From positions 7,194,001 through 7,258,000 of the forward strand of contig CM119372.1 of the NCBI GenBank assembly GCA_051294905.1: DNA of 64,000 nucleotides, read 5' to 3'. The notes beneath the pieces are model-generated. The model saw nothing but the letters and a program-made list of their open reading frames with translations, searched no databases and was not told the DNA's origin. Shown one piece after another: positions 1 to 64,000 of this stretch. This DNA is from Botryllus schlosseri (lineage: Eukaryota). The number at the start of each line of letters is the position of its first letter. The stretch's first letter is position 1. The position numbers were made by a program, and so were the translations under genes.

Positions 1-73
1 ACTGTAATGCAGCATTCTATGAATTATTCAATAAACTATTTCATCGTGGTATTACGTAGCCTACTTTGTTACG

Positions 74-334
74 ATCAAAACGCACGATTTTGCATTAAAT
101 ACGACTTTTCGTCCAATTCGATTTTCGGTCAGTTTCAATCAACAATTAGGACACCCAAAATGTAACGGCGTGCCCTCTGCTTCGGATATGTTATACATTG
201 GGATAAGTATTACATCAAGATATTAACGATAACATGAAAAAGTTGGGAAATTGCGTACTTTTTAAATATCAAAATGCACAATTTTGCGTCAAATACGACA
301 TTTTGTCCAATTCGATTTTCGGTCAGTTTCAATC
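74..334 (+). repeat. Two diverged ~67-bp direct repeats (74-140, 268-334)
   Basis: atcaaaa(c/t)gcac...gtccaattcgattttcggtcagtttcaatc occurs twice. Confidence 0.7.
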
Positions 335-516
335 GAATTGAATGTAGAAAAGATTGGTCTTGTTTTTTTTCTTCATGTGGATATCTGGGTACTTCACCTG
401 ATTGAGTGATTCTATCTGAGCAGACCTCATCTGCAGTTGGTGTGCTTGTGGTAAGGTGCCCCTGGAAATATCGTAACAACATAAGTAGTTATATAGATCG
501 CTCGTGAGGTGGGTGG

Positions 517-990
517 GCTCTTATGGGTGCGGTCGCACGGTGCCGAGAAACCGGGGGTGGCACGGTGACCCTTATCTCTTATGGGTGCGGTCGCACGGTG
601 CCATTGTGTCTTATGGCTGCGGTGGCATGGTTACCTTTTCGGGTATAGGCTGCGGCGGCACGGTGTCGTGAAAACTTGTGGTGGCATGGTTACCTTTTCA
701 GGTATAGGCGCGATGACATGGTGACCTTTCGGGTATAGACTGTCGATGATTTGACTAACGTTGCGGGTATAGGCGCGGCGGCATGGTGTTGAATATGTAT
801 CTGGTATAGTAAATAGTGACGTCATTGATTCTTAGTTAATGTGTATATTCCAAATTATTATATATGACCGACTCGAGTTAATCCTAACGTTTACGGCGAG
901 CGCGACTTTAGTATATCGTTATTCTTATGGACGCGGCGATGATTCGTACTTTCGGGTATAGACCGCGGGTGGTATGTCGTACTTTCACCA
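517..990. repeat. Degenerate subterminal tandem repeats (~30-40 bp units)
   Basis: Recurring cttatgggtgcggtcgcacggtg and ttttcgggtataggcgcggcggcatggt units. Confidence 0.8.
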
Positions 991-1047
991 AAAAGGGTGT
1001 GAAATAGTTTGCTAAATCTAGGAATCAGTCGCTTGGTATTAGTTTAC

Positions 1048-1325
1048 CACAGAGCCGGCGTAGACGGTGATTCGAATACCAACAATAGCCGCGTTCACAT
1101 ACTAACACTTCAAAAAGATGTGAAATATTTGTAAAATCCTACGAGTGCTGACAGGATAACACATCAGACACATCTATCCCTCGTGGTTTGGTGTTACAGA
1201 GGTAGGAATCACGCACAAGTAATATTTTAGTAATTAGTTTGTCACAGAGCCGGCGTAGACGGCGATTCCAATACCAACAATAGCCGCGTTCACATACTAA
1301 CACTCCAAATAGGTGTGTAATAGTT
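1048..1325. repeat. ~80-bp duplicated block within a ~195-bp period
   Basis: cacagagccggcgtagacgg..attc.aataccaacaatagccgcgttcacatactaacact occurs at 1048 and 1243. Confidence 0.8.
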
Positions 1326-1623
1326 TGCAAAACCCCGCGATCGCTGACAAAATAATGTCTCGGGCGACATGATAACGTTACAGGTATAGGGATCGCTCAC
1401 ACGGTTTCACATGAAGACGCCGTAGTTTAGTCGTGACAAGTGACCGATAGTGTTCTAACTCAAGTCTTTCCTCGCTGCCGATTGATTCCTACGTAACCTG
1501 AATAGTACGCCGACTTTCAGATCGGATTATTCGCACCTTCCATACCGCTGTTTCGCACCTACAGAATAGTCTGCTGTTCACAGTCGCGACAAGAATCACA
1601 AGTATACACATTTATACATTCAT

Positions 1624-2060
1624 TCATTTCTGTGAAATCAAACTCTTCACAAAAGCACGCACAATCGTATCATTAACTTTTTTACCATCACCAAAATAAT
1701 TCAAGTATTCCTTGGCTGAAAATCCTTGAGTCCTTATTATCAAAAATGTTATGGTGCGGTGTCGGAATCCATTCGCAGGATGTACTAAAGGTAAATTCAG
1801 ATAATCCAGAATGAAATATTTGGACTTTGACATAGTCTGAATTGAAATAGATTGACAATCATGACTACCAACTTTGATCCAGTCACATTTCAAGATTATA
1901 CTTTGAAACAATCCTTGAAACTGACAACTCTATTCACGATTCCGTTTCCGTTTGTAAAATAGAGTTTCAGAAATACTATCACTATGACAATTCAACATTT
2001 TAACATCTTGCCATGCACAAAAGAGTAAAATACAAAAACCTTGGTAAGTCAATCCGTTTG
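1624..2060 (-). pseudogene. Protein-primed DNA polymerase B (Maverick type), exonuclease-domain remnant
   Basis: Near 2040, RFLYFTLLCM resembles ExoI (F.FDFEC). ORF 1624-1911 VGSHD...YFILDYL...HP..NG...KEYLNYF resembles AHN..GYD..FIL.YL...P....G.KI....FIDSLNF. Heavily degenerate; no polymerase domain seen. Confidence 0.55.
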
Positions 2061-4954
2061 TAGTAACTCACCAAACCAAAACAAAAAGTCTCCGTATGAA
2101 AAGTAGACAAGACTACGCGAGTAATCACTACAACCCACAAACATACCAACTCAGTTGTATCCATATCCCATCTTTTTTATTCAACTGCAAGATGAAGTAA
2201 TTGCTACTTGGCGCGCGACTTGAGATTAACATGTGTTTTGAATAAACGACATTTGAAAGTCTGACCAACGTAGTTAAGAATTCATTTCTTACGATCAAAC
2301 GCCGGTGTTACATTGAAAGTTATCATACTGTAAACATAAGGATTGACACAGTGATTTGACATGTGGCGTGTATTTTCTAATGCTCGACCATGACTTGATT
2401 ATTAAATTATTCACGGTAATTAGACTCGGTGTTTTGGTAAAGGTTATTATGACAGCAACAAACTTTTCACTACCATGGTTATTAAAACATCAATTTGTAA
2501 AGCCAGACTTACATGTGCGAAATGTTCTTGATTTGGAAATTATTCCGGATTGGTACAAAACAATCGTTGTATTGCAGACGACAGAAATACTTTAGAAATG
2601 CAATCGTTTACAATAATTAGGACTAAAGATGAAACAACAATGTCGGTATTATTACATTCAACAACCAGTACAATTATTAAAATCCATCGTTTGCGATAAC
2701 CGGTGCTAAATATGTAATAATTCCATTATTCATACATTGAACACCCGATACAAAATGCTTTATTATCGCAATTCGTAACGAGTAATTGAAACGACTACGT
2801 GTGGAGTTAGTATATCACAATATCGTTACTATTGAATCCAACAATTGATACGATTTATTGTCGGAATTTGTGACAGCGAATTGAAACATCCATACCTTAC
2901 AGAGTGTGAAAATATCACTTTTGGTATCGAGTACCAGTAGAAGCGGGTGAACAATACTTAATTCGTGACTCGTCGTTGTACTTGCTGAATGTAAAAAATT
3001 ACAAGGTTACACTCTAAGACCTTGATCAGCACAAGAGCAATTTGGAATATCATTAGGCCTACTGGCTGCAACGTATTCTACTAGACAAAACTCACAGCAA
3101 TAATAAAATCAAAATATGTGCTACACTGAAATCTACAAAATGTGTTTGTATTGTTGTTAGTGATCATACATTATCATTTGAATCTTCTAAAGTAATTGTA
3201 ATCATAAAACCAAACTACTGAAAGTCATTACCACCACAAAAAACGATTTCTATGATATTCACCAAACACATCCTAATTCAGTATGCAGAAATTATTTGTA
3301 GAGTGCATACCGACAAAGAAATCAGGAACACGACCAACACCGAAAATGATAATTGCGTTTCGCGTTACTATTGATACAAGTTCATTTCTATCGGGCGAAA
3401 TAAATGCCATCACAAAACTCGGAGCATGCAAAGGTCTTGAATGATGTGAATTTCGATTTGTGTCTTATGATACCAGCAAGCATTTTAGAAATATTTCCAT
3501 TTGTTAAACCAAAGTCGTACGTCCGATTAATAGTTGATTGGAAACTTGATCACGTACCTCAATCATTAGGTGTACTAGAAATATTTGTAAAACACACTCT
3601 GATAAAGAAATCGACGACAAGATATCCTACACCTAAATCTGGTAAAACCATTTGGCACTTTTTGTTCGTTAGTATAGTATCCATTTGAATTTTTCCATTT
3701 CCTCTCGTCAAAGTAGATGTAATCATAGTCACTAAAGAACTTACTTGGACGTGCTTGAATTCTAGACATAGTTCTGATTTACCCGACACAAGACCCAAGG
3801 ACAACCCTAGTTTCAGCCGAGCACAGATATCCAAAATATCACACACTTCGCTATTCCTAGAGCGCAAACACCTGATACAAAATATTCCTTGTTGTGTTGT
3901 CACGGTATCATCTTCACAATATCACACACAATACGAATGATGGGTATGTGTAACATATTGTCGACTTGAATCACACCAACCTGGAAGATTATTTACTCAC
4001 TTTTTACATAACGGATATTGATCAACATCACGTCATCGGTGTGTATCGGTTTTCTAGATACAAACTATATGCTAGTGTAGCGGAAAATAATTTAGTGTAA
4101 CAAAAACAATTCTCACTCTCTTGACTCATGAAAACAACAGACGAGTCTTCCTTCAATATTTTGTTTGTGTCAACTAGTTGCTTTGTATGATACGACCGAT
4201 ATCCCCGCGACTTTTTCAGATCGCAATATGAAAGATATTTACATCACACAAAATATTCCACTCGATATTCTCATACTATACTGAACCGTGGAATGATTGG
4301 TCAGACTCTACAAAATGCCGAGTCTCACATCAAAACAACTAGAAGGTGGAACTATATTAAAAAACGTCGCTAACCTTTGCGCACCAGCTGTAAATCACAC
4401 AAGCAACAAGTTTCAAGATTCTGGTTATCGAAAAAACGTTAAAGTGTTTCTCCTGCACCAAGTCGTTATGTTGACGAAAGCGTATATTGTAATATTAAGA
4501 TCGATTTGCATTCGTTGGTCGCAAACTGCCACTACGCTAAATAATTATTTTTCACTCAAAAGCATACTTGTCACCATTCGTTTTCATCAAGCACGAGTTC
4601 AAGAAACCTGCTACGTCATGAATAGTTATTTTTATGTTGTGTAAATAGGTAATAATCAATTTTAGTAACACTATATCAACATCATCGAGTTGTGTGAATA
4701 GATTTACATGTGGTCTTGTGGTTTTAATCGAAGTACACAGCACGGTCTAATGTAGAGTCATCTCTATTGTACAGCAACTCGGTAATCGAAATGCATTAAA
4801 ATTTAAACAGCAATCTTGTTTCGTCACACCAAAAATATGTTCACTGTCGCGATACTCTGCACAAGACGTGCAAATCCTTTTCACACTCGTAATAGTATAC
4901 CAACGTCAAGCGATAACGTTTAACAACACCAACGACACTAAACATACGATACCT

Positions 4955-5525
4955 ACCCAAGTAAAATTACCATTTTCACCTGGAGGTCTGCCGTTACCAG
5001 AGTAAAAAATACCATTGTCCTTTGGAGATTTATCGTTTACTCAGAGTAACAATACATTTTCACCTGGGGGTCTATCGTTTCCTAGAGTAACAAACCCCTT
5101 TTCACTTGGAAATCTATTTTTCCCCTGGGTGACAAACCTTTTTCACTTGGAAATATATTTTTTCCCGGGTAACAAACCTTTTTCACTTGGAAATACATTT
5201 TTTCCCTGGGTAACAAACCTTTTTCACTTGGAAATATATTTTATCCCTGAGCAACAAACCATTTTCACTTGGTGGTCCGTCGTTTACCCGAGTAAAAATA
5301 TCATTTTCTTTTGGAGATCCGGCGTTTACCCAGTGTAACATTACATTTTCACTTGGAAAAATACTTTTACCTAGAGTAACTAATCATTTTCTTTTGGAAA
5401 TATATTTTCTCCTGGGTAACGAACCCTTTTCGTCTGGAAAACTATCATTTACCTGAGTACCAATACCGTTTTCACTTGGAAATCTATCTTTCCCTGGGTA
5501 ACAATATCATTTTCGTTTTGAAAAC
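4955..5525. repeat. Minisatellite, ~40-bp unit, ~14 degenerate copies
   Basis: Unit like ccttttcacttggaaatatatttttccctgggtaacaaa repeated head-to-tail with no unique spacers. Confidence 0.9.
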
Positions 5526-5676
5526 TGACAACCACACCAGACAATTTGATATTTTTGTATATTGTTACAACGCGCAGTGACAAAATATACAGTAGGCCTA
5601 TACACCAACAACGACTCCGATACATTTGTCTAATCAAATATTCACTTGCTCTGATGCATCCCATCAAAATCATTGG

Positions 5677-6294
5677 TTAACCACATACAATGTGCTGTTG
5701 TACATCGACATGTATGTTTTGGAAAATTGGACAATAGGCTTCGATATGTCCGTGATGTCCAGGTTCGTGCTTTGGATTTTCCAGAGTCAAAATGTCTGAA
5801 TAAAACACCTCCTCGACTTTGGTAACTGGTTGATACACGGATAATGGTGTTCGGAAAACGGATGAATTTATGTTCCCCATCGCCCTAACAACTCCGGGTT
5901 ACTTGTGAGTTTCCTCACGTTGTAGGCATAAATGAGATGCTGATCGACATTACAATCAATGCATATAAATCCGACACGAGACTGCGGTACCGGTCAAAGG
6001 TTCTATCGTGTGGACATTGGAATTTTCGCCAAGAGGACCGCCTTAAAACCCCCGTCCGTCCAATCTGCAGTTTTGTTCGGACTAGGAAGCGTTTTCCTCT
6101 TAACTTCACCCCGTATCCACACACCCGGGTCGAACGAATGACCAGTCTCCGATTTCCCGCATCCCAATTCCATATACAATGAGAGGTGTCGTATAATTGC
6201 ACAAAATCGGTGATAATTTCTCAGTAATGTGGGACATATAACCATGATTAGCGCGAGGTGATCCCATAAGGTATATAGTGCTAGACGAATTCAA
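5677..6294 (-). pseudogene. Maverick-type integrase C-terminal region (frameshifted)
   Basis: Three successive fragments in the expected order: LSPILCNYTT...GIGMR (cf. L..LV..YN.T.H.SI.M.P), HSFDPGVWIRGEVKRKTLPSPNKTADWTDGGFKAV (cf. F.VGD.VRISK.K..F.KGY...WT.E.F.V), then a chromodomain-like tail at 5677-5880. Confidence 0.55.
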
Positions 6295-6419
6295 CGATTG
6301 TGGGATAAGTTAATTTGATCTGTGCACAAGATGAATCCCATATTAACGAATTCAAGCAAAGGATACCTATGACCTAATTCACATTCGACCATATCTTAGC
6401 GTAATATTTTGGTTGGGAA

Positions 6420-6962
6420 TCATAGGTTAGAGACACGGGTAACGCGTATCGAATGTAATGCGCTCATATATTCATTCCTTTCAGAAAAATTAGCGCCGGC
6501 ACGCTGTGCAATGGTTAACAGTTGTTCATGTATGCCAGAATGAAATATGTAGTATGTAATGCGCTTCATTTTGTTAACAACCAAAGTCATTTGCCTCTGC
6601 GCGTCAATCATATATTGACTCAGAAAAGCTGAGCTATCATTTACTGACGGCGCGACACAATTTTGAACGGGAAGGCGATATGATTCTTGCGGGTCGACAG
6701 TAGTCGGGTCGTCGGCCCTGTGCTCTGGTTGCCCCGGCAGTCCGGAGAAAATGGCGTCGTTATTTTGACCAATTTTATCAATTTGATTAACTGGAGCTTC
6801 GCCTAAATACGTAGGCTCGTTTATGGCACAGCTGATAGGAAAGGCGTGCCTAATTCTTTCATCGGCAATACCGGGTAAAGTACCGGCGTGCTTAACATCT
6901 TTAGCGTGCCCGATTTCAGAGTATAGTACCTTCTCAGCTGGTAGCATATTTTTACTCGCCAT
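6420..6962 (-). CDS. 180-aa ORF resembling a conserved Maverick accessory protein
   Basis: Starts MASKNML. The C-terminus IFHSGIHEQLLTIAQRAGANFSERNEYMSALHSIRVTRVSNL resembles the recalled Maverick motif I.GSNI.DL..D.LR.....P.GW..F..AL...NVP. It lies directly upstream of the integrase remnant on the same strand. Confidence 0.45.
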   Translation of the reverse strand: MASKNMLPAEKVLYSEIGHAKDVKHAGTLPGIADERIRHAFPISCAINEPTYLGEAPVNQIDKIGQNNDAIFSGLPGQPEHRADDPTTVDPQESYRLPVQNCVAPSVNDSSAFLSQYMIDAQRQMTLVVNKMKRITYYIFHSGIHEQLLTIAQRAGANFSERNEYMSALHSIRVTRVSNL

Positions 6963-7272
6963 TTAGACACTTTAGTAAACACTTGTCTATGGCAACATTG
7001 AATATGTAACGACAATATAACAATAACACTTCCAAAATCATTAACACATACACAATTCAATAGGGTCAGCTGTCATGAGTTTTCAACAGAAATTGAGAAT
7101 TAAAAACGTGTACCGTGTTCGTCCGTGTGGGTGTAGAATGTCCTTGTCGTCGATAGCAAACGTCCGTCCTAGTATTGAAGATGTATATCTCACGACTGAC
7201 TCGGCGGCGCCATGCGGGATTTAAGGCTTAATGTCTCTGGTGATCTGTATTAGAAGCGTAGCTAACCTAATA

Positions 7273-7725
7273 CACTACAAAAAAAAATTAGACAAGTTTG
7301 GTCTCAATGTCTCAAATCGATTTTTTAGCAGAAAAAGTCTTAAAGACAAATTAGTCTTACCAAGTACTTTATGTCTCAAAAGTAAGCCAGAAATTGATCG
7401 AAAATGGTAGCAGTGCCTTGGGGGCATCCTTTTCAATGTTAGGGGTCTGAGCGGAGGAGGGGAAGGATGAGAGAGACCAGAAATTGCAGTGTTGAGATGA
7501 TCCTGTACTAAGTTTACAAGGTATTCACTAGATATAGTTATCAAGGTACATGCCACTTACTACTCACGTATACCATTCAGATCAATATATATATGGTTGT
7601 CTGAGTCGAAAATAGCATTTATGGTGAGTGGGTGGTAAAATGAGACCAAATCAACCTCATTTCTTAAATTTGAGACCAAATTTGTCTAATTTTGAGACCA
7701 AATTGTCTAATTTTTTTTTGTAGTG
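7273..7725 (+). mobile_element. Non-autonomous CACTA/EnSpm (CMC) element, 453 bp, copy 1
   Basis: TIR CACTACAAAAAAAAATTAGACAA / TTGTCTAATTTTTTTTTGTAGTG, flanking TA on both sides, subterminal gagaccaaa repeats; appears identical to 11457-11909. Confidence 0.92.
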
Positions 7726-7727
7726 TA

Positions 7728-8300
7728 CGTATATAACCAACGACTGCCGAACGAGCAGACGCGAACGAAACGATGAAGCTCTCGGCGACGGCCGACGCCG
7801 GTCGGGGCACGGCTTTCTGTGCTAGTGTTCGTCGTGACCCGGGCCGTGGCGCCGACCCCGGAAGTGGCCGACCGATCCGAATCGGTTCGCGGGGCGGAAC
7901 GTGTTCGCGCGTTGACCGGCGCGCAAGTTCCGGATCCGCGCGAGACGGCTGCGTAAACGACCGGTTTTCGACGGCGGGGCGGCTCGATCGAGCTGTGCAA
8001 AATTAACACTTCTACTTCCTAAAGCCGCGTTTCGCGGAGCTAGCAAGACCCGCAGCCCCATCTGACCCGCGATCGTCTGAGGGGCAGTTCAGACCTGTTC
8101 AGGCGATGACCGCAGCCCGGTTCTGCCACGTCGCCAACCAGTACTACAACGCGGCAAAAGCCCATTTTGATCGGCCCTCGCTCGCCACGGGGGAGAGCGA
8201 TAGCCTGAGCGTCGAGCGCCGCGCTGGAAATTGGGACTCTAAATTGAAAGAGCGATAAGCTTTTAGAAACGACGGGTCATAAGTAGACGACAATGTGTAT
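7728..8300. other. CpG-dense, GC-rich segment of unknown nature
   Basis: Abrupt compositional shift with abundant CpG; no convincing ORF or recognisable RNA gene. Confidence 0.5.
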
Positions 8301-8865
8301 TGGGCTTCGAGTCGTGTCGAGTGTTCGATTATCAATGAGAACGGCGTGGAAAGTTGAAATGTATACAAATTACACATGTAGAGTGGCCACAGCGAATAAA
8401 ATGTCAGTTTCGCATCGGATTAAATGTAATTGCGACAGGACAGGTATATTTTTCGAGCGTACCCGTTTAATTGCGCATTTTTGATGATAATTCTGGGGTG
8501 ATCCACCGATCAAGGATAATCCCGGAATTATCAGAGATTTATCAAAGAAAAATTGAAATCACTCCACTTCTACGGCTTGGAATTCAAAATGCTTGGAATT
8601 CAAAATTTTCATGCTGTACTAAATCCGCGAATATTGGTTAGAATGAATTCGAATCTGGTGTACGTCGTTTTATCGATTTAATCACGTAACCAGCAAGATT
8701 CAGAAATAAAGGTTATTTTTCAACAGTCCTATTGCGCATCCATTGTCACTGTTGCCGCGGCTCGACCACGACTTCACAGATATCTCATATACAATGACGC
8801 ACCCCGCTTCGTATGCCGCAACGCGTTGGGAAATTACTTCGAAACTATAAATTAACTCTTAGCGA

Positions 8866-9593
8866 CATCATCATTGGTTTATTAGCAATTTTATCAGTTC
8901 AATACACCACAAAAAATGCGATACAATGAATAGACAGGAAGATGTCGAAGCGACTTGGATTTGTCAATGGAATCGGACACCCACCTTGGCCTAGGCGTAG
9001 TAAAGAGGAGGCATGCACACTGAATGAAAGTAAAGAATACAGTATAGAAAAAGAAAGCGACAAGAAATAGGGCGGCATGTCATGGGAAGCGAGATCGATA
9101 GGTCAGTCGTGGTCCGGTAATCTTGAGGATGGACTGTATTTATTTAGTAGTAATTGCTTGTATTTCGACTTGAATGTGGACATGCTCGTCGACTGTCGGA
9201 TGGCCGGCGGGATACTGTTCCACACATCAGGTCCGGCATATTTGATGGAGCGATGATCTTTTCGGTCGATCATATGATATTTGGACGACGTGGACGCGCG
9301 TGTGTTGTACTTGTGCGCTTTTGATTCAGAGGTAAAGAAGTCACTGAGATATTCGGGGCAACGACCGCAGTGAAACTGATACATAAACTTGGCGATTTCT
9401 AGTTTCCGCATATCTTCTATGTTTAGGACGCCGAATCTCTTCAGCAGCGACTTATTGGATGAGCAGCCAGGCCCCTTTGGGGCCCTAGCTATGATTCGGA
9501 GCACTTTATGCTGTAGTTTCTGCAGTGGCTTGAGTGCAGTTTTACTGGCAGCCCCCCAACAGTGGATGCCATAATGTAACTTCGACAGGATCG
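8866..9593 (-). mobile_element. 5'-truncated LINE (L2/CR1/Crack group) 3' end
   Basis: Translates LHYGIHCWGAASKTALKPLQKLQHKVLRII...HKYNTR...SIKYAGPDVWNSIPPAIR...FKSKYKQLLL, the typical post-RT C-terminus. The 3' UTR ends with AATAAA and a short (ATG)n tail. Confidence 0.9.
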
Positions 9594-9813
9594 TCTAATT
9601 TCAGTACGCTAAGAAATCATGTATCACTACACGATTAGAATCTTTAAAATTGTTACTCTGTTCATTTTTGAGTGCCCGTGCCATTGTGTTCGCCCGGCCC
9701 CAAACTACGAGCCCGCTCGCGGACGGCGGGAACCGCGGGATTATGCGAGAGACCTCCAGCGGATGACGCGAGCGTGCGAACTCGAATTGCCGCGTATCGT
9801 CTCCCGCTCTCGA

Positions 9814-9892
9814 GGGCGTCGTGGCCTAATGGGTATAAGCACTGTGCTTGCCTCGCCGCCACGCCGCGCCGGGGCTCGAATCCCTCCCACCA
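9814..9892 (+). pseudogene. tRNA-derived sequence (SINE head or pseudo-tRNA)
   Basis: A-box-like TGGCCTAATGG and B-box-like GGCTCGAATCC, ending CCACCA; the acceptor stem does not pair. Confidence 0.55.
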
Positions 9893-11121
9893 AAGGCGAA
9901 AATGAAGAGCGAAAAAGTATACGGAATGGTTGCGCCCAAAGAATGTAGAAGGGCAAGAAGTGCGAGGTCATTGTTGCGTCATGCCACTGTTACGTTGCGG
10001 CATCCATTTTGGTCTCAAAAGACCACAAAAACAGCCTGAACCTATGTGTGAGGCTGTAGTTTTCGTTCATATTGGCAGTGATATTTATGGGATTACGCCC
10101 GCAACTGGTATATTGGACATAGAAACCAAGGTGAATTTATGTATTTTCGTTGTCTGCTGGTCGTTTTTATTTCAGATCACCCCGGACTACCACAGCAAAA
10201 TGCATTTCTGGGCTGCATCAACGAATTGTAGGCCTACATATGGCGATATATTTAGAATCTCAACCTAAAGGCTTCTTGTGAGAATTGTATCCTGTTGAAG
10301 CAGGAGATGGAGCTAGTAAGATTCAATATGGCCAATAGAAACTTGCCGCATACATACTGTAACAGGATAGACCACCCAATACGATATAAAGTCACCCATC
10401 TTACAATTTGCAGCTACAAGGCCGGTGTCAGGAGAAAGATGAAGAAATTGCGCGTTATTATTATGATTAAAAGTTTATAGAGTGGCCCTTATCACCTGTT
10501 TAGGTCTTGTGTGCCACGGAATACAGTGCAAAGAAATTCAGGGAGAAAGACGAAGAAATTGCGCGCGCGGTTGAAATCGCTGGTAATGCGAAATCATTGT
10601 GAAATTAATTGTAGCATTTTGACGATACAAATACACAATGAAAACCATACAAGATACCCGAATGTGATTAATAGCGGAATTGCACAATTTATGATCGTTT
10701 TGGAACTTGGATGTAAGCTCGGATAACAAGGAACAGATGGAGGAGGATAGGAAGGTTTTTTCAACAAGGATCAGATTCAGGCTTTGAAAAGAGAAGGGCA
10801 GGCCTCTGGATGCAGATGGGCCGGTGATACATTTATGTCAGCACTGAAAATCAGGTTTTCATTTGGAAAGCATGGGTAGTTTTTGAGCTCCAACAGTGCT
10901 TCTATATCGAATGTAAACATTCGATGGTGTAGATATCTGAGTAAATCCTCTGATACCACGAACATTTTTATTAATTTTTTAATATGTTCTCGGCAAAAAA
11001 TCACAAACAAAATATGCGACGGAATCCGACCCGAATACGCAGAAATACAACAAAAACAACCGCCGATACCCCTGTCCGCCCGCGACAAACGCGACTACAC
11101 GCGCCCCAATACGGACCGGGA

Positions 11122-11203
11122 CGGGGCTCGTTCACTTGAGGACCAATTCTACTACATCCTTATGGAGAAAATTGATTTTTGGTCCGAAAGTGAACGAGCC
11201 CCG
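11122..11203. mobile_element. 82-bp hairpin MITE-like unit (also at 35425-35506 and 39659-39740)
   Basis: TIR cggggctcgttcactt..ggacca / tggtccgaaagtgaacgagccccg; the flanks are also homologous, in opposite orientation, to the other copies. Confidence 0.75.
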
Positions 11204-11456
11204 TAGGTTCGTCAATTAGATTAGCGGACCTGGACGCCTCTGCATTACCTTTTTCCTAGAATTCATGATCATTTCCTATAGAGAAAGGTTCAAGCGGGTA
11301 TTTATGTTAAAAACAATTTGTTTTTCTCGTATAATATCAGTTTCAATATGTATATTTCCATCACAGTCCCGTGAATTCAATAAATTCATTTGCGCATATA
11401 GAAACTGGATTTTTGACGGTCCGGAGTTCGTGGACGGGTTTTAGCTTCGAGCTATA

Positions 11457-11909
11457 CACTACAAAAAAAAATTAGACAAGTTTGGTCTCAATGTCTCAAA
11501 TCGATTTTTTAGCAGAAAAAGTCTTAAAGACAAATTAGTCTTACCAAGTACTTTATGTCTCAAAAGTAAGCCAGAAATTGATCGAAAATGGTAGCAGTGC
11601 CTTGGGGGCATCCTTTTCAATGTTAGGGGTCTGAGCGGAGGAGGGGAAGGATGAGAGAGACCAGAAATTGCAGTGTTGAGATGATCCTGTACTAAGTTTA
11701 CAAGGTATTCACTAGATATAGTTATCAAGGTACATGCCACTTACTACTCACGTATACCATTCAGATCAATATATATATGGTTGTCTGAGTCGAAAATAGC
11801 ATTTATGGTGAGTGGGTGGTAAAATGAGACCAAATCAACCTCATTTCTTAAATTTGAGACCAAATTTGTCTAATTTTGAGACCAAATTGTCTAATTTTTT
11901 TTTGTAGTG
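11457..11909 (+). mobile_element. Non-autonomous CACTA/EnSpm element, 453 bp, copy 2
   Basis: Same TIRs, flanking TA and internal sequence as 7273-7725. Confidence 0.92.
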
Positions 11910-12189
11910 TATCTTGGGATTTCGGCTATACTTGAATACTCAACTCGAGAAGCTGTTCCTTTGGTGAAGTTCTTCGTAACAGATATATACTCAATACAAT
12001 GGTTTATTCAGAACGTTGTACAGTAGTTTGCGTATAGAGTCTCATAATCACAGTAAAAGGTAATGTCTAACACGTGTTACCTACACTTATATAGAAGTCT
12101 CGACTCTCGAGTAATCACAACGAGAAATAGTTTCTTATTCGAGACATAGTGAAATATCATGGGCGAGTGATCACAGCGTTATCACTACA
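11903..12189 (-). mobile_element. Possible solo LTR
   Basis: TGTAGTG...CACTACA termini; on the minus strand TATATAAG is followed by AATAAA; one end overlaps the CACTA terminus; TSD not resolvable. Confidence 0.4.
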
Positions 12190-12430
12190 ATACTTATATG
12201 CAGGGCATGGTATGGTATGGAAGTATGGTAAGGTATGGATCGATATTTTGGTATGGAATATGGAATAATGCAAGTATGGTATGGAATGGAAGATTTTAAT
12301 CTATGGTATGAAACGACATTTCCATACGTCCATACTTTGATGTTTTATACATTTTATTGTGATCTGTGATTTGACGTTTAGGAAACTAGTGGGGAATCTC
12401 GGCAGACTGGGGCTGCGGGCCACATTATCA

Positions 12431-12800
12431 TAGGCTTACCATATTTTGGAAATCTAAAAAGAGGACACTATTTCAGAAATTTGAGACTTGCAAAACTGGA
12501 GTAGATTTCTCAAAAACCGGTGAATTTTTCCTACTTTGTGACCGGTTGACTAAAAAAAAAGGTCATCTTTCCGCTCGGAGCTCAATATTGCGTTTTTCGC
12601 TCCGAAATACCCTCCGCGGAGCGTCACTTCTCTACCAGTTTACGACATATCACTCGCAATTTGCTCTAAATCTGACCTAAATTTTCAAAAAAGAGGACAA
12701 AATCTCAAAAAAGAGGACAAAAGGCCGTCCTCCGAGGACACTTTCAAAAAAGTCAAAAAAGAGGACAAATCCTCTTAAAAGAGGACGTATAGTAAGCCTA
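12431..12800. mobile_element. hAT-type MITE with aaaaagaggac repeats
   Basis: TIR taggcttaccata / tatagtaagccta; TSD cattatca, with an extra ggccta on the right; the empty site is visible in the paralog at ~26033-26050; a partial second copy lies at 19500-19635. Confidence 0.85.
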
Positions 12801-13273
12801 GGCCTACATTATCATGTAATTCGGGAAATTGTCCGCGGGCCGGACAAAATCTTGTTGGGGCCGCATCCGGATCGCGGGTCGTATGTTGCCACTCCCTTTT
12901 GTGGACGGTCCTAGATAACAATCAGCTTACTATCTCATTTTTCTCGTGGAAGCTGTAGAGTAGACGAGTAGACGTACACGACACCTCACCATCGTGAACT
13001 AAATCTCACCAAAACAGACTCTGTGAAACTATTACCAGGAATTGGATTCGCAGCATGGTTAGTTTAAGCAATAATGACATCCGAAATATCAATAATATAG
13101 GTGCTATAAAAGGTACTATATAGCCTACCTATGATATTGAAGTATTTGAAAGTATGGAATATGTATCAAGTTAGGTATGGAACAATGTTGGTATGGTATG
13201 GAAAATTGCAAGTATGGTATGGAGAGAGTAAGGCAAGTATGGAGGATGGAAAATTCTCGTTCCATACCATGCC

Positions 13274-14512
13274 CAGTGGCGTAGCAGGCACTTGGCGGTT
13301 CTGGCTCTGCGCCAGGGGCGGCAGGCTCCAAGGGGACGGCAAAATGAGGCTGCACAGTGTACACAGCCGGCTAAAAGCAGCGTAATTGGAAGTCCTATAG
13401 CTGGCATCCAGTGAGCTAAAATTTAATCAAATTGGTCTCAATCAAATTCTAGTGTCGCGCTGATTCTGAAAACACGAATTAATATGTTAACATGGCAATG
13501 GAACCACTCCAAAATAGCCGTCAAGTCCGATTGTTCCTAACAATCGGAGCGCCGCAACACACTGACCAATTGACCATGATAGTGGAAATTATATCGACCG
13601 ATTATTCGGAACAATGCCGATTTCCAGACCATTATTTAAATTGTATTTCCGGAATCAGGTCAACAATAGCTTTCGATTATTGTTAAATTTGAGCGCTCGG
13701 AGGGCCTGGCCAACTATAGGATGACCAATGACCAATGACCATGAACAATTATGCTGCTTTTAGCTGGCTCAGCAGTAGGCCTGTCTGGGTACTCAAGTAT
13801 GACAACTAAACTTGAATCTCAAACTAGGTTTACCGGCATAGCCTACACCACTTAATGATATGATTGGATTTTTTAATCCCCACGCGCTGCTGCAAAGCGA
13901 AAGTCACAATTTATTCACCAGCGCTTTTAAAAGCATCTATGACGACGAGGTGGACTTTTTGGAGTTAGCTGTGGAAATTGACAGATTTAAGAGGCTGGTA
14001 TGGAGCAGTGGTTAGTTAATGCAAAGCTACTTGATTCGACACCATATTTATACTCGCGTCTGAAACTTTATCTGACCATTGCTGTTTCAATTGCAAGCTG
14101 TGAGAGGAGCTTCTTAAAGCTCAAACTGATTAAGTGTCATTTACGTTCTACCATGAATGATGATCGGCTATCAGATCTATCCCTTCTGTCTATAGAAAGA
14201 GACTATACGTTCGAAAACTTGAATTTGAGGTTATTATCGCTGATTTTGTTTCAGTGAAAGCCCGAAAAGTTTTAAGGCGGCTATTGATTTCTATTTGCAC
14301 AATACCTTCGTTCGCTATTTCTTGTCTGTATTATTTTTGGCCTTATTAACGTTGAGACGGTGAGGCTGAGATGCGGCATATTATTTGTAATTATTTGTAT
14401 TGACAAGATTGCTTGAAAATCGATATATGTCGAAATTTCCTGCTGTCTACTTAGGAGGGGGCGGCATTTTAAGCGAGAGCCAGGGGCGGCAGCACATGCT
14501 GCTACGCCAGTG
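13274..14512 (+). mobile_element. Internally deleted hAT transposon
   Basis: TIR cagtggcgtagc / gctacgccagtg; 8-bp TSD accatgcc; contains a dimerisation-domain remnant. Confidence 0.93.
14000..14257 (+). pseudogene. hAT transposase C-terminal dimerisation domain remnant
   Basis: LYLTIAVSIASCERSFLKLKLIKCHLRSTMNDDRLSDLSLLSIERD matches the hATC signature (CERSFSKLKLIK..LRSTM..RL..L.LLSIE). Confidence 0.9.
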
Positions 14513-14688
14513 ACCATGCCCCGCTTATATGGACCCCCCGGAACGTCAGCTTCCGTTATTGATGTCCCGGCGGGTTATTCATGGTAATTGTTCAGATTTT
14601 CTGTGTATATGGTACCGGTATCGCGGTATGTAGGATGTATACTGTATAGTGTATACCTTTTACCGGTACTCATTTTTTGATAATGCAG

Positions 14689-14924
14689 ATACACGGTACT
14701 TCGAGGAACGCCAAGAGAAGGAAATTGGAATCTGGAAAAAGGCTCTAAAAGTGATAAGCGACGACCTCGACGAACAGCTCGAATTCTTGAAGGAGTGGGC
14801 AGAAAGATATTTGCAACAAATTGCCAGCATGTGGAATGTGGATGACGCAGCCCATAGTCCGCCTTCACGATTAGCTATCACCAATATTCTGACATCTATT
14901 GTAAACCAGAATGTGTTTGGATAG
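14689..14924 (+). other. Orphan exon-like coding segment
   Basis: Acceptor ttttttgataatgcag, then TRYFEERQEKEIGIWKKALKVISDDLDEQLEFLKEWAERYLQQIASMW to a stop, with ATTAAA downstream; no partner exons identified. Confidence 0.3.
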
Positions 14925-15420
14925 ATCAATGACTGATGCTTTGCTGAATTGATGGTTTCTTTATTAAAATACAAAATATTTGAAACATGCAAACAAAGAC
15001 GAATTTGTAGCCTATAAAATCATAGTTAGTATTGAAAGGATAGGCAGCAATGGTTCGGCTACCGTCGCTACAGTACGGACCCGTGACATAGCCTATACGG
15101 CGGTATTTGGTAGGACGCATCAACAACAACCTTCGGCGGGATATCAACGTTGCTAGTTTAGTTACTGTCCTGATATTATCTATAGCTACGCTGTAGCACC
15201 CTACAGCAAAAGTCCCCTTTGGAAGATTTTCGCTATATAGGCGTTGTTCTCCACTCCGGGTATCTTGACAGAAATATCTCTAAAACCTATAGGATTCAAC
15301 AAACTATTTAGCAGGCACTTTAATGTCGATATCCTCCAGCACTAACTATACACCACAAAGTACCGGCACCGATTGTCAATTTTTGTTCACCGACCTTCAT
15401 CCGCCGCTGATGATGTACTG

Positions 15421-17026
15421 CAGAGTTGGATCAATTACAATATTTTAATTCAATTACAATTACAATTACTTCCTTGCATGTCTCAATTGCATTGCAATTA
15501 CAATAACTCAATGCTAAAAATATCAAAATACAATTACAATTACTGTTAATCATGTAATTAATTACAACTATAATTACAATTACAATTACTTTTAAACAGG
15601 AAATTTATTTAGTAAAGAGGTGTTCTTTGATAACCGTAGCGACGTAATTAGCAACAATCTCAAGCTATTCATGTTTCATTCCTGATATGTAGAATACCCT
15701 TTAACTAAAAAAAATTTTTAACGTATTCGAACTTTCTAATCATGAGTACTGAAAACTACAAGCACAGAAAAATGTTTCAAGCGATTGGAACCAAAGGTTT
15801 GAGCGACTAACAGCGAATAGGCTACAGGACAGTCAATGAAATGTAATCACACGATTAGGCTACTCACAGGTGCGTCAGGATAATGAAATGTAATTGGTAG
15901 TGCGTCAGCGATAAGGATGATACCGATAAGGTGCGTAAAATTAAAATAAATGCAAAAGAAAAGAGCCTCCTGATAACTAAGCATTATAATATTTTGGTTC
16001 GCATTTACATTTTCACTTGCTAGGAAACTGTTATATTGCATTTGATAAACATTAGGGTGTGAAAAGTTTCTGGTCTCAGTAAATTTGGCCAAGATTGGAG
16101 GTAAGATCGGGATAACATCTCTACAAATGCGTGATCAAGTTTGATGAAGGCTTGGTTGGAAACTTGATTTTTTTTGCTATTGTTGCAACAAGCCTCGGTA
16201 CTGGTCAGAAATTAAAAAAAAATATGACCGCGGTGTAGTAAATGGTTCAGCACAGGTTTCAGAAGAGTTTATTTGCTGTTCATCCATTTTTGAATTATTA
16301 AGATTTAGTTTAGCCCACTGGTTCTCCAACTTTTTTAGACACGCCTCCCTTTATGACAGTGAATATTTCGTGCCCCCTTATCGTCATAGGCACACAATGA
16401 AACCATAAAGTTAGCAATCCTTACATGTAGTTTGATGGTATGGAAGGTTATGACTGTTGATGCGAGAATTCTCCAATACGAAATTCAGACTATACACAGA
16501 GCAACAACCATAAAACGGAGGTGAATCGGGCCAAGCGCGGAAAAGATTTCAGTTCATTGAAGCGTCGCGCCCCTTTCAGATGCTTTCACGCCCCCAGTTT
16601 GAGAACCACTGGTTTAGCCTATATTGTAATTCACAAAGTTTGCTGCTGCTACTGAAGTATGGGAAACAGTTTAGCGTGACTGAATCATCTAGTTATAACG
16701 CAGCACGCATAGAACACCGATGTAAATAGGCTAATTATTACATGATGTGGTGACTGTTTACTAAGGCCTTAAGGCCCCTCGTCGTCATCCTGGTTCCTAC
16801 CGGATTTTCACTGGTGCGACGAATAAATGATTGATTAAATGATTATTTTATGTTGTGATTGTCAGGTTTCCATGAAAATGTAATTGAGATTGTAATTGAG
16901 CAAAATTTTGATCAAATTACAATTACAATTACACAAAATAGAAATGCTTCAATTACAATTACAATTACATGAAAAATGTAATTATTACATTCAGCTCAAT
17001 TACAAATTACAATTGATCCAACTCCG
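15421..17026. mobile_element. hAT-type non-autonomous element with (AATTAC)n subterminal repeats
   Basis: TIR cagagttggatcaatt / aattgatccaactccg; 8-bp TSD atgtactg. Confidence 0.9.
16316..16611. mobile_element. hAT-Charlie-like MITE, nested
   Basis: TIR cactggttctccaac / gtttgagaaccactg; TSD gtttagcc. Confidence 0.88.
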
Positions 17027-17280
17027 ATGTACTGTACTGTGTACATGGAAACGCGGCCACCATTCCTGGGCTCATCCAATGCGGGCTGAGCCAAGTAGTG
17101 GCCGTGGCCGCACATGGAAACTATAGATAACTAACCTATGGATAGACACCAGAGATGGGCGGATTCCCGAATTTCGGGATCCGATTCGGTTAGTTATCTA
17201 CATGGAAACGCGCTGGTGGTACTGTTATTCCTAGCACCGACTCCGTTAAATGGACACTTGGTGGACCCATGACAATGCAT

Positions 17281-19359
17281 GGGTCCGTGGACATATTAGC
17301 ATGCGACACAATAGCAAGCGACACTTGAGCATGCGACACTTGAGCATAGCGACTTTTGGTCATGGCGACTCGTGGGCATGTAGACACATGAGCACAGAGA
17401 CATATTAACATAAGGACATATTAGCATGGGGACACATGAGTATAGGGACACACGAGCATGTATACACGTGAGCATAGGGACACATCAACATGGTGACAAT
17501 TTAGTAAGTGCCACTTGAGCATGGTGACACATGAGCATGCGATACATGAGCCGTGACGACACATGAGCATGGGTACACAAGAGCATGGGCACTCATGCGC
17601 ATATGGACGCATGGGCATGGGGACACAAGAGCAAATGTGCGAGTGAGCATGGGGTCACGTACGCATGCGACCCGTCTACATGCAGACACTTGAGCATGCG
17701 ACACGTGGATATGCAGACACTTGAGCATGCGTCACTTGCGCATGCGACACTTGAGCATGCGTCACTTGAGAATGCGTCACTTGAGCATGCGACATTTGAG
17801 CATGCGACACTTGAGCATGTGACATTTGAGCATGCGACACTTGAGCATGCGACATTTGAGCATGCGACACTTGAGCATGAGCATGTTAGACTTGAGTATG
17901 CGACATTTGAGCATGCGACACTTGAGCATGTGACCATATAGATCTGTGTGAAAAGCTTCAAAAATCGCGGTAAAGCGATAAAGGTTGTCATTGCTCCACG
18001 TTCACATATATTGGAATCGCGTTTACACGTATCAGACGAACTAAAAGAATATATCCTTTTGTGAGACGAAAGGGATTCCAAATTCGCATTTCGACACGGG
18101 ACTTATTATTTTATTTTGCGGGTCTCTTTTGATAGGGAACATTAGGGTTCGAAGTGGGTTAGGGTCCATGCTGTGGTTAAGGTATCCCAAGATTAGGGTT
18201 GGGGGTGATGGATATTAGGGTTGGTTAGGGTTAGGGTTAAGGTATCCCATGACTAGGGTCAAGGATTATGGGTATTAGGGTTGAGAGGGGGATATTAGGG
18301 TTAAGGGTATGGTATCCCAATATTCGGGTTAGGGTTTGCGTTAGGGATAAGGTATCACAATATCAGGGTTGGAGGTGATGGATATTAGGGTTGGTTAGGG
18401 TTAGGGTTAAGGTATCCCAAGATTAGGGTTAGGGTTTGCGTTAGGGTTAAGGTATCCCAGGATCAGGGTTGGGGTGATGGGTATTAAAGTAGGGAGCGGG
18501 GATATTAGGGTTGGAGGAGGGGAGATATATTATGTTCGGTCTGGTATAAATCCATGATTTTGACGCTAGTTAACTACACACTAATATATGAAAAATGCTC
18601 AAGTGTCGCATGCTGAAGTGTCGCATGCACAAGTGACGCATGCTCAAGTGTCGCATGCTCAAGTGACGCATGCTCAAGTGTCGCATGCTCAAGTGTCTGC
18701 ATATCCACGTGTCGCATGCTCAAGTGTCTGCATGTAGACGGGTCGCATGCTCAAGTGTCGCATGCTCAAGTGTCACATGCTCAAATGCCACATGCGCAAG
18801 TGTCGCATGCTCAATTGCCGCATGCTCAAGTGCCGCATGCTCAAGTGTCGCGTGCTCAAATGTCGCATGCTCAAATGTCGCATGCTTAACTGTCGCATGC
18901 TCAAGTGTCACATGCTCAAATGTCGCATGCACAAGTGTCGCATGCTCAAATGTCGCATGCGCAAGTGTCCTCATGCTCATTTGTCATCATGCTGATATGT
19001 AACCATGCTCAATTGCTCATATATCACCAGGTACAAGTGTCAACATGCTGAAGTGTCCCAATGGTTATGTGTAACCACTAACCATGCTCACGTGTTACCA
19101 TGCCCATATATAACCATGTCGATTATTAGTCTTAATGCTAATGTGTAACATGCTCAAGTGTCGCATGCTAATCTGTTTCCATGCCCATGTGTCTCCTTGC
19201 TCATGTTTCATCCTGCTTATATGTCCCCATGCTCATGTGTCCCCATGCTCATGTGTCCATATGCTCATGTGTTACAATGCTAATGTGTCCTCATGCTATA
19301 GCGTCGCATGCTTAACTGTCGTTTTTCATTGTGTCGCATGCTCATATGTCGGACAACCC
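17281..19359. mobile_element. Foldback-type element: inverted 15-bp minisatellite arms around a telomere-like core
   Basis: Left arm (cgacacttgagcatg)n, right arm (catgctcaagtgtcg)n; termini gggtccgtggacatattagcatgcgacacaat / attgtgtcgcatgctcatatgtcggacaaccc; flanked by atgcat on both sides. Confidence 0.85.
18141..18512 (+). repeat. Degenerate interstitial (TTAGGG)-rich array with a higher-order period
   Basis: Many ttaggg units with a recurring ttagggttaaggtatccca block. Confidence 0.9.
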
Positions 19360-21341
19360 ATGCATGCTCTCTTCTTGTCTGAACTGGCTATAGATTACTA
19401 ACCTACCGTAGGTTAGTTATGTATAAACTGACTGACGTGAGGGTGCAGAAATAAAGTTATCTAAAAGACTATTGTGCATCTCTTGACATCGGCTATATAT
19501 GACCTAAGTCCTAAATTCTCGACAAAAAGAGGATAAAATCTCAAAAAAGAGGACAAAAGGGCGTCCTCCGAGGACACTTTCAAAAAAGTCAAAAAAGGAC
19601 AAATCCTCCTAAAAAGAGGACGTATGGTAACCCTAAATAAATATTAAATGGCAAATCCCTAATTAACAACTAACGCCAACTTTGAACACCTACATTCGCT
19701 GCGAACTATCAACTGGATCGCCAAACAATCTCTGCAGACCTGACGTAAACAATAAATAACATAGTAGTGAGTCGCCTAAGTCAAGCGTGACCATTCTGAA
19801 CAGCGAACAATGGGTTTGCAAATTGCACTCCATCCTACAGTCTCTATACTGCGACTGACGTTATTGTGAATATAACGACTGTTCTTATTGTGAACATGAG
19901 ACTGTTCCTATTTTGAACAAAACTGTTCTTATTGTGAATATAATCGAACCAACCCTCCTCCCAGGGTATTAAAAGTCAGCATATTAAAAATCCTACAAAT
20001 CTCATTATTTCTATATAATGGGTCATTTCCACTTCATTCTGAACACTTGGGGCGATAAAGATAACTCGACCCAAAACTGTTTTGCTGCTATATGCTTTAC
20101 TATGGGACTGGACTAAACATGAACCTAATTTAGTCTTTTGGCGTACAACGAGGATGGTGAAAGTATCCATATCAATATAAATCATCCATATGGATATCAA
20201 ATAGCTGTTAGCCGACGAAAATGATGCTGTTTCTTGGCGTGAGTCGTCGTGATGGAAGTGCTGAAATTACGATTCTATTCTTATCACCAACCGTAATGGT
20301 TCTATCATTATTATTTTCCCAATTTATCGGGCAAAGCTACACCAGATTGGACTGCATTCAATACATACCCTTTCTAGATATATTGTGATCTTGGCCAAGT
20401 AGCTGTCTGGTTGAAAGACCTTATGTCATTTTAATACCTCCCTATCCTTCGATCTCATCACTATCTGTTGGTGTTTTTAAATGATAAAATACTAATAATA
20501 CCAACTCGTTCTGATGATTGACAATGAAAGGATGTACCAGTTGTATTCTTGCAGTTATCTTGTGGAATAAAATGGAACGGTTATAGTCTATAAAGCAGAG
20601 TCCTGAATATTTATTGACCGACCCCGGAAATAAATTGTATGGTAAGCACAAACTTTGGATTGTAAAATTCTAAGCAACGCATTATTCATGCTCATTATTA
20701 CTTGGATATTACATAACAATTCTTAACTTGAAGGAATGTCAACCTGCTATTTGAGAAACCTATGTATGGGATTGCCCTAAGACACAAAGCAAAATACTAC
20801 GGTGGGAACTCAATTGATACAAATACCATCACCATATCCAAGAGTATTCAACGAGAATGCTAATGTAAAACTTGCAGATTGTAAAACACAAGTATGAGCT
20901 CGCGAGCATTGGTCATTTGTACTTGAAAATTTAGAAGGTTTAGCAAAGTTCCTTGCGCTACCAACATAATATGTATCAGATACATATAACAAGAGTCCCG
21001 GCAGCGAGCAACCGACAATAGTCAATAACCGTCCACTCTGGTCTGGCTCATAATCATCCATGGCTTTACACAGCTTCATTGATATACTCTTCTGGGTTCA
21101 ATGTCCAACAGCTCTAATTCAATCAATAGGCATCATAATGTCATAGAAGAGGTTGAAGTGACTGTACTTGAAAAAAGTACCGGTACAATATTTGATGGAT
21201 TTATCATTGGAATGATGGTTGCTTTTCACTAAGTATGCTTCTTAGTTCTTTTGATAACGGGTGAATCACTATGGATTCAGCGAGCCCTTTCCCAAATTGT
21301 TTAATTGTCATAACAAGATGCCATGACTGATGACTCTACGG

Positions 21342-22046
21342 CAGGGCTGGCCAACCTTTTCAGCCAAAGGGCCACATTCGATTGACGAACTATTGCGCGG
21401 GCCACTATCCGCGCGAAGCGCGAAAATTTTTTGAAGTTCATAGGTCAATAATATTGTCACTTGACTATATTGCGTGCCTGCTGTATATCGCTGGGCTAAG
21501 TTTGCGAGGACTGGGCTATTCGGCGCATGGACATATCGATATCGAAAGCTGCGACCAACATGCGTCAATCATTCCGTGCCAAGGTTTCATAGTCGACGGT
21601 CTTACTGCGAGCGCAAACGCAAGGTCGCATATGTTGAACGACACTTTGTCTCGTAATCGTGAATATAGTTAGACTCAATCTGATACATTGGTGTTCTTCA
21701 ATTTTCACGAAAGGGCAACAATATTAAAAACAAGAAATCGAGTGACAACATATTGCGCTAAGCTTGTAGAAAATTTTTACCTCTGATAAATCTACCGCAA
21801 ATTATTCTGCTTTATTGTAGTGTACGAAGATATACCAATATGTGAATGGTTGATGGACCTGTCAATGAGTCGAAACTGATATTTTAGTCATCACATCTCA
21901 AGTGTTGCGGCCAGACCAATCAAATTTTTGGTTGTCCTTGCAAGTTCACAATCTGTGCCATCAAGTTTTGATGAGATTATTAATTTCGGAAATTACCTCG
22001 CGGGCCACTCAAAACCTTCTCGCGGGCCACGGGTTGGCCGGCCCTG
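21342..22046. mobile_element. hAT-Charlie-like MITE
   Basis: TIR cagggctggccaacc / ggttggccggccctg; TSD ctctacgg; internally homologous to 23956-24796. Confidence 0.9.
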
Positions 22047-23003
22047 CTCTACGGTCTATTTTTTGCAACAGCTTTTGCCTTTTGGCATAGACGTCTCTTT
22101 TGCAACCTCATTCATTGAAAACAGATGAGACTGCCTCTCTCTTTGAAGTTTCATCAGCTTCATTGTAATTCAAACGTATGATTTTTATATGCTGTAGGAC
22201 CTCATAGCAGCAACTCCACATTACACGATTTCCCATAGCGCACAACACTCATCGGTGAACTGATTTACTGCAGGGGAAGCAGTCATGATGGTGAAATGAT
22301 AATCTGCAGACAACTTTTTCAGGACCAGGCATCCATACCTCTTCTTCGTAAACGGAATCATTCTCCCGATAACTTTCTGTTTCTTATTGATGCATCTTTT
22401 AAGATCAAATGACCATCATCCTTACACAATGAGGAATACAACAACAGCGATATCATACGACTTTCGAAAATTAACAGCAACGTAAGCTGCCAGGGTGTCT
22501 ACTGTCTATGTCCATCACGAGGATTAGACGCCAAGAAACAGCATCATTTTCGTCACTAACAGCTATTTGATAGCCATATGGATGATTTGTATTGATATGA
22601 ATACTTTCACCATCCTCGTTGTGCATCAAGAGAGAGAGAGAGAGAGAGAGTCTTTATTTTCATCCAACCAAAATACATAACACACGGCAGTGATAGTGGT
22701 ACAGGAAATATGCTTGCACAGTATTCGGTATTAGATAGGAATGATCGATAAGACCGTGAAGGTCATCTAGTCTGATCACACCAGCATCAAACAGGTACAC
22801 TTGACTCTAAGCAGTCTGGCTGTAAAAAAGGTTACAGTAGTTAAAAAAATAAAATAGAAGAAAAATTAAACGATGGTAGCAAATGATCAATGAAGCAATG
22901 TCCGGGCGAGGTAGGGCAACAGTGTTAGTGTAGCGACAAGAGGTGATCAAGTAGGGCTTTTTTGAATCTATTATAAGGCAATTCACGGATGTGTGGTGGT
23001 AAT

Positions 23004-25095
23004 CAGGGCTGTGGAGTCGGTAAATTTTACCACCGACTCCGGCTCCGACTCCGACTCCACACATTTTCAATATACCGACTCCGACTCCGACTCCGACTCC
23101 TGAGTCTTTAAACGTACCGACTCCGACTCCGACTCCGACTCCTGGGTCTTTAAACGTACCGACTCCGACTCCCGACTCCGACTCCGACTCCAGCATTATT
23201 ACCAATTTACCTCGAAAATTATATGCCACATTGTCGGTTGAATGACTATCATACAACCATTAAACATATGCAAACATATGATTAACTGTGGCATGCTGAA
23301 TTGTTTCATTGTTGCACAGCTCGAATTATCCACCATGCAATTAACATGAAATAAAGATTTGCTAAATATCCTTCCTTATTCAAGTTTTTATAACATGGAC
23401 TCTCTAATATCCTGAAATGTATGAATCATTCAAATATGGCAGATATCCAATCCTGTATAATAAAAATGTAGATAGAAAATCCAAGTGAAGCTCTGGTGTA
23501 TGACTCAGCAACTAATAAAGAAATTGAACTTACTAATTTTGTCATTACACACTATCCTGATTACAAGCACAAACTCTCTTACTACTAGTAATAGACATTG
23601 GTCATAAATGGAATTTAGTTAAGTAGTCAAAGACCATAGCCTATGTCTAGTCTACATGTACTTAATCAAGTATTCAAGGATTGGGACTTGCAGTCTTTCT
23701 TAATCATTTGTTCGACCCAAACAGCTAAGCTACACTACAAATATTTTTAATTTTGTCAAATGGGAAGCATCGTTTGGTCATATTTACATATTTTTACAAT
23801 TTTACAAAACCAGCCGATGCATTTTCTCTGTCACAGTATCATGGTATAATTCCAAAAATTGCATCAATTTTGACTGCATCGCGAAAACGCATCTTGCGAT
23901 TTTCTTCCCCTCCGCAACTGAGTTGTAATTTGCAAGTAATATCTTTTATCTATATCAGGGGTGGGCAACTTTTTCGGCGAAATGGACACCTGAGATTTAC
24001 GAACCATTGCGCGGGCAACGGGAATGTTGATAACCTTTTTTTAGTCGTCGATAGGAGCGAATCGAATTATGAAACATTGCAAACAAGACTTATATTACTA
24101 CGCTCTAAAATTGTTAACATTATGTCATCCAACTGTGCAGTGCGCAATCAGGCCCTGGTCGCGCCACGCGCGAAATTTTTTTGCAAGATAACGACTGAAT
24201 TAGGCTATAGCTATATCAATAAATATGTCGCTAACATACATTGGGGGTGGCATCTGTATACCACTGGGCTCATTTGGCAAGGACAGGATTATTCGACGTT
24301 CGAACATAGCAAAATCGACGGTATCAGTGAACATGCCTCTATCATTTTGTGCAAATGTTTTGTCGACGATCTCGCTGCGAGTGCACAAGCGAAGCCGTAT
24401 CTCCTAATTGCGAATATAGTTATACTCAATTCTGTGAAGAATATGTATTAATAATTTTCAAAACGGGGCTCAAATACTGAATGCAAGAAATCTAGTGACA
24501 ATGAATCTTGCGAAGTACCGAGAAAAATTTCAAGTCAAATAAATCTGCTATGAAATATTCTACTTCATGGTCATATACGAAGATCTGGGATAAATGTGGC
24601 TGACCCCTTGATACGTCAATGCCTCAGAACTGTCGTTTTAGTCATCATCAAATTTCTCGGTCATTCTAATCAAATTTTGATTGGCCTTGCAATTGTACCT
24701 GATGTCATAAATAATTTCGGGAATTACCTCGCAGGCCACACGCTAGCCTTCTCGTGTGCCGAATTTGGCCTGCGTGCCACGGGCTGGCCGCAGCTGATCT
24801 GTATCGTTATTAATAACAGTGATTGGTGGTACATAAAAATTATATTGAAAATTCTTTGAAAGCAAATGTTTTCATGATAGAGAAGTTGGAGTCGGAGTCG
24901 GAGTCGAAATCATAGTCATTCTCACAAACTCCGACTCCGACTCCAGTCAGTATTTTCCCACCGACTCCGACTCCGACTCCGACTCCAGCTATTACAGTTT
25001 TCACGACTCCGACTCCGACTCCGACTCCATCAAGCGAAAATTACCCCGACTCCGACTCCGACTCCACCGACTCCGACTCCGACTCCACAGCCCTG
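23004..25095. mobile_element. hAT-type MITE with (GACTCC)n subterminal repeats
   Basis: TIR cagggctgtggagtcgg / ccgactccacagccctg; 8-bp TSD gtggtaat. Confidence 0.93.
23956..24796. mobile_element. hAT-Charlie-like MITE, nested
   Basis: caggggtgggcaac start, degenerate right TIR, TSD atctatat/atctgtat. Confidence 0.78.
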
Positions 25096-25268
25096 GTGGT
25101 AATGCATTCCAGATGATAGGTCCCGAGTAGTCGATAGATCTCTTAGTTAGGTTGTTATTGGGTGGGGGTAAGTAGATATTTCCTTTAGACGAGGATCTCG
25201 TGTAGTGGGAGTGGACAAGAGACGAAATAATGTCCATGTTTACTCCAATCCCATAGTAAAGCATATAG

Positions 25269-26113
25269 CAGGGGCGGGCAACTTCTCTAGTCGGCGGGCC
25301 GGATATAGAAAAATTAAGTACTCGGCGGGCCGGATTGCTGAATCGATACATTATTCGCCCATTTATCCACATATAAAAGAAATATATCGTATTTAATGAA
25401 TGTATTTTAACGACAGCAATGTAACTTCAAAGCCATTTCTCGCCGATAGTGACGAAGACAATGTGGATTTGAAAATAGCATTGTCATACAGGCGCCGCCA
25501 TGTCTGCTTCTATCTGATCAATCAACACACGGTGCAATCCTTAATTAGGATTTCACGGCGTTCGATAAGCCCAGTACCCCACATTTACCAATATATCAAT
25601 TCACTAGGGTTGAGTAGCTGACGAGATAGCATCGTTGCTCAACTGTGCGGCCTAGTTAATCTCGATATTTGATTCATGCGGTCCGTGTCCTCTACGAAAT
25701 TTGAAAAGTGGCCCGCGACCCGTTTTGAGTTGGCGACCCCAGGCATAAGCGGTGTCTTACAAAAGCCTAGAAGTGTGCCGTGCTACAAGTCGGCGGTTAC
25801 GGAATCAAAAACAAGAAATACCAGCCTGGTGTAAGTGACCATTGTAGTCGACAAACACCATGATTACCACAGTACATCGTAAATGCCGATAACGCAAGTC
25901 TTCTCGCTTGGACGAACTTACGCGTATAATCTCCACTCTCGCACGCTGCGCATACACGTATATAATAACATACAGTCACTAACATATGACGTATTAAGCA
26001 AGTAGTGGGGAATCTCGGGAGACTGTGTCCGCGGGCCACATTATCATGTAAAACGGAAAACTGTTCGCGGGCCGTACAAAATCCCTTCGCGGGCCGTATG
26101 TTGCCCACCCCTG
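25269..26113. mobile_element. hAT-Charlie-like MITE
   Basis: TIR caggggcgggcaac / gttgcccacccctg; TSD gcatatag/gcatacag. Confidence 0.82.
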
Positions 26114-26558
26114 GCATACAGCAACAAAACAGTTTTGGGTCGAGTTATCTTTATCGCCCCTAGTGTTCAGAATGAAGTGGAAATGCCCCATTGTTTCTTG
26201 TTTTGTAACGCTTCACTGATTCAATGTAGCGTCACAGAAAAAGCCCCTGAGTTTGCTAACCCGTTATTCACTGACGTGAGTAAATTCTATTGTCCTGGAT
26301 AGATGAAGTAACGGATCAAGGGTTAAGTGGTGGAAACCCGAAAGTGACAGGTAAATTGGTTTGTCAACTTAGACTCTGTGACTGTGAATATTATGTTGAT
26401 TCCTTTCTATGCTAAGGAAAGTGAGGCTTGAACGGGATGGAGCCAAATATTTAAACATCTTAATAATGGAAATTCGCTTCTAGTGCTGTCGTATATTCTG
26501 CTGTGATTATCGTACTCCTAATTGAAAATACTTGAGATAGATACGTAACACCTATAGC

Positions 26559-27863
26559 CAGGCTGTGTTATTTTTGGCATTTCAGGAGCCAGATGCCAAA
26601 ACTGCCAAAATAAAAATTTGAAAATGCCAAAAATAACACGTTCATGGTGTTGTGTTAACAGGACCGCATTACAAGCGAGAAGAGCGTGTGTGAAGGGCAG
26701 GTTTCTTACTCTATGGGTCCAGCTCACCCAATAGGGGAGAAAGCATTGTGTCCTAAATGGTGTGGGCACAGCGAGATTGAACGGCTGACTGCATTTGGTC
26801 TACGTCATACTTTCCATTTGTGCAAAGGCAATTTTACGGTCATTTTTAACCGGCTTGCCGAGCGCTAAATTTGATAAAACGGGTATCAATGGAAAGCTGC
26901 CGCTGTACTGATTACTAAAATATAAATTGTATTCTGCTCATGGATCTGGAACCCCCAAATTCAACCACGATTTTTGTATTGTGATCGAGTTGAACATTGT
27001 GACACAGCAAACAGTCCGGCTATTTCTGAGCTGCAGTCTCATTTTGCCAGACAGTCTTGTTGCGTTATTGTTCTTAAACAAGCTAACCTTCCCAGCAGGA
27101 CTCTTCCATGTGAGTTGGTTATATTGAAGCCATCTGGCGTGACAAAAGTCCTCCTAAAATATATCGGTAGACTGATGGAGATGGGATGGTCGCGCTACAA
27201 AATAGAATGTGTTGAGAGACAACACAGGGAATTCCTGGAAAAGTATCGTGAAGAAAATTCTTTCCGCGATGAGATCGATGGCACTAGTGCAGTGATCTCT
27301 TTTCATGATGCTTGGAAGCCGGTTCTGCCCTCCGAAATGTTGAAGCTCTGAAAACCTTTTGTGGAGGACTGGCAACATTCTTTCCCTCAACGGCTACTGT
27401 TGAAGCCGATATTTCCCAGATTCTTTGGGCGAAAAATTAATTCAGGAGAAACTTTGCTGACCTGAGTTTGGAAGCACTGTGACAGTGCAAACAATTTAAG
27501 TCTATTCAAAAGCTGTAACAATCGGGTGTTGAGCGTGTTTGTTAGGCTTCTCATTCTTTTTCCTTATTGGCACCGATTCAGAATGGATACTGCACATTTT
27601 GTGATTTCGTTTGATAATAATAACCTATGTAATCGCTAGGTTTTTTCTTCTTATTGTTTGTTGGTACTTACTGTAAGTGGATGCTGCACATTTTTTGGTA
27701 TCTTTTGATAAACTGACCAAAATGAGGCGTTTTTATGACTGATTCGAGTCTGCAAATATCTATTTAGAGGTCGATGCCAAAACTGCCAAAAATAAAATTT
27801 GAAAAATGCCAAAAATAAGCTATTTTTGGCAGTTTTGGCATTTGCCGAAAATAACACGGCCTG
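26559..27863 (+). mobile_element. hAT-like element with decayed transposase C-terminus
   Basis: TIR caggctgtgttatttt / aaaataacacggcctg; TSD cctatagc/cctatcgc; subterminal tgccaaaa repeats; frameshifted translation ...SFHDAWKP.../LKTFCGGLATFFPSTATVEADISQILWAKN*FRRNFADLSLEAL*QCKQF. Confidence 0.85.
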
Positions 27864-28199
27864 CCTATCGCTCTCTTCCGATATTTTGCATACGTACGGT
27901 GGTCGACCAAACGACTGACTATTCGGACTATGAATCTGGAGATACTCAAGCAACTAACAGTGATGATGTACATAGTGAGGAGAAATTATCGAGTGAAGTG
28001 ATTCAACTTCTTACAAATTGACTCTCTCTCTCTCTATAGTCTCTATAACAATGGAAATAACTCCGACTCCAAATACGAAATACCTGCTGCATGTCAATAT
28101 GAGTACGGTATGGCATATCGGCGTTCTGTATTTACAATCTGACCCATTGTGTTATGTTCAAGTTTCTTTTTATGTAAACTACTGTAAACTACTTTGAAT

Positions 28200-28731
28200 A
28201 CTGCATGCACATTGCTTATTCATACACAACTATACGGTACTCGATCTAAGAGCTCTTCTAACCTATTTATGTCAAATTCCGACAATGCTTTTCCTCCCTT
28301 GAAGCGTGCTGGAATTGATGTGTGGAATAAATTTCCCCTTCGACTGAAAAATATGAGTTTTCCGTCATTTAAGGCGGAGTTCCTTGACTTACTGCTCATA
28401 AGTACTAATCGGATATAAGGTATTATCCATCTGCTATTGCATCAATGCATCCACTGTGTACTTTGCTGTTGTTTTTCTATTTTCGTTTTTATACAATCTA
28501 CCATAACTATTAAGCATTAGTGTATGTATCTATATACTTGTTTCTAATCTCCAAGGTTCCGGCTTGACATGAAGATCGCAAGGATTATATCACCGGCACC
28601 CGTCTATACTGTTATAGAGCCAGTTATACGCTATTGTTTTTGTGTATGTGTTTTTTGTTTTAAGTATATTTTTTTGCATCCTCATTCTGTTAATTCCGGA
28701 TGACGAAGAAATAAATATCTCTCTCTTACTC
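28200..28731 (+). mobile_element. LINE (L2/CR1 group) 3' fragment
   Basis: YGTRSKSSSNLFM...LKRAGIDVWNKFPLRLKNMSFPSFKAEFLDLLL, then a 3' UTR with AATAAA and a (TC)n-like tail. Confidence 0.8.
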
Positions 28732-29625
28732 TATGGTAAAGGTATTTCTGATACATAATAGCAGGTTATGCGAGATTTGTGCCTCATTGGCTCTAATGTC
28801 TTATTTTATTGATGTCTTGATGCGGAACTGAATTCTGCAAAGGGCCCTAGATTGGCAGTACCCTTATGTCCCCGAAAACACATTTTTTAATGAAATTGTA
28901 TTGGTTTACTTCCATTCCACACGTTAATCATCAAATTAGTACAAAGATTCTGGTCTAACATTTCAACATTATCTGAATTTTAAGGGCAACAAAAACTCAA
29001 ATTCAATCATTTTCTTTATGACACCTCCTGGTAATTTTATACAAGCAAATGCCGTTTCGTCCTCTCCTTTTTTGTATCGATAACCTCAATATCGCTGCTA
29101 AATGTTTTGATGCAGTATGAATTATTTCATTGTCATTTATAGATGTAGTGTCATTTAAAGTAAAGCTCAAAAGACAATTATTTTGATGACATTGTCCGTG
29201 GACCGTGGTTCATCATAGAAGTTATAGGCTACTGTTTGACCCTGTGGGAACCGCTGACTGCCAAGCTTTCTTTCTAACCTTGAAAATGACTGTTCAGTGC
29301 ACAGTCCATTTTATAAACCTCGGTTTTTAAATAAAAATAATGTTTTAATATATTTTTCCTGTTCTCTCTGTTTCTTTGGTTTCGCTGATATCCTCTGACA
29401 TGGTATCTGGCTACTTCATGATCTGATACCCAAAGTTGTGAAAAGTAGCTTGTAAAATTATGTGTTGATGATTTGCCTTATAAAGCCCCGAGTTTATAGG
29501 CCTATAGAAGTACCATAGCCAGTATCATTTAAATCTGGAATCGAAAATATTTGTTTTGTCAGTATTTATATGCATTGATCAGTATTGGGATAAAAATTAG
29601 AGATGCTCAATTGTTGAAGGCACCG

Positions 29626-29701
29626 ATGGCAAACGCTGGTACTGGTATTCAAAGAAATCTCAAGAAGACACAACCCTCTGATGATTTCAGCGTGATTGGA
29701 G
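29626..29701 (+). CDS. AZI2/TBKBP1-like: Adaptor gene exon 1 (MANAGTG...PSDDFSVIG), FIR/LIR-like motif
   Basis: ATG at 29626; donor G|gtgaga, phase 1. Confidence 0.6.
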
Positions 29702-32700
29702 GTGAGATATGGCTAGCCCATACTTTCAGATTCAGACGATGTTCACCGAAGCATTAGCTCTACGTTAACCGCAATCTTGAATCATTCAGGAAGCTCAGAC
29801 AGTTTACTTCGGAACACATCATGGCCAAAAGAAGATGACCGATCCATTAATAACGGTGTCAATTCTGGGTGAGAATACTTTCATTTTGTATGTTTTATGT
29901 TGGAATTTGCAAGGAATTTGGAAGTATGGAGAAAAGCGTTGCAATTTGTAAAATAATAATAGATAACTGAAGATATGTATTCAATTTATTGTGTTTGAAA
30001 TCAAAATGATACCGTAAACCGGGGTAACATTGGACAATTCTCAGCAATTCCGCTTTGTATCTTGGAAATGCTAGGGTGTAGGGGAGGCAAGTTTTGTGTT
30101 TTTTGGGTTCATGGAGCAAAGATTAGAATTAACTAATCCAAAATCTTCATATTCATAAATAAGTACCTTATTTTTGTAAATTATCCGTGTCCAAAGTTAC
30201 CCCTGCATGTGGGGTAACTTTGGACAGTGTAGTTTTCTGTATGCCTTTACACTCTATTGTTTATGAAACCCCGTAAATTAGGCTTATTTGGTAAGAGTTG
30301 ATGAGAGCAGTGACTAAAAATGAAACAAAATAGTATATGTCTGGCCTATTGCATGATTTTCAAATAATCCCCCTCAAACCCCCCCCCCCCCCCAAAAAAA
30401 AAAAAATTAGGTAGTTTATGAAGGCTAATGCCCCCTTATTCATCTCTTATCTCAATTTTCCATCATGCCTTCTCCAATTGGGACTTATAAATAACATATG
30501 GTGACAAGGGGTATCCCAATGGCGGTGTCAGCAATCGACAGCAAACATTAAGCATGTTAGCATGATTTATTACCGATTTCAAATATATTTGTTCTTGAAA
30601 AGATACATTTTCCCTTTCCTATGTCCTCTGATGGATATGTTTGTCGTAATTTACGATAACCCATATTCAGCAGGCGCATCTTTAGGAGTATGTGATAAGT
30701 TTTTCAAGTAGCTTACACCCGATTATAATCTCTCAGCTCATTGCCTACCCATTTTTTCGTATTTTGGCAAACTCTTAATTTATTAACCTTCTTAATCCAT
30801 TTTAAGAAGCCATCAGGCCGGTCATAAGGAATATAGTTGACGATACACTTTGACACAGATGAAGCAACCACTTTCCAGAGTTCTAAATATCACATTTTTC
30901 ACTGTCCAAAGTTGCCCTGTTCTGATAAAATTTGACGGGGTAACTTTGGACATCACATTTTCTTGTATTGATCTAAGGGTGAGCCCACTAAGATTTTTGC
31001 CATGGATTAAGACTACTTAGAGGTATCTGCTGCCAAGTTTTGAATCTATGAATCACATGCTATCTATGTTTGGTTGTAAGAAGTTTATTGGCCATAAATT
31101 TTGAGGAAATTGGCCCCCTCCATTAATTTATCAATGTTGGGTCAAGTTTATCTGGTAGTGAAATGAATCCACCTTTTATAGAGACTACTTGTAGTACTGT
31201 TGCCTCATGAAAAAGAATTGGACATCCAGCGATAACCCTTTTCCATCAATAACCATTTAAATCTTTTACTGCTTAGTGTCCAAAGTTACCCTTAAGTCCA
31301 AAGTTACCCCGGTTTACGGTAGCGTATATTGATAAATCACAGTTTTACGATCACAAGATCCAGTGATCCAGGAAAATTGACATAGTATATCTTCTATAAT
31401 GTTCAACATGTGTTGGCAGTCTGGACGTAGAATTGGAGTATTTGAATGGTACCGTTGAACGTTAATGAGGTGTTTACAGCTTTATCCTGTTCCCAATGCA
31501 TTAGTTACAATGTCAACAGCTACAGCTGGGCCTTCTTATGTAACTAACAGTCAAGTTTTTGGTTGCTCACTTATTTCCCCTACTTATCTGACCTTGTTTG
31601 CCGCCTAATTATGCGAATTTCTGTTCAACCCAACTGATAAAATGTAAAATTTCCACCAAGAAATTAGTAGATTGTTAATGGTGATTGCTTAAGCCAGGGG
31701 TCGCCAACTCAAAACAGGTCGCGGGCCACTTTTCAAATTTCCTACAGGCTGCATAGACTAACAACCATGTTTTTTAAACTTTACGTCAGTGTGCTCTCTA
31801 ACATTGGTGACGGGCATAGTTACCACAATAGAAATAATATCTTATTAACGAAATACAAATGCAACAAAAAATATTATTCTCATCACTTTCATTCTATTTT
31901 TAACCATAAGCGGCACACGATACCTGACAACACTTTTCAGCGACTAAAGAATCGATATTGGGGTTAGCTAGACACGATACTTGCTGGAAAGCAATCTCCC
32001 GGTAAAGTTTGATCTCGTGGGGAAGCCCCAAGTCGTTTTCAAAGCGACTTGGTCCTGTTGTTATCTGGGCCATTGCTCGTCAAGTCAATGCCCCCATTCA
32101 TATGAGGTAAATCTCCCTCCACGGGGTGCTGCTACTATAGCTGACGCCGTATCAGCTAGTAAGGAATAGTGATGTTAGGCACAAGAGAATAGCTTGTTTT
32201 GAACAGTGTTCAACAACAACAACAATTAATCAATTTTGGTATTTTAAAATGCTTTACTTGGCGTTCTTTCGAAATCTCCAATCAAGTCGCGGGCCACAAA
32301 ATATGACCACGAGAGCCGCATGCGGCCCGTGGGTCGCGTGTTCGTGACCCCTGGCTTAAGCACTATAAAGACACTGTTTATCAAACACGAACTACTAATG
32401 TTTTATCTACAAACCGAGCATGAACTTACATACATTGAATGCTTCGAAGTATAGGCCTACAGGGCGCATTAGTTTGTCACAAAATCTTTAGGGGCTCACC
32501 AAACCGAAAAAGTTTCAAGAGCACTGATCTAGAGAGTGTAACCGCTATGGAACTCTGACCTCCTAACACAAGACAGTTCATGAAGATGCACAGGGATGTC
32601 TCAAGACCCATCTAGATATCTTTGCTACCGTAAACCGGGGTAACTTTGGACAATTTTCAGCAATTCCGCTTTGTAACTTGGAAATGCTAGGGTGTAGGGG

Positions 32701-35700
32701 AAGCAAGTTTTGTGTTTTTCAGGGGTCATGGTGCAAAGATTAGAATTACCTAATCCAAAATCTTCATGGTCATAAATACGTACCTTATTTTTGTAAATTT
32801 TCCGTGTCCAAAGTTAGCCCTGCATGTGGGGTAACTTTGGACAATGTAGTTTTTTGTATGCCTTTATGCTCCATTGTTTATGAAACCTCATAAATGAAGC
32901 TTATTTGGTAAGAGTTGATGAGAGCAGTGGCTAAAACTGGAACAAAATAGTATATGTCTGGCCTATTGTATGATTTTTACCTAATCCCCCCCCCAAAAAA
33001 AATAAAAAATAAATTAGGTTGCGTATGAATGCTAATGCCCCCTTACTCATCTCTTATCTCAATTTTCCCTCGTGCCTTTCCTAATTGGGATATTTGGTGA
33101 TAAGGGGTATCCCACTGGCAGTGTCAGCAATCGACAGCAAACATTAAGCATGTTACCGTGATTTATTGCCGATTTCAAATATATTACTGTTCTTTAAAAT
33201 ATACACTTTCCCTTTCCCATGTCCTCTGATGGATATATTTGTCGTAATTTACGATTCAGCAGGCGCATCTTTAGTAGTATGTGATAAGTTTTTGAAGTAG
33301 CTTACACTCAATTACAATCTCTCAGTTCATAGCCAAATGGCTAACTCTTAATTTATTAACGTTCTCATTCCATTTTAAAAATCCACCAGGCCGGTAATAA
33401 GGAATATAGTTGACGATACACTTTGACACAGATGAAGCAGCCACTTTTCAGAGCTCTAAATATCACATTTTCCACTGTCCAAAGTTACCCCGTTCTGATC
33501 AAATTTGAGGGGGTAACTTTGGACATCACATCTTCTTGTATTGATTCAAGGGTGAGCCCACTGAGATTTTTGCCATGGATTAAGACTACTTAGAGGTATC
33601 TGCTGCCAAGTTTTGAATCTATGAATCACTTGCTATCTATGTTTGGTTGTAAGAAGTATAATGACCATTAATTTTGATGAAATTGACCCCCGCCATTAAT
33701 TATCAATGTTGGGTCAAGTTTATCTGGTAGTGAAATGAATCCACCTTTAATTGAGACTACTTGTGGTTCTGTTGCCTCATGAAAAAGAATTTGACATCCA
33801 GCGGCAACCCTTTTCCATCAATAACCATTTAAATCTTTTACTGCTTAGTATCCAAAGTTACCCTTAAGTCCAAGGTTACCCCGGTTTACGGTATTGCATT
33901 ATACAATTAGATGTCTATATTATTCCAAAAAATGACTAATGATATCCTAAGCCTAGCTATTGAAGATATGAAAGTGTCAAGCAGGAAATTTAGCCTACCA
34001 AATGATGTCCATAGTGTCTGTGTTCACACTGTAAATGATTATTATTTTGATGTCCTGTAATTCTACCTTTGCACCTATTGTCTTAGACATATATCTTAGG
34101 GATGGTGTGAACGTCAGGTTCACGTTCGCGTTCTGTGTGTGAACCTCAGAAATTTAGAGGTTCACGTTCACAAACAAACCTTGGTAGGTTCTGCACTGTG
34201 AACATTTTTCATATATAACGCAGTTTTCACTTCATTATAACGTCTTAGGTTAAAAGCTATTGCATTTCAACTGCGGGCCACTCTATGCATGGCGCTGGCA
34301 GCCTATAAAAATCAACACTAAACGATCATGCACCTTGACAATCTCAAAATTTTCGGCTGTGAGCTTGACCAGCAATCACACAACAGTCATACACTACAGA
34401 CTTACATGTAGGCAGTCAGCGAATGATGCTTATTGAACCAATCAATGAAATTGATATCGTCTGATGTAAAAGTTCTAGCAGGTGTAGGGGGTTAATCTGG
34501 ACTTCATATGTTTATTGTATCATAAAATCCAAATTCGTGCGGTTGGTGTTTTGGCTACTGCTGTATAACTTGTTAATGGAGTAATATCGGTAGTAAGAAT
34601 TGAAACCCATTTCACACTCTACTCAATATCAACTTAGCAATACTCAGACGCTGAATACATTGTCTGCTCTGGCTAAGACCGGGCGTAAGCTTACATTCCC
34701 GTGCAAGTAGGCCTACTCGACAAAATTGTTGGCAAAGCGACAGAAGATATTGATTTCATGGTCTGATCATTATATTATTTGATTGCCCCAGTTGATACAT
34801 CTGCCGACGTTTAAAAAGTTAATAAGTACTTCAGCATTGTGACATTATGTGGCTTTAGTCGTTTACTGGGCATCGTGTACAATCTGTACATTAATATAGG
34901 CTATCACTTCACCTAAATGTAGGATTGGAATTAGCAATATGACGCCACGTGACGTCATGAGGTTCACGTTCGCGTTCACACAGAACCTTTCAAAAAGGTT
35001 CACGTTCACACGAACCTGAACCTTTCAGAGGTTCACACCATCCCTAATATATATGAGTATAATTTCAATTACTAGCCCAGTGTTTCTCAACCCCGAGTCC
35101 GCGGACTCATTTGAGTCCGCGGAAGGTCCTGGGTGAGTCCGTGAACCCAGGAATTTTAAGTAACTTAATTTGCACACACGTTGACAGATTGTCAAACTTG
35201 TATTTCCTCGTGTTTTTCAATGAAAAGACGCCATTCTCATGGTGAATTTATTATTTTAGGTAATTTTATATCGACAAAACCTTACGAAACGATCATGGAT
35301 CCTAATTTAGGGGTGTAAGGACTTAGTTTTAGATTGAAAAGTCGAAAATCCACGGAAACGTCAAAATCTTCAACGTTTTCTTCCACTTCGGATATGATTT
35401 CGAAACATGTAATTGACAGACCTACGGGGCTCGTTCACTTTCGGACCAAAGTCATTGCAGCCTTACGGAGAAAATAGCTTTTTGGTCCGAAAGTGAATGA
35501 GCCCCGTTCTGGTCCGGTTTCGTCAAATTCCGATTTGAGATTAGGCTGCATGATTCGCAAAATACTTATTTTGAAATGTTAGTAACCTTAATAGCTTTCA
35601 TAAAAAATGCATAGATACCTCAAATATGTGACTGGCGGCATTCAACTTGAATAGTGCTTTCGGAACAATATTCATTGCAGTAGAATTTATTACCTCGGTG

Positions 35701-38700
35701 ACTTTTCGGGGAATTAAGGGCACCATAAAAAGGATAAAGAGTTTGTATACAATCTTTAAACATTCCAATAATATATTCAGCTGATCGTCTGTGTAGCGTC
35801 TTCTGAGTATTGTATAATTTGATTCTCTATTATCCCGTTGTTATGACTACCGCAGTACCGGTACAGCTGACTTTGGCCAGCTACTGTTCCTTTTTATCAT
35901 TGCATTGTAACGTCAAATTTTGCCAACATGGATTTCGTTTGAATCTCTTTCTATATGCTTCTTATTGTGCCGATAAGGGGCATACGAAATCCCTGCAAGT
36001 TAATAAATTATACTGCAGTGAATGTAGTTTTGAAAGCAATATTAGAGATACCCCAATAAGCGATGTTTGGCCACGTATATTTCAAACGCAAGAACAACGA
36101 AATAGCACCACTACAAATTGATCAGCATTCCAAGCATTATTGCTTCTCCTGAGATTTTCTGTGTCTTGGGCAAACCAGTTGGTTGCAAGTATCACAGGCA
36201 AAACGGGTATGCTTTGCACATCTGTCGCATCATCCTGGTTTGATACCAATCACGCCTGGTATAAAACCCCTATTATGGCCAACTGGAATTTTTCAAAATG
36301 CCCTACATTTATGTTCGAGGTAGCCTATTGCTAAAATTGTCATAAGCAACTCTATCACGGTCATAAACTCTACAATTTTGGTCGGATTGACTTGAATTTA
36401 GTAGGAATGGACTCGTAATTTAATGCTGCGTATTCACTATTCACAATTCACATACCGAATATGCCAGGTATAAACCCCTGGGACAGCTCTTTCTACACAC
36501 GTATGCAGGACCGTAACTGCCGTACCCCAAACCCCCATAATTTAGGGGGAAGCTCGAAGGGGGGCCAAAACTATTCGTGAATTAACATAAATTATAGGGT
36601 ATTTTTTGAAAACTTATGCAACTTTTTAGAAAAATAATATCATTATATCATTTTCCGAAACGCCTCACTCAGCTCGGCCGATAAATCTGAATGCATGAGC
36701 AGGGATAGCATAAAAAATTTACAGCTATATATATGCAATTCCCGATCATGTTGACCGATTCAATCATGAATTAGGGAATATTTTCGCGCTTCGCGCGGTT
36801 TATTCGAAATAAAGCGATCAAATGAACGGTACAAAAATTTAGCTGAGCAGTAGCGTTAAAAGGTATCGGAAGGGGGGTCTGGGTGTAAAGCCCGCCAGAA
36901 GTTAGGTTTATCTCCCTGTGGGGCCCAGGACCAACGTTTTGTTATTGAGGGGGGCTGACGAAGTGCTGTTACGGTCCTGCACGTAGGCACAATGCACAGG
37001 TTTCCGGCGGGATATACGCTGAGTGCTGGTAATTGATTATGGCGACTTGTTCACTTACAGACTATTTCGAAAATGACAAATCGTAGGGACATGTGCTAAT
37101 CACAGAAACAATCTATAGTTGTCTATTATAAGTAGAACTCGAGATGTGGACTGCATTACTGAACAGTTGCTTGAATTGCAAAGCCGACAGACAGATGTGG
37201 AAAGACAGGTTTACGAAAGCTTCCTTGACTCAATTTTAGCCAAATGTGCAGACGATGGAGCATAATCTCTCAGATCTTTGCTAGCAAGCTGCAACAGCTC
37301 TTTTGCTATTTCCGACCACATCACCTACCTGTGTGAATCTGGCTTTTCAACTCTGACGATGAGCAAAAGAAGTTTAGCAATAGACTTCAACCGGAAGATG
37401 ACATCAGATGTAGGCCTACATTGACAAACACAATTCCGGAATTCAATAGCCTTGTCAAGCGAGATCAAAGACAAGGCTCCCATTGAGCGTGGGTTGAGTG
37501 AAAAACAGTGCTTGTCTTTTTGTTGATACCGTATTACACTCTCTTGGATAGAAATAAAAAATAAACTGTTTTTCGGTAATATATAGCTTGAGTCCGCGGA
37601 TATACTGGCGAGCTTGAGATGAGTCCGCGGGTCAAAAAGGTTGAGAACCACTGGCCTAGAGCTACAATTCCGGTATCAGAGTGTCTAACTCTAAAAGTTA
37701 CATCGATTGCACGCAATAACTTTTCCCTGGCTATTGTACTTAGAGAGATATTGGCATACTTTGACATTTTGGGGGGTATGAAATTGACCAAGATTTCTCT
37801 ATGTTCCCGAAGGCCTAGAACAGTGTTTCTCAACCCCGAGTCCGCGGACTCATTTGAGTCCGCGGAAGGTCCTGGGTGAGTCCGCGAACCCAGGAATTTC
37901 AAGTAACTTAATTGGCACACACGTTGACAGATTGTCAAACTTGTATTTCCTCGTGTTTTTCAATGAAAAGACGCCATTCTCATGGTGAATTTATTATTTT
38001 AGGTAATTTTATATCGACAAAACCTTACGAAACGATCATGGATCCTAATTTAGGGGTGTACGGACTTAGGGTGGAGCCCAATTCTTCTCCTCAACTGAGT
38101 ACTGCTTAAATGCGAATCTCCACTCAACTAAAAATCGATTGGTACTCAGCGTTGAGTGCGCGCCAATTCTCTCTGCTCAGTTAAGTATCGATCTCCAGAC
38201 GTCGTTTTCCGAGATAGCGTTGCCAGATTTTTTTTCGCCGTCGGCCGGACACGCGTGAATGATTTTGTCATGACGACAGGACGCTGTTGTCGCTATTTCG
38301 TCACTGACCTACAAAGTAGACGCAGATCTCACTGATTTATCTCAATGCAATGAAAATTCTCAGCTGATCCACACTCTTTGAAGATGACACAATAGAAATA
38401 TATAAATCATTGAAGATACCCGGAACGTTCCTATGCCCCACAGAAGTATATTTTTGCAGACGTTACAAACCCGTTCGAAATTTATGAAGATAAGTTTCAC
38501 AGCAGGCGAACACGTAAGTGCAGGCCTGAAAGAACGAAAGAATGCATATATATCGTGAAAACAAATTGAAAAATCAACATATTTTCAGAATTTCTTTCTA
38601 TTTCTCTTTGAACCATTCACTTTTCCCCTCTATTATTCAACTTCCCGAAATACCCAGACCCACCCGACATTTTCTCTCTTAAATATTCAGTATTTTTTGT

Positions 38701-41700
38701 TTCCAATAGCTTATTGCTGCTATCGTCTAATTGGCTTGAAGATATAGTGACTCCATCCCAACACTGATATTGCTATGCAGGAACTCTATCAGCTGATCTA
38801 GGTTCTTGCTAGGGGTCTGTTCAAGATGCTTTATTGTCTATTTAATTGTGGGAAGAGCATGAGTAATATTAATAATAATCGTTAAGTTGTATTTTTCATC
38901 TGAAAAAGTCACACACAATGTAGAATGCGGCAAGACACAATGCGATGTAGTGAACAGGTTTGAGGATATCGAACGACACGCAGTTGCAGTCATTTTTTAT
39001 ACTGACATCCACCTCGGCCTAAGTGCCCGATGTCACAGTTCTTTTCGATGTTGATCTTTTTGAAGCCGCGGCCCTTTTTAGTTCTTTCCATTCGTTGTGA
39101 GTGCTTTCTTTCGTCGGGTCGGTTTCTGTGCTTTTTTGTCGCCGTAAGAACGGCGACGGCGGGGGATGCTAGCGCATTGAGACTACAGAAGTTACCATTC
39201 CGGTATACCGAGATGCCGTACGACAAGAAGTCGAAAGGGTACGGAAGATAATTACAAATACAATTATAAATACAACATCCGTATACAAGCGCCACTGATA
39301 TCATTCGCTCAGCAGAACCTCACATCACGTAATAGTGCGCCTACGACAATACCGGTACTCCGGTATTTGGCGGGTGTTGTCTGCAGTTGGCCGCTCGACC
39401 GTGAAAATTGACACTTAAGTCTGGTGGTGCGCTGACTTAGATTTGAGTGCCGATCCGGACGCATTTGAGTGTGAGTATACTTTTTGGCGCGAGTTGAGTA
39501 ATGAAATCGTTGCTGAGTAGAGAATCGCCACTCAGCAGAGAAATTGGGCTCCACCCTTAGTTTTAGATTGAAAAGTCGAAAATCCACGGAAACGTCAAAA
39601 TCTTCAACGTTTTCTTCCACTTCGGATATGATTTCGAAACATGTAATTGACAGACCTACGGGGCTCGTTCACTTTCGGACCAAAGTCATTGCAGCCTTAC
39701 GGAGAAAATAGCTTTTTGGTCCGAAAGTGAATGAGCCCCGTTCTGGTCCGGTTTCGTCAAATTCCGATTTGAGATTAGGCTGCATGATTCGCAAAATACT
39801 TATTTTGAAATGTTAGTAACCTTAATAGCTTTCATAAAAAATGCATAGATACCTCAAATATGTGACTGGCGGCATTCAACTTGAATAGTGCTTTCGGAAC
39901 AATATTCATTGCAGTAGAATTTATTACCTCGGTGACTTTTCGGGGAATTAAGGGCACCATAAAAAGGATAAAGAGTTTGTATACAATCTTTAAACATTCC
40001 AATAATATATTCAGCTGATCGTCTGTGTAGCGTCTTCTGAGTATTGAATAATTTGATTCTCTATTATCCCGTTGTTATGACTACCGCAGTACCGGTACAG
40101 CTGACTTTGGCCAGCTACTGTTCCTTTTTATCATTGCATTGTAACGTCAAATTTTGCCAACATGGATTTCGTTTGAATCTCTTTCTATATGCTTCTTATT
40201 GTGCCGATAAGGGGCATACGAAATCCCTGCAAGTTAATAAATTATACTGCAGTGAATGTAGTTTTGAAAGCAATATTAGAGATACCCCAATAAGCGATGT
40301 TTGGCCACGTATATTTCAAACGCAAGAACAACGAAATAGCACCACTACAAATTGATCAGCATTCCAAGCATTATTGCTTCTCCTGAGATTTTCTGTGTCT
40401 TGGGCAAACCAGTTGGTTGCAAGTATCACAGGCAAAACGGGTATGCTTTGCACATCTGTCGCATCATCCTGGTTTGATACCAATCACGCCTGGTATAAAA
40501 CCCCTATTATGGCCAACTGGAATTTTTCAAAATGCCCTACATTTATGTTCGAGGTAGCCTATTGCTAAAATTGTCATAAGCAACTCTATCACGGTCATAA
40601 ACTCTACAATTTTGGTCGGATTGACTTGAATTTAGTAGGAATGGACTCGTAATTTAATGCTGCGTATTCACTATTCACAATTCACATACCGAATATGCCA
40701 GGTATAAACCCCTGGGACAGCTCTTTCTACACACGTATGCAGGACCGTAACTGCCGTACCCCAAACCCCCATAATTTAGGGGGGAGCTCGAAGGGGGGCC
40801 AAAACTATTCGTGAATTAACATAAATTATAGGGTATTTTTTGAAAACTTATGCAACTTTTTAGAAAAATAATATCATTATATCATTTTCCGAAACGCCTC
40901 ACTCAGCTCGGCCGATAAATCTGAATGCATGAGCAGGGATAGCATAAAAAATTTACAGCTATATATATGCAATTCCCGATCATGTTGACCGATTCAATCA
41001 TGAATTAGGGAATATTTTCGCGCTTCGCGCGGTTTATTCGAAATAAATCGATCAAATGAACGGTACAAAAATTTAGCTGAGCAGTAGCGTTAAAAGGTAT
41101 CGGAAGGGGGGTCCGGGTGTAAAGCCCGCCAGAAGTTAGGTTTATCGCCCTGTGGGGCCCAGGACCAACGTTTTGTTATTGAGGGGGGCTGACGAAGTGC
41201 TGTTACGGTCCTGCACGTAGGCACAATGCACAGGTTTCCGGCGGGATATACGCTGAGTGCTGGAAATTGATTATGGCGACTTGTTCACTTACAGACTATT
41301 TCGAAAATGACAAATCGTAGGGACATGTGCTAATCACAGAAACAATCTATAGTTGTCTATTATAAGTAGAACTCGAGATGTGGACTGCATTACTGAACAG
41401 TTGCTTGAATTGCAAAGCCGACAGACAGATGTGGAAAGACAGGTTTACGAAAGCTTCCTTGACTCAATTTTAGCCAAATGTGCAGACGATGGAGCATAAT
41501 CTCTCAGATCTTTGCTAGCAAGCTGCAACAGCTCTTTTGCTATTTCCGACCACATCACCTACCTGTGTGAATCTGGCTTTTCAACTCTGACGATGAGCAA
41601 AAGAAGTTTAGCAATAGACTTCAACCGGAAGATGACATCAGATGTAGGCCTACATTGACAAACACAATTCCGGAATTCAATAGCCTTGTCAAGCGAGATC

Positions 41701-44700
41701 AAAGACAAGGCTCCCATTGAGCGTGGGTTGAGTGAAAAACAGTGCTTGTCTTTTTGTTGATACCGTATTACACTCTCTTGGATAGAAATAAAAAATAAAC
41801 TGTTTTTCGGTAATATATAGCTTGAGTCCGCGGATATACTGGCGAGCTTGAGATGAGTCCGCGGGTCAAAAAGGTTGAGAACCACTGTACTAGCCTATTG
41901 ATTTGCAGCCTACCTATTGTTTGCTCGTACTGATGATTTATAGATTCTGATAACATTTGTCTTGTAAATGAATAATAATAATCATTACCCATAACAAGAA
42001 ATCATATCATGCAGTGGTATACCGTACTACTACACTACTTAGTATGCCATGTTGGTGATATTTGAGAATGCTAGAGAAATTCGCAATGCTGGTAATCGCC
42101 TTATGAGCAACTGTTTTTAAATCAATGAAATTTCTTTTTTCATTCTATGGAAGTATTTGTGTGCGGTCTCTATAAAAATGGTGTTATATGTCGAAATGTT
42201 ATACACATTGAAATTTTGCCGCGAGCAGTATCGAAGAAAATAGGTTGTCTTCGCCTCTGTGACTTTTAGCTGTGTTGCAGCTTATTCTGTGCCCAGGGGC
42301 ATGAAATTAGTCATATTCTCTTGAAACGAAACTATATATTTCATTGATTAGTTTTCAATGTATTTTAGGCCATTGCTATCGTCTGGAGAATTTTATGGCA
42401 ACGGACAAATATCTGCTTCTCATTACGCATTAGCAACGGCTTATGACAGGGTATCCAAGAAGCTGGCCGAAGCTGAGAAGCGAAATCTGCAACTCAGGCA
42501 AGAAGCTAGCCTGAGAGATCCAGTAAGTTTTGCAATGTGCCAATTTGAGTCGACATTGGTGTGCCATTTGCTAATCTTTTAAGCTTTGTTGTTGAAGTAC
42601 CATGCTATGTCAGTTAGAGAGTATGTTATCTTGTCAGTGGCCAGTTCAATCTAACATATGATACTGTTTACTGAGTTAGTTTACCTGTTGTCATTTCAAG
42701 TTTAGGTTTCTCTATGTGGTGGTTTGTTGGTTATTATTTGAGCAAATCTAGTATTTATTATGCACGCACATTGATATTTGTTTCCTGAATCATTGCAAGG
42801 CGCAATACACTCAATACAGTATGACAAGCATGTAATATGTATCTATAGCAGTAGTGCCATTTCTACATTATAAATTACTGCTCCAATGGTATTCAATCTG
42901 GTGATTGAGGCTTTTATTATATAATGGGGAATGAAATATCTATATCAGTGTACTGTTGCAGGGCTGAGTCATCATCTTTTTCTTGACTGTTTATTGAAAT
43001 ACTCACTTGACTAAGTGATGTCCATATTATTGCATGACTTTTCGTTTCATAAGGACGAGGTAGATCACAGTATTCGATCAGATTAGCTGGTTTTCAATTA
43101 TAGAGCGGAATTTGATATCCTGTAAGTTAACATATTTCTCAATTCATGACAAAATCCAATCAGGTGTGGGTACTACTGATGCTGAAGATATACTAGTCCT
43201 TGGCTGCATCCCTATGTCTCATTTCTGACATATTGGTTTCACCCATATGTAGCTGTCTCTAATGTATGACTTTTATGCAGTAAGTCAGTGTGGCATCGGT
43301 ATTCACCACCATGAAGCACAATTGTTGTAAGCCAGTTACCGTAATTTGATCATGTACAGAGATTACTTTTGATAGCAATTGAGCAAAGGACAACAGAGCT
43401 GGCTCTGAACCGGTTTCACGACTAGGCTTGTGATGCCAAAAAGTCACTGGTAACTCTCAAGTCTCATTTCAAACTAACTTATTTACACTGATGATACATT
43501 GCAATGATACGCTGCATATGAGAGAATGACATGTGTTGATTTCTATGGAATTGTTGCTTAATATTACTGGCTTGTGGCTTTGTATTTATTGCATTGGTGT
43601 ATTGTAGTGACACAAAATCAATCGCCAAATACCGACTGCCGGTAGGCATTGATACTTGATACCTTCACTATGTCGTGCGTTTGATTACATTATCATAACG
43701 GTGATGTGATTTTCACTTGCGGCCGTCTGGCAGAAGGTTGCAAGCCGTCATTTTCAGTAAGCATCGAAAACGCTCATTGCACTGTCAGTACTATGTTGAC
43801 TTGGTGCTAAGGCATGCGTCTTGTTGTCAGTTTGAGATTACATTTGTGTGGAATGCTGGAGCTTTATGACCCAGGTTCGGTGGTGTCAGACTGTCTACTA
43901 AGGGAATGTTATAGATTTGGCATATCACCTTATAGTATGACTGGTTGTAATACTATTTCATTCAATTTCTAGTCGTATTCACCAAGAATGTCCTCTTCTC
44001 AAGCAAGCTACGCGTTACCATCAAATCTACAGGACAGTGTCAACCAAGCCTGGGAAGCTTACAATGAAAAGTGCAAGGAATGTCAGCAGTTACGGGAAGA
44101 GCTGAAGGAAGTAAAACACCGAGTAAACAACAGTACTGTAAGTCATCTTTCACAGTTTTGATCCGAGGAATTGATTTTCAATAAACTCCCAGTGGTGGCT
44201 GTACTGAGGTTTCAGTTTCAGATGAGATGAAAAATCACATGTATAGATTATTATCTCGCCAGTTTATCAACTAAATAATGATGCAGTTGGTTATGTGACA
44301 AAGCTGAAATGATACCACAAATGTTGACACCTATTGAAACAGTCTCTATGCTCCAGTTTGGTTTTATTACAATTATGCATCATTGCATTGTTTCTGTCTG
44401 TTAAAATATTGAAATTATTTGCTTTCTGGACTGTATTTTTCTACGCAATTCGCATATTAATGAAACCTAGCATGATTTGGGATCAGGTGTAGCCTACCTA
44501 TAAAGATTTGAGTTCTATGTATGTCATTCCACCAATTCAGTGATTACATTTGTCAATTTTTGGTTGTTTTTGGTAGTCTTTCCCGGGAGAATTATTAATA
44601 AGTCGAGATCAAAGCCATGTAGGCCTACTGGTGCAGTGCCAAACATATTTGTATAAATTTTTCCGAGTTTATTATTCTTCAGTGTCTTGTGATGTTCATG

Positions 44701-47700
44701 GTTAGACGATTTCATCAGTGACGTTTTATGTGTAATACGATTGTTGATATTGATCTACAAAGTTTTTCCAATTCTCTACTAGTTGCTGACGATTACTCCT
44801 GATTAGTGTCAGCCGAAAATATTTGGGTTCATTTCAAGGTGTTCTGCGGATTTTACTTCAATGATGTTGTCAATTCAAATAGCCGTTATTTCCCTGAGCC
44901 TAAATGTTTTGCGTTTCATTGCCATTATTGATCTATTCCGGCAGGTTCAAATCATTCTTGGACCATTCTTCCTGTATTCTCTGTTTGGTTGACTTCATCA
45001 TTATCAGTCAATTGAATTAAGACAAAAGTATGATGTTCGAGATCTGTGATGACTCAATTCTCACTTGATGCTAACTACAAGGTAACAGCGGCACACGAAA
45101 ATACGGCCGTGATGTGCTTCATTCAATATCACGATGTGGTAGCAATGAATTTCAAAAAGCTCTGCGCTATTTTCATGTCTTTAGATCAGGGGTGGGCAAA
45201 CTACGGCCCGCAAACTACACCATTCTGTGCGGCCCGCAAGAGTCTAAAGAAACTTATTTAAAATATTGATAAAATGCGTACTGAAAATCGAAATAATGCA
45301 GGGACTTCATTAAACTTTTTCCTAGTATATATCACTATGATAATTATAAGGCAGTGGTTCCCAAACTGGGGGCGGGGGCATAAAAGCATCTGAAGGGGGG
45401 CTCGAAGCTGAGCTTAACTGAAAATTTTTTTCGCGATACGCGCTATTTACATCCCGTTCATCATTTGCTCTGCATTTAGTATGAATTTCATATCTAAAAA
45501 TCTCTCATCCACAGTCGTAACCTTCCATGCCACCAAACTATCCGTTAGGTTTACTAGCATCCTGGTTGCGTTTTGTGATATGACGATAAGGGGGCGCGAA
45601 ATCTTTTACCATCATAAGGATGGGCATGTTCTAAAAAGTATGAGAACCACTGTTCTAAGGTAAATACCTCCTATATTATTTTTTATGTTTAATTTCTGGC
45701 GTGTCAGCCCGACTGCTTTCAACTGCTAAACATCACAGAAATCTGAAACGAGATTGACGGATCACGAGTGTGATTTCAGATTGGCAACTCCTGTTTTAAT
45801 TAATTCAGTGATGTGCTTATAAAAATCAAATTTGCGCGTGTGTTAGGTAGATTCGTTCTCTGGATGCGTAGAATTGGGGTATATATATATTATTTACACA
45901 TAGTAGAAGCGTGTTTGAAGCTAACATGGTTATGATGCTGTCAGCATTGTGTGTCCTGGAACTGAACCAAAAGTGGATTTAGTAAATCTATGAACAGATC
46001 GCTGCTCACAGATTTAAATTTCAATCCTGTTCCAAGAATCGAGACAACCGACTTTCATCTCTATAATTTTGACAAATTGGTTATTGAGGTCGACCAGTCT
46101 ATAAAATTCCGCCACTGTTTCTGACGCGTGTACGATATCATCAAAGCAATGTTTGGATTGTTTCATATAAGCATATATATTATCTCCATGTCATCACTAT
46201 ATAATCAAATACCAATATTGCGCTTTGGTTTTTAATCACAATTTTATATAGTGTGGCCCGCGAATGGATTCAGATGTTGACTGCGGGCCGCGAGCTCAAA
46301 AGTTTGCCCACCCCTGCTTTAGATGGTAACAACAATCCTTGCATTCCATCTGTTTTTTCTGTCTCAATTTTCAAGGGACGAGCATTTGCTTGCGGCTTTA
46401 CTTCTACCGGGGTCTGCCGACCAAGGTATGAGGCTTTCGGTGTACGAAGGCCGAGTTGTTGGAAAGGAAATGAAAAGATCCTTGCTGTAATGTCTGCTTG
46501 CCTTACCTTACCTTATGGAAGCATCTGCCCCGATTTCAGCACTCCAGCGAAATCCAAAATCTCCAAGAAGATGTCTTGCGTGAAAAAGCAAAACAGGACG
46601 ACGTCACGAGGAGACTGGAGAAGACAAAAATGGAGGCTGACCACCTAGAGAAGAAGGAAATCTTGGCTCGGGAAGAGTTGGAAAAAGAGAGGGTGAGCTT
46701 GATATTCTCGAGATGTCCGAATTCGAATGACGGTTTTCATCCTATATTTGCTAGCTTGTTGTGATGTACAGGCAGGCAACATTTCACACTTGAATGAGAA
46801 TGTATTTTGATGTTTAGTAAAATAAGTAACTCTTGTCTAAATGGTCATTACATAGTCTTGCTATGTTCATAAAGTTATATGGCTCAGTGAGACAGTTACA
46901 GTGACTGCGTACTAAAACATTAAAATATTTCCAGGCAACCAGCTGTAGTGTGGTTTTACCTTGACAAAAATTCAGACTCTTGCTTGAATCACTACAGAAG
47001 TAATGAAATACGTATGATACATATTTTAATTCTTGGATAGCGGTATACATTCTCATTTAATTGGTCACATGTTGAAAATCCGGGGTACATTAACCTTATT
47101 GACGATGCTGCAGCTCCTAGTTTTTTTCACTATGTCCTGCATTACTATAGGCCTACTACATATAGTGACTACCAGAGTTGGTAGGTAGCGGAGTACCAGT
47201 TTTTGGAGTACCGTAACACGGGGTGACTTTAGCACTGCCGGGTGACTTTGGCCGAAAACCAATATTCGTTTCTATTGCACACATCGAACAATATATCGAT
47301 GTATGAGTACTTTGAGCAATTGTTTAGGAACAATCTGCATCAATAGAGTACTATTAATGCAAATTTCATGGTTGATACAACACTTTTACATGTTCGCAGC
47401 CATTTTTATATTGACAGGTATGGTGAGAAATTTCACCACACTTTTTACGTACTCAAACTTTTGTTTGGTTTACATGCAAAGTAGGTGTTTGAGGCAAATT
47501 CCTTTGATTTGCAGACAAAGGCTATGTATCTGACAGCATTTCTGGGGTTTTATGGGCGAAACTACAGTTCATTATTTCAAGATTGTCAAAATCATGTGGC
47601 TGATCAATTTTTTAAATTTTTTGCAATTTATGGGGTGACTTTGGCCAGCTATTTAGAGTCAGCTAAAATGGGTATTTTTTGAATCAAGATTAATCTTAGC

Positions 47701-50700
47701 ATTTGTATCTTCTAAATAATTAAATGCCAAGGAAATATAGAAGAAATCTTGGTGCCAGGAGTTGTATAGACTACTCCGCAGATGAGATCCAAGCGGCACT
47801 AAGAATGGTCGAGGAAGGAATGTCGGAAAGATCTGTTAGTGAAATAACTGGTATTCCGAGAGGGACTTTACAGAATAAAAGGATAGGAAAGCATCCGAAA
47901 TCACCAGGAGGCCAGCCTGTTTTATCGTCAGATATGGAATAGCAGACCATTGTATGGTGCAGGCAGATTTTGGATTTCCTGTAGACAAATTTTGTCTTGG
48001 GAAAAGTATCTCGAGAGAGGAGGTTGCCAGGATAATTGCTATACAAGAGGAGAAGAAGGCTTCAAAACGGAAGAAAAAATGGTGACCAACCATCAACATC
48101 CCAACAAAAATGAGTTGAATTAGTCACAAGCACTCAACATGAAAGTCATGACGATTCTTCAGGAGCAGAAAATTTCCAAGAAGATTTATGTAATGATGTA
48201 GTTGAAGTGGGAGCATTAGAAAAGGAATTGAGAGCAAAACTAAAAGCTGGCCAGTAGGCCTATGTAATAATTAAGTATAAGGGAGAATTATTTCCAGGTG
48301 CTGTGGAGAGTACAGAACAGCATGGTGCAGAAGTCAGTGTTATGCAAAAATCAGGAAGCAATTGGAAATGGCCAATTCAAAAAGACCAGATATGCTATTA
48401 CTGGAAAGATATTAAACAGAGAATCTGCGACCCGGACTCACTGAATGCTCGTGAAATCTACAAAGTGAATGAACTTGAAGGGCATTGGCATTGAACTACT
48501 TTTTGTCATTGGTTTGTTTAATTTCGTTGTAATTTTGAAGATTTTTGTGGTTTTGCATTCAAATTAAAGTCTGAAAAATCACCATTGGTTGGATACTTCT
48601 TTTTTAAAAGACTGTAGATGGCCAAAGTCAACTTCTCAGCTTGTGTCATTGACAAATATGACTGCTAGATGTCCTGGAAGTACAAAAAATGGTGCTCGGC
48701 TAAAGACACCCCATTGCCGGGTGACTTTGGCCACCACAAAAAAATTGAAAAAAAATTATCAAAAACATGTGAATAATTTTCTTTTCCAAGTTTAATCCAT
48801 AGATCTAACCCTTCCGCCCATAGCAAAGTTGAAGAAGGCAGAAAATAATAACATATCATAAAATAATTCAACATTGAATGTGAAAAGTGGTACAAAGTCA
48901 CCCCGTGTTACGGTACCATACTCCAATAGGTTTTACTTACTCGGTTATCTTACTGAAGTGGCTGATGGTCATGTTTATAGATTACTTTCACCCCTAGTTA
49001 TCAGTTTTTTAAGGAAAACTACACTTTTTTATTTGGGAAAGTCAAAAGTAGCATAGGTATACGTTAGATTCACTTTTATGTGTCCAATTTTTTAAACATT
49101 TGGTTGAAATAGCCGAATTGTATCACAGTAACTGAATATATGCTCCTAGTTGTAGAGTCGTTAGTCAATTTGCCGCGTCCGTAGCGTAAATGCTCTTTGC
49201 AATTTCGAAAATAGCCTCCTCCAATTACTGTGAAAAGAGTAGGACCCCTCGTCCAATTCTAGGTTTTTGGGTATTAGTTACCTGAATACTTTTTTCAGAC
49301 CTGGATTTCTCTACTTATTCGTGCAGTAGTTTTACATGTTTTGAAAGTTGCTCCTTTGAAGAGTAATTGAGTAGAAATTTATGACGTCACATCGTCACTT
49401 CTACTGCTATTTGAGTAGGCCTACCAATGCCGACTACTTTGATCATTTCCGCTGCGTCGTGGCAATGTTGCACATCCACCGCCTAAATCGGTGGTTCTTG
49501 ACCCTTACGTTAATTTGCAAAACTTTGGCGGATCCCAAATTTTTGCTGAGTTCTCAAAACAAAAATCTACTATATTACACATCCGATACATTACTACACA
49601 ATACTGGTGCAAAAAAATGAACAGTGCATCAAGAACGGTGTTAAATGAGCTAAACCGTTAGAACACGATCTTCAAACAAAACTAAAACATTGTAATGAAT
49701 ATTTACTTCTAATCAGCGAGACTTGACCTCCTCTGAATCATTGGCTCAGCAAACTCCTCGGTTTCATTTTGTCAAAATCAATAACAAGCTGCTGACTTTT
49801 CCGGACAGGAATATCAGAAGAATCTGATACAGATCGCAGAGAAGAAACACAATGAGATGGAACAACGGATCGAGGAACTGGAACGAGGCCTGGCGAACGA
49901 GGTACGAATTTCGACGGAAGCAGTGCGATGCCTAGAATCCGTGCATGTTGTTTCCCGCATTTGTAGAAAAGCCTGACGGAGGATTTACGAATGCGCGAAC
50001 AAGACCGGGCCATAGCGCTGGAAGAGGAATTTCTTGTGAAGCAGGACACTTTCAAAACGAAAATCCGGGAACTTGAGGAGCATAATATTTCGTTGCGGGT
50101 GAAAATGACTTGTTGTGATATTTGTACAGTTAGAAAATTACCCCCCCTGATGGACCTGTAAAGCTTATTACTTGGATTAGTTTCGAACGTATGTTAGTTA
50201 GATATGCAGTACGGTATTTGTAACTTTTCATTTGCTTGTCTGCCTCTCATCCGGTTTAGACTGTGATAAAGATGACAATGGTGATGCGTGGTTCAATTGG
50301 TATTCGTTCTTCTTCCAAGCATGTGCCCTCTCTACTACCTCATCCTTCTGCTATATTCTGTAGCAACTATAGTTGCAATTTGTGATTTTGACTCGATAAA
50401 ATCGGTTGCACCGCATATATTTGAAATTTGATAATATATTAATATATTAATATTGAAATCAACCTGAATATTTTCGGCCGACACTCGTCATGGGTAATCG
50501 TCAGCAACATCGAAAGAAATGAAGCGAACATTGTGCAACAAATATCATGTATAATCCTCTGTTTCTCCTTCTCGCATTGCAACCTGATTCTTTTGTTTAT
50601 GACAGGAAGAGGTGGCCGTTTTAATATCAATGCAAACGGGAAACTCAAACCCTAGCGGTCCCGGTTCGAGGCCGTTTGTAAATGGAACTTCACCCAATCC

Positions 50701-53700
50701 CTCCACACAATATGAGAGGTTAGTTGCTATCTGCGAGGCACCCGTCTCGATATACGCCTTATTTTGTACAGTATATGCATATTGAAATAAACCCAAATGT
50801 TTTCGGCTGACACTCATCATGGGTAATCGTCAACAACTAGCGGAGAATTGTAGTTGTTGTAATCGTAATCATTACCCCTGACGATTGTGTGCTATTTTAT
50901 TGTATGTTGAAGTTCTGTACCTGCAAGAAGACTTTATTTTGTAATTTAGCAACTTGGACATTTCTACATTGGAAGAGGAGATTCGTAATCTCAATTCGGA
51001 GTTGAGCGACCTCAAGAAAAGGGCAAATGAACAATCGCAACTGCTAACAAGCTTATTCCAGAATACAAAACTTAGTACACTATTAGAAACGATGCCCGAT
51101 ATACCTCCATTCAGATCAGGTTTGCATAGTTCTCAGTGCTTGCTTTTCGCCGTGTAGTGTACATTATCATAAATTAAACCTGTATTCTGCGATTATATCT
51201 GGGGAATTGATACTGAGTTAACGTATTTGGAGTAAATATAGGGCTGGATTTGATGGAAATATCATGAATGAGTAGTGAGTTATATTGGTAGCAACCCGCA
51301 ACTGATATCTATTTTTAGACCCGCTTGGTTGTCTCTGATGATAAATGTTTAGGGGATTTCCCTGCCTGATACAATTCATAGCATAAGGACTTGTGTTGAC
51401 TGTTGATAGAAGCTTGAGACAAAGTGCGTATGCCTACAATGACACAAGTACTGAGCATCATTGTTCTCGGATGTGAATGTTTTCTGTGGGTAGTACATGG
51501 CCCATGGTAGGCCTTGGGTTTAGCGTCATTTGAAATTACTTATTTGTAAGTAATTCCGGATTGTACATTAGGGCTCTTCAAAAATGACTTTTTTCTCAAA
51601 TCGCACTGGCTACTTGATAAAATTGTTAGGTTACCTAATTTAAGCCTACACACCAAATTTGGTTCAATTCCAACCAGTGGAAGCGGAGTTATTGCTGTCG
51701 AAAAATTTGGATTTTAATAAAATAGTATTTACGGTGGGCACCACCATAATAAATAATTAAAGACATTGTCACCGTAAATACTATTTTATTCATAATCCAA
51801 ATTTTTCGACGGCAATAACTCCGCTTCCACTGGTTGGAATTGAACCAAATTTGGTGAACATCGTTTCTATAGACAACCCAACACTTTCATGGGGTGAACA
51901 GAAAATTTTCAAATTTTTTGGTATTTATTTTTATATAATAAATAGAAACTTTGTTCTCCTGTATTAATGCGGCTACTGCTTCGAATTGAACCAAATTTGG
52001 TATTTAGGCTTAAATTAGGTAACCTAACAATTTTATCAAGTAGCCAGTGCGATTTGAGAAAAACAGACATTTTTGAAGAGCCCTATTGTACATGTTCGTA
52101 CAAGCTACTCCTGGTAGTGGTATTTAATCTCCGTTACAAGTACCGGTAATGTATTTGATGATGTCATGCATTTAAGCTGATTGATTCACGATTGATCAAC
52201 ATTTCCTTCGGCAAAACATGAAATAGGCGTATAATTCAAAATTATCATCTCAAGTTCATTCATGAATCTGCAATTATTTTCATGAAAACGTAACTGTTTT
52301 GTTGTAAATTGAGTACGGTACAGTAAAGTTTTTGTGCTGCAGGCAGTGAAAAACCGTCCTTGTTATTATGACGATTATGGCGAAAGTTGTGAACTGTTGT
52401 TGCCTTCATTTGTTTGGTCTGTTTTAAATTTATCGCCTATTTAGTAGTGATATGTAGGTCATGGTAGGACTTGGCAAATTTGAGTTACCTTGACAGAGGT
52501 AAAGATTATGTGCAAATTCTGTCAGTATACCTCTGAAATTCACTGTGTCTGGATATACCACTCGTATTGTGAACCTAACATTTATTGGTTTACTTGATGA
52601 TATTTCGAGTATAATGGCCGCAGAGGTATTCAATCTTGTCACCAATGTAAGTTGTCAACTGACCATTACACTGGAAATACCACGACCATCGAAAGCAATT
52701 TTTTACCTGTATCTTCAGTTTTTCTTTCTCTCCATTAGCATATCGTGAAATCTGTTGATCATGAGTTCAAGTATCATATGTGCTGTTTGGATGATCACAA
52801 AAATTGAAATGATCCGACTGACCTAGTGTGTGGATTGTTGGACGATGGACATCCTTGTTGCTGTATACGTAGGCTATAGTCGTTGTTCATAATATGGCGA
52901 ATCGTTTAACTTCCGACTTCGCAAATTCTACCGATGATTCGCGCAATTTGCGTGAAAGCTATGTCGATTAGAAATATAATCTGTTGAAACAATCTTACCT
53001 AGATCCTTTGCCACAATGTCGCAATCCAGGGTTGTGCGTGCGTCAAAAAATCAACTCCTCGCCGAAGATTAGCAGGAGAGCTGCTAACAGCAACGAGTTG
53101 GCGGGCGGCAGCCATTCGCTATCTCGAAAAGACTCTCGCGAACTTATGTTGACCGAGGACGCGGCGTCAAAGCAAAAAATTTTGAAACTTCATGACGGGG
53201 GTCCTTCCATCATGTCCACCGAGGAATTCATCCGGTCGCTAGATCAGGAAGGAAATATTCAAGTGAGTTAGGTCACGGAGATATTGTAATCGTAAAGTTT
53301 ATAGCTCGGGCTGGGCGTGATATTCTGTGGAGTATGGAGTATTCATTCTAATGTTTTCAGCTAAGTAGTGATCGAGCTAGTTTTCTCTACTACCTAACTA
53401 AATTATACGCTCCTGGACACAGAGAGTTTATTTATCAACCATAATTCTAATTTCAATAGCCTATTTCCCACCTGTGAAAGCCTTGAAACCTCAATTGGTC
53501 GTATCGCAGCATACTGAATGTGTTGTACAAAGCAACGCACGTTAGTGTAAATGACATTACTGTGAAGTCGTGGTCAACTGACAGCATTGCTACGAAGTGC
53601 AATGAAATATGCAAGTTTGAAAAATACCTAAGTATCTTTAATGTGATGTATAACTGGCCTTATACCTAGGCTAGTTGTGGTAGCGTAAAGGATACATGTT

Positions 53701-56700
53701 TGAACTTTCTGCCATCTTTTATACTGTTATGACATCATGGGTGAATACATTCCATTATAGTTTAGCAATTTTTTTGACATTTGTATGTAATGCATACCCC
53801 AGGAATTGTCCGTATCTGCCTGTGCAACTGTGAGGAAATCTTTGTATGCCGAATAGGGTCAGGAATTTATGTGTGCAAAATTAATTCAGTACATGATGCT
53901 TGAGTTGAAATGAAATGAAGAGATATGCACTATTAGTTTGCCGATAATACCGAGTCTATCACGCCTTGAAAGAAATTGGTATCGGCCATTAGAGGTAAAA
54001 AAATTCGGCAATTTTTGTGACTTCATGGCGGTAGAGAGTCGGAGAACGATATAATCTAGCAAAATTGATGTCCGGCTGCAGCCTTTCTTGTTGAATTCAT
54101 GTGCAAAATTTGCAATGGCCGTATAGCTATTTAAATGAATGCCCTGAAGTTTTGGAAATGTGCATAAAGCTCGATGTTGTATCTTTTGAATACCAGATGA
54201 ATGTGTATCGGGATTACCGGTGTAGGTGCTAGTTATCTGTTTGATTTGTGTCGGATCAAAAAACTGATATCGGGTGGGCTTTGTTCATGACCTATAAAAC
54301 TCCTGATAGCCTATCTCATAATGTCACGTATACCAAATTCCAGTCGCATTTTCCGGGGATATACAATCGCATTATTATTTTGGACAGTAAATCAAGATGT
54401 GTCATTTCATTTCAGACCCACAGACCATTTCGGGCTAACCATCAACCCGACGGGGTCCCGCTCAATCCCGTGCTGGACATAGCGAGGGTCATTCATAATC
54501 CAGAAACGATACCTCCACGGTAGGTGTTGAAATACTCTGTCCCAGTACTTGCCTGTCAGCGTTGACGGTTGTTTTCAGAGGGCCAATTGTGATGCCGACG
54601 ACAACGGTGCCTACGCGTCAAAACGAACCTTCTCTCATTCTGTCCAAATCACTTGCCAACGGGGGAAGCAGAAAAGGTATTGTTGGAATTGTTGTGTTTG
54701 TCGTGACTAGCCCGGGTGCTTGAATCTGAATTGAGTATTAATTTCAATGATTCAATCGAGTATTGCGAGATGATCTTTTTAGGTGCTGTCATTTTAAATT
54801 CCTTGCCACTAATTTTATTATTTTATTATTATTTTCAACTACGAAAGCCTTGAAAGCTTGATTCCACAGCATACAAAATGTGTAGTACGTACAAAGCCAT
54901 ACCCGTTAGTGGAAATGACATTGAGACATACACAACTGTCAAGTAGTGATTAACCCGCAACATTATCACCAGGGTTGTAGCCAACTCGCACGGTTCCGAG
55001 TCACAAATCAATTTCACTTTTATAATTTTGACTCGAGTCGAGTCTAGTCATTTTCAATTCACCACCGAGTCACGGAGTAGAGAGTCATCGTGTTTTGACT
55101 CAAGTCCGAGTCCAAGTCTTTGTATGTTGACTGTTCAGTTCCGAGGTTATAACACATGAATCCTACTTTTCACAAGTCTGCTCGGTGATCTTGTATGCTT
55201 TGCATTCATAAGGCGGCATACTAATTTTCCTCACTTTAACAGTTTCTGGTAGCGTTTTCAAGTCCCACTACTGACAGACGAAATAACGGTAGTGCGATAA
55301 CTTTACTATTCTTCGAAATTGTATTGATATGCCTGTCTTGGTAAAGAAAATGACTCGAGTCAAGTCGAGTCACCAGAATATCGAGACCAGAGTGATTACA
55401 ATCACACAGTGCAGTGAAATTGGTATGGTGGAAATAGCACTAAATTATCCTCAATGTGATGTATATGGCATTCTATTTTGTGAGGTCGCATGAAAAGTGC
55501 ATATTTGAACGCGATTTATGTTATGCGAACCCATGGGATGAGACTTTGCAGCTTTCACCCGTGCTTCGGCGGTTTTCAGGATCGGTCTCTAATGTTATGG
55601 AGATGGAAAGCGACCAATTCTTCTCGTCGTCGTTAACAAGTACAGACACGCTGATTGTGTCGCCGGTATCTCAAATCCAGCCCAGCCGTATTCTCGGTGA
55701 GTGTGTTTGTGCAAGGACACGAATTTATAACCGTATGATGCTTACTTATCAGAAGTGGTCAGTGACAAAGTACTACTTCCACTTCTGGTTGAACAGATTT
55801 TAGGCAACGCTACTTTTCAAACTTTGGAATTTGAAAAGTATTAGAAAGTGCAAAGTAGCTTTGAGACGAGTTTGCATTGCTTTTATGTACGTGAAATCGT
55901 CTTCACGGTAACTGCCGAATGTATTTTCGATGATTTCAACTATTTGTGGCGTCATTTGTGATTTTCAAAGCAGCCACCACCGATTAACTGCAAAAAGCAT
56001 GTAAACCCTTGACCGCGCTTTTAAAATATAGTAATTTTTCCTCAGTCCCAACAGTTCGTGGCCCTTTTTTCCGAGTATCAGGACTGATAGATGAAATACC
56101 AATAACGTGGTTGGCCTAGCCTCGACTCATATGACTTGGTACAAGTTGAGTCTAAACAAAAATTGACTCAGGTCGAGTCGTTTTACGCATTTGATAAAAT
56201 GACTGGAGTCAAGTCGAGTCATCAAAAAATTGTGAATCGAGATATTACAACCATGAGTTTTGACACGTCTTGGAATTAGGTACTCCAACACGTAATCGTT
56301 ACTGTTATTCTACTTCCCAACTTTTACCACCTCCCGCTGTTGGCGCTATTTTCAGTTGCCGATAATACGCCTGGGCCTGGCTATCAAACTGCAGCGTCCC
56401 ATGAAATTGAGACGCCTTCAAGCCGGTACACGGAGATTTCGTCGGACGAAGACAACGAGTCCGGGGAATTCACGCGGCCCGGAAAGAGCGGATTTAAGCC
56501 AAAGGAATTTGTTGTCCCAACGGTAATTAGTTCAATGTTCATTCTTCAGTATTGATGCCGGCAACTGAGTCTTGATAATGGCCGGCCACGCTAGCGACAT
56601 CGGAATATGTTGCTAGCATGCGATAAAATACGGACGCTATTTGAGTATAATGCCAGATTGGTATTACACATTAAAGGTAATTTTGTGTTTTTCCAACCAT

Positions 56701-59700
56701 ACCTCTTTCATTGCGCTTTGTAACAGCTGCTCGGTTAATTAAGACTTCCGAGTTATATGTAATTTACATTTTAACCCATACCCAGATTTTAACTACATGT
56801 TTTCTTCAGTATAACTGACATTATGTTATCATGTTCCGTTCGATCTTATGAATGGTGTACATTTCAACTTTTCAATTCCCTTATTATGTACAATGTACCA
56901 TGTTATAGCGACGGGTACATAAATATTCGACCTGGAATTGAATCAATCAAATACCATAAACCCGGGTATCATTGGACTTGAGGGTAAATTTGGACACTAA
57001 GCAGTAAAACATTCAAACGGTTATTGATGGAAAAGGGTGGCCGCTGGATTTCCAATTCTTTTTCATGAGGCGAAAGTACCACAAGTAGTCTGGATAAAAG
57101 ATTGATTCATTTCACTACCAGTTAAACTTGACCCAACATCGATAAATTAATGGCGGTGATCAATTTCATCATAATTGATGGTTAACAAAATTCTTATAAA
57201 CATTGATAGTATATGAGCCATAGATTCAAAACTTGGCACCAGATACCTCCAAGTAGTCTTGATATAGAGCGTAAAGGCATAGAAAATACTGCATCGTCCA
57301 AAGTTATCCCACATGCTGCGGAAACTTTGGACACGAATAATAAAAAAAATAGGGTAGCTACATGACCATGAGGATTTTGGATTAGTTTATTCTAATCTTT
57401 GCTCCATATCCCCAGAAAAACACAAAACCCCCTGCACTCTAGCATTTCCAATATATGAAGCAAAATTGTAAAAAATTGTCCAAAGTTACCCTCGTTTACG
57501 ATAGTCGATTTTGCTCTGCTCTCTGCCTACAGTCTACATATGAGCATGTGACACTGAGACACGTGAGTTAGTTTTAGGGTTGTAGAGTCACGTGGTCGAG
57601 TGTCACATGCCCAAATGTCATTTTTCGTGGTGTCGCCGGCTGAAATGTTGGGCAACCACTTAAGACATGTTTGGCGTCTATAAGAGCTCGTCGTATGTAG
57701 CCTCTTGCGCGCTACAAATATATTAGATGTTGGCAATAGGTTTGAAACGTTGTATTTGGCAAATGCCTCTCTGCAAACTTTCGTAGCTATCTTTCAACCT
57801 GTTTGTACGGTTCGCGAGGCAAGTCTGTTTGTTTTGGTGCAGCCGCCTGTCTGTTTTTTCAATAGGGGATTTCCGTTGGTTAAAATTAGTTAAGCTAGCA
57901 CTGTACAACACATTGGTTTCGGGTTATCTGTAGGCGTTGCTAAGAGTGCTTAGTTGCTTAGCTAAGATTAATACGTGATAGGCCACTTGAAAACTTTAGC
58001 GGTGGGACAAATATTTTTATAAAATACAAGTTTATGGATTTCATGTTATGAAAATAAGCAAAGTCACAATATTTGATTGAAGAATTGGGATAGCGGATAT
58101 TGACTTTCTTGATGCGCATTGATGGTCAGTAAAGGGGCTACTTCTACTTTTTCAGAGTCCTCGAGGAGGTTTCCCTTCTCACACTACTTAGTCAAGTTCT
58201 TATGTTTTAGATTACTTCCTCTTTATCAGTTTTTTAAGCAAAACCACCTCCTTTTACGTTTTGGAATTCGAAAAATATAAAGTGGATTTGAGGTTATGCA
58301 GGGGTCGCCAACTCAAACGGGTCTTGGGCCACTTTTCAAATTTCGTAGAGGCCGTGGGCCGCATGAATTCAATATTAAGATCAAATAGCCACGCGGTTTA
58401 ATAACCACGCTTTTAAAACTTTACGTCAGTACGACGCTGTGCTAACTTGGGCGACAGGCATCGTTACTACAAACGAAGTAATATTGTATTACAGAAATAC
58501 AAATACGAAACGAAAAATATCATGATCATCAATTTCATTCTGTTTTCAACTATGAGGGATATCTGACAACGCTTTTCAGCAACTAAGGAATAGATATTGG
58601 AGCTAGTGAGACACGGACACGGTACTAGCTAAAATACTATCTCCTCGAAAAGCATGATCTTGCGAAGAAGCAGTAAGCCCATTTTAAACGTTTCGGTATT
58701 GGCCATTGACCGTCAAGGCAATATGCCCAGCCCATTCAAGCAGCTGATTTGGAATGCTGTTGCCATCGCCGAAACCATTTCAGCTGGTGACGAAGAGTGA
58801 TGTTGGGCACAGGAGAGTAGCTCATTTTCAAGCAACAACAACAATACTTCGAAACTGAAATCAACGTTCAGCATTACAAAATGCTTTGGTTAGCGTACTT
58901 CTGAAATCAGATTGCGGGCCGCAAAATCTGAACTTGCAGGCTGCGGTGTTGGTGACCCCTTCTTTAAAGAGTGAATCGTCATAAGGACAGCGGGCAATAT
59001 AGTCCCTTTATCATTGTATTTGAATTTATAATTCAATGTATTGTTTTTTAAATAATATTTTCTAGGATATTTGTAATGTCATCTTGTGTTAGTCGTGAAG
59101 GTGCATCTTGCTATTTGGAGAGTAACCACGCGATTACTCGGCCAAATCTACGTTTTGAAACTACTCTCTCAAGAACTTTGCGGGCCGTTCATTTATCACT
59201 AACGTATGTTTTGCAAATTGCTATTCCTAATCAAATAGAAATTTGCGGCATTACTTGTACCTCTACTCGAGTAGACACGCCGACTGCTTTGACCTTACTC
59301 GTCGTTATTGGTGATTCAGGTGGAACGACCATCCCCCGACCAAGGCACATCACGGAAAGCGTTTCAAGACGTCGGCTACCGGGCTCCGGCCGCGCCCACT
59401 AATACTAGACCGGCTATTCGCGCCCGACCTGAGGTAAAATAATAGGTCCAGTGTAGGCCTACCTTCTTACCCGCACCCTATAACTCCCGTACGACGTCGA
59501 GGGATTGCGGACTGTGTGCAACTGCAGTGGGTGGCACAGTTTGACAGCTAGAACAATTCCAACTTTTCCAAATTAGATTAGATTTGGAATTATAGCTACA
59601 CTGTTTTCCAAATTTAGAATTATTGAATTCGCAAAAACATGAAATTGAATTGAATTGTGAGTTAGGAATGAAATGCAAAAAGCCATATCAAGTTGGAGTT

Positions 59701-61294
59701 CATTCCCATAAGCATGGACAATGGCAAGTACACCTAGTTTGGCTGTTTTCGCTCTATATGGCTATAGATAGATCACTAACCTACGGATAGATACGTCACT
59801 CGCAAGCAGTGTCTCCTATTGACGAGCGATCTAAGTACCCGCGAAACAATAACTTCATATTGTTAATTTATTCGCTAAAAGCTTTTCGACTAACTCTCAT
59901 CAGTAGCGAACGTTAGTGATGGGGTGAATCCAATTCGAAATGTAAGAACTATTTTGTCTGTATGACGTAATAATAACAAAAACAAACAACTAGTAGACGG
60001 GCAAGATACGGTAGCTACGAAAGCCGATTCTCTGTCGCCAGAAGGAACGCCTCTACACTCTTGGAATATTTCATTAATGTTATGTGTTGTGTTTTCGGTT
60101 ATTTATAACCGAATATGTACTCGTTAACGTTTGTTTTGTACCGTTACTACCGTATCTTGCCCGGCTACTAGTTGTTTGTTTTTGTTATTATTACGTCATA
60201 CAGACAAAATAGTTCTTACATTTCGAATTTGATTCACCCCATCACTAACGTTCGCTACTGATGAGAGTTAGTCGAAAAGCTTTTAGCGAATAAATTAACA
60301 ATATGAAGTTATTGTTTCGCGTTATTCTGAAGTTCTGTACCACAAATAACTTGTTCAAATCTAAGTAGCGTAATTGGTAGTGCTATAGCTGGCGACCCGA
60401 GCGCTGAAATTTAATATCGTTGGTCTTGATCAAAAGCTAGTGTTGCACTGATTCCGAAAATACAAATTAAAATCTTGTCAGGGCAATGGAACCACGTCTA
60501 GACATCCCCTAAAGTCAGAAAATCGGCATCGTCTAACAATGGCTGCGCCGCAACACAATGAACATAACAATGGCCCTTTTGGCTAAGCAACTGTTCGGAA
60601 CAATGCCGATTTTAAGACTTTTAAGGGCTGTTCTGATGTGGTTCAATTGCCCTGCCACGATTTTAATTTGTATACTGGGAATCAGTGTGACATAGCTTTC
60701 GATAAAGACTAGTTGCATTAAATTTCAGCGCTCGGGTTGCCAGCTATAGCACTGCCAATTACGCTAGTGTTAGATTGCTCAGCAATAAGAGAGACTGCTT
60801 GCCCAAGCGTAACGCCGGGTTTTGCGGGAGTTACGTATCTATCCGTATGTTAGTAATCTGTAATACAGCTCTCCTGTAGCATTTTGAAGGAAAGCCATAA
60901 ATTATATTTCGCTCCAATTAGACAACTACAATTATCTAGTTGCCCTAGTCTGGTAGAGAGGTGTTGATGACATGGTATTTGTCGTGACGTCATATAGGAT
61001 CTTATGTAATACGGGTGCCGAGTTTGATATTGATTGGTGGTATAACACGGGAGATATCCGGTCTGGAAAATAGAGTACACTATACTAAAGCAATACTTTG
61101 TCCCGTTTTCTCAATCCACACGTTTACAGACGAGCGCGCCCGCCGGACACCGTCAATATCCCGAAGGCCAGCAAGACGGCGGCTGTCCCATGTGCTCGCA
61201 GGTGTTCACGGAGGAATGGTCGATGGAGCGAAAGACCAGACACATTAACGGGCATTTTAGCGACGACGAAAACGGCCTTCTTTCGTTCGAATAA
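29626..61294 (+). CDS. AZI2/TBKBP1-like: TBK1-adaptor family protein (AZI2/NAP1-TBKBP1/SINTBAD-TANK-like), 16 coding exons, 739 aa: join(29626-29701,29730-29868,42369-42522,43973-44137,46540-46692,49809-49901,49967-50098,50606-50718,50950-51119,53003-53262,54416-54519,54579-54676,55580-55696,56356-56522,59320-59433,61130-61294)
   Basis: All introns are GT-AG and phase-consistent, giving 2220 nt with a single terminal stop. Motifs versus recalled human sequences: DDFSVI (cf. DDICIL); ASHYALATAYDRVSKKLAEAEKRN (cf. AZI2 ASHFALVTAYEDIKKRLKDSEKEN); VNQAWEAY (cf. VNKAYHAY, TANK LNKAYEAF); a TBD-like helix; C-terminal CPMC-x15-HINGHF zinc finger. The frame is open upstream of the ATG, so further 5' exons are possible. 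Confidence 0.85.
29730..29868 (+). CDS. AZI2/TBKBP1-like: Adaptor gene exon 2 (DSDDVHRS...NNGVNSG)
   Basis: Acceptor tttcag; donor GG|gtgaga; phase 2 matches exon 3. Confidence 0.65.
30012..31319. mobile_element. Non-autonomous pogo-like (Tc1/mariner superfamily) element, copy 1
   Basis: TA|CCGTAAACCGGGGTAAC ... GTTACCCCGGTTTACGG|TA; internal copies of ggggtaactttggaca. Confidence 0.92.
31695..32353. mobile_element. hAT-Charlie-like MITE
   Basis: caggggtcgccaac / gttcgtgacccctg; TSD gcttaagc; a diverged copy lies at 58299-58960 and an inverted fragment at ~25680-25742. Confidence 0.9.
32628..33891. mobile_element. Non-autonomous pogo-like element, copy 2
   Basis: Same TIRs and TA TSD; collinear with, but visibly diverged from, 30012-31319. 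Confidence 0.92.
34097..35046. mobile_element. hAT-type MITE with ggttcacgttc repeats
   Basis: TIR tagggatggtgtgaac / gttcacaccatcccta; TSD atatatct/atatatat. Confidence 0.88.
35078..37653 (+). mobile_element. Defective hAT-Charlie/Buster-type transposon, copy A
   Basis: TIR cagtgtttctcaacc / ggttgagaaccactg; transposase C-terminal remnant TYLCESGFSTL..KFSNRLQPEDDIRC..LTNTIPEFNSLVKRDQRQGSH* at ~37320-37487. Confidence 0.92.
36506..36979. mobile_element. hAT-type MITE nested in copy A (also 40740-41213 in copy B)
   Basis: TIR caggaccgtaac / gttacggtcctg; TSD cacgtatg/cacgtagg. Confidence 0.88.
37821..41887 (+). mobile_element. Defective hAT-Charlie/Buster-type transposon, copy B (contains a Harbinger insertion)
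   Basis: Near-identical to copy A apart from 38069-39559. Confidence 0.92.
38069..39556. mobile_element. Non-autonomous PIF/Harbinger element
   Basis: TIR gggtggagcccaatt / aattgggctccaccc; 3-bp TSD TTA; clean empty site in copy A (ggacTTAgtttt, ~35323). Confidence 0.92.
42369..42522 (+). CDS. AZI2/TBKBP1-like: Adaptor gene exon 3 (ASHYALATAYDRVSKKLAEAEKRNLQLR)
   Basis: tattttag acceptor, gtaagt donor; AZI2/TBKBP1 N-terminal coiled-coil signature. Confidence 0.92.
43973..44137 (+). CDS. AZI2/TBKBP1-like: Adaptor gene exon 4 (DSVNQAWEAYNEKCKECQQLREEL)
   Basis: tttctag acceptor, gtaagt donor; AZI2/TANK-like motif. Confidence 0.9.
45187..46316. mobile_element. hAT-Charlie-like MITE
   Basis: TIR caggggtgggcaaact / agtttgcccacccctg; TSD ctttagat. 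Confidence 0.92.
45352..45652. mobile_element. hAT-Charlie-like MITE, nested
   Basis: cagtggttcccaaact / tatgagaaccactg; TSD ttataagg/ttctaagg. Confidence 0.83.
46540..46692 (+). CDS. AZI2/TBKBP1-like: Adaptor gene exon 5 (coiled coil)
   Basis: atttcag acceptor, gtgagc donor, phase 0-0; an alternative acceptor at 46548 is possible. Confidence 0.85.
47211..48913 (+). mobile_element. Internally deleted pogo-like transposon
   Basis: TA|CCGTAACACGGGGTGACTTT ... AAAGTCACCCCGTGTTACGG|TA; HTH-psq N-terminus MPRKYRR...YSADEIQAALRMVEEGMSERSVSEITGIPRGTL (47724-47942) and C-terminal YVIIKYKGELFPG...WKWPIQKD (to 48494); DDE core missing. Confidence 0.93.
49809..49901 (+). CDS. AZI2/TBKBP1-like: Adaptor gene exon 6 (EYQKNL...GLANE)
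   Basis: AG/GT bounded, phase 0-0, coiled-coil composition. Confidence 0.87.
49967..50098 (+). CDS. AZI2/TBKBP1-like: Adaptor gene exon 7 (KSLTEDLR...HNISLR)
   Basis: ttgtag acceptor, gtgaaa donor, phase 0-0. Confidence 0.85.
50606..50718 (+). CDS. AZI2/TBKBP1-like: Adaptor gene exon 8 (EEVAVL...STQYES)
   Basis: gacag acceptor, gttagt donor; supplies the phase 0-to-2 change needed for exon 9. Confidence 0.82.
50950..51119 (+). CDS. AZI2/TBKBP1-like: Adaptor gene exon 9, TBK1-binding-domain-like helix
   Basis: LEEEIRNLNSELSDLKKRANEQSQLLTSLF versus recalled AZI2 TBD MQHAYWELKREMSNLHLVTQVQAELLRKLK. Confidence 0.85.
51569..52085. mobile_element. hAT-type MITE with long TIRs and an internal ~85-bp-arm palindrome
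   Basis: tagggctcttcaaaaatg / catttttgaagagcccta; TSD ttgtacat; internal inverted repeat at ~51652-51856. Confidence 0.9.
53003..53262 (+). CDS. AZI2/TBKBP1-like: Adaptor gene exon 10 (DPLPQCRN...EGNIQ)
   Basis: cctag acceptor, gtgagt donor, phase 1-0. Confidence 0.85.
54416..54519 (+). CDS. AZI2/TBKBP1-like: Adaptor gene exon 11
   Basis: tttcag acceptor, gtaggt donor, phase 0-2. Confidence 0.85.
54579..54676 (+). CDS. AZI2/TBKBP1-like: Adaptor gene exon 12
   Basis: ttttcag acceptor, gtattg donor, phase 2-1. Confidence 0.83.
54970..55398. mobile_element. Degenerate MITE with gagtc/gactc repeats (related pieces at ~56120-56250 and 63770-64000)
   Basis: cagggttgta start, gactcgagtcgagtc arrays, degenerate right end. 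Confidence 0.55.
55580..55696 (+). CDS. AZI2/TBKBP1-like: Adaptor gene exon 13
   Basis: ttttcag acceptor, gtgagt donor, phase 1-1. Confidence 0.85.
56356..56522 (+). CDS. AZI2/TBKBP1-like: Adaptor gene exon 14
   Basis: ttttcag acceptor, gtaatt donor, phase 1-0. Confidence 0.85.
56954..57501 (-). mobile_element. Shorter, inverted deletion derivative of the 30012/32628 pogo-like family
   Basis: Degenerate TIRs with flanking TA; reverse-complement homology to both ends of 30012-31319. Confidence 0.85.
58299..58960. mobile_element. Diverged copy of the 31695-32353 MITE family
   Basis: caggggtcgccaactcaaac... start, collinear internal homology, ggtgacccct end; TSD not conserved. Confidence 0.8.
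59320..59433 (+). CDS. AZI2/TBKBP1-like: Adaptor gene exon 15 (VERPSP...RARPE)
   Basis: attcag acceptor, gtaaaa donor, phase 0-0. Confidence 0.8.
59871..59910 (-). ncRNA. Minimal type-I hammerhead ribozyme motif (antisense copy)
   Basis: Reverse complement of 60251-60290. Confidence 0.65.
60251..60290 (+). ncRNA. Minimal type-I hammerhead ribozyme motif (sense copy)
   Basis: ttcgcta CTGATGA gagttagtc GAAA agct T T tagcgaa: 7-bp stem I, intact core, 2-bp stem II, palindromic 4-nt stem III, followed by AATAAA. Confidence 0.68.
61130..61294 (+). CDS. AZI2/TBKBP1-like: Adaptor gene last coding exon, UBZ1-type C2H2 zinc finger
   Basis: CPMCSQVFTEEWSMERKTRHINGHF...* versus recalled TANK CEFCQAVF...LRHLNSHF and TBKBP1 CPLCQLGF...IKHIDSHL. 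Confidence 0.9.
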   Translation, partial: TSAPAGHRQYPEGQQDGGCPMCSQVFTEEWSMERKTRHINGHFSDDENGLLSFE

Positions 61295-62969
61295 CGCGTT
61301 GCATTACTATAAGCCGGGGCGCGAGTGTGCATTCAGTTGATTCGTTCCGTGACTGAAGTGGTCGTCTTTTGATTGGGATCTGCGATTCGTGCGCTCGCGG
61401 ATTACTGGGCGCTTGATTGATGAATGCATTGTTACTAGGGCTGCGCAAATTTGAGTACCTGAATGATTTGATTCTGAACGGGGGGGGGGGGGGGTATTCG
61501 GGGCGTAGTCGAAGTATCACTCATGAGTTTAAAACAGTATGAATGATGTTGTGGAAAGTTAAAATACGCACCTCTTATGACACTGCACAAAGAATATCAT
61601 GTTCTACATCACATTAAAGATAATTTGGTATGTTTTCCCTCGTACCTATTTCATTTCACTTTGTGACAACGCTGTGGTCATTTCCACTAACGTACATAGC
61701 TTTGTTCTACATGTTTCGTGTGGGGCGATACGACCCATGGAGGTTTCAAGGCTGCCACAGTGGGAAATAGCGTCGAAATAACAATTCTCGTAGCCCCGGT
61801 AAAAAAGCGTACAAGTTCAGTACTCGATTGAGATCGTAGTACGCGAATCATTGTGCTCAGCCCAAGTGTCGATGTTGTTAAGTTGCGTAATCGCGGAACA
61901 GCCGGGTTGTCAGTGGTGTGTGTGACGTGACTGGTTACGCACTGGCGTGCTCACGTAATCAAGCGCATCTTTGATAAATCAGGTTTGGGATTTTGAAGAT
62001 ACTACAGTAACGGGTTTATTTCGCTGTGATGTTTTCTCATCTCTGTGCGTTCAAACCGCGGGTAGTTGATTACCTTTCGACCGCGCGGTCATCGACCCCA
62101 GTGGTTCGGCGTCGCTCCGGGACCTCTGTCAAACACCATACAGTGGTGCGATGTAATTGCTTGTACGGACAGCGGCCTGTCCGAAAAATTGCGGCGGAAA
62201 GTCTACGGCGCTGAAGCAGAGGCGCCGATCTCCGTTCGCTGTTGTCGTTTCTTCAACGCGGTCTTCGCGCACAGACTCGCTTTGCGTATCACCTTTACTT
62301 CTTCGTCGCGTGAAGTCTGCGATTTTTATCCGTTCTATATTACTATTCTTGCTACCAATGCTCTCCGCTTAATTTACGATTCTAATAAATATTTCATTTT
62401 TCTCGTACGATTGCGGGGATGATCTGTTAGAGCTCAGGTGTTTGGTACGTTGCTGAACTACAGTATTTTACCGCAACGTGCCGTGTCGGGGTTGGGGGTG
62501 TAAGACCAGTATTATAATCCAGTTGCGTTGCTACTGGGTTGCTTAGTAGCCTACATCACCATGTCTTTAGGCGTCATTATGGAGTCACACACTTCTTAAG
62601 CAACTGGCAGACGAAAATGTTCGTGATATGCTTAAAGCGGGAGGCAGCAACCTTTTTAGCTCTGCGGACAGGTTTTTAAATGAATTTTTTTTTCCGGCCG
62701 GTTTTCAAAAAAATAATCAACATCGAAAATCTATTGCAGCTCCAACACTATAAATAAGGTCACTACAGGGAGCCCAGTAGGGCAGTAACACTTATGTTTA
62801 GATAAAAGGCCCAGCAGGATTTATGGGGATCTTCGTTCAAAATTTGATCAATGCGCATATTATACCTGGGTAAGAATTGAAGGTACTGTGTTTATTCACC
62901 GATTGTTTTGCTTAGAGAATATGAAATTGCATCTACTGAATATTCCATTGAATTAGGAATATCATATAT

Positions 62970-63100
62970 CAGGGGTTGGCCACCTTTCGTATGCGGCGTG
63001 CCAAATTATGTCACTGCATCAAAATAATACCAATTGGCGTGCCAAACATTTTACTTTGTCATATTTATCGTTACGAGCTAGGTATCCCACCAACAACTTA
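62970..63100 (+). mobile_element. Left end of a hAT-like element; extent unknown
   Basis: caggggttggccacctt...gcgtgcca start typical of Charlie-like MITEs; no partner TIR recognised. Confidence 0.4.
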
Positions 63101-64000
63101 TCTGAAGCTGACAACGGCACCGGATACGTCAATGGTTCTCGTCAAAGTATGGTTCGCGAATAGGATTGCATTTGAAACAAAAGGTGTATTAAACAAATGC
63201 ATTTTTGATTAAAACAATTTTTTTCAAACGTTTAATTATGCCGCAATTGTGTATACACGTCCGAAAACCATGTAGTATGGGCCTACGAACGATTTGCACC
63301 CCAAATCGTCGAAGTATACGATGTGGGGTTGCTAGAACCCCCGAAATCGTCGTCCGTGCAACAGTTCTTGCGCGTGGATATGGATCATTGGTACGGAAAG
63401 GGTGATCTGATGATCGATGATGACGCCACCGACCGTGAAAATGCTGCATAACGATGTAGTCCTGGTTACAGATATTTTTGGTCTGTTTATGACAGTGATC
63501 GGAAGTCGAAGGAGGCATAGTTACCCTACATTTTCAATTGTCAATGCCAAACCACTCTTGCGTCACAATTAAATATTGGTGTCGTCATAACTAAAAATAA
63601 AAATTAAAAAAACATGTTTCAAACAAGTACCTTGTTTTAAAAATGTTTGTTCTGCATTTATTTTTGTTTTAAATGCAACCCTAGTCACGAAGGGTAGCCT
63701 ATAAATTTTGGTCGCTCTCGCACCTGAGTTATCGTTTAATGTAGGCAATATATTTTTTCGTAATACTTTTGACTTGACTTAACTCGAGTCACTTTGCAAA
63801 AATGACTTGACTTGACTCGACCGTGACTTGAAGCAACATCTACGAGTCAATTTCAGACAGCCGGAGAAATGCAATGTATATGAATTATGCATCGTACTTT
63901 GAAAATTCACCTTGACTTGAATTGACTCGAGTCACCTCCAACAATCGAGTAACCTGACTTGACTCGAGATAACTTGTGACTCGTAGGTAGTGACTTGATC

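What the first reader, a model, noticed from the sequence alone, without database searches (positions are those of the whole stretch)
29626..61294. Invertebrate single-gene TBK1 adaptor uniting AZI2/NAP1, TBKBP1/SINTBAD and TANK hallmarks
Seen: 16 phase-consistent exons give a 739-aa protein that the ORF track shows only as scattered fragments. In order it has DDFSVI, ASHYALATAY plus a coiled coil, VNQAWEAY, a long coiled coil, a TBD-like helix, PLPQC, a low-complexity tail and a C-terminal CxxC..HxxxH finger. Established: vertebrates split these modules among three paralogues. AZI2 and TBKBP1 carry the FIP200-binding DDI(C/S)IL and SHFAL helix, TANK carries the PIQCT TRAF-binding motif, and TANK and TBKBP1 carry the C-terminal UBZ1 finger. 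Inference: this is a pre-duplication pro-orthologue, implying a TBK1-FIP200-NDP52/TAX1BP1-type xenophagy and innate-signalling hub in an invertebrate.
Basis: partly seen in the sequence, partly recalled or inferred. Interest (0 to 1): 0.85.

Follow-up and report, generated by a model that had tools for sequence, protein, structure and literature searches.

The report
Tunicate SINTBAD/NAP1-like TBK1 adaptor gene
A real, expressed 16-exon gene of a sea-squirt-like animal encodes that genome's only detectable counterpart of the vertebrate TBK1 adaptor proteins NAP1 and SINTBAD; it is an expected but so far unnamed member of a known family, not a new kind of protein.

Summary
The gene is real. Spliced transcript contigs from three runs join exons 3-16 through GT..AG introns. 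Exons 1-2 are supported by orthologues only. My model has 16 exons and 719 aa, not 739.

The closest named relatives are an "uncharacterized protein" of Styela clava (48% identity, end to end) and a misnamed Ciona protein. The genome is therefore most likely an ascidian tunicate.

Supported:
- An N-terminal acidic F-x-x-I motif of the FIP200/ATG8-binding type.
- A helix matching human AZI2/NAP1 residues 36-65 (PDB 5Z7G, E 2e-4).
- A C-terminal UBZ1 finger (TAX1BP1 UBZ, E 1.5e-5; Pfam PF18112 at its cut-off).
- A single locus in this genome.
- A TAX1BP1/NDP52-like SKICH gene and a TBK1-like gene elsewhere in the genome.

Not supported:
- The "TBD-like helix" is a predicted single helix in the right place, but it matches no TBD profile.
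- PLPQC fails every TRAF-binding consensus. Styela and Ciona orthologues do carry such a motif at that spot.

No phylogeny with vertebrate paralogues could be built. Verdict: a new member of a known family with SINTBAD-like architecture. The "unites TANK" claim is only partly supported.

The parts
29626..29701 (+). Exon 1 (coding part, from the ATG). Encodes aa 1-25 with the acidic F-x-x-I motif DDFSVI (29680-29697), a FIR/LIR-type motif.
   Evidence: First ATG of the open stretch and donor GAG|GTGAGA. Aligns with the N-termini of the Styela and Ciona orthologues (GDFSLL, EEFSLL, EEYSII). Not RNA-checked.
29790..29868 (+). Exon 2 (79 nt), aa 26-52, a Ser-rich acidic linker.
   Evidence: A phase-fitting AG..GT open segment. 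14 of 25 residues are identical to Styela P0006. Not RNA-checked.
42369..42522 (+). Exon 3, aa 52-103. Its helix ASHYALATAY... (42415-42504) is homologous to NAP1 residues 36-65, the part that dimerises and binds SKICH.
   Evidence: Acceptor and donor are used in the spliced contigs. PDB phmmer top hit is human AZI2 5z7g_C/5z7l, E 1.9e-4. The orthologue profile gives E 1.6e-4.
43973..44137 (+). Exon 4, aa 104-158, containing VNQAWEAYNEKCKECQQLREEL (start of the long coiled coil).
   Evidence: Junctions 42522>43973 and 44137>46540. 34 of 55 residues identical to Styela.
46540..46692 (+). Exon 5, aa 159-209, coiled coil. This is the best-conserved exon.
   Evidence: Junctions. 43 of 51 residues identical to Styela. 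83% identity in the genome search.
49809..49901 (+). Exon 6, aa 210-240, coiled coil.
   Evidence: Junctions 46692>49809 and 49901>49967.
49967..50098 (+). Exon 7, aa 241-284, coiled coil.
   Evidence: Junctions.
50606..50718 (+). Exon 8, aa 285-322, an S/T/P/G/N/Q-rich linker.
   Evidence: Junctions 50098>50606 and 50718>50950. Composition.
50950..51119 (+). Exon 9, aa 322-379. Contains a conserved single helix (about 50951-91) in the position of the TBK1-binding domain.
   Evidence: Junctions. AlphaFold2 predicts helix 4-37 plus 39-47 with mean pLDDT 83.6. Seven helix-core columns are invariant in 4 tunicate sequences. No PF12845 match.
53003..53262 (+). Exon 10, aa 379-465. Starts with D-PLPQC-RN (53005-53019), a degenerate TRAF-type motif. 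The rest is a low-complexity tail.
   Evidence: Junctions 51119>53003 and 53262>54416. Motif test. Five letters differ from the window in all three contig runs.
54416..54519 (+). Exon 11, aa 466-500, tail.
   Evidence: Junctions.
54579..54676 (+). Exon 12, aa 500-533, tail.
   Evidence: Junctions 54519>54579 and 54676>55580.
55580..55696 (+). Exon 13, aa 533-572, tail with the conserved island SSSLTSTDTLIVSP.
   Evidence: Acceptor. The donor is inferred from the contig length and GT site. Alignment.
56356..56522 (+). Exon 14, aa 572-627, tail with the conserved islands ISSDEDN and PKEFVVP.
   Evidence: Donor 56522>59320. The acceptor is inferred. Alignment.
59320..59433 (+). Exon 15, aa 628-665, tail with the conserved RKAFQD. 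It also has an unconserved PDQGT (a Px(Q/E)xT match at aa 633).
   Evidence: Acceptor. The donor is inferred. Motif scan.
61130..61294 (+). Exon 16 (coding part), aa 666-719 plus the stop codon. Contains the UBZ1-type finger C-x2-C-x15-H-x3-H (61184-61255).
   Evidence: Contigs cover 61128-61597. PF18112 scores 22.3 bits in hmmscan and 23.3 bits in the genome scan, against a cut-off of 23.2. TAX1BP1 UBZ in PDB, E 1.5e-5.

Best explanation
This is an expressed, single-copy gene of a tunicate-like genome. It encodes a 719-aa orthologue of the vertebrate NAP1(AZI2)/SINTBAD(TBKBP1) TBK1-adaptor family, built like SINTBAD.

Domain order:
- An N-terminal acidic F-x-x-I motif of the FIP200-claw/ATG8-binding type.
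- A helix that dimerises and docks on the SKICH domain of the genome's TAX1BP1/NDP52-like receptor.
- About 180 aa of coiled coil.
- A short disordered linker, then one conserved helix where the TBK1-binding domain lies in vertebrates.
- A roughly 300-aa low-complexity tail.
- A C-terminal UBZ1 zinc finger.

Likely function: a dimeric scaffold that links a SKICH cargo receptor and ubiquitin to autophagy initiation and to the TBK1-like kinase.

Shown here: gene structure and expression; homology of the N-terminal helix and the finger; single locus; presence of SKICH and TBK1-like genes.

Inferred: all binding events, above all TBK1 binding. Also inferred is that the gene is the undivided counterpart of NAP1 and SINTBAD, and probably of TANK.
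For: Gene structure and expression:
- Spliced contigs from 3 runs join exons 3-16, and a few raw RNA-seq reads cross junctions.
- The frame is open across all 16 exons.

Orthologues:
- End-to-end alignment with Styela clava LOC120342046 (47.8% identity), a Logan transcript protein P0003 (46.7%) and a Ciona protein P0007 (30.6%).
- Every exon has a counterpart in the Styela protein.

N-terminal helix:
- Exon 3's top PDB hit is human AZI2 33-75 (E 1.9e-4). A profile of three orthologues gives the same top hit (E 1.6e-4).
- Of the 15 NAP1 residues that the paper names as SKICH contacts, 9 are identical, 3 are conservative changes and 3 are changed.

FIR/LIR motif:
- DDFSVI fits the acidic psi-Theta-x-x-Theta core of the NAP1 FIR, with F at the first hydrophobic place. 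It is kept in 4 of 4 tunicate sequences.

UBZ1 finger:
- TAX1BP1 UBZ in PDB, E 1.5e-5.
- PF18112 scores 23.3 bits in the genome scan and 23.8 bits in the Styela orthologue, both above the 23.2 cut-off.

Family-level similarity:
- The ESM Atlas top three clusters for the Ciona orthologue are all TBKBP1 (0.96, 0.96, 0.95). They carry TBD and Zn-C2H2_12.
- The literature describes NAP1, SINTBAD and TANK as homologous, with the layout HD, single-helix TBD, disordered CTD, and a zinc finger in SINTBAD and TANK.
- Exon 9 folds as one helix.

Genome context:
- P0006 hits only this locus (7 of 7 matches).
- One SKICH gene is present (106 bits; PDB NDP52/TAX1BP1 E about 1e-32). Most of the TAX1BP1 residues that contact NAP1 are kept in it.
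- TBK1_CCD1 exons lie on contig 13.
Against: - No PF12845 (TBD) match at E<=10 in the exon 9 frame, in P0003, P0006 or P0007. The genome scan did not pick this gene up. Exon 9 also has no PDB or Atlas hit.
- The homology evidence to vertebrates is short (30 aa and 27 aa) with moderate E-values.
- The Atlas result is for the Ciona orthologue, not for this protein.
- No tree with vertebrate AZI2, TBKBP1 and TANK was possible.
- Exons 1-2 and their junctions lack RNA proof.
- PF10377 (the FIP200 claw family) gave no hit in this genome.
- The first FIR hydrophobic residue is F, not the I/L/V of the published core.
- A diverged second adaptor such as a TANK-like gene could escape the exon-by-exon genome searches.
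Confidence: 0.75

Rival explanations
1. One reading: this one protein also works like TANK. Its PLPQC would be a functional TRAF-binding site, so the gene unites all three vertebrate adaptors in function.
For: - A TRAF-type motif sits just after the helix in relatives. Styela P0006 has V-P-V-Q-C-S-E-E and P0003 has I-P-V-Q-C-N-E-E, close to TANK's SVPIQCTDKT.
- Ciona has S-P-I-E-E-S, the major Px(Q/E)E motif, at the aligned place.
- TANK and SINTBAD share the C-terminal finger.
Against: - In this gene, with Q as P0, P-2 is L, P1 is C, P2 is R and P3 is N. None of the three consensus motifs is met.
- The only strict match in the protein (PDQGT, aa 633) is not conserved, and about 0.4 such matches are expected by chance (my estimate from the composition).
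- The Ciona alignment at this spot differs between the two MAFFT runs.
- No TRAF binding was tested.
Confidence: 0.15
2. The gene is the pro-orthologue of NAP1 and SINTBAD only. TANK would be an older, separate lineage that tunicates lost or that escaped detection here.
For: - The parts with sequence-level matches to vertebrates are the NAP1/SINTBAD-type N-terminus and the finger.
- The Atlas hits are TBKBP1 clusters.
- The genome searches cannot see diverged, intron-split genes.
Against: - No second UBZ1 or TBD exon was found in the genome.
- The one weak TBD-like hit on contig 3 has no gene around it.
- The literature treats the three adaptors as homologous with one modular plan.
- As I recall, untested here, the three human genes lie beside the three Tbr1/Eomes/Tbx21 paralogues, which suggests a common origin by genome duplication.
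Confidence: 0.25
3. The protein is a SKICH-receptor and ubiquitin scaffold that no longer binds TBK1 or never did. The conserved helix of exon 9 would have another partner.
For: No TBD profile, PDB or Atlas match for the helix in any of four tunicate sequences.
Against: - The helix is conserved among tunicates, with 7 invariant core columns.
- It is a single helix.
- It sits after the coiled coil at about the same distance as the SINTBAD TBD, which starts near residue 280.
- A TBK1-like gene exists in the genome.
Confidence: 0.2
4. Not a gene: chance open frames or a pseudogene.
For: None found.
Against: - Spliced contigs in 3 runs with canonical introns.
- A 719-codon open frame.
- Orthologues in three other tunicate data sets.
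Confidence: 0.01

Closest known systems
Human SINTBAD / TBKBP1
   Same: - Same order of modules: N-terminal FIP200-binding region and SKICH-binding coiled coil, long dimerising coiled coil, central single helix, disordered tail, C-terminal zinc finger.
- TBKBP1 clusters are the nearest Atlas neighbours of the Ciona orthologue.
   Different: - No match to the TBD profile.
- The tail is longer.
Human NAP1 / AZI2
   Same: - Residues 36-65 align with aa 68-97 (PDB 5Z7G/5Z7L, E 1.9e-4). S37, H38, A40, L41, A44, Y45, L52 and E56 are kept.
- An N-terminal acidic hydrophobic-x-x-hydrophobic motif like the NAP1 FIR at residues 6-16.
   Different: - NAP1 has no C-terminal zinc finger and is much shorter.
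- The motif here has F where NAP1 has I, which makes it a canonical LIR-type motif.
Human TANK
   Same: C-terminal zinc finger, central helix and disordered tail. Styela orthologues carry P-V-Q-C-(S/N)-E, much like TANK's P-I-Q-C-T-D.
   Different: - TANK is not reported with the FIR or SKICH-binding N-terminus.
- This gene's PLPQC fails the TRAF consensus.
TAX1BP1 UBZ2 / Pfam PF18112 (autophagy receptor zinc finger)
   Same: Same C-x2-C-x15-H-x3-H spacing and flanking residues (CPMCS..F......H....HF).
   Different: Here there is a single finger on the adaptor. The genome's own TAX1BP1/NDP52-like 903-aa open frame shows none.
Styela clava LOC120342046 (uncharacterized protein) and Ciona intestinalis UniRef entry named 'Polyamine-modulated factor 1-binding protein 1'
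   Same: Orthologues. They align over the full length, including both termini.
   Different: 47.8% and 30.6% identity. Styela keeps a TANK-like PxQC motif. Ciona is shorter (490 aa) and lacks most of the tail.

Membership tests
NAP1/SINTBAD (AZI2/TBKBP1) TBK1 adaptors | N-terminal FIP200-binding region: acidic residues followed by hydrophobic-x-x-hydrophobic (NAP1 residues 6-16). | tested here: met
   DDFSVI at aa 19-24. Kept as GDFSLL, EEFSLL and EEYSII in three orthologues. The motif definition comes from passages of PMC8363153. This is a motif-level match only, and F replaces I/L/V.
NAP1/SINTBAD (AZI2/TBKBP1) TBK1 adaptors | N-terminal coiled-coil helix homologous to NAP1 33-75, which dimerises and binds SKICH domains. 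| tested here: met
   phmmer against PDB: 5z7g_C is the top hit, E 1.9e-4. The orthologue profile gives E 1.6e-4. Of 15 named contact residues, 9 are identical and 3 conservative.
NAP1/SINTBAD/TANK | TBK1-binding domain (Pfam PF12845, TBD). | tested here: not met
   No hit at E<=10 in the exon 9 frame, in P0003, or in P0006 and P0007. The genome scan gave 2 weak hits elsewhere and none here. A conserved single helix does exist at the expected place.
NAP1/SINTBAD/TANK | [quoted passage not shown] | not testable with these tools
   This needs biochemistry. A TBK1-like gene is present.
SINTBAD and TANK | C-terminal UBZ1-type zinc finger (PF18112). | tested here: met
   22.3 bits in hmmscan and 23.3 bits in the genome scan, against a cut-off of 23.2. 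The Styela orthologue scores 23.8 bits. TAX1BP1 UBZ in PDB, E 1.5e-5, with identical Cys/His spacing.
TANK | TRAF-binding motif Px(Q/E)xT or Px(Q/E)xxD (SVPIQCTDKT) after the TBD. | tested here: not met
   In D-P-L-P-Q-C-R-N, P-2 is L, P2 is R and P3 is N. Motif definitions come from passages of PMC6125299. Near-matches occur in the two Styela-type orthologues and a major motif in Ciona.
NAP1/SINTBAD/TANK | Orthology shown by a phylogeny with the vertebrate paralogues. | not tested
   No vertebrate full-length sequences could be obtained.

The most novel reading that the evidence does not exclude
The ancestral chordate TBK1 adaptor was an all-in-one protein. It had a FIR/LIR, a SKICH-docking helix, a TBK1-binding helix, a TRAF-binding motif right behind that helix, and a UBZ1 finger. 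Vertebrates later partitioned these among NAP1, SINTBAD and TANK. In this tunicate, the only detectable UBZ1 finger in the genome sits on the adaptor and not on the SKICH cargo receptor. Ubiquitin sensing would then be done by the adaptor, the reverse of the vertebrate division of labour.
Probability: 0.25. Interest if true: 0.6.

Novelty: new member of a known kind. Interest (0 to 1): 0.4.

Why it matters
Vertebrates have three partly redundant TBK1 adaptors. A search listing abstract (PMC11576971) notes that mice show overt disease only when TANK and AZI2 are both lost.

A chordate with one adaptor gene, one SKICH receptor gene and one TBK1-like gene would allow a single knock-out test of the ancestral function of this module. 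It would also show which modules (FIR, SKICH docking, TRAF motif, UBZ) came first.

The public relatives are unnamed (Styela) or misnamed (Ciona), so annotation can be improved. I found no paper on a tunicate or other invertebrate member. Those searches cover only open PMC and bioRxiv.

Tried and rejected
Protein searches:
- The search for homologous proteins with exon 10 (0 of 73 candidates) and exon 3 (0 of 72) found nothing.
- The exhaustive HMMER scan with exon 3 gave 4 proteins at E<=0.001. One (P0003) is a relative. The other three are repeat proteins matched in repeat stretches.

RNA runs:
- No RNA holder was listed by the look-up of sequencing runs. The spliced contigs were seen only after laying the runs.

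TBK1 binding:
- Complex prediction of the exon 9 helix with a putative TBK1 C-terminal exon (L012:755-928, minus strand) scored 0.06, which is no verdict.
- I picked that exon from a recalled likeness to the human TBK1 C-terminus. It has no PDB match, so it may not be the right domain.

TBD helix:
- The PDB search with exon 9 gave only coiled-coil noise, and the search with exon 4 gave only one insignificant hit (E 3.2).
- The Atlas search with exon 9 gave no usable hit.
- The 20-bit PF12845 hit on contig 3 lies in 20 kb without coding-like neighbours, so I take it as chance.

FIP200:
- PF10377 (the FIP200 claw family) gave no hit at E<=10. This is no evidence of absence in an exon-by-exon search.

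Synteny:
- The only T-box hits on this contig lie about 1.25 Mb away. By my recalled signature they look Tbx1/10-like, not Tbr/Eomes-like, so the result is uninformative.

Other:
- The search of earlier findings returned nothing.
- The TRAF review PMC3697994 gave no motif definition.
- The paper that defined the TBD (PMC1914091) is not held.

Full report
**Observation.** The region is eukaryotic, with short open stretches separated by long introns. The window lies in a 495.5-Mb genome of 219 contigs.

**Gene model and expression.** I laid four runs on window 42100-61600. One spliced contig per run (X5 2387 nt, X2 2026 nt, X4 1665 nt) joins a chain of exons through GT..AG introns.
- Eleven junctions are listed outright.
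- Two more (55696>56356 and 59433>61130) follow exactly from the contig coordinates. 598 nt lie between the pieces ending at 53262 and starting at 61128. My exons 11-15 sum to 600 nt, minus the 2-nt overlap at the last joint.
- The raw RNA-seq run X23 shows 2, 2 and 4 junction reads at three of the joints.
- The genome holds no intron-less copy, so the spliced form is RNA-derived.
- The contigs continue 216-258 nt upstream of the acceptor at 42369.

Exon 1 (29626-29701) does not fit that acceptor's phase directly. A 79-nt AG..GT segment at 29790-29868 restores the phase. Its translation aligns with the orthologues, 14 of 25 residues identical to Styela. The two 5' junctions remain without RNA proof, because only one lay of 20 kb was allowed.

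**Relatives and organism.** Word-based searches with single exons found nothing.
- An exhaustive HMMER scan with exon 3 found one true relative, P0003, an 876-aa protein from a transcript contig.
- P0003 led to [quoted passage not shown] (P0006). It also led to a Ciona intestinalis protein that UniRef calls "Polyamine-modulated factor 1-binding protein 1" (P0007).
- My spliced model aligns end to end with them at 47.8%, 46.7% and 30.6% identity. Every exon has a counterpart.
- The genome is therefore most likely an ascidian tunicate, nearer to Styela than to Ciona. This is an inference from this one protein.

**Module by module.**
- N-terminal motif. DDFSVI fits the acidic psi-Theta-x-x-Theta core given for the NAP1 FIP200-binding region at residues 6-16. 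That region also binds ATG8 proteins (passages of PMC8363153). F occupies the first hydrophobic place. The motif is kept in all four tunicate sequences.
- Exon 3 helix. Its top PDB hit is human AZI2 33-75 from the NAP1-TAX1BP1/NDP52 SKICH complexes (E 1.9e-4). A profile of the three orthologues gives the same top hit (E 1.6e-4). Of the 15 NAP1 residues named as SKICH contacts in bioRxiv 10.1101/264085 (passages), 9 are identical, 3 are conservatively changed and 3 differ.
- Exons 4-7. These are rich in E/K/R/D/L/Q (59%). They give only weak coiled-coil-type Pfam hits. They are the best-conserved part.
- Exon 9. It is predicted as one long helix with seven invariant core columns among tunicates. 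It follows the coiled coil after a 38-aa linker, much as the SINTBAD TBD starts near residue 280 (passages of PMC13582825). It does not match the TBD profile PF12845, nor do the three orthologues. It has no PDB or Atlas hit.
- PLPQC. The TRAF motifs are Px(Q/E)E, Px(Q/E)xxD and Px(Q/E)xT, and TANK has SVPIQCTDKT (passages of PMC6125299). With Q as P0, this gene has L at P-2, R at P2 and N at P3, so none is met. The Styela-type orthologues have (V/I)-P-V-Q-C-(S/N)-E-E. Ciona has S-P-I-E-E-S at the aligned place in one of the two alignments.
- Last exon. It carries C-x2-C-x15-H-x3-H with the spacing of TAX1BP1 UBZ2 (E 1.5e-5). It sits at the Pfam PF18112 cut-off of 23.2 bits: 22.3 and 23.3 bits here, and 23.8 bits in Styela.
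- Whole-protein check. The Atlas places the Ciona orthologue next to three TBKBP1 clusters that carry TBD and Zn-C2H2_12, with scores 0.96, 0.96 and 0.95.

**Genome context.**
- The Styela protein hits only this locus (7 of 7 matches).
- PF18112 hits only this gene's last exon (1 match from 42 scored candidates).
- A single SKICH match (106 bits) lies in a 903-aa uninterrupted open frame on contig 10. Its SKICH domain matches human NDP52 and TAX1BP1 at E about 1e-32. It keeps F14, V55, G56, W57, E98, F99, Q101, C103, A114, P117 and R121 of TAX1BP1, residues named as NAP1 contacts. That open frame ends without a zinc finger.
- Three exons matching TBK1_CCD1 above the cut-off lie on contig 13.
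- No FIP200 claw (PF10377) was detected. In an exon-by-exon search this does not show absence.

**Mechanism.** The most likely reading is a dimeric scaffold.
- The exon 3 helix pairs and docks on the SKICH domain of the TAX1BP1/NDP52-like receptor. Both sides of that interface are conserved here.
- The N-terminal motif engages the FIP200 claw and/or Atg8.
- The finger binds ubiquitin.
- The exon 9 helix recruits the TBK1-like kinase.

The first three steps rest on sequence homology to solved human complexes. The last rests on position and architecture only. I put TBK1 binding at about two in three.

**Comparison with known families.** The architecture is that of SINTBAD. It is more than NAP1, which has no finger, and different from TANK, which has no FIR or SKICH-docking N-terminus on record. 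Two defining features were tested and not met in this gene: the TBD profile and TANK's TRAF motif. I therefore file it as a NAP1/SINTBAD-family member by its termini and layout, not as a demonstrated TBD protein. I do not accept that it carries a TANK hallmark. The Styela and Ciona motifs keep open the idea that the ancestor had a TRAF site behind the helix.

**Novelty and limits.** This is a new, unnamed member of a known family in a lineage where one would expect a single counterpart. As I recall, tunicates split off before the vertebrate genome duplications.
- I found no paper on an invertebrate member, within open PMC and bioRxiv only.
- The key missing test is a phylogeny with vertebrate paralogues.
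- A structure-based binding test gave no verdict and is listed only under things tried.

Noticed in passing
window 35322-37653 and 39556-41887; also 30007-31321 and 32623-33893: Intron 2 holds a 2.3-kb direct repeat at 99.7% identity, 4234 bp apart, and a second 1.3-kb pair at 88.6%. This may be a recent tandem duplication, transposon copies, or an assembly duplicate.
   Followed up: partly
window 47724-47939 (+), inside intron 5: An open frame with an HTH_psq domain (23.6 bits, above the cut-off). It is probably the remnant of a pogo/Tigger-type transposase. Contigs of the runs cover the area with many mismatches.
   Followed up: partly
L013:223-2934 (G000 contig 10, 22058122-22060833): The genome's only SKICH match lies in a 903-aa open frame without introns. 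It is TAX1BP1/NDP52-like and ends in a basic tail with no zinc finger. The only PF18112 finger found in the genome is on the adaptor.
   Followed up: partly
window 44704-46656, 51214-52515, 54469-55770, 59677-60327: Intronic stretches have very high summed contig depth (hundreds to thousands) and many loose ends in all runs. This looks like highly repeated, transcribed elements.
   Followed up: no
window 53038, 53040, 53193, 53194, 53208 (exon 10): All three contig runs differ from the window at these five places. At 53038 and 53040, so do 4 of 4 raw reads. The first two together change one codon (Val to Ile by my reading), which suggests allelic or strain variation in the low-complexity tail.
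   Followed up: no
G000 contig 2, 8502674-8506063 (L016): A T-box gene lies about 1.25 Mb downstream of the adaptor gene. By a recalled sequence signature it looks Tbx1/10-like.
   Followed up: partly
window 9106-9594 (-) and 1-29000 generally: Upstream of the gene there are only repeat-like open frames without Pfam matches, including low-complexity runs at 17.4-19.4 kb. No neighbouring gene was recognised.
   Followed up: partly

What the first reader, a model, noticed from the sequence alone, without database searches (positions are those of the whole stretch)
35070..41895. 6.8-kb composite hAT transposon with permuted target-site duplications
Seen: two near-identical, same-orientation Charlie-type copies (A 35078-37653, B 37821-41887; about ten substitutions spotted by eye) separated by 167 bp. 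Neither copy has its own matching TSD. The outer flanks match perfectly (tactagcc at 35070-35077 and 41888-41895) and the inner flanks match each other at 7/8 (gcctagag after A, gcctagaa before B). Inference: an element and its donor flanks were tandemly duplicated or circularised, then the pair moved as one unit using the outer ends and captured the spacer, like a bacterial composite Tn or a maize Ac macrotransposon. An alternative is integration of a donor-locus circle by homologous recombination into a resident copy.
Basis: partly seen in the sequence, partly recalled or inferred. Interest (0 to 1): 0.7.

Follow-up and report, generated by a model that had tools for sequence, protein, structure and literature searches.

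The report
Transposon pair carrying one satellite unit
Two sibling copies of a cut-and-paste jumping gene enclose exactly one unit of a very abundant tandem (satellite) repeat and share one insertion scar, so they most likely jumped together out of a satellite array and carried a piece of it into a gene-containing region.

Summary
A (35078-37653) and B (37821-41887) are non-autonomous Buster-type hAT copies that differ by 10 substitutions and a 1.49-kb Harbinger-like insert in B. The outer 8-mers match 8/8 and the inner ones 7/8. The 167-bp spacer is not unique donor DNA: it is one 159-bp monomer plus 8 bp of a head-to-tail repeat. In public contigs its summed depth is 5.7-8.6 million against 16-112 for the unique flank, and its end runs into its own start. 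The 'permuted TSD' is therefore the same site in two adjacent monomers. Best reading: a hAT copy inside a satellite array became a pair one monomer apart, and the pair was pasted here by its outer ends, like an Ac macrotransposon (0.5). Rivals: sister-chromatid insertion resolved in register within the satellite (0.3), circle recombination (0.1), mis-assembly (0.05). Donor, empty site and three of four junctions were not seen in reads. This scan noted a similar unit before on other DNA of this genome (e1-7786846, two 177-bp monomers; unchecked). New variant of a known kind.

The parts
35070..35077 (.). Left copy of the 8-bp target-site duplication of the whole unit (TACTAGCC)
   Evidence: identical to 41888-41895
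35078..37653 (+). Copy A: non-autonomous Buster/Charlie-type hAT element, 2576 bp, 15-bp imperfect TIRs (14/15), subterminal GAGTCCGCG motifs, nested small repeats inside
37119..37523 (+). Decayed 3' end of a transposase gene in A (stops and frameshifts; CESGFS motif, recalled as hAT dimerisation domain)
   Evidence: no Pfam hit; Atlas lead ZBED5 family/PF05699 at 0.88
37654..37820 (.). Spacer: one 159-bp satellite monomer (37662-37820) plus the repeated 8-bp target; GCCTAGAG at the start, GCCTAGAA at the end
   Evidence: depth 5.7M (X1) and 8.6M (X2) in bin 37600-37786; joint 37820->37662 going back 159; loose ends that continue the spacer's end into its start
37821..41887 (+). Copy B: same element as A (10 substitutions) with a nested insert
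38069..39556 (.). 1488-bp non-autonomous PIF/Harbinger-like insert in B only; 15-bp perfect TIRs beginning GGGTGGAG, TTA duplication
   Evidence: the empty form (joint skipping 1491 bp) in contigs of X1, X2 and X16
41888..41895 (.). Right copy of the 8-bp target-site duplication (TACTAGCC)
   Evidence: contigs of X1 and X2 run from B's last 19-24 bases into the right flank (records 6 and 24)

Best explanation
A non-autonomous Buster-type hAT element inserted at the GCCTAGAN site of a 159-bp satellite array. Inside the array it became two copies one monomer apart, either by in-register unequal exchange between monomers (duplicating element plus one monomer) or by a local hop of a daughter copy into the same site of the next monomer. 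A transposase supplied in trans then paired A's left end with B's right end, cut out the 6.8-kb unit and pasted it here, making the TACTAGCC duplication and carrying one satellite monomer along. Shown: the structure, the single outer TSD, the spacer being one in-register monomer of a very abundant head-to-tail repeat, and A and B being close siblings within a large family. Inferred: the donor array, the existence of the pair before the jump, and the transposase step itself.
For: Perfect 8-bp outer duplication and no TSD for either copy alone. Spacer = 159-bp period + 8 bp; contigs join its end to its start: loose ends before 37653 in 132 (X1), 277 (X2) and 6 (X6) records and behind 37821 in 272, 186 and 1; joint going back 159 in 3 and 11 contigs. 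Depth 5.7M and 8.6M against 16-33 and 100-112 in the unique flank. The monomer has one CTAG, at the junction, and the new target also has a CTAG core. Of 27 listed differences between B's hAT part and other family copies, A carries B's letter at 24, so A and B come from one recent lineage. Ac macrotransposons excise and reinsert with 8-bp TSDs (PMC9910405, passages). Satellite arrays expand by unequal exchange (PMC7403614, passages), and target preference makes TE dimers (review PMC12628747, passages).
Against: No listed contig covers the A-spacer, spacer-B or left junctions, and the right junction has only 19-24 letters on the element side, below the tool's 31. No empty-site allele appeared among the rows shown (24 of 2,522 loose ends). 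The sister-chromatid model gives the same product. A one-monomer spacer leaves little homology for unequal exchange. The difference table shows 40 of 500 rows, chosen by the tool.
Confidence: 0.5

Rival explanations
1. Sister-chromatid (hybrid-element) insertion. One copy sat in the satellite array. After replication the transposase took the left end from one chromatid and the right end from the sister and joined both to this target. The two satellite-bearing arms were then joined by homologous repair in register, leaving one monomer between the copies. No pair existed before; the unit was born here, like a maize Composite Insertion.
For: Predicts exactly TSD-element-donor flank/donor flank-element-TSD. 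Hybrid element insertion from one site on sister chromatids gives identical copies (PMC2775673, passages). Three of six sequenced maize Composite Insertions were closed by homologous recombination between repeats (PMC4270019, passages). A satellite offers such homology every 159 bp. A and B are siblings.
Against: All 10 substitutions and the Harbinger difference must have arisen after insertion. The two inner 8-mers would be the two copies of one donor TSD and must have diverged by mutation. It needs a translocation-like intermediate to be resolved. Nothing selects for a spacer as short as one monomer.
Confidence: 0.3
2. Recombination into a resident copy. A single copy with the TACTAGCC duplication was here first. 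A circle of element plus one monomer, popped out of a satellite array, recombined into it (or an ectopic gene conversion copied the same DNA). No transposase acted on the pair.
For: Gives the same order of 8-mers. Satellite eccDNA and its reintegration are discussed as a route of spread (PMC7403614; PMC3411249; passages). Exchanged TSDs mark ectopic recombination in Galileo inversions (PMC2775673).
Against: Resident and donor would have to be parent and daughter: A shares B's letter at 24 of 27 listed sites spread from 37890 to 41854, while most family copies differ. It needs three events rather than two.
Confidence: 0.1
3. Assembly artefact: the assembler passed through the repeated element into a satellite-embedded paralogue and back.
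For: No listed contig spans the unit or the inner junctions; the best run holds only 0.62 of the sampled words.
Against: A and B differ by 10 substitutions and a clean Harbinger insert with its own TSD; the spacer is exactly in register; the outer TSD is perfect. An element-monomer-element junction would still have to exist somewhere. The right flank matches the contigs without a substitution.
Confidence: 0.05

Closest known systems
Ac/Ds macrotransposons of maize (PMC9910405, passages read; Huang and Dooner 2008 and Wang et al. 2022 only as cited there)
   Same: Outer ends of two hAT elements move together with the DNA between them; 8-bp TSD around the whole unit.
   Different: Here a natural animal case with two complete non-autonomous Buster-type copies, and the cargo is exactly one satellite monomer in register; no movement was observed.
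Composite Insertions from reversed-end or sister-chromatid transposition of Ac (PMC4270019; 10.1101/2020.01.07.897926; passages read) and hybrid element insertion (PMC2775673, passages read)
   Same: Element ends outside, copied donor flanks inside, one TSD; the inner join can be made by homologous recombination between repeats.
   Different: The maize cases start from Ac plus a fractured Ac, carry kilobases of genic flank and often come with duplications or deletions. Here both copies are whole, the inner join has no scar, and the cargo is 167 bp.
TE-borne satellite repeats: Helentron-carried Cg170 of oyster (PMC7492417, listing only; PMC5139131, abstract), TCAST transposon-like elements (PMC3411249, passages), Xenopus miDNA4 (as described in review PMC12628747, passages)
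   Same: A mobile element carries satellite monomers into euchromatin.
   Different: In those cases the repeat lies inside one element or in its TIRs and spreads with the family. Here it lies between two complete copies, bounded by their former target sites, and only one such unit is seen in this window.
Pack-TIRs of animals (PMC8277862, passages read)
   Same: Host DNA of 100-5000 bp flanked by TIR elements of one family.
   Different: Pack-TIRs are explained by gap-filling or template switching into an element; the word satellite does not occur in that paper's main text. Here four intact termini and repeated target 8-mers point to two whole copies.
Tandem TE dimers of Drosophila (McGurk and Barbash 2018, only as described in review PMC12628747)
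   Same: Target preference puts two copies side by side.
   Different: Those dimers share one target site; here there are two different target sequences and a monomer between the copies.

Membership tests
hAT superfamily, Buster (Charlie) family | 8-bp target-site duplication | tested here: met
   Met for the unit as a whole (8/8 outer pair); not for either copy alone. Feature from PMC3517528.
hAT superfamily, Buster (Charlie) family | Short TIRs (5-27 bp) | tested here: met
   15-bp termini, 14 of 15 complementary, in both copies.
hAT superfamily, Buster (Charlie) family | Target consensus nnnTAnnn | tested here: met
   All three 8-mers (TACTAGCC, GCCTAGAG, GCCTAGAA) fit; consensus from PMC3517528.
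hAT superfamily, Buster (Charlie) family | Homology to a Buster transposase | tested here: inconclusive
   No hAT Pfam hit for 5 of 5 stop-free fragments at E<=10. Atlas rank 4 is a ZBED5-family cluster (PF05699 in 21% of members) at 0.88, a lead only. The CESGFS motif is recognised from recall.
Autonomous hAT element | Intact transposase frame | tested here: not met
   Longest stop-free frames touching A are 104-141 aa; the transposase-like stretch is broken by stops and frameshifts.
Macrotransposon (Ac type) | Outer ends of two elements bound one insertion with one TSD | tested here: met
Macrotransposon (Ac type) | The two elements were linked at a donor site before the move | not testable with these tools
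   No genome held; no listed contig shows a copy within a satellite array (tables cut).
Macrotransposon (Ac type) | Empty-site allele or excision footprint | tested here: inconclusive
   None among the rows shown; X2's contig runs unbroken from 41864 into the flank. One sample only gave flank coverage at the junction.
Composite Insertion (alternative transposition) | Inner junction joining two copied donor flanks by NHEJ or homologous recombination | tested here: inconclusive
   No scar: the spacer is one continuous monomer. Compatible with in-register recombination, but also with no junction at all.
Composite Insertion (alternative transposition) | Donor element retained, with or without linked duplication or deletion | not testable with these tools
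   No genome held.
Satellite DNA (spacer) | Head-to-tail tandem organisation | tested here: met
   Joint going back 159 and loose ends in X1, X2 and X6.
Satellite DNA (spacer) | Very high copy number | tested here: met
   Depth 16-290 times that of the hAT bins and about 1e5 times the unique flank; rough bounds 5e3 to 5e5 monomers. The tool warns that summed depth is not a copy number.
Satellite DNA (spacer) | Long heterochromatic or centromeric arrays | not testable with these tools
   Contigs are short; short arrays inside another mobile element are not excluded.
PIF/Harbinger (insert in B) | TTA/TAA duplication and short G-started TIRs (recalled) | tested here: met
   TTA on both sides, 15-bp perfect TIRs, empty site in A. 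No transposase hit in 4 of 4 frames scanned.

The most novel reading that the evidence does not exclude
In this animal, hAT elements that land in major satellite arrays are repeatedly turned into two-copy composite units holding a whole number of monomers, and are exported by the transposase into gene regions. That would be a recurrent cut-and-paste route for seeding a major (possibly centromeric) satellite in euchromatin, distinct from eccDNA reintegration and from Helitron or MITE capture. It rests on this unit (one 159-bp monomer), on an unchecked second unit in the same genome (two 177-bp monomers), and on one contig hinting that 159 and 177 are length variants of one family.
Probability: 0.35. 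Interest if true: 0.72.

Novelty: new variant of a known kind. Interest (0 to 1): 0.5.

Why it matters
How single satellite monomers get out of their arrays into gene regions is an open question; the routes discussed in the papers read are eccDNA reintegration, gene conversion and capture inside Helitrons or MITEs. This locus keeps the whole record of another route: the cargo is bounded by the transposon's old target sites and the unit by a new TSD. It also gives a natural animal example of macrotransposition or composite insertion, known mainly from maize genetics. The pattern (outer TSD, inner 8-mers a whole number of monomers apart) can be searched for in any complete assembly. It is one fossil locus with no shown effect on a gene, which limits the interest.

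Tried and rejected
Whole-genome search for donor and relatives: no genome held. Spacer against the rest of the window: no second match at E<=1. Rfam: 0 matches in the window. Exact 22-nt spacer motif: 0 matches in metagenome contigs and 0 in viral contigs. Earlier notes by sequence: nothing for the spacer or for A; nothing near this place. Pfam on the transposase remnant: no hAT hit; comparison with the window's PF05699 remnant was marginal (E 0.026). Two independent insertions here: rejected, each would have its own TSD. Spacer as two fused unique flanks: rejected, it is one continuous monomer. Horizontal transfer to organisms B, C, D (0.06-0.14 of words): not claimed; X6, the only one laid, covers the repeats and none of the unique flank, as traces of this animal's DNA or a relative's would. 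The 37820->37662 joint was not used to decide whether the A variant of the 8-mer exists in arrays, because the aligner's placement is ambiguous there. Host gene: not identified (weak Pfam hits; generic coiled-coil hits). The macrotransposon paper PMC9339288 is not held. A centromere atlas (10.64898/2026.09.17.752431) had one passage on a plant 159-bp repeat, not relevant.
Full report
OBSERVATION. The window is repeat-rich eukaryotic DNA of about 40% GC with short open frames; no whole genome is held. A (35078-37653, 2576 bp) and B (37821-41887, 4067 bp) align end to end with 10 substitutions and one 1491-bp gap. The gap is a 1488-bp insert at 38069-39556 with perfect 15-bp TIRs and a TTA duplication, empty in A; I call it PIF/Harbinger-like from recall. 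The outer 8-mers are identical (TACTAGCC), the inner ones match at 7 of 8 (GCCTAGAG, GCCTAGAA), and neither copy has its own pair. An 8/8 match by chance is 2e-5, or 4.5e-3 with the CTAG core given.

THE ELEMENT. Both copies have 15-bp termini that are complementary at 14 positions. All three 8-mers fit nnnTAnnn, the Buster consensus given in PMC3517528 (passages). Four other CAG-ended elements in the window have intact 8-bp TSDs of the same type, out of 8 candidate pairs I checked. The 3' part of A holds a broken transposase-like stretch. Pfam gave no hAT hit for 5 of 5 fragments, and the Atlas gave a ZBED5-family cluster at 0.88, a lead only. The element is non-autonomous. Depth shows a family of at least tens to hundreds of copies.

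THE SPACER. It has no second match in the window. The run search listed 24 runs, all as short contigs; the best held 0.62 of the words. Summed depth in the spacer bin was 5,700,448 (X1), 8,641,280 (X2), 224,803 (X16) and 24,332 (X6). The hAT bins had 24,020-164,337 (X1) and 29,753-547,434 (X2); the unique right flank had 16-33 (X1) and 100-112 (X2). Contigs that reach the spacer's left edge continue with the spacer's own right end (132, 277 and 6 records in X1, X2, X6), and those at its right edge continue with its own start (272, 186 and 1). A joint going back 159 bases is listed in 3 (X1) and 11 (X2) contigs. The spacer is thus one 159-bp monomer of a head-to-tail repeat plus 8 bp. Rough bounds are 5e3 to 5e5 monomers; the tool warns that summed depth is no copy number. 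Whether the arrays are long or centromeric is not shown. The monomer holds one CTAG, at the junction with the elements, among 14 nnnTAnnn sites on this strand. The inner 'TSD' is therefore the same target in two successive monomers.

KINSHIP OF A AND B. One search shows 40 of 500 difference rows; 27 lie in B's hAT part and 13 in the insert. A carries B's letter at 24 of the 27 and the other copies' letter at 3. Counting by eye only rows where the other letter has at least 60% of depth in both X1 and X2 leaves 22, of which 19 are shared by A and B. So A and B are siblings from one lineage, not two random family members. The insert has 11 of 13 such rows, a density like that of the hAT part (11/1491 against 22/2576, Fisher p 0.86) and above the B-only density (3/2576, p 0.002). 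It may predate the A/B split and have left A cleanly, or come from an already diverged parent. The rows are a tool-chosen subset, so I give this little weight.

WHAT THE READS DO NOT SHOW. Only 24 of 2,522 loose ends, 15 of 189 joints and 32 of 158,371 pieces were printed. None covers the A-spacer or spacer-B junction. The right junction is in one contig each of X1 (41869-42298, 0 substitutions, 1 gap) and X2 (41864-43200, no difference), with 19 and 24 letters on the element side, short of the 31 needed to count as bridging. No empty site and no element-in-array donor appeared. The assembly is therefore not independently confirmed.

MECHANISM. Every model must place a copy in a satellite array at GCCTAGAN. 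Best (0.5): the copy became a pair one monomer apart, by in-register unequal exchange or a local hop, and the pair moved by its outer ends. This needs two ordinary steps, and short units should move more easily (inference). Maize macrotransposons excise and reinsert with 8-bp TSDs (PMC9910405, passages). Second (0.3): left and right ends taken from sister chromatids and joined to this target, then closed by recombination in the satellite. Hybrid element insertion is described in PMC2775673 (passages); three of six sequenced Composite Insertions were closed by homologous recombination (PMC4270019, passages; see also 10.1101/2020.01.07.897926, passages). The product is the same, and my data cannot separate these two; together they give 0.8 for one transposase-made insertion. 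Third (0.1): a circle of element plus monomer recombined into a resident copy; the shared private letters require that resident to be the donor's daughter. Fourth (0.05): mis-assembly.

COMPARISON WITH WHAT IS KNOWN. It works like an Ac macrotransposon or Composite Insertion; the structural criteria are met and the donor criteria could not be tested. Satellite spread by mobile elements is known from Helentrons (PMC7492417, listing only; PMC5139131, abstract), from TCAST elements (PMC3411249, passages) and from MITEs (review PMC12628747, passages); eccDNA and gene conversion are the routes weighed in PMC7403614 (passages). Pack-TIRs (PMC8277862, passages) are explained by capture into an element. 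Nine searches listed no paper whose title or abstract start describes two whole DNA transposons bracketing an integral satellite monomer. The library lacks most subscription papers, PMC9339288 was not held, and I read no supplements, so this is not proof of absence.

EARLIER NOTES. After forming this reading I found an unchecked note on another piece of the same genome: two identical hAT copies around two 177-bp satellite monomers with one scar (e1-7786846), and one on two different hAT copies with 576 bp between them (e1-7786480). I could not test either, and look-ups by sequence with A and with the spacer found nothing, so the elements may be of other families. One X6 contig has 29 letters where the spacer has 11 (37775-37785), which would make a 177-bp unit; a single contig is a hint only.

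CONTEXT AND VERDICT. Exon-like coiled-coil frames start about 470 bp right of the unit on the + strand; the gene was not identified and an intronic position is not shown. The feature is real as assembled, and more specific than first read: a hAT pair that carried one satellite monomer. It is a new variant of a known kind. Interest 0.5; about 0.7 if a genome-wide scan shows that it recurs.

Noticed in passing
window 7270-7727 and 11454-11911: Two 100% identical 458-bp copies 4.2 kb apart, with CACTAC-A-run inverted termini and TA on both sides of each: a very young CACTA-like MITE, perhaps a local hop.
   Followed up: partly
   Followed up: partly
window 38069-39556: The Harbinger-like insert in B seems to carry more private letters than its place on the B branch alone predicts; unexplained.
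   Followed up: partly
window 17275-19365: Foldback-like element: inverted arms of 15-bp subrepeats around a centre rich in TTAGGG-like units at 18156-18486.
   Followed up: no
window 30007-31321 and 32623-33893: Direct duplication of about 1.3 kb at 88% identity; related pieces lie inverted at 56936-57513.
   Followed up: no
window 16316-16611, 21342-22046, 31695-32353, 45187-46316: Other CAG-ended hAT MITEs with perfect 8-bp nnnTAnnn TSDs; the last holds a nested one at 45352-45652.
   Followed up: partly
window 34097-35046: TAGGGATG-ended hAT-like MITE with a 7/8 TSD ends 23 bp left of the unit's TSD.
   Followed up: no
window 13991-14254 (+): Remnant of another hAT transposase, PF05699 at E 9e-9.
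   Followed up: no
window 42352-61291 (+): Several exon-like coiled-coil frames and an autophagy-receptor-type C2H2 zinc finger at 61046-61291 (PF18112, E 1.7e-4, just under the cut-off): possibly one host gene.
   Followed up: partly
window 35407-35516 and 35650-36043: Small palindromic and inverted-arm repeats nested in A and B; the first also occurs at 11112-11221.
   Followed up: no
window 59840-60321: Inverted repeat with 175-180-bp arms at 98% identity around 122 bp.
   Followed up: no

What the first reader, a model, noticed from the sequence alone, without database searches (positions are those of the whole stretch)
59838..60358. 521-bp Penelope-like unit with two hammerhead ribozymes in inverted repeats, inside the adaptor gene's last intron
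Seen: a 9-bp TSD (atctaagta) bounds a unit made of a 175-bp inverted repeat, a 132-bp spacer and a 37-nt 3' extension. Each arm contains stem I-CTGATGA-stem II-GAAA-AGCT-TH-stem I', and removing the unit restores the host MITE arm. Established: minimal type-I hammerheads with palindromic stem III are characteristic of Penelope-like element pLTRs and act as dimers, and inverted-pLTR insertions with a short 3' tail are a known PLE product. Inference: this is a young non-autonomous PLE or retrozyme-like family. The sense copy sits in the host pre-mRNA, where the antisense arm would sequester it in long dsRNA. The UUU cleavage triplet and 2-bp stem II suggest weak activity.
Basis: partly seen in the sequence, partly recalled or inferred. 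Interest (0 to 1): 0.72.

Follow-up and report, generated by a model that had tools for sequence, protein, structure and literature searches.

The report
Truncated Penelope retroelement with pseudoknotted hammerhead
The hairpin-shaped insert is a dead stump of an ordinary, abundant Penelope-like jumping gene (the two ends of its protein gene plus a mirror-image copy of its terminal repeat); the one less familiar part is its small self-cutting RNA motif, which is braced by a conserved extra helix and has not been shown to cut.

Summary
The reading 'non-autonomous or retrozyme-like family' does not hold. The spacer encodes the last 20 residues (20/20) and the arm end plus tail the first 19 residues (18/19) of an uninterrupted 850-aa RT + GIY-YIG-type Penelope-like protein, P0176. 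The unit is therefore a 344-nt 5'-truncated copy of an ORF-bearing, high-copy, transcribed and polyadenylated PLE with the usual inverted pLTR, an architecture already published with a 9-bp TSD and a 31-bp tail. A short stem II is then no sign of weak activity. Cleavage was not shown, and no read ends piled up at the predicted site. Verdict: a known kind of insertion and a new family member, with a possibly undescribed ribozyme subtype.

The parts
59829..59837 (+). Left target-site duplication (9 bp)
   Evidence: Exact copy at 60359-60367; only these two in the window
59838..59839 (.). Two extra bases at the 5' junction, not matching the sense copy
   Evidence: Direct comparison with the reverse complement of 60322-60323
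59840..60014 (-). Inverted pLTR copy (reverse complement of 60147-60321), with a hammerhead whose core starts at 59903 on the minus strand; lacks the tail
   Evidence: 173/175 identical
60011..60018 (.). 8-bp palindrome spanning the head-to-head junction; the first four bases of the spacer equal the first four of the sense arm
   Evidence: Sequence; palindromes at inverted junctions are described for Adineta Penelope elements
60015..60077 (+). Last 20 codons and stop of the PLE ORF (end of the GIY-YIG endonuclease region)
   Evidence: 20/20 identical to residues 831-850 of P0176; ranked first of 3479 six-frame segments by C-terminal profiles
60078..60302 (+). 225-nt non-coding stretch between ORF stop and ORF start (pLTR); poly(A) addition site of family transcripts at 60132
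   Evidence: 9 reads of run X23 carry an untemplated A-run behind 60132, where the DNA is T-rich
60244..60290 (+). Type-I hammerhead: pseudoknot strand 60244-60249, stem I 60251-57/60284-90, core 60258-64, 1-bp stem II 60265/60273, loop II 60266-72, GAA 60274-76, palindromic stem III 60277-82, predicted cut after U60283
   Evidence: activity not tested
60303..60358 (+). Start of the PLE ORF (first 18 codons and part of the 19th), beginning 19 nt after the predicted cut
   Evidence: 60303-60359 translates 18/19 identical to residues 1-19 of P0176
60322..60358 (+). 37-nt one-sided tail
   Evidence: Present only on the sense copy; other copies' contigs and reads end near 60319-60325 and 60347-60359
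60359..60367 (+). Right target-site duplication (9 bp)
59770..60859 (.). Older host MITE-like inverted repeat, interrupted in its left arm by the insertion
   Evidence: Arms 76-91% complementary; related copy at 13375-13732
59434..61129 (+). Predicted last intron of the host adaptor-like gene
   Evidence: GT-AG, phase 0; acceptor supported by an X4 contig
61130..61294 (+). Last coding exon of the host gene, with an autophagy-receptor C2H2 zinc finger
   Evidence: PF18112, E 7.4e-5

Best explanation
A dead-on-arrival insertion of an ORF-bearing, endonuclease-type Penelope-like element. The parent unit is about 2778 nt: an 850-aa RT plus GIY-YIG-type ORF and a 225-nt non-coding stretch with the hammerhead. 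SHOWN: the insert consists of the parent's 3' end (last 20 codons, non-coding stretch, first codons of the next ORF) and an inverted copy of 175 nt of it, between 9-bp direct repeats; the family is abundant, transcribed and polyadenylated on the plus strand. INFERRED, from the in vitro work on the Anolis PLE: the element protein nicked both target strands 9 nt apart. Each nick primed reverse transcription on element RNA at one of two internal start sites 37 nt apart, inside the start of the ORF (60358 and 60321). The two cDNAs stopped early, after 344 and 175 nt, and were joined head to head at a short palindrome. The RNA template ran through the hammerhead site, so it was uncut or re-ligated. 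The hammerhead is a type-I motif with a 1-bp stem II held to stem I by a 6-7-bp pseudoknot; its self-complementary stem III most likely forms only when two copies meet, as in tandem transcripts. At this locus it has no same-strand partner and is buried in a 175-bp duplex with the antisense arm that is transcribed first, so it most likely does not cut the host pre-mRNA.
For: Parent protein: P0176 matches both ends (20/20, tblastn E 3e-7; 18/19, E 3e-5), has no X or stop, carries RVT_1 (E 1.6e-9), a weak GIY-YIG match (E 0.0068, below cut-off), DKG, YVDD and IIY...YVG motifs and precomputed PF26215/PF28514. It was reached without using the window's peptides as queries: descriptor scan, locus L086, its N-terminal piece, then a profile search. 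A P.LC.Q[KR] motif lies in the last 60 residues of 103 of 119 clade proteins, at a median of 17 residues from the end, as in the spacer. Profiles of 81 full-length members, P0176 among them, rank the spacer and the tail first of 3479 segments (E 1.6e-6 and 6.9e-6); a profile of three proteins, built before P0176 was found, did the same (E 1.5e-4, next best 1.8). ORF plus non-coding stretch (2553 + 225 = 2778) plus a 30-nt assembly overlap equals the 2808 bp listed for P0176's contig, as expected of one head-to-tail unit (my arithmetic; contig not seen; word length 31 assumed). DNA run X1: summed depth 19,000-24,000 over the spacer, 39,000-48,000 mid-arm, 87,000-117,000 at the hammerhead end, against 6.5-15 on unique DNA. 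RNA run X23: 345 reads laid, 56 run over an end of the stretch while the far end has no depth. Published architecture: Pen2a_Av has an inverted pLTR, 9-bp TSD and 31-bp tail that includes the ORF start; opposite-strand hammerhead pairs 100-700 bp apart are reported for truncated PLEs; two RT start sites delimit the tail, and both target strands are cut and extended. Pseudoknot.
Against: No genome is held, so no full-length genomic copy, no other TSD and no empty allele was seen. P0176 comes from an unnamed source; that it is from this organism is inferred from 38 of 39 identical residues. Summed contig depth is not a copy number, as the tool warns. The GIY-YIG match of P0176 is below Pfam's cut-off. 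The twin-priming route is an inference; self-priming on an antisense template (PMC3846280) fits the junction palindrome too. Rfam scores are far below threshold. No pile-up of read ends at 60283/60284 in run X23 (table 6: none), although that library is not built to show such ends. BLASTP of the spacer peptide against L086's C-terminus found no alignment, and Pfam found nothing in the 20-residue peptide. Within the family the partner variants A60247G and U60269C are both common in X1 (15,251 of 26,484 and 33,177 of 41,524), but their phase is not given; in X23 the C occurs in 14 of 47 reads and the G in 2 of 51, so many copies probably carry a mismatch there.
Confidence: 0.93

Rival explanations
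1. The 521-bp unit, or its 344-nt sense part, is itself a non-autonomous PLE derivative or retrozyme-like family that is copied as a unit by the parent's protein.
For: The hammerhead end is 3-5 times deeper than the spacer in run X1, so ORF-less stubs outnumber long copies. Animal retrozymes are reported to derive from PLE pLTRs (abstract and introduction). The junction lay on the edge of the stretch laid, so copies sharing it could not be counted.
Against: Spacer and tail are in-frame ORF termini, nearly identical to P0176. Depth over 60015-60061 is no lower than over the rest of the spacer, and 56 RNA reads run past the stretch's end. The listed strand-switch joints of other copies fall at other places, each at depth 23 or less (15 of 29 joints shown). 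Retrozymes are defined as tandem repeats with a hammerhead in each unit; this unit is inverted and is not among the 35 tandem arrays of the window.
Confidence: 0.05
2. A Mutator-like foldback MITE (long terminal inverted repeats, 9-bp TSD; defining features recalled) that happens to contain a hammerhead-like string.
For: 9-bp TSD and 175-bp inverted repeats.
Against: The right repeat ends 37 nt short of the TSD, so it is not terminal. Internal and terminal sequences encode PLE ORF ends. The depth gradient towards the 3' end and the poly(A) site fit a retroelement.
Confidence: 0.01
3. The identity is as in the best explanation, but the inverted arm arose by fold-back self-priming or DNA repair at the junction palindrome, not by priming from both target nicks.
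For: 8-bp palindrome and 4-nt repeat at the junction. Arkhipova et al. read such palindromes as self-priming. Both arms share the minority letter at 60158, so they derive from one template lineage.
Against: Fold-back alone does not explain why the arm stops 37 nt before the sense end, near the place where other copies also end (60319-60325). Two RT start sites do explain it.
Confidence: 0.3

Closest known systems
Inverted-pLTR insertions of endonuclease-bearing Penelope-like elements (Pen2a_Av of Adineta vaga, PMC3846280; general scheme in PMC8557442)
   Same: Head-to-head inverted 5'-truncated copy, one-sided 30-40-nt tail, tail plus pLTR including the ORF's first codons, 8-10-bp TSD, palindrome at the junction.
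   Different: Here the sense copy is cut down to 344 nt. The family belongs to a lineage with a P.LC.QK C-terminus that separates with SH-aLRT 100 from the 10 Poseidon-like proteins I used for comparison (quick tree; the label 'Poseidon-like' is mine, from recalled C-terminal motifs). No CX2-5CxxC linker in 119 of 119 proteins, so it lacks the feature that marks Neptune and Nematis.
Minimal type-I hammerheads of metazoan PLEs (Cervera and de la Pena 2014, PMC4209133)
   Same: Type I, palindromic stem III, G10.1-C11.1, U17 common, location in the pLTR, opposite-strand pairs 100-700 bp apart.
   Different: Published motifs have a long helix II (3-8 bp in 44 of the 44 Fig. S3 rows I read) and usually an extra base after A9. 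This motif has a 1-bp helix II, no extra base and a covarying pseudoknot.
Pseudoknotted hammerheads with very short stem II (Perreault et al. 2011, PMC3088659; Rfam RF03152 RAGATH-1 hammerhead)
   Same: 1-bp stem II; stems I and II held together by a 6-7-bp helix; RF03152 also has a 7-nt loop II.
   Different: The tested 1-bp-stem-II example is a type-II ribozyme from a metagenome, and RF03152 has a long stable stem III. Here the motif is type I, lies in an animal retroelement and has only a 6-nt palindrome for stem III. RF03152 scores 20 bits against a threshold of 56.3.
Animal non-LTR retrozymes (PMC7229834; bioRxiv 10.64898/2026.07.22.740005)
   Same: Type-I hammerhead; relation to PLE pLTRs.
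   Different: Retrozymes are non-coding head-to-tail repeats that yield circular RNAs. This is a single inverted insertion made of coding-element ends.

Membership tests
EN+ Penelope-like element | Single ORF with telomerase-like RT | tested here: met
   Parent P0176: 850 aa, RVT_1 E 1.6e-9, DKG and YVDD motifs. Met for the family; this copy keeps only 39 codons.
EN+ Penelope-like element | C-terminal GIY-YIG endonuclease | tested here: inconclusive
   P0176 matches PF01541 at residues 728-756 below cut-off (17.1 bits against 22.6, E 0.0068); its clade relative P0228 passes (27.5 bits, E 3.9e-6). Very likely, but not above threshold for the parent itself.
EN+ Penelope-like element | pLTR, direct or inverted, with an optional 30-40-nt one-sided tail | tested here: met
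   175-bp inverted copy and 37-nt tail
EN+ Penelope-like element | pLTR and tail overlap the ORF start | tested here: met
   60303-60359 = residues 1-19 of P0176, 18/19
EN+ Penelope-like element | Type-I hammerhead in the pLTR | tested here: met
   Core, stem I and palindromic stem III present, with covariation; Rfam below threshold
EN+ Penelope-like element | 5' truncation and tandem or partial-tandem full-length copies | tested here: inconclusive
   Depth gradient, the stop-UTR-hammerhead-start order in this copy and in L086, and the 2808-bp contig length fit; no genomic tandem copy was seen.
EN+ Penelope-like element | Short TSD of variable length | not testable with these tools
   One 9-bp TSD seen; no genome is held
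Neptune / Nematis clades | CX2-5CxxC linker between RT and EN | tested here: not met
   0 of 119 proteins by pattern search over residues 600-760
Non-LTR retrozyme | Tandem non-coding repeats, each with a hammerhead | tested here: not met
   Inverted, not tandem; contains ORF termini
Non-LTR retrozyme | Accumulating monomeric linear or circular RNA | not testable with these tools
   No pile-up of ends in one RNA run; library unsuited
Active hammerhead ribozyme | Self-cleavage after H17, as monomer or dimer | not testable with these tools
   Needs an in vitro assay; cofolding two copies extends the stem-III palindrome into an intermolecular duplex
Mutator-like MITE | Inverted repeats at both termini next to a 9-bp TSD | tested here: not met
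   The right arm ends 37 nt before the TSD; defining features recalled

The most novel reading that the evidence does not exclude
A lineage of animal Penelope-like elements carries an undescribed hammerhead subtype that joins a bacterial-style accelerating pseudoknot (1-bp stem II, 6-7-bp loop II helix) to an obligate-dimer palindromic stem III, 19 nt upstream of the start codon. It would be a fast switch that cuts only tandem transcripts, unlike the slow PLE hammerheads assayed so far. Cut RNAs would also serve as templates in vivo, since 2 of the 4 distinct strand-switch joints listed inside the element end within 2 nt of the predicted cut (60284 and 60286).
Probability: 0.25. Interest if true: 0.55.

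Novelty: new member of a known kind. Interest (0 to 1): 0.3.

Why it matters
The insertion itself is routine genomic debris: the same architecture is in print, and eight earlier notes of this scan in other genomes describe related PLE-end structures. Two things are of some use. First, a high-copy, transcribed family with an uninterrupted parent ORF and exactly placed ends (60321, 60358, poly(A) at 60132) gives a ready test of the two-start-site model of PLE integration outside the Anolis element. Second, the role of PLE hammerheads is an open question, and those assayed were slow. A covarying pseudoknot shows that selection has kept a tertiary contact in this lineage, and warns that constructs cut at stem I would miss it. 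If the dimer proves fast, this subtype is a good one for asking what the ribozyme does in the PLE cycle.

Tried and rejected
Exact searches for the window's hammerhead found nothing in viral contigs or metagenome contigs. Of these 123 matches, 117 had fewer than 3 bp of stem I and were treated as chance; 3 (L076, L094, L109) have G at position 17 and were dropped; L034 (3-bp stem I, 8-nt loop, 6-bp possible pairing) was left out of the alignment as doubtful; L027 and L086 were kept. A second viral scan gave 3 loci, none with stem I. As a null for the pseudoknot, 6 of 93 distinct stem-I-less matches had 6 or more pairable bases and 1 of 93 had 7.

The degraded RT beside the L027 hammerhead is PLE-like but lies on the opposite strand, and its relatives form another lineage, so I do not count it as that ribozyme's own ORF. 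A profile of the C-termini of 9 of those relatives did not score the spacer. The 20-residue spacer peptide was too short for two search tools and gave no Pfam match and no BLASTP alignment to L086. A word-based search with L086's N-terminal piece found 0 of 40 candidates; the exhaustive search found 58. No other part of the parent ORF lies in the window. The Rfam MIR408 match (E 2e-6, 35 bits against 64) only reflects the perfect hairpin. The single-strand fold of the sense arm plus tail is not more stable than shuffles (z -0.33); that method cannot see pseudoknots.

A-to-I editing at this locus could not be tested: run X23 had no reads on the host's last exon, and none of the 88 reads at 60164 carried this copy's private G. 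The careful tree did not finish; the quick tree is cited. Luense, Weinberg and Breaker 2017, the paper most likely to describe such variants, is not held. Five paper searches and the passages read showed no description of a pseudoknotted PLE hammerhead, which is weak evidence of absence. Supplement file 1 of PMC4209133 could not be searched, and I read part 2 of 3 of file 2.


Full report
1. Observation. The 9-mer at 59829-59837 recurs at 60359-60367 and nowhere else in the window. The arms 59840-60014 and 60147-60321 differ at 2 of 175 positions, the spacer is 132 nt and the extension 37 nt. Excising the unit restores a 221-column match to the other arm of an older MITE-like repeat, 59770-60859. 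The unit lies in a predicted phase-0 intron, 59434-61129. A 2400-nt contig from run X4 matches only from 61128 on, which fits an upstream exon ending in AG spliced to the acceptor at 61130; the upstream exon was not seen directly. The last exon encodes an autophagy-receptor C2H2 finger (PF18112), so 'adaptor gene' is fair. Both arms hold a full hammerhead core. Rfam recognises it only weakly (RAGATH-1 hammerhead, 20 bits against 56.3).

2. What the spacer and tail are. The spacer's first frame reads 20 codons and a stop, and an ATG at 60303 is open through the tail. No genome is held, so I looked for relatives through the ribozyme. A relaxed descriptor found 123 loci, of which two, L027 and L086, had stem I, a G-C stem II, a 7-nt loop and U17. 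L086 reads ORF end, 205 nt, hammerhead core, ORF start, which is a PLE junction. Its N-terminal piece retrieved 58 proteins. The four longest carry RVT_1, two of them with a weak GIY-YIG match (8 proteins scanned, the 4 shorter ones gave nothing). A profile from the C-termini of three of them ranked the spacer first among 3479 stop-free segments of the window (E 1.5e-4, next 1.8), and a profile of the 58 N-termini ranked 60294-60365 first (E 1.4e-4, next 1.1). A profile search with five of them returned 1877 proteins, 120 listed. One, P0176 (850 aa, no X or stop), ends in the spacer peptide, 20 of 20, and begins with the arm-end-plus-tail peptide, 18 of 19. It has RVT_1 (E 1.6e-9) and a sub-threshold GIY-YIG match at 728-756; a clade relative passes the GIY-YIG cut-off. 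Its ORF plus the 225 nt between stop and start gives 2778 nt, and the contig is listed as 2808 bp, which is one unit plus a 30-nt overlap if the assembly used 31-letter words. That is arithmetic, not a view of the contig.

3. The family. I laid four runs on 60015-61400, a stretch with one arm only. In DNA run X1 the summed depth is 19,000-24,000 over the spacer, 39,000-48,000 mid-arm and 87,000-117,000 over the hammerhead end. It falls to 9,700 in the bin that holds the tail's end, and is 6.5-15 on unique DNA. The ratios are about 1,500-2,400 and 6,800-11,000. The tool warns that these are not copy numbers; I read them as hundreds to thousands of copies, enriched for 3' ends. In RNA run X23 (about 6% read) 345 reads were laid, nearly all on the element; 56 run over an end, and the far end has no depth. 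Nine reads carry an untemplated A-run behind 60132, 55 nt after the stop, where the DNA is T-rich, which fixes the plus strand as sense. These reads come from other copies: none of 88 at 60164 has this copy's private G. Ends of other copies cluster near 60319-60325 and 60347-60359. No place showed a pile-up of molecule ends.

4. The ribozyme. The strand 60244-60249 is exactly complementary to 60267-60272 in loop II. The same helix forms, with other letters, in L027, in L086 (one base closer to the core) and in three copies of a second, older family in this window (44785+, 50505-, 50834-), which had turned up in a motif scan and a self-comparison before I looked for a pseudoknot. On these 6 sequences 41 of 42 cells pair and 4 of 7 pairs change on both sides; 1 of 500 shuffles reached the covariation score, 11 of 500 the number of two-sided pairs, and slid registers pair 26-48%. 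Stem I varies on both sides at 4 of 5 pairs, and the centre of the stem-III palindrome changes from GC to UA. Limits: six sequences, three of them related; the structure was drawn from them; rows dropped are listed under Tried and rejected. In the second family the loop's first and last bases cannot pair, so the conserved form is 1 bp plus pseudoknot. Within the family the partners 60247 and 60269 both vary (A to G, U to C), but phase is not given, and the RNA reads suggest many mismatched copies. Perreault et al. measured more than 1.2 per min for a hammerhead with a 1-bp stem II and 6-bp pseudoknot, with compensatory rescue (PMC3088659, passages). The short stem is therefore no sign of weakness. 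U17 is common among PLE hammerheads (about 20 of 44 rows by my count). Against activity stand the low rates of PLE hammerheads even as dimers (PMC4209133), the need for protein in the Anolis element, and the absence of read ends at its cut site (PMC11167929).

5. Mechanism. Shown: composition, parent ORF, abundance, polarity. Inferred: two target nicks 9 nt apart; priming at two internal RNA sites 37 nt apart; early termination of both cDNAs; joining at the 8-bp junction palindrome. Frangieh et al. found both target strands cut and extended, and two adjacent start sites that delimit the tail. Self-priming at the palindrome is the rival. Both arms share a minority letter at 60158, and each has one private change, so they came from one template lineage and the insertion is young but not brand-new. 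The template spans the predicted cut, so it was uncut or re-ligated. In the host pre-mRNA the antisense arm comes first and the arm duplex is about -297 kcal/mol, so cutting of the host transcript is unlikely. Editing and splicing effects are untested. One hint points to cut RNA being used elsewhere: 2 of the 4 distinct strand-switch joints listed inside the element end at 60284 and 60286 (15 of 29 joints shown, orientation not given, and a 10-nt palindrome ends at 60284, which could bias them).

6. Comparison with what is known. Pen2a_Av has an inverted pLTR, a 9-bp TSD and a 31-bp tail that extends the ORF start (PMC3846280, passages). Craig et al. describe the inverted 5'-truncated copy and the 30-40-bp tail as typical (PMC8557442, passages). 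Cervera and de la Pena report opposite-strand hammerhead pairs 100-700 bp apart (PMC4209133, parts 1-2 of 4 and part of one supplement). Retrozymes are tandem non-coding repeats (bioRxiv 10.64898/2026.07.22.740005, part 1 of 5; PMC7229834, passages). I also saw passages of PMC6765202, PMC6466107, PMC10085705 and PMC8782182, and parts 1-2 of 4 of PMC11167929. Luense et al. 2017 I know only by title from reference lists; it is not held and may already show this subtype. The parent's lineage lacks the Neptune/Nematis linker (0 of 119) and is separate from the 10 Poseidon-like proteins compared (quick tree); I did not place it against named reference elements. Earlier notes of this scan list similar stubs in other genomes; none matched this sequence or the pseudoknot words.

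7. Verdict. It works like, and on the features that could be tested is, a 5'-truncated EN+ Penelope-like insertion with inverted pLTR (confidence 0.93). It is not a retrozyme and not a separate non-autonomous family. Novelty: new member of a known kind. The pseudoknotted, dimer-type hammerhead is the one feature that may be new (probability 0.25 that it is both undescribed and fast as a dimer). Interest 0.3.

Noticed in passing
window 44785-44831 (+), 50459-50505 (-), 50788-50834 (-): Three decayed copies of a second hammerhead family of the same subtype (7-nt strand, 7-nt gap, 1-bp stem II, 7-nt loop, AAUAUU-type stem III). The two minus-strand copies are direct repeats 329 nt apart; two copies have C3 changed to A.
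   Followed up: partly
window 50841-51002 (+): A segment weakly like the PLE ORF start (E 0.17) lies head to head with the hammerhead copy at 50788-50834 and just before a probable host exon near 50950: perhaps an older inverted insertion of the same design.
   Followed up: partly
window 35322-37659 and 39556-41893: A 2338-bp direct repeat, 99.7% identical. Its minus strand has a segment resembling the PLE ORF N-terminus (35601-35840, E 0.0055) but no long ORF or RT was seen. Could be a recent duplication or an assembly artefact.
   Followed up: partly
L027:765-2031: A pseudoknotted hammerhead on the plus strand abuts a frameshifted PLE-type RT on the minus strand whose relatives belong to another lineage.
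   Followed up: partly
window 60135: T>C in 18 of 103 reads of RNA run X23 and in none of the three contig sets; an allele, or editing on the antisense strand of some copy. A single site, unexplained.
   Followed up: no
window 60091 and 60281: Template-switch adaptor sequence joins 7 reads at 60091 and, with other letters between, 6 reads at 60281 in run X23: possible 5' ends or library chimeras.
   Followed up: no
window 60250-60296: Summed DNA depth doubles between the bins 60203-60249 and 60250-60296, as if many copies begin just upstream of the hammerhead core.
   Followed up: no
window 47724-47942 and 48258-48494 (+): HTH_psq match (E 4e-5) with a downstream fragment: probable decayed pogo/Tigger-like DNA transposon (family name recalled).
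   Followed up: no
window 17275-19365: Large inverted arrangement of 15-16-bp tandem repeats, a foldback-like element.
   Followed up: no
window 7270-7727 and 11454-11911: 458-bp direct repeat, 100% identical, about 4.2 kb apart: possible LTR pair.
   Followed up: no
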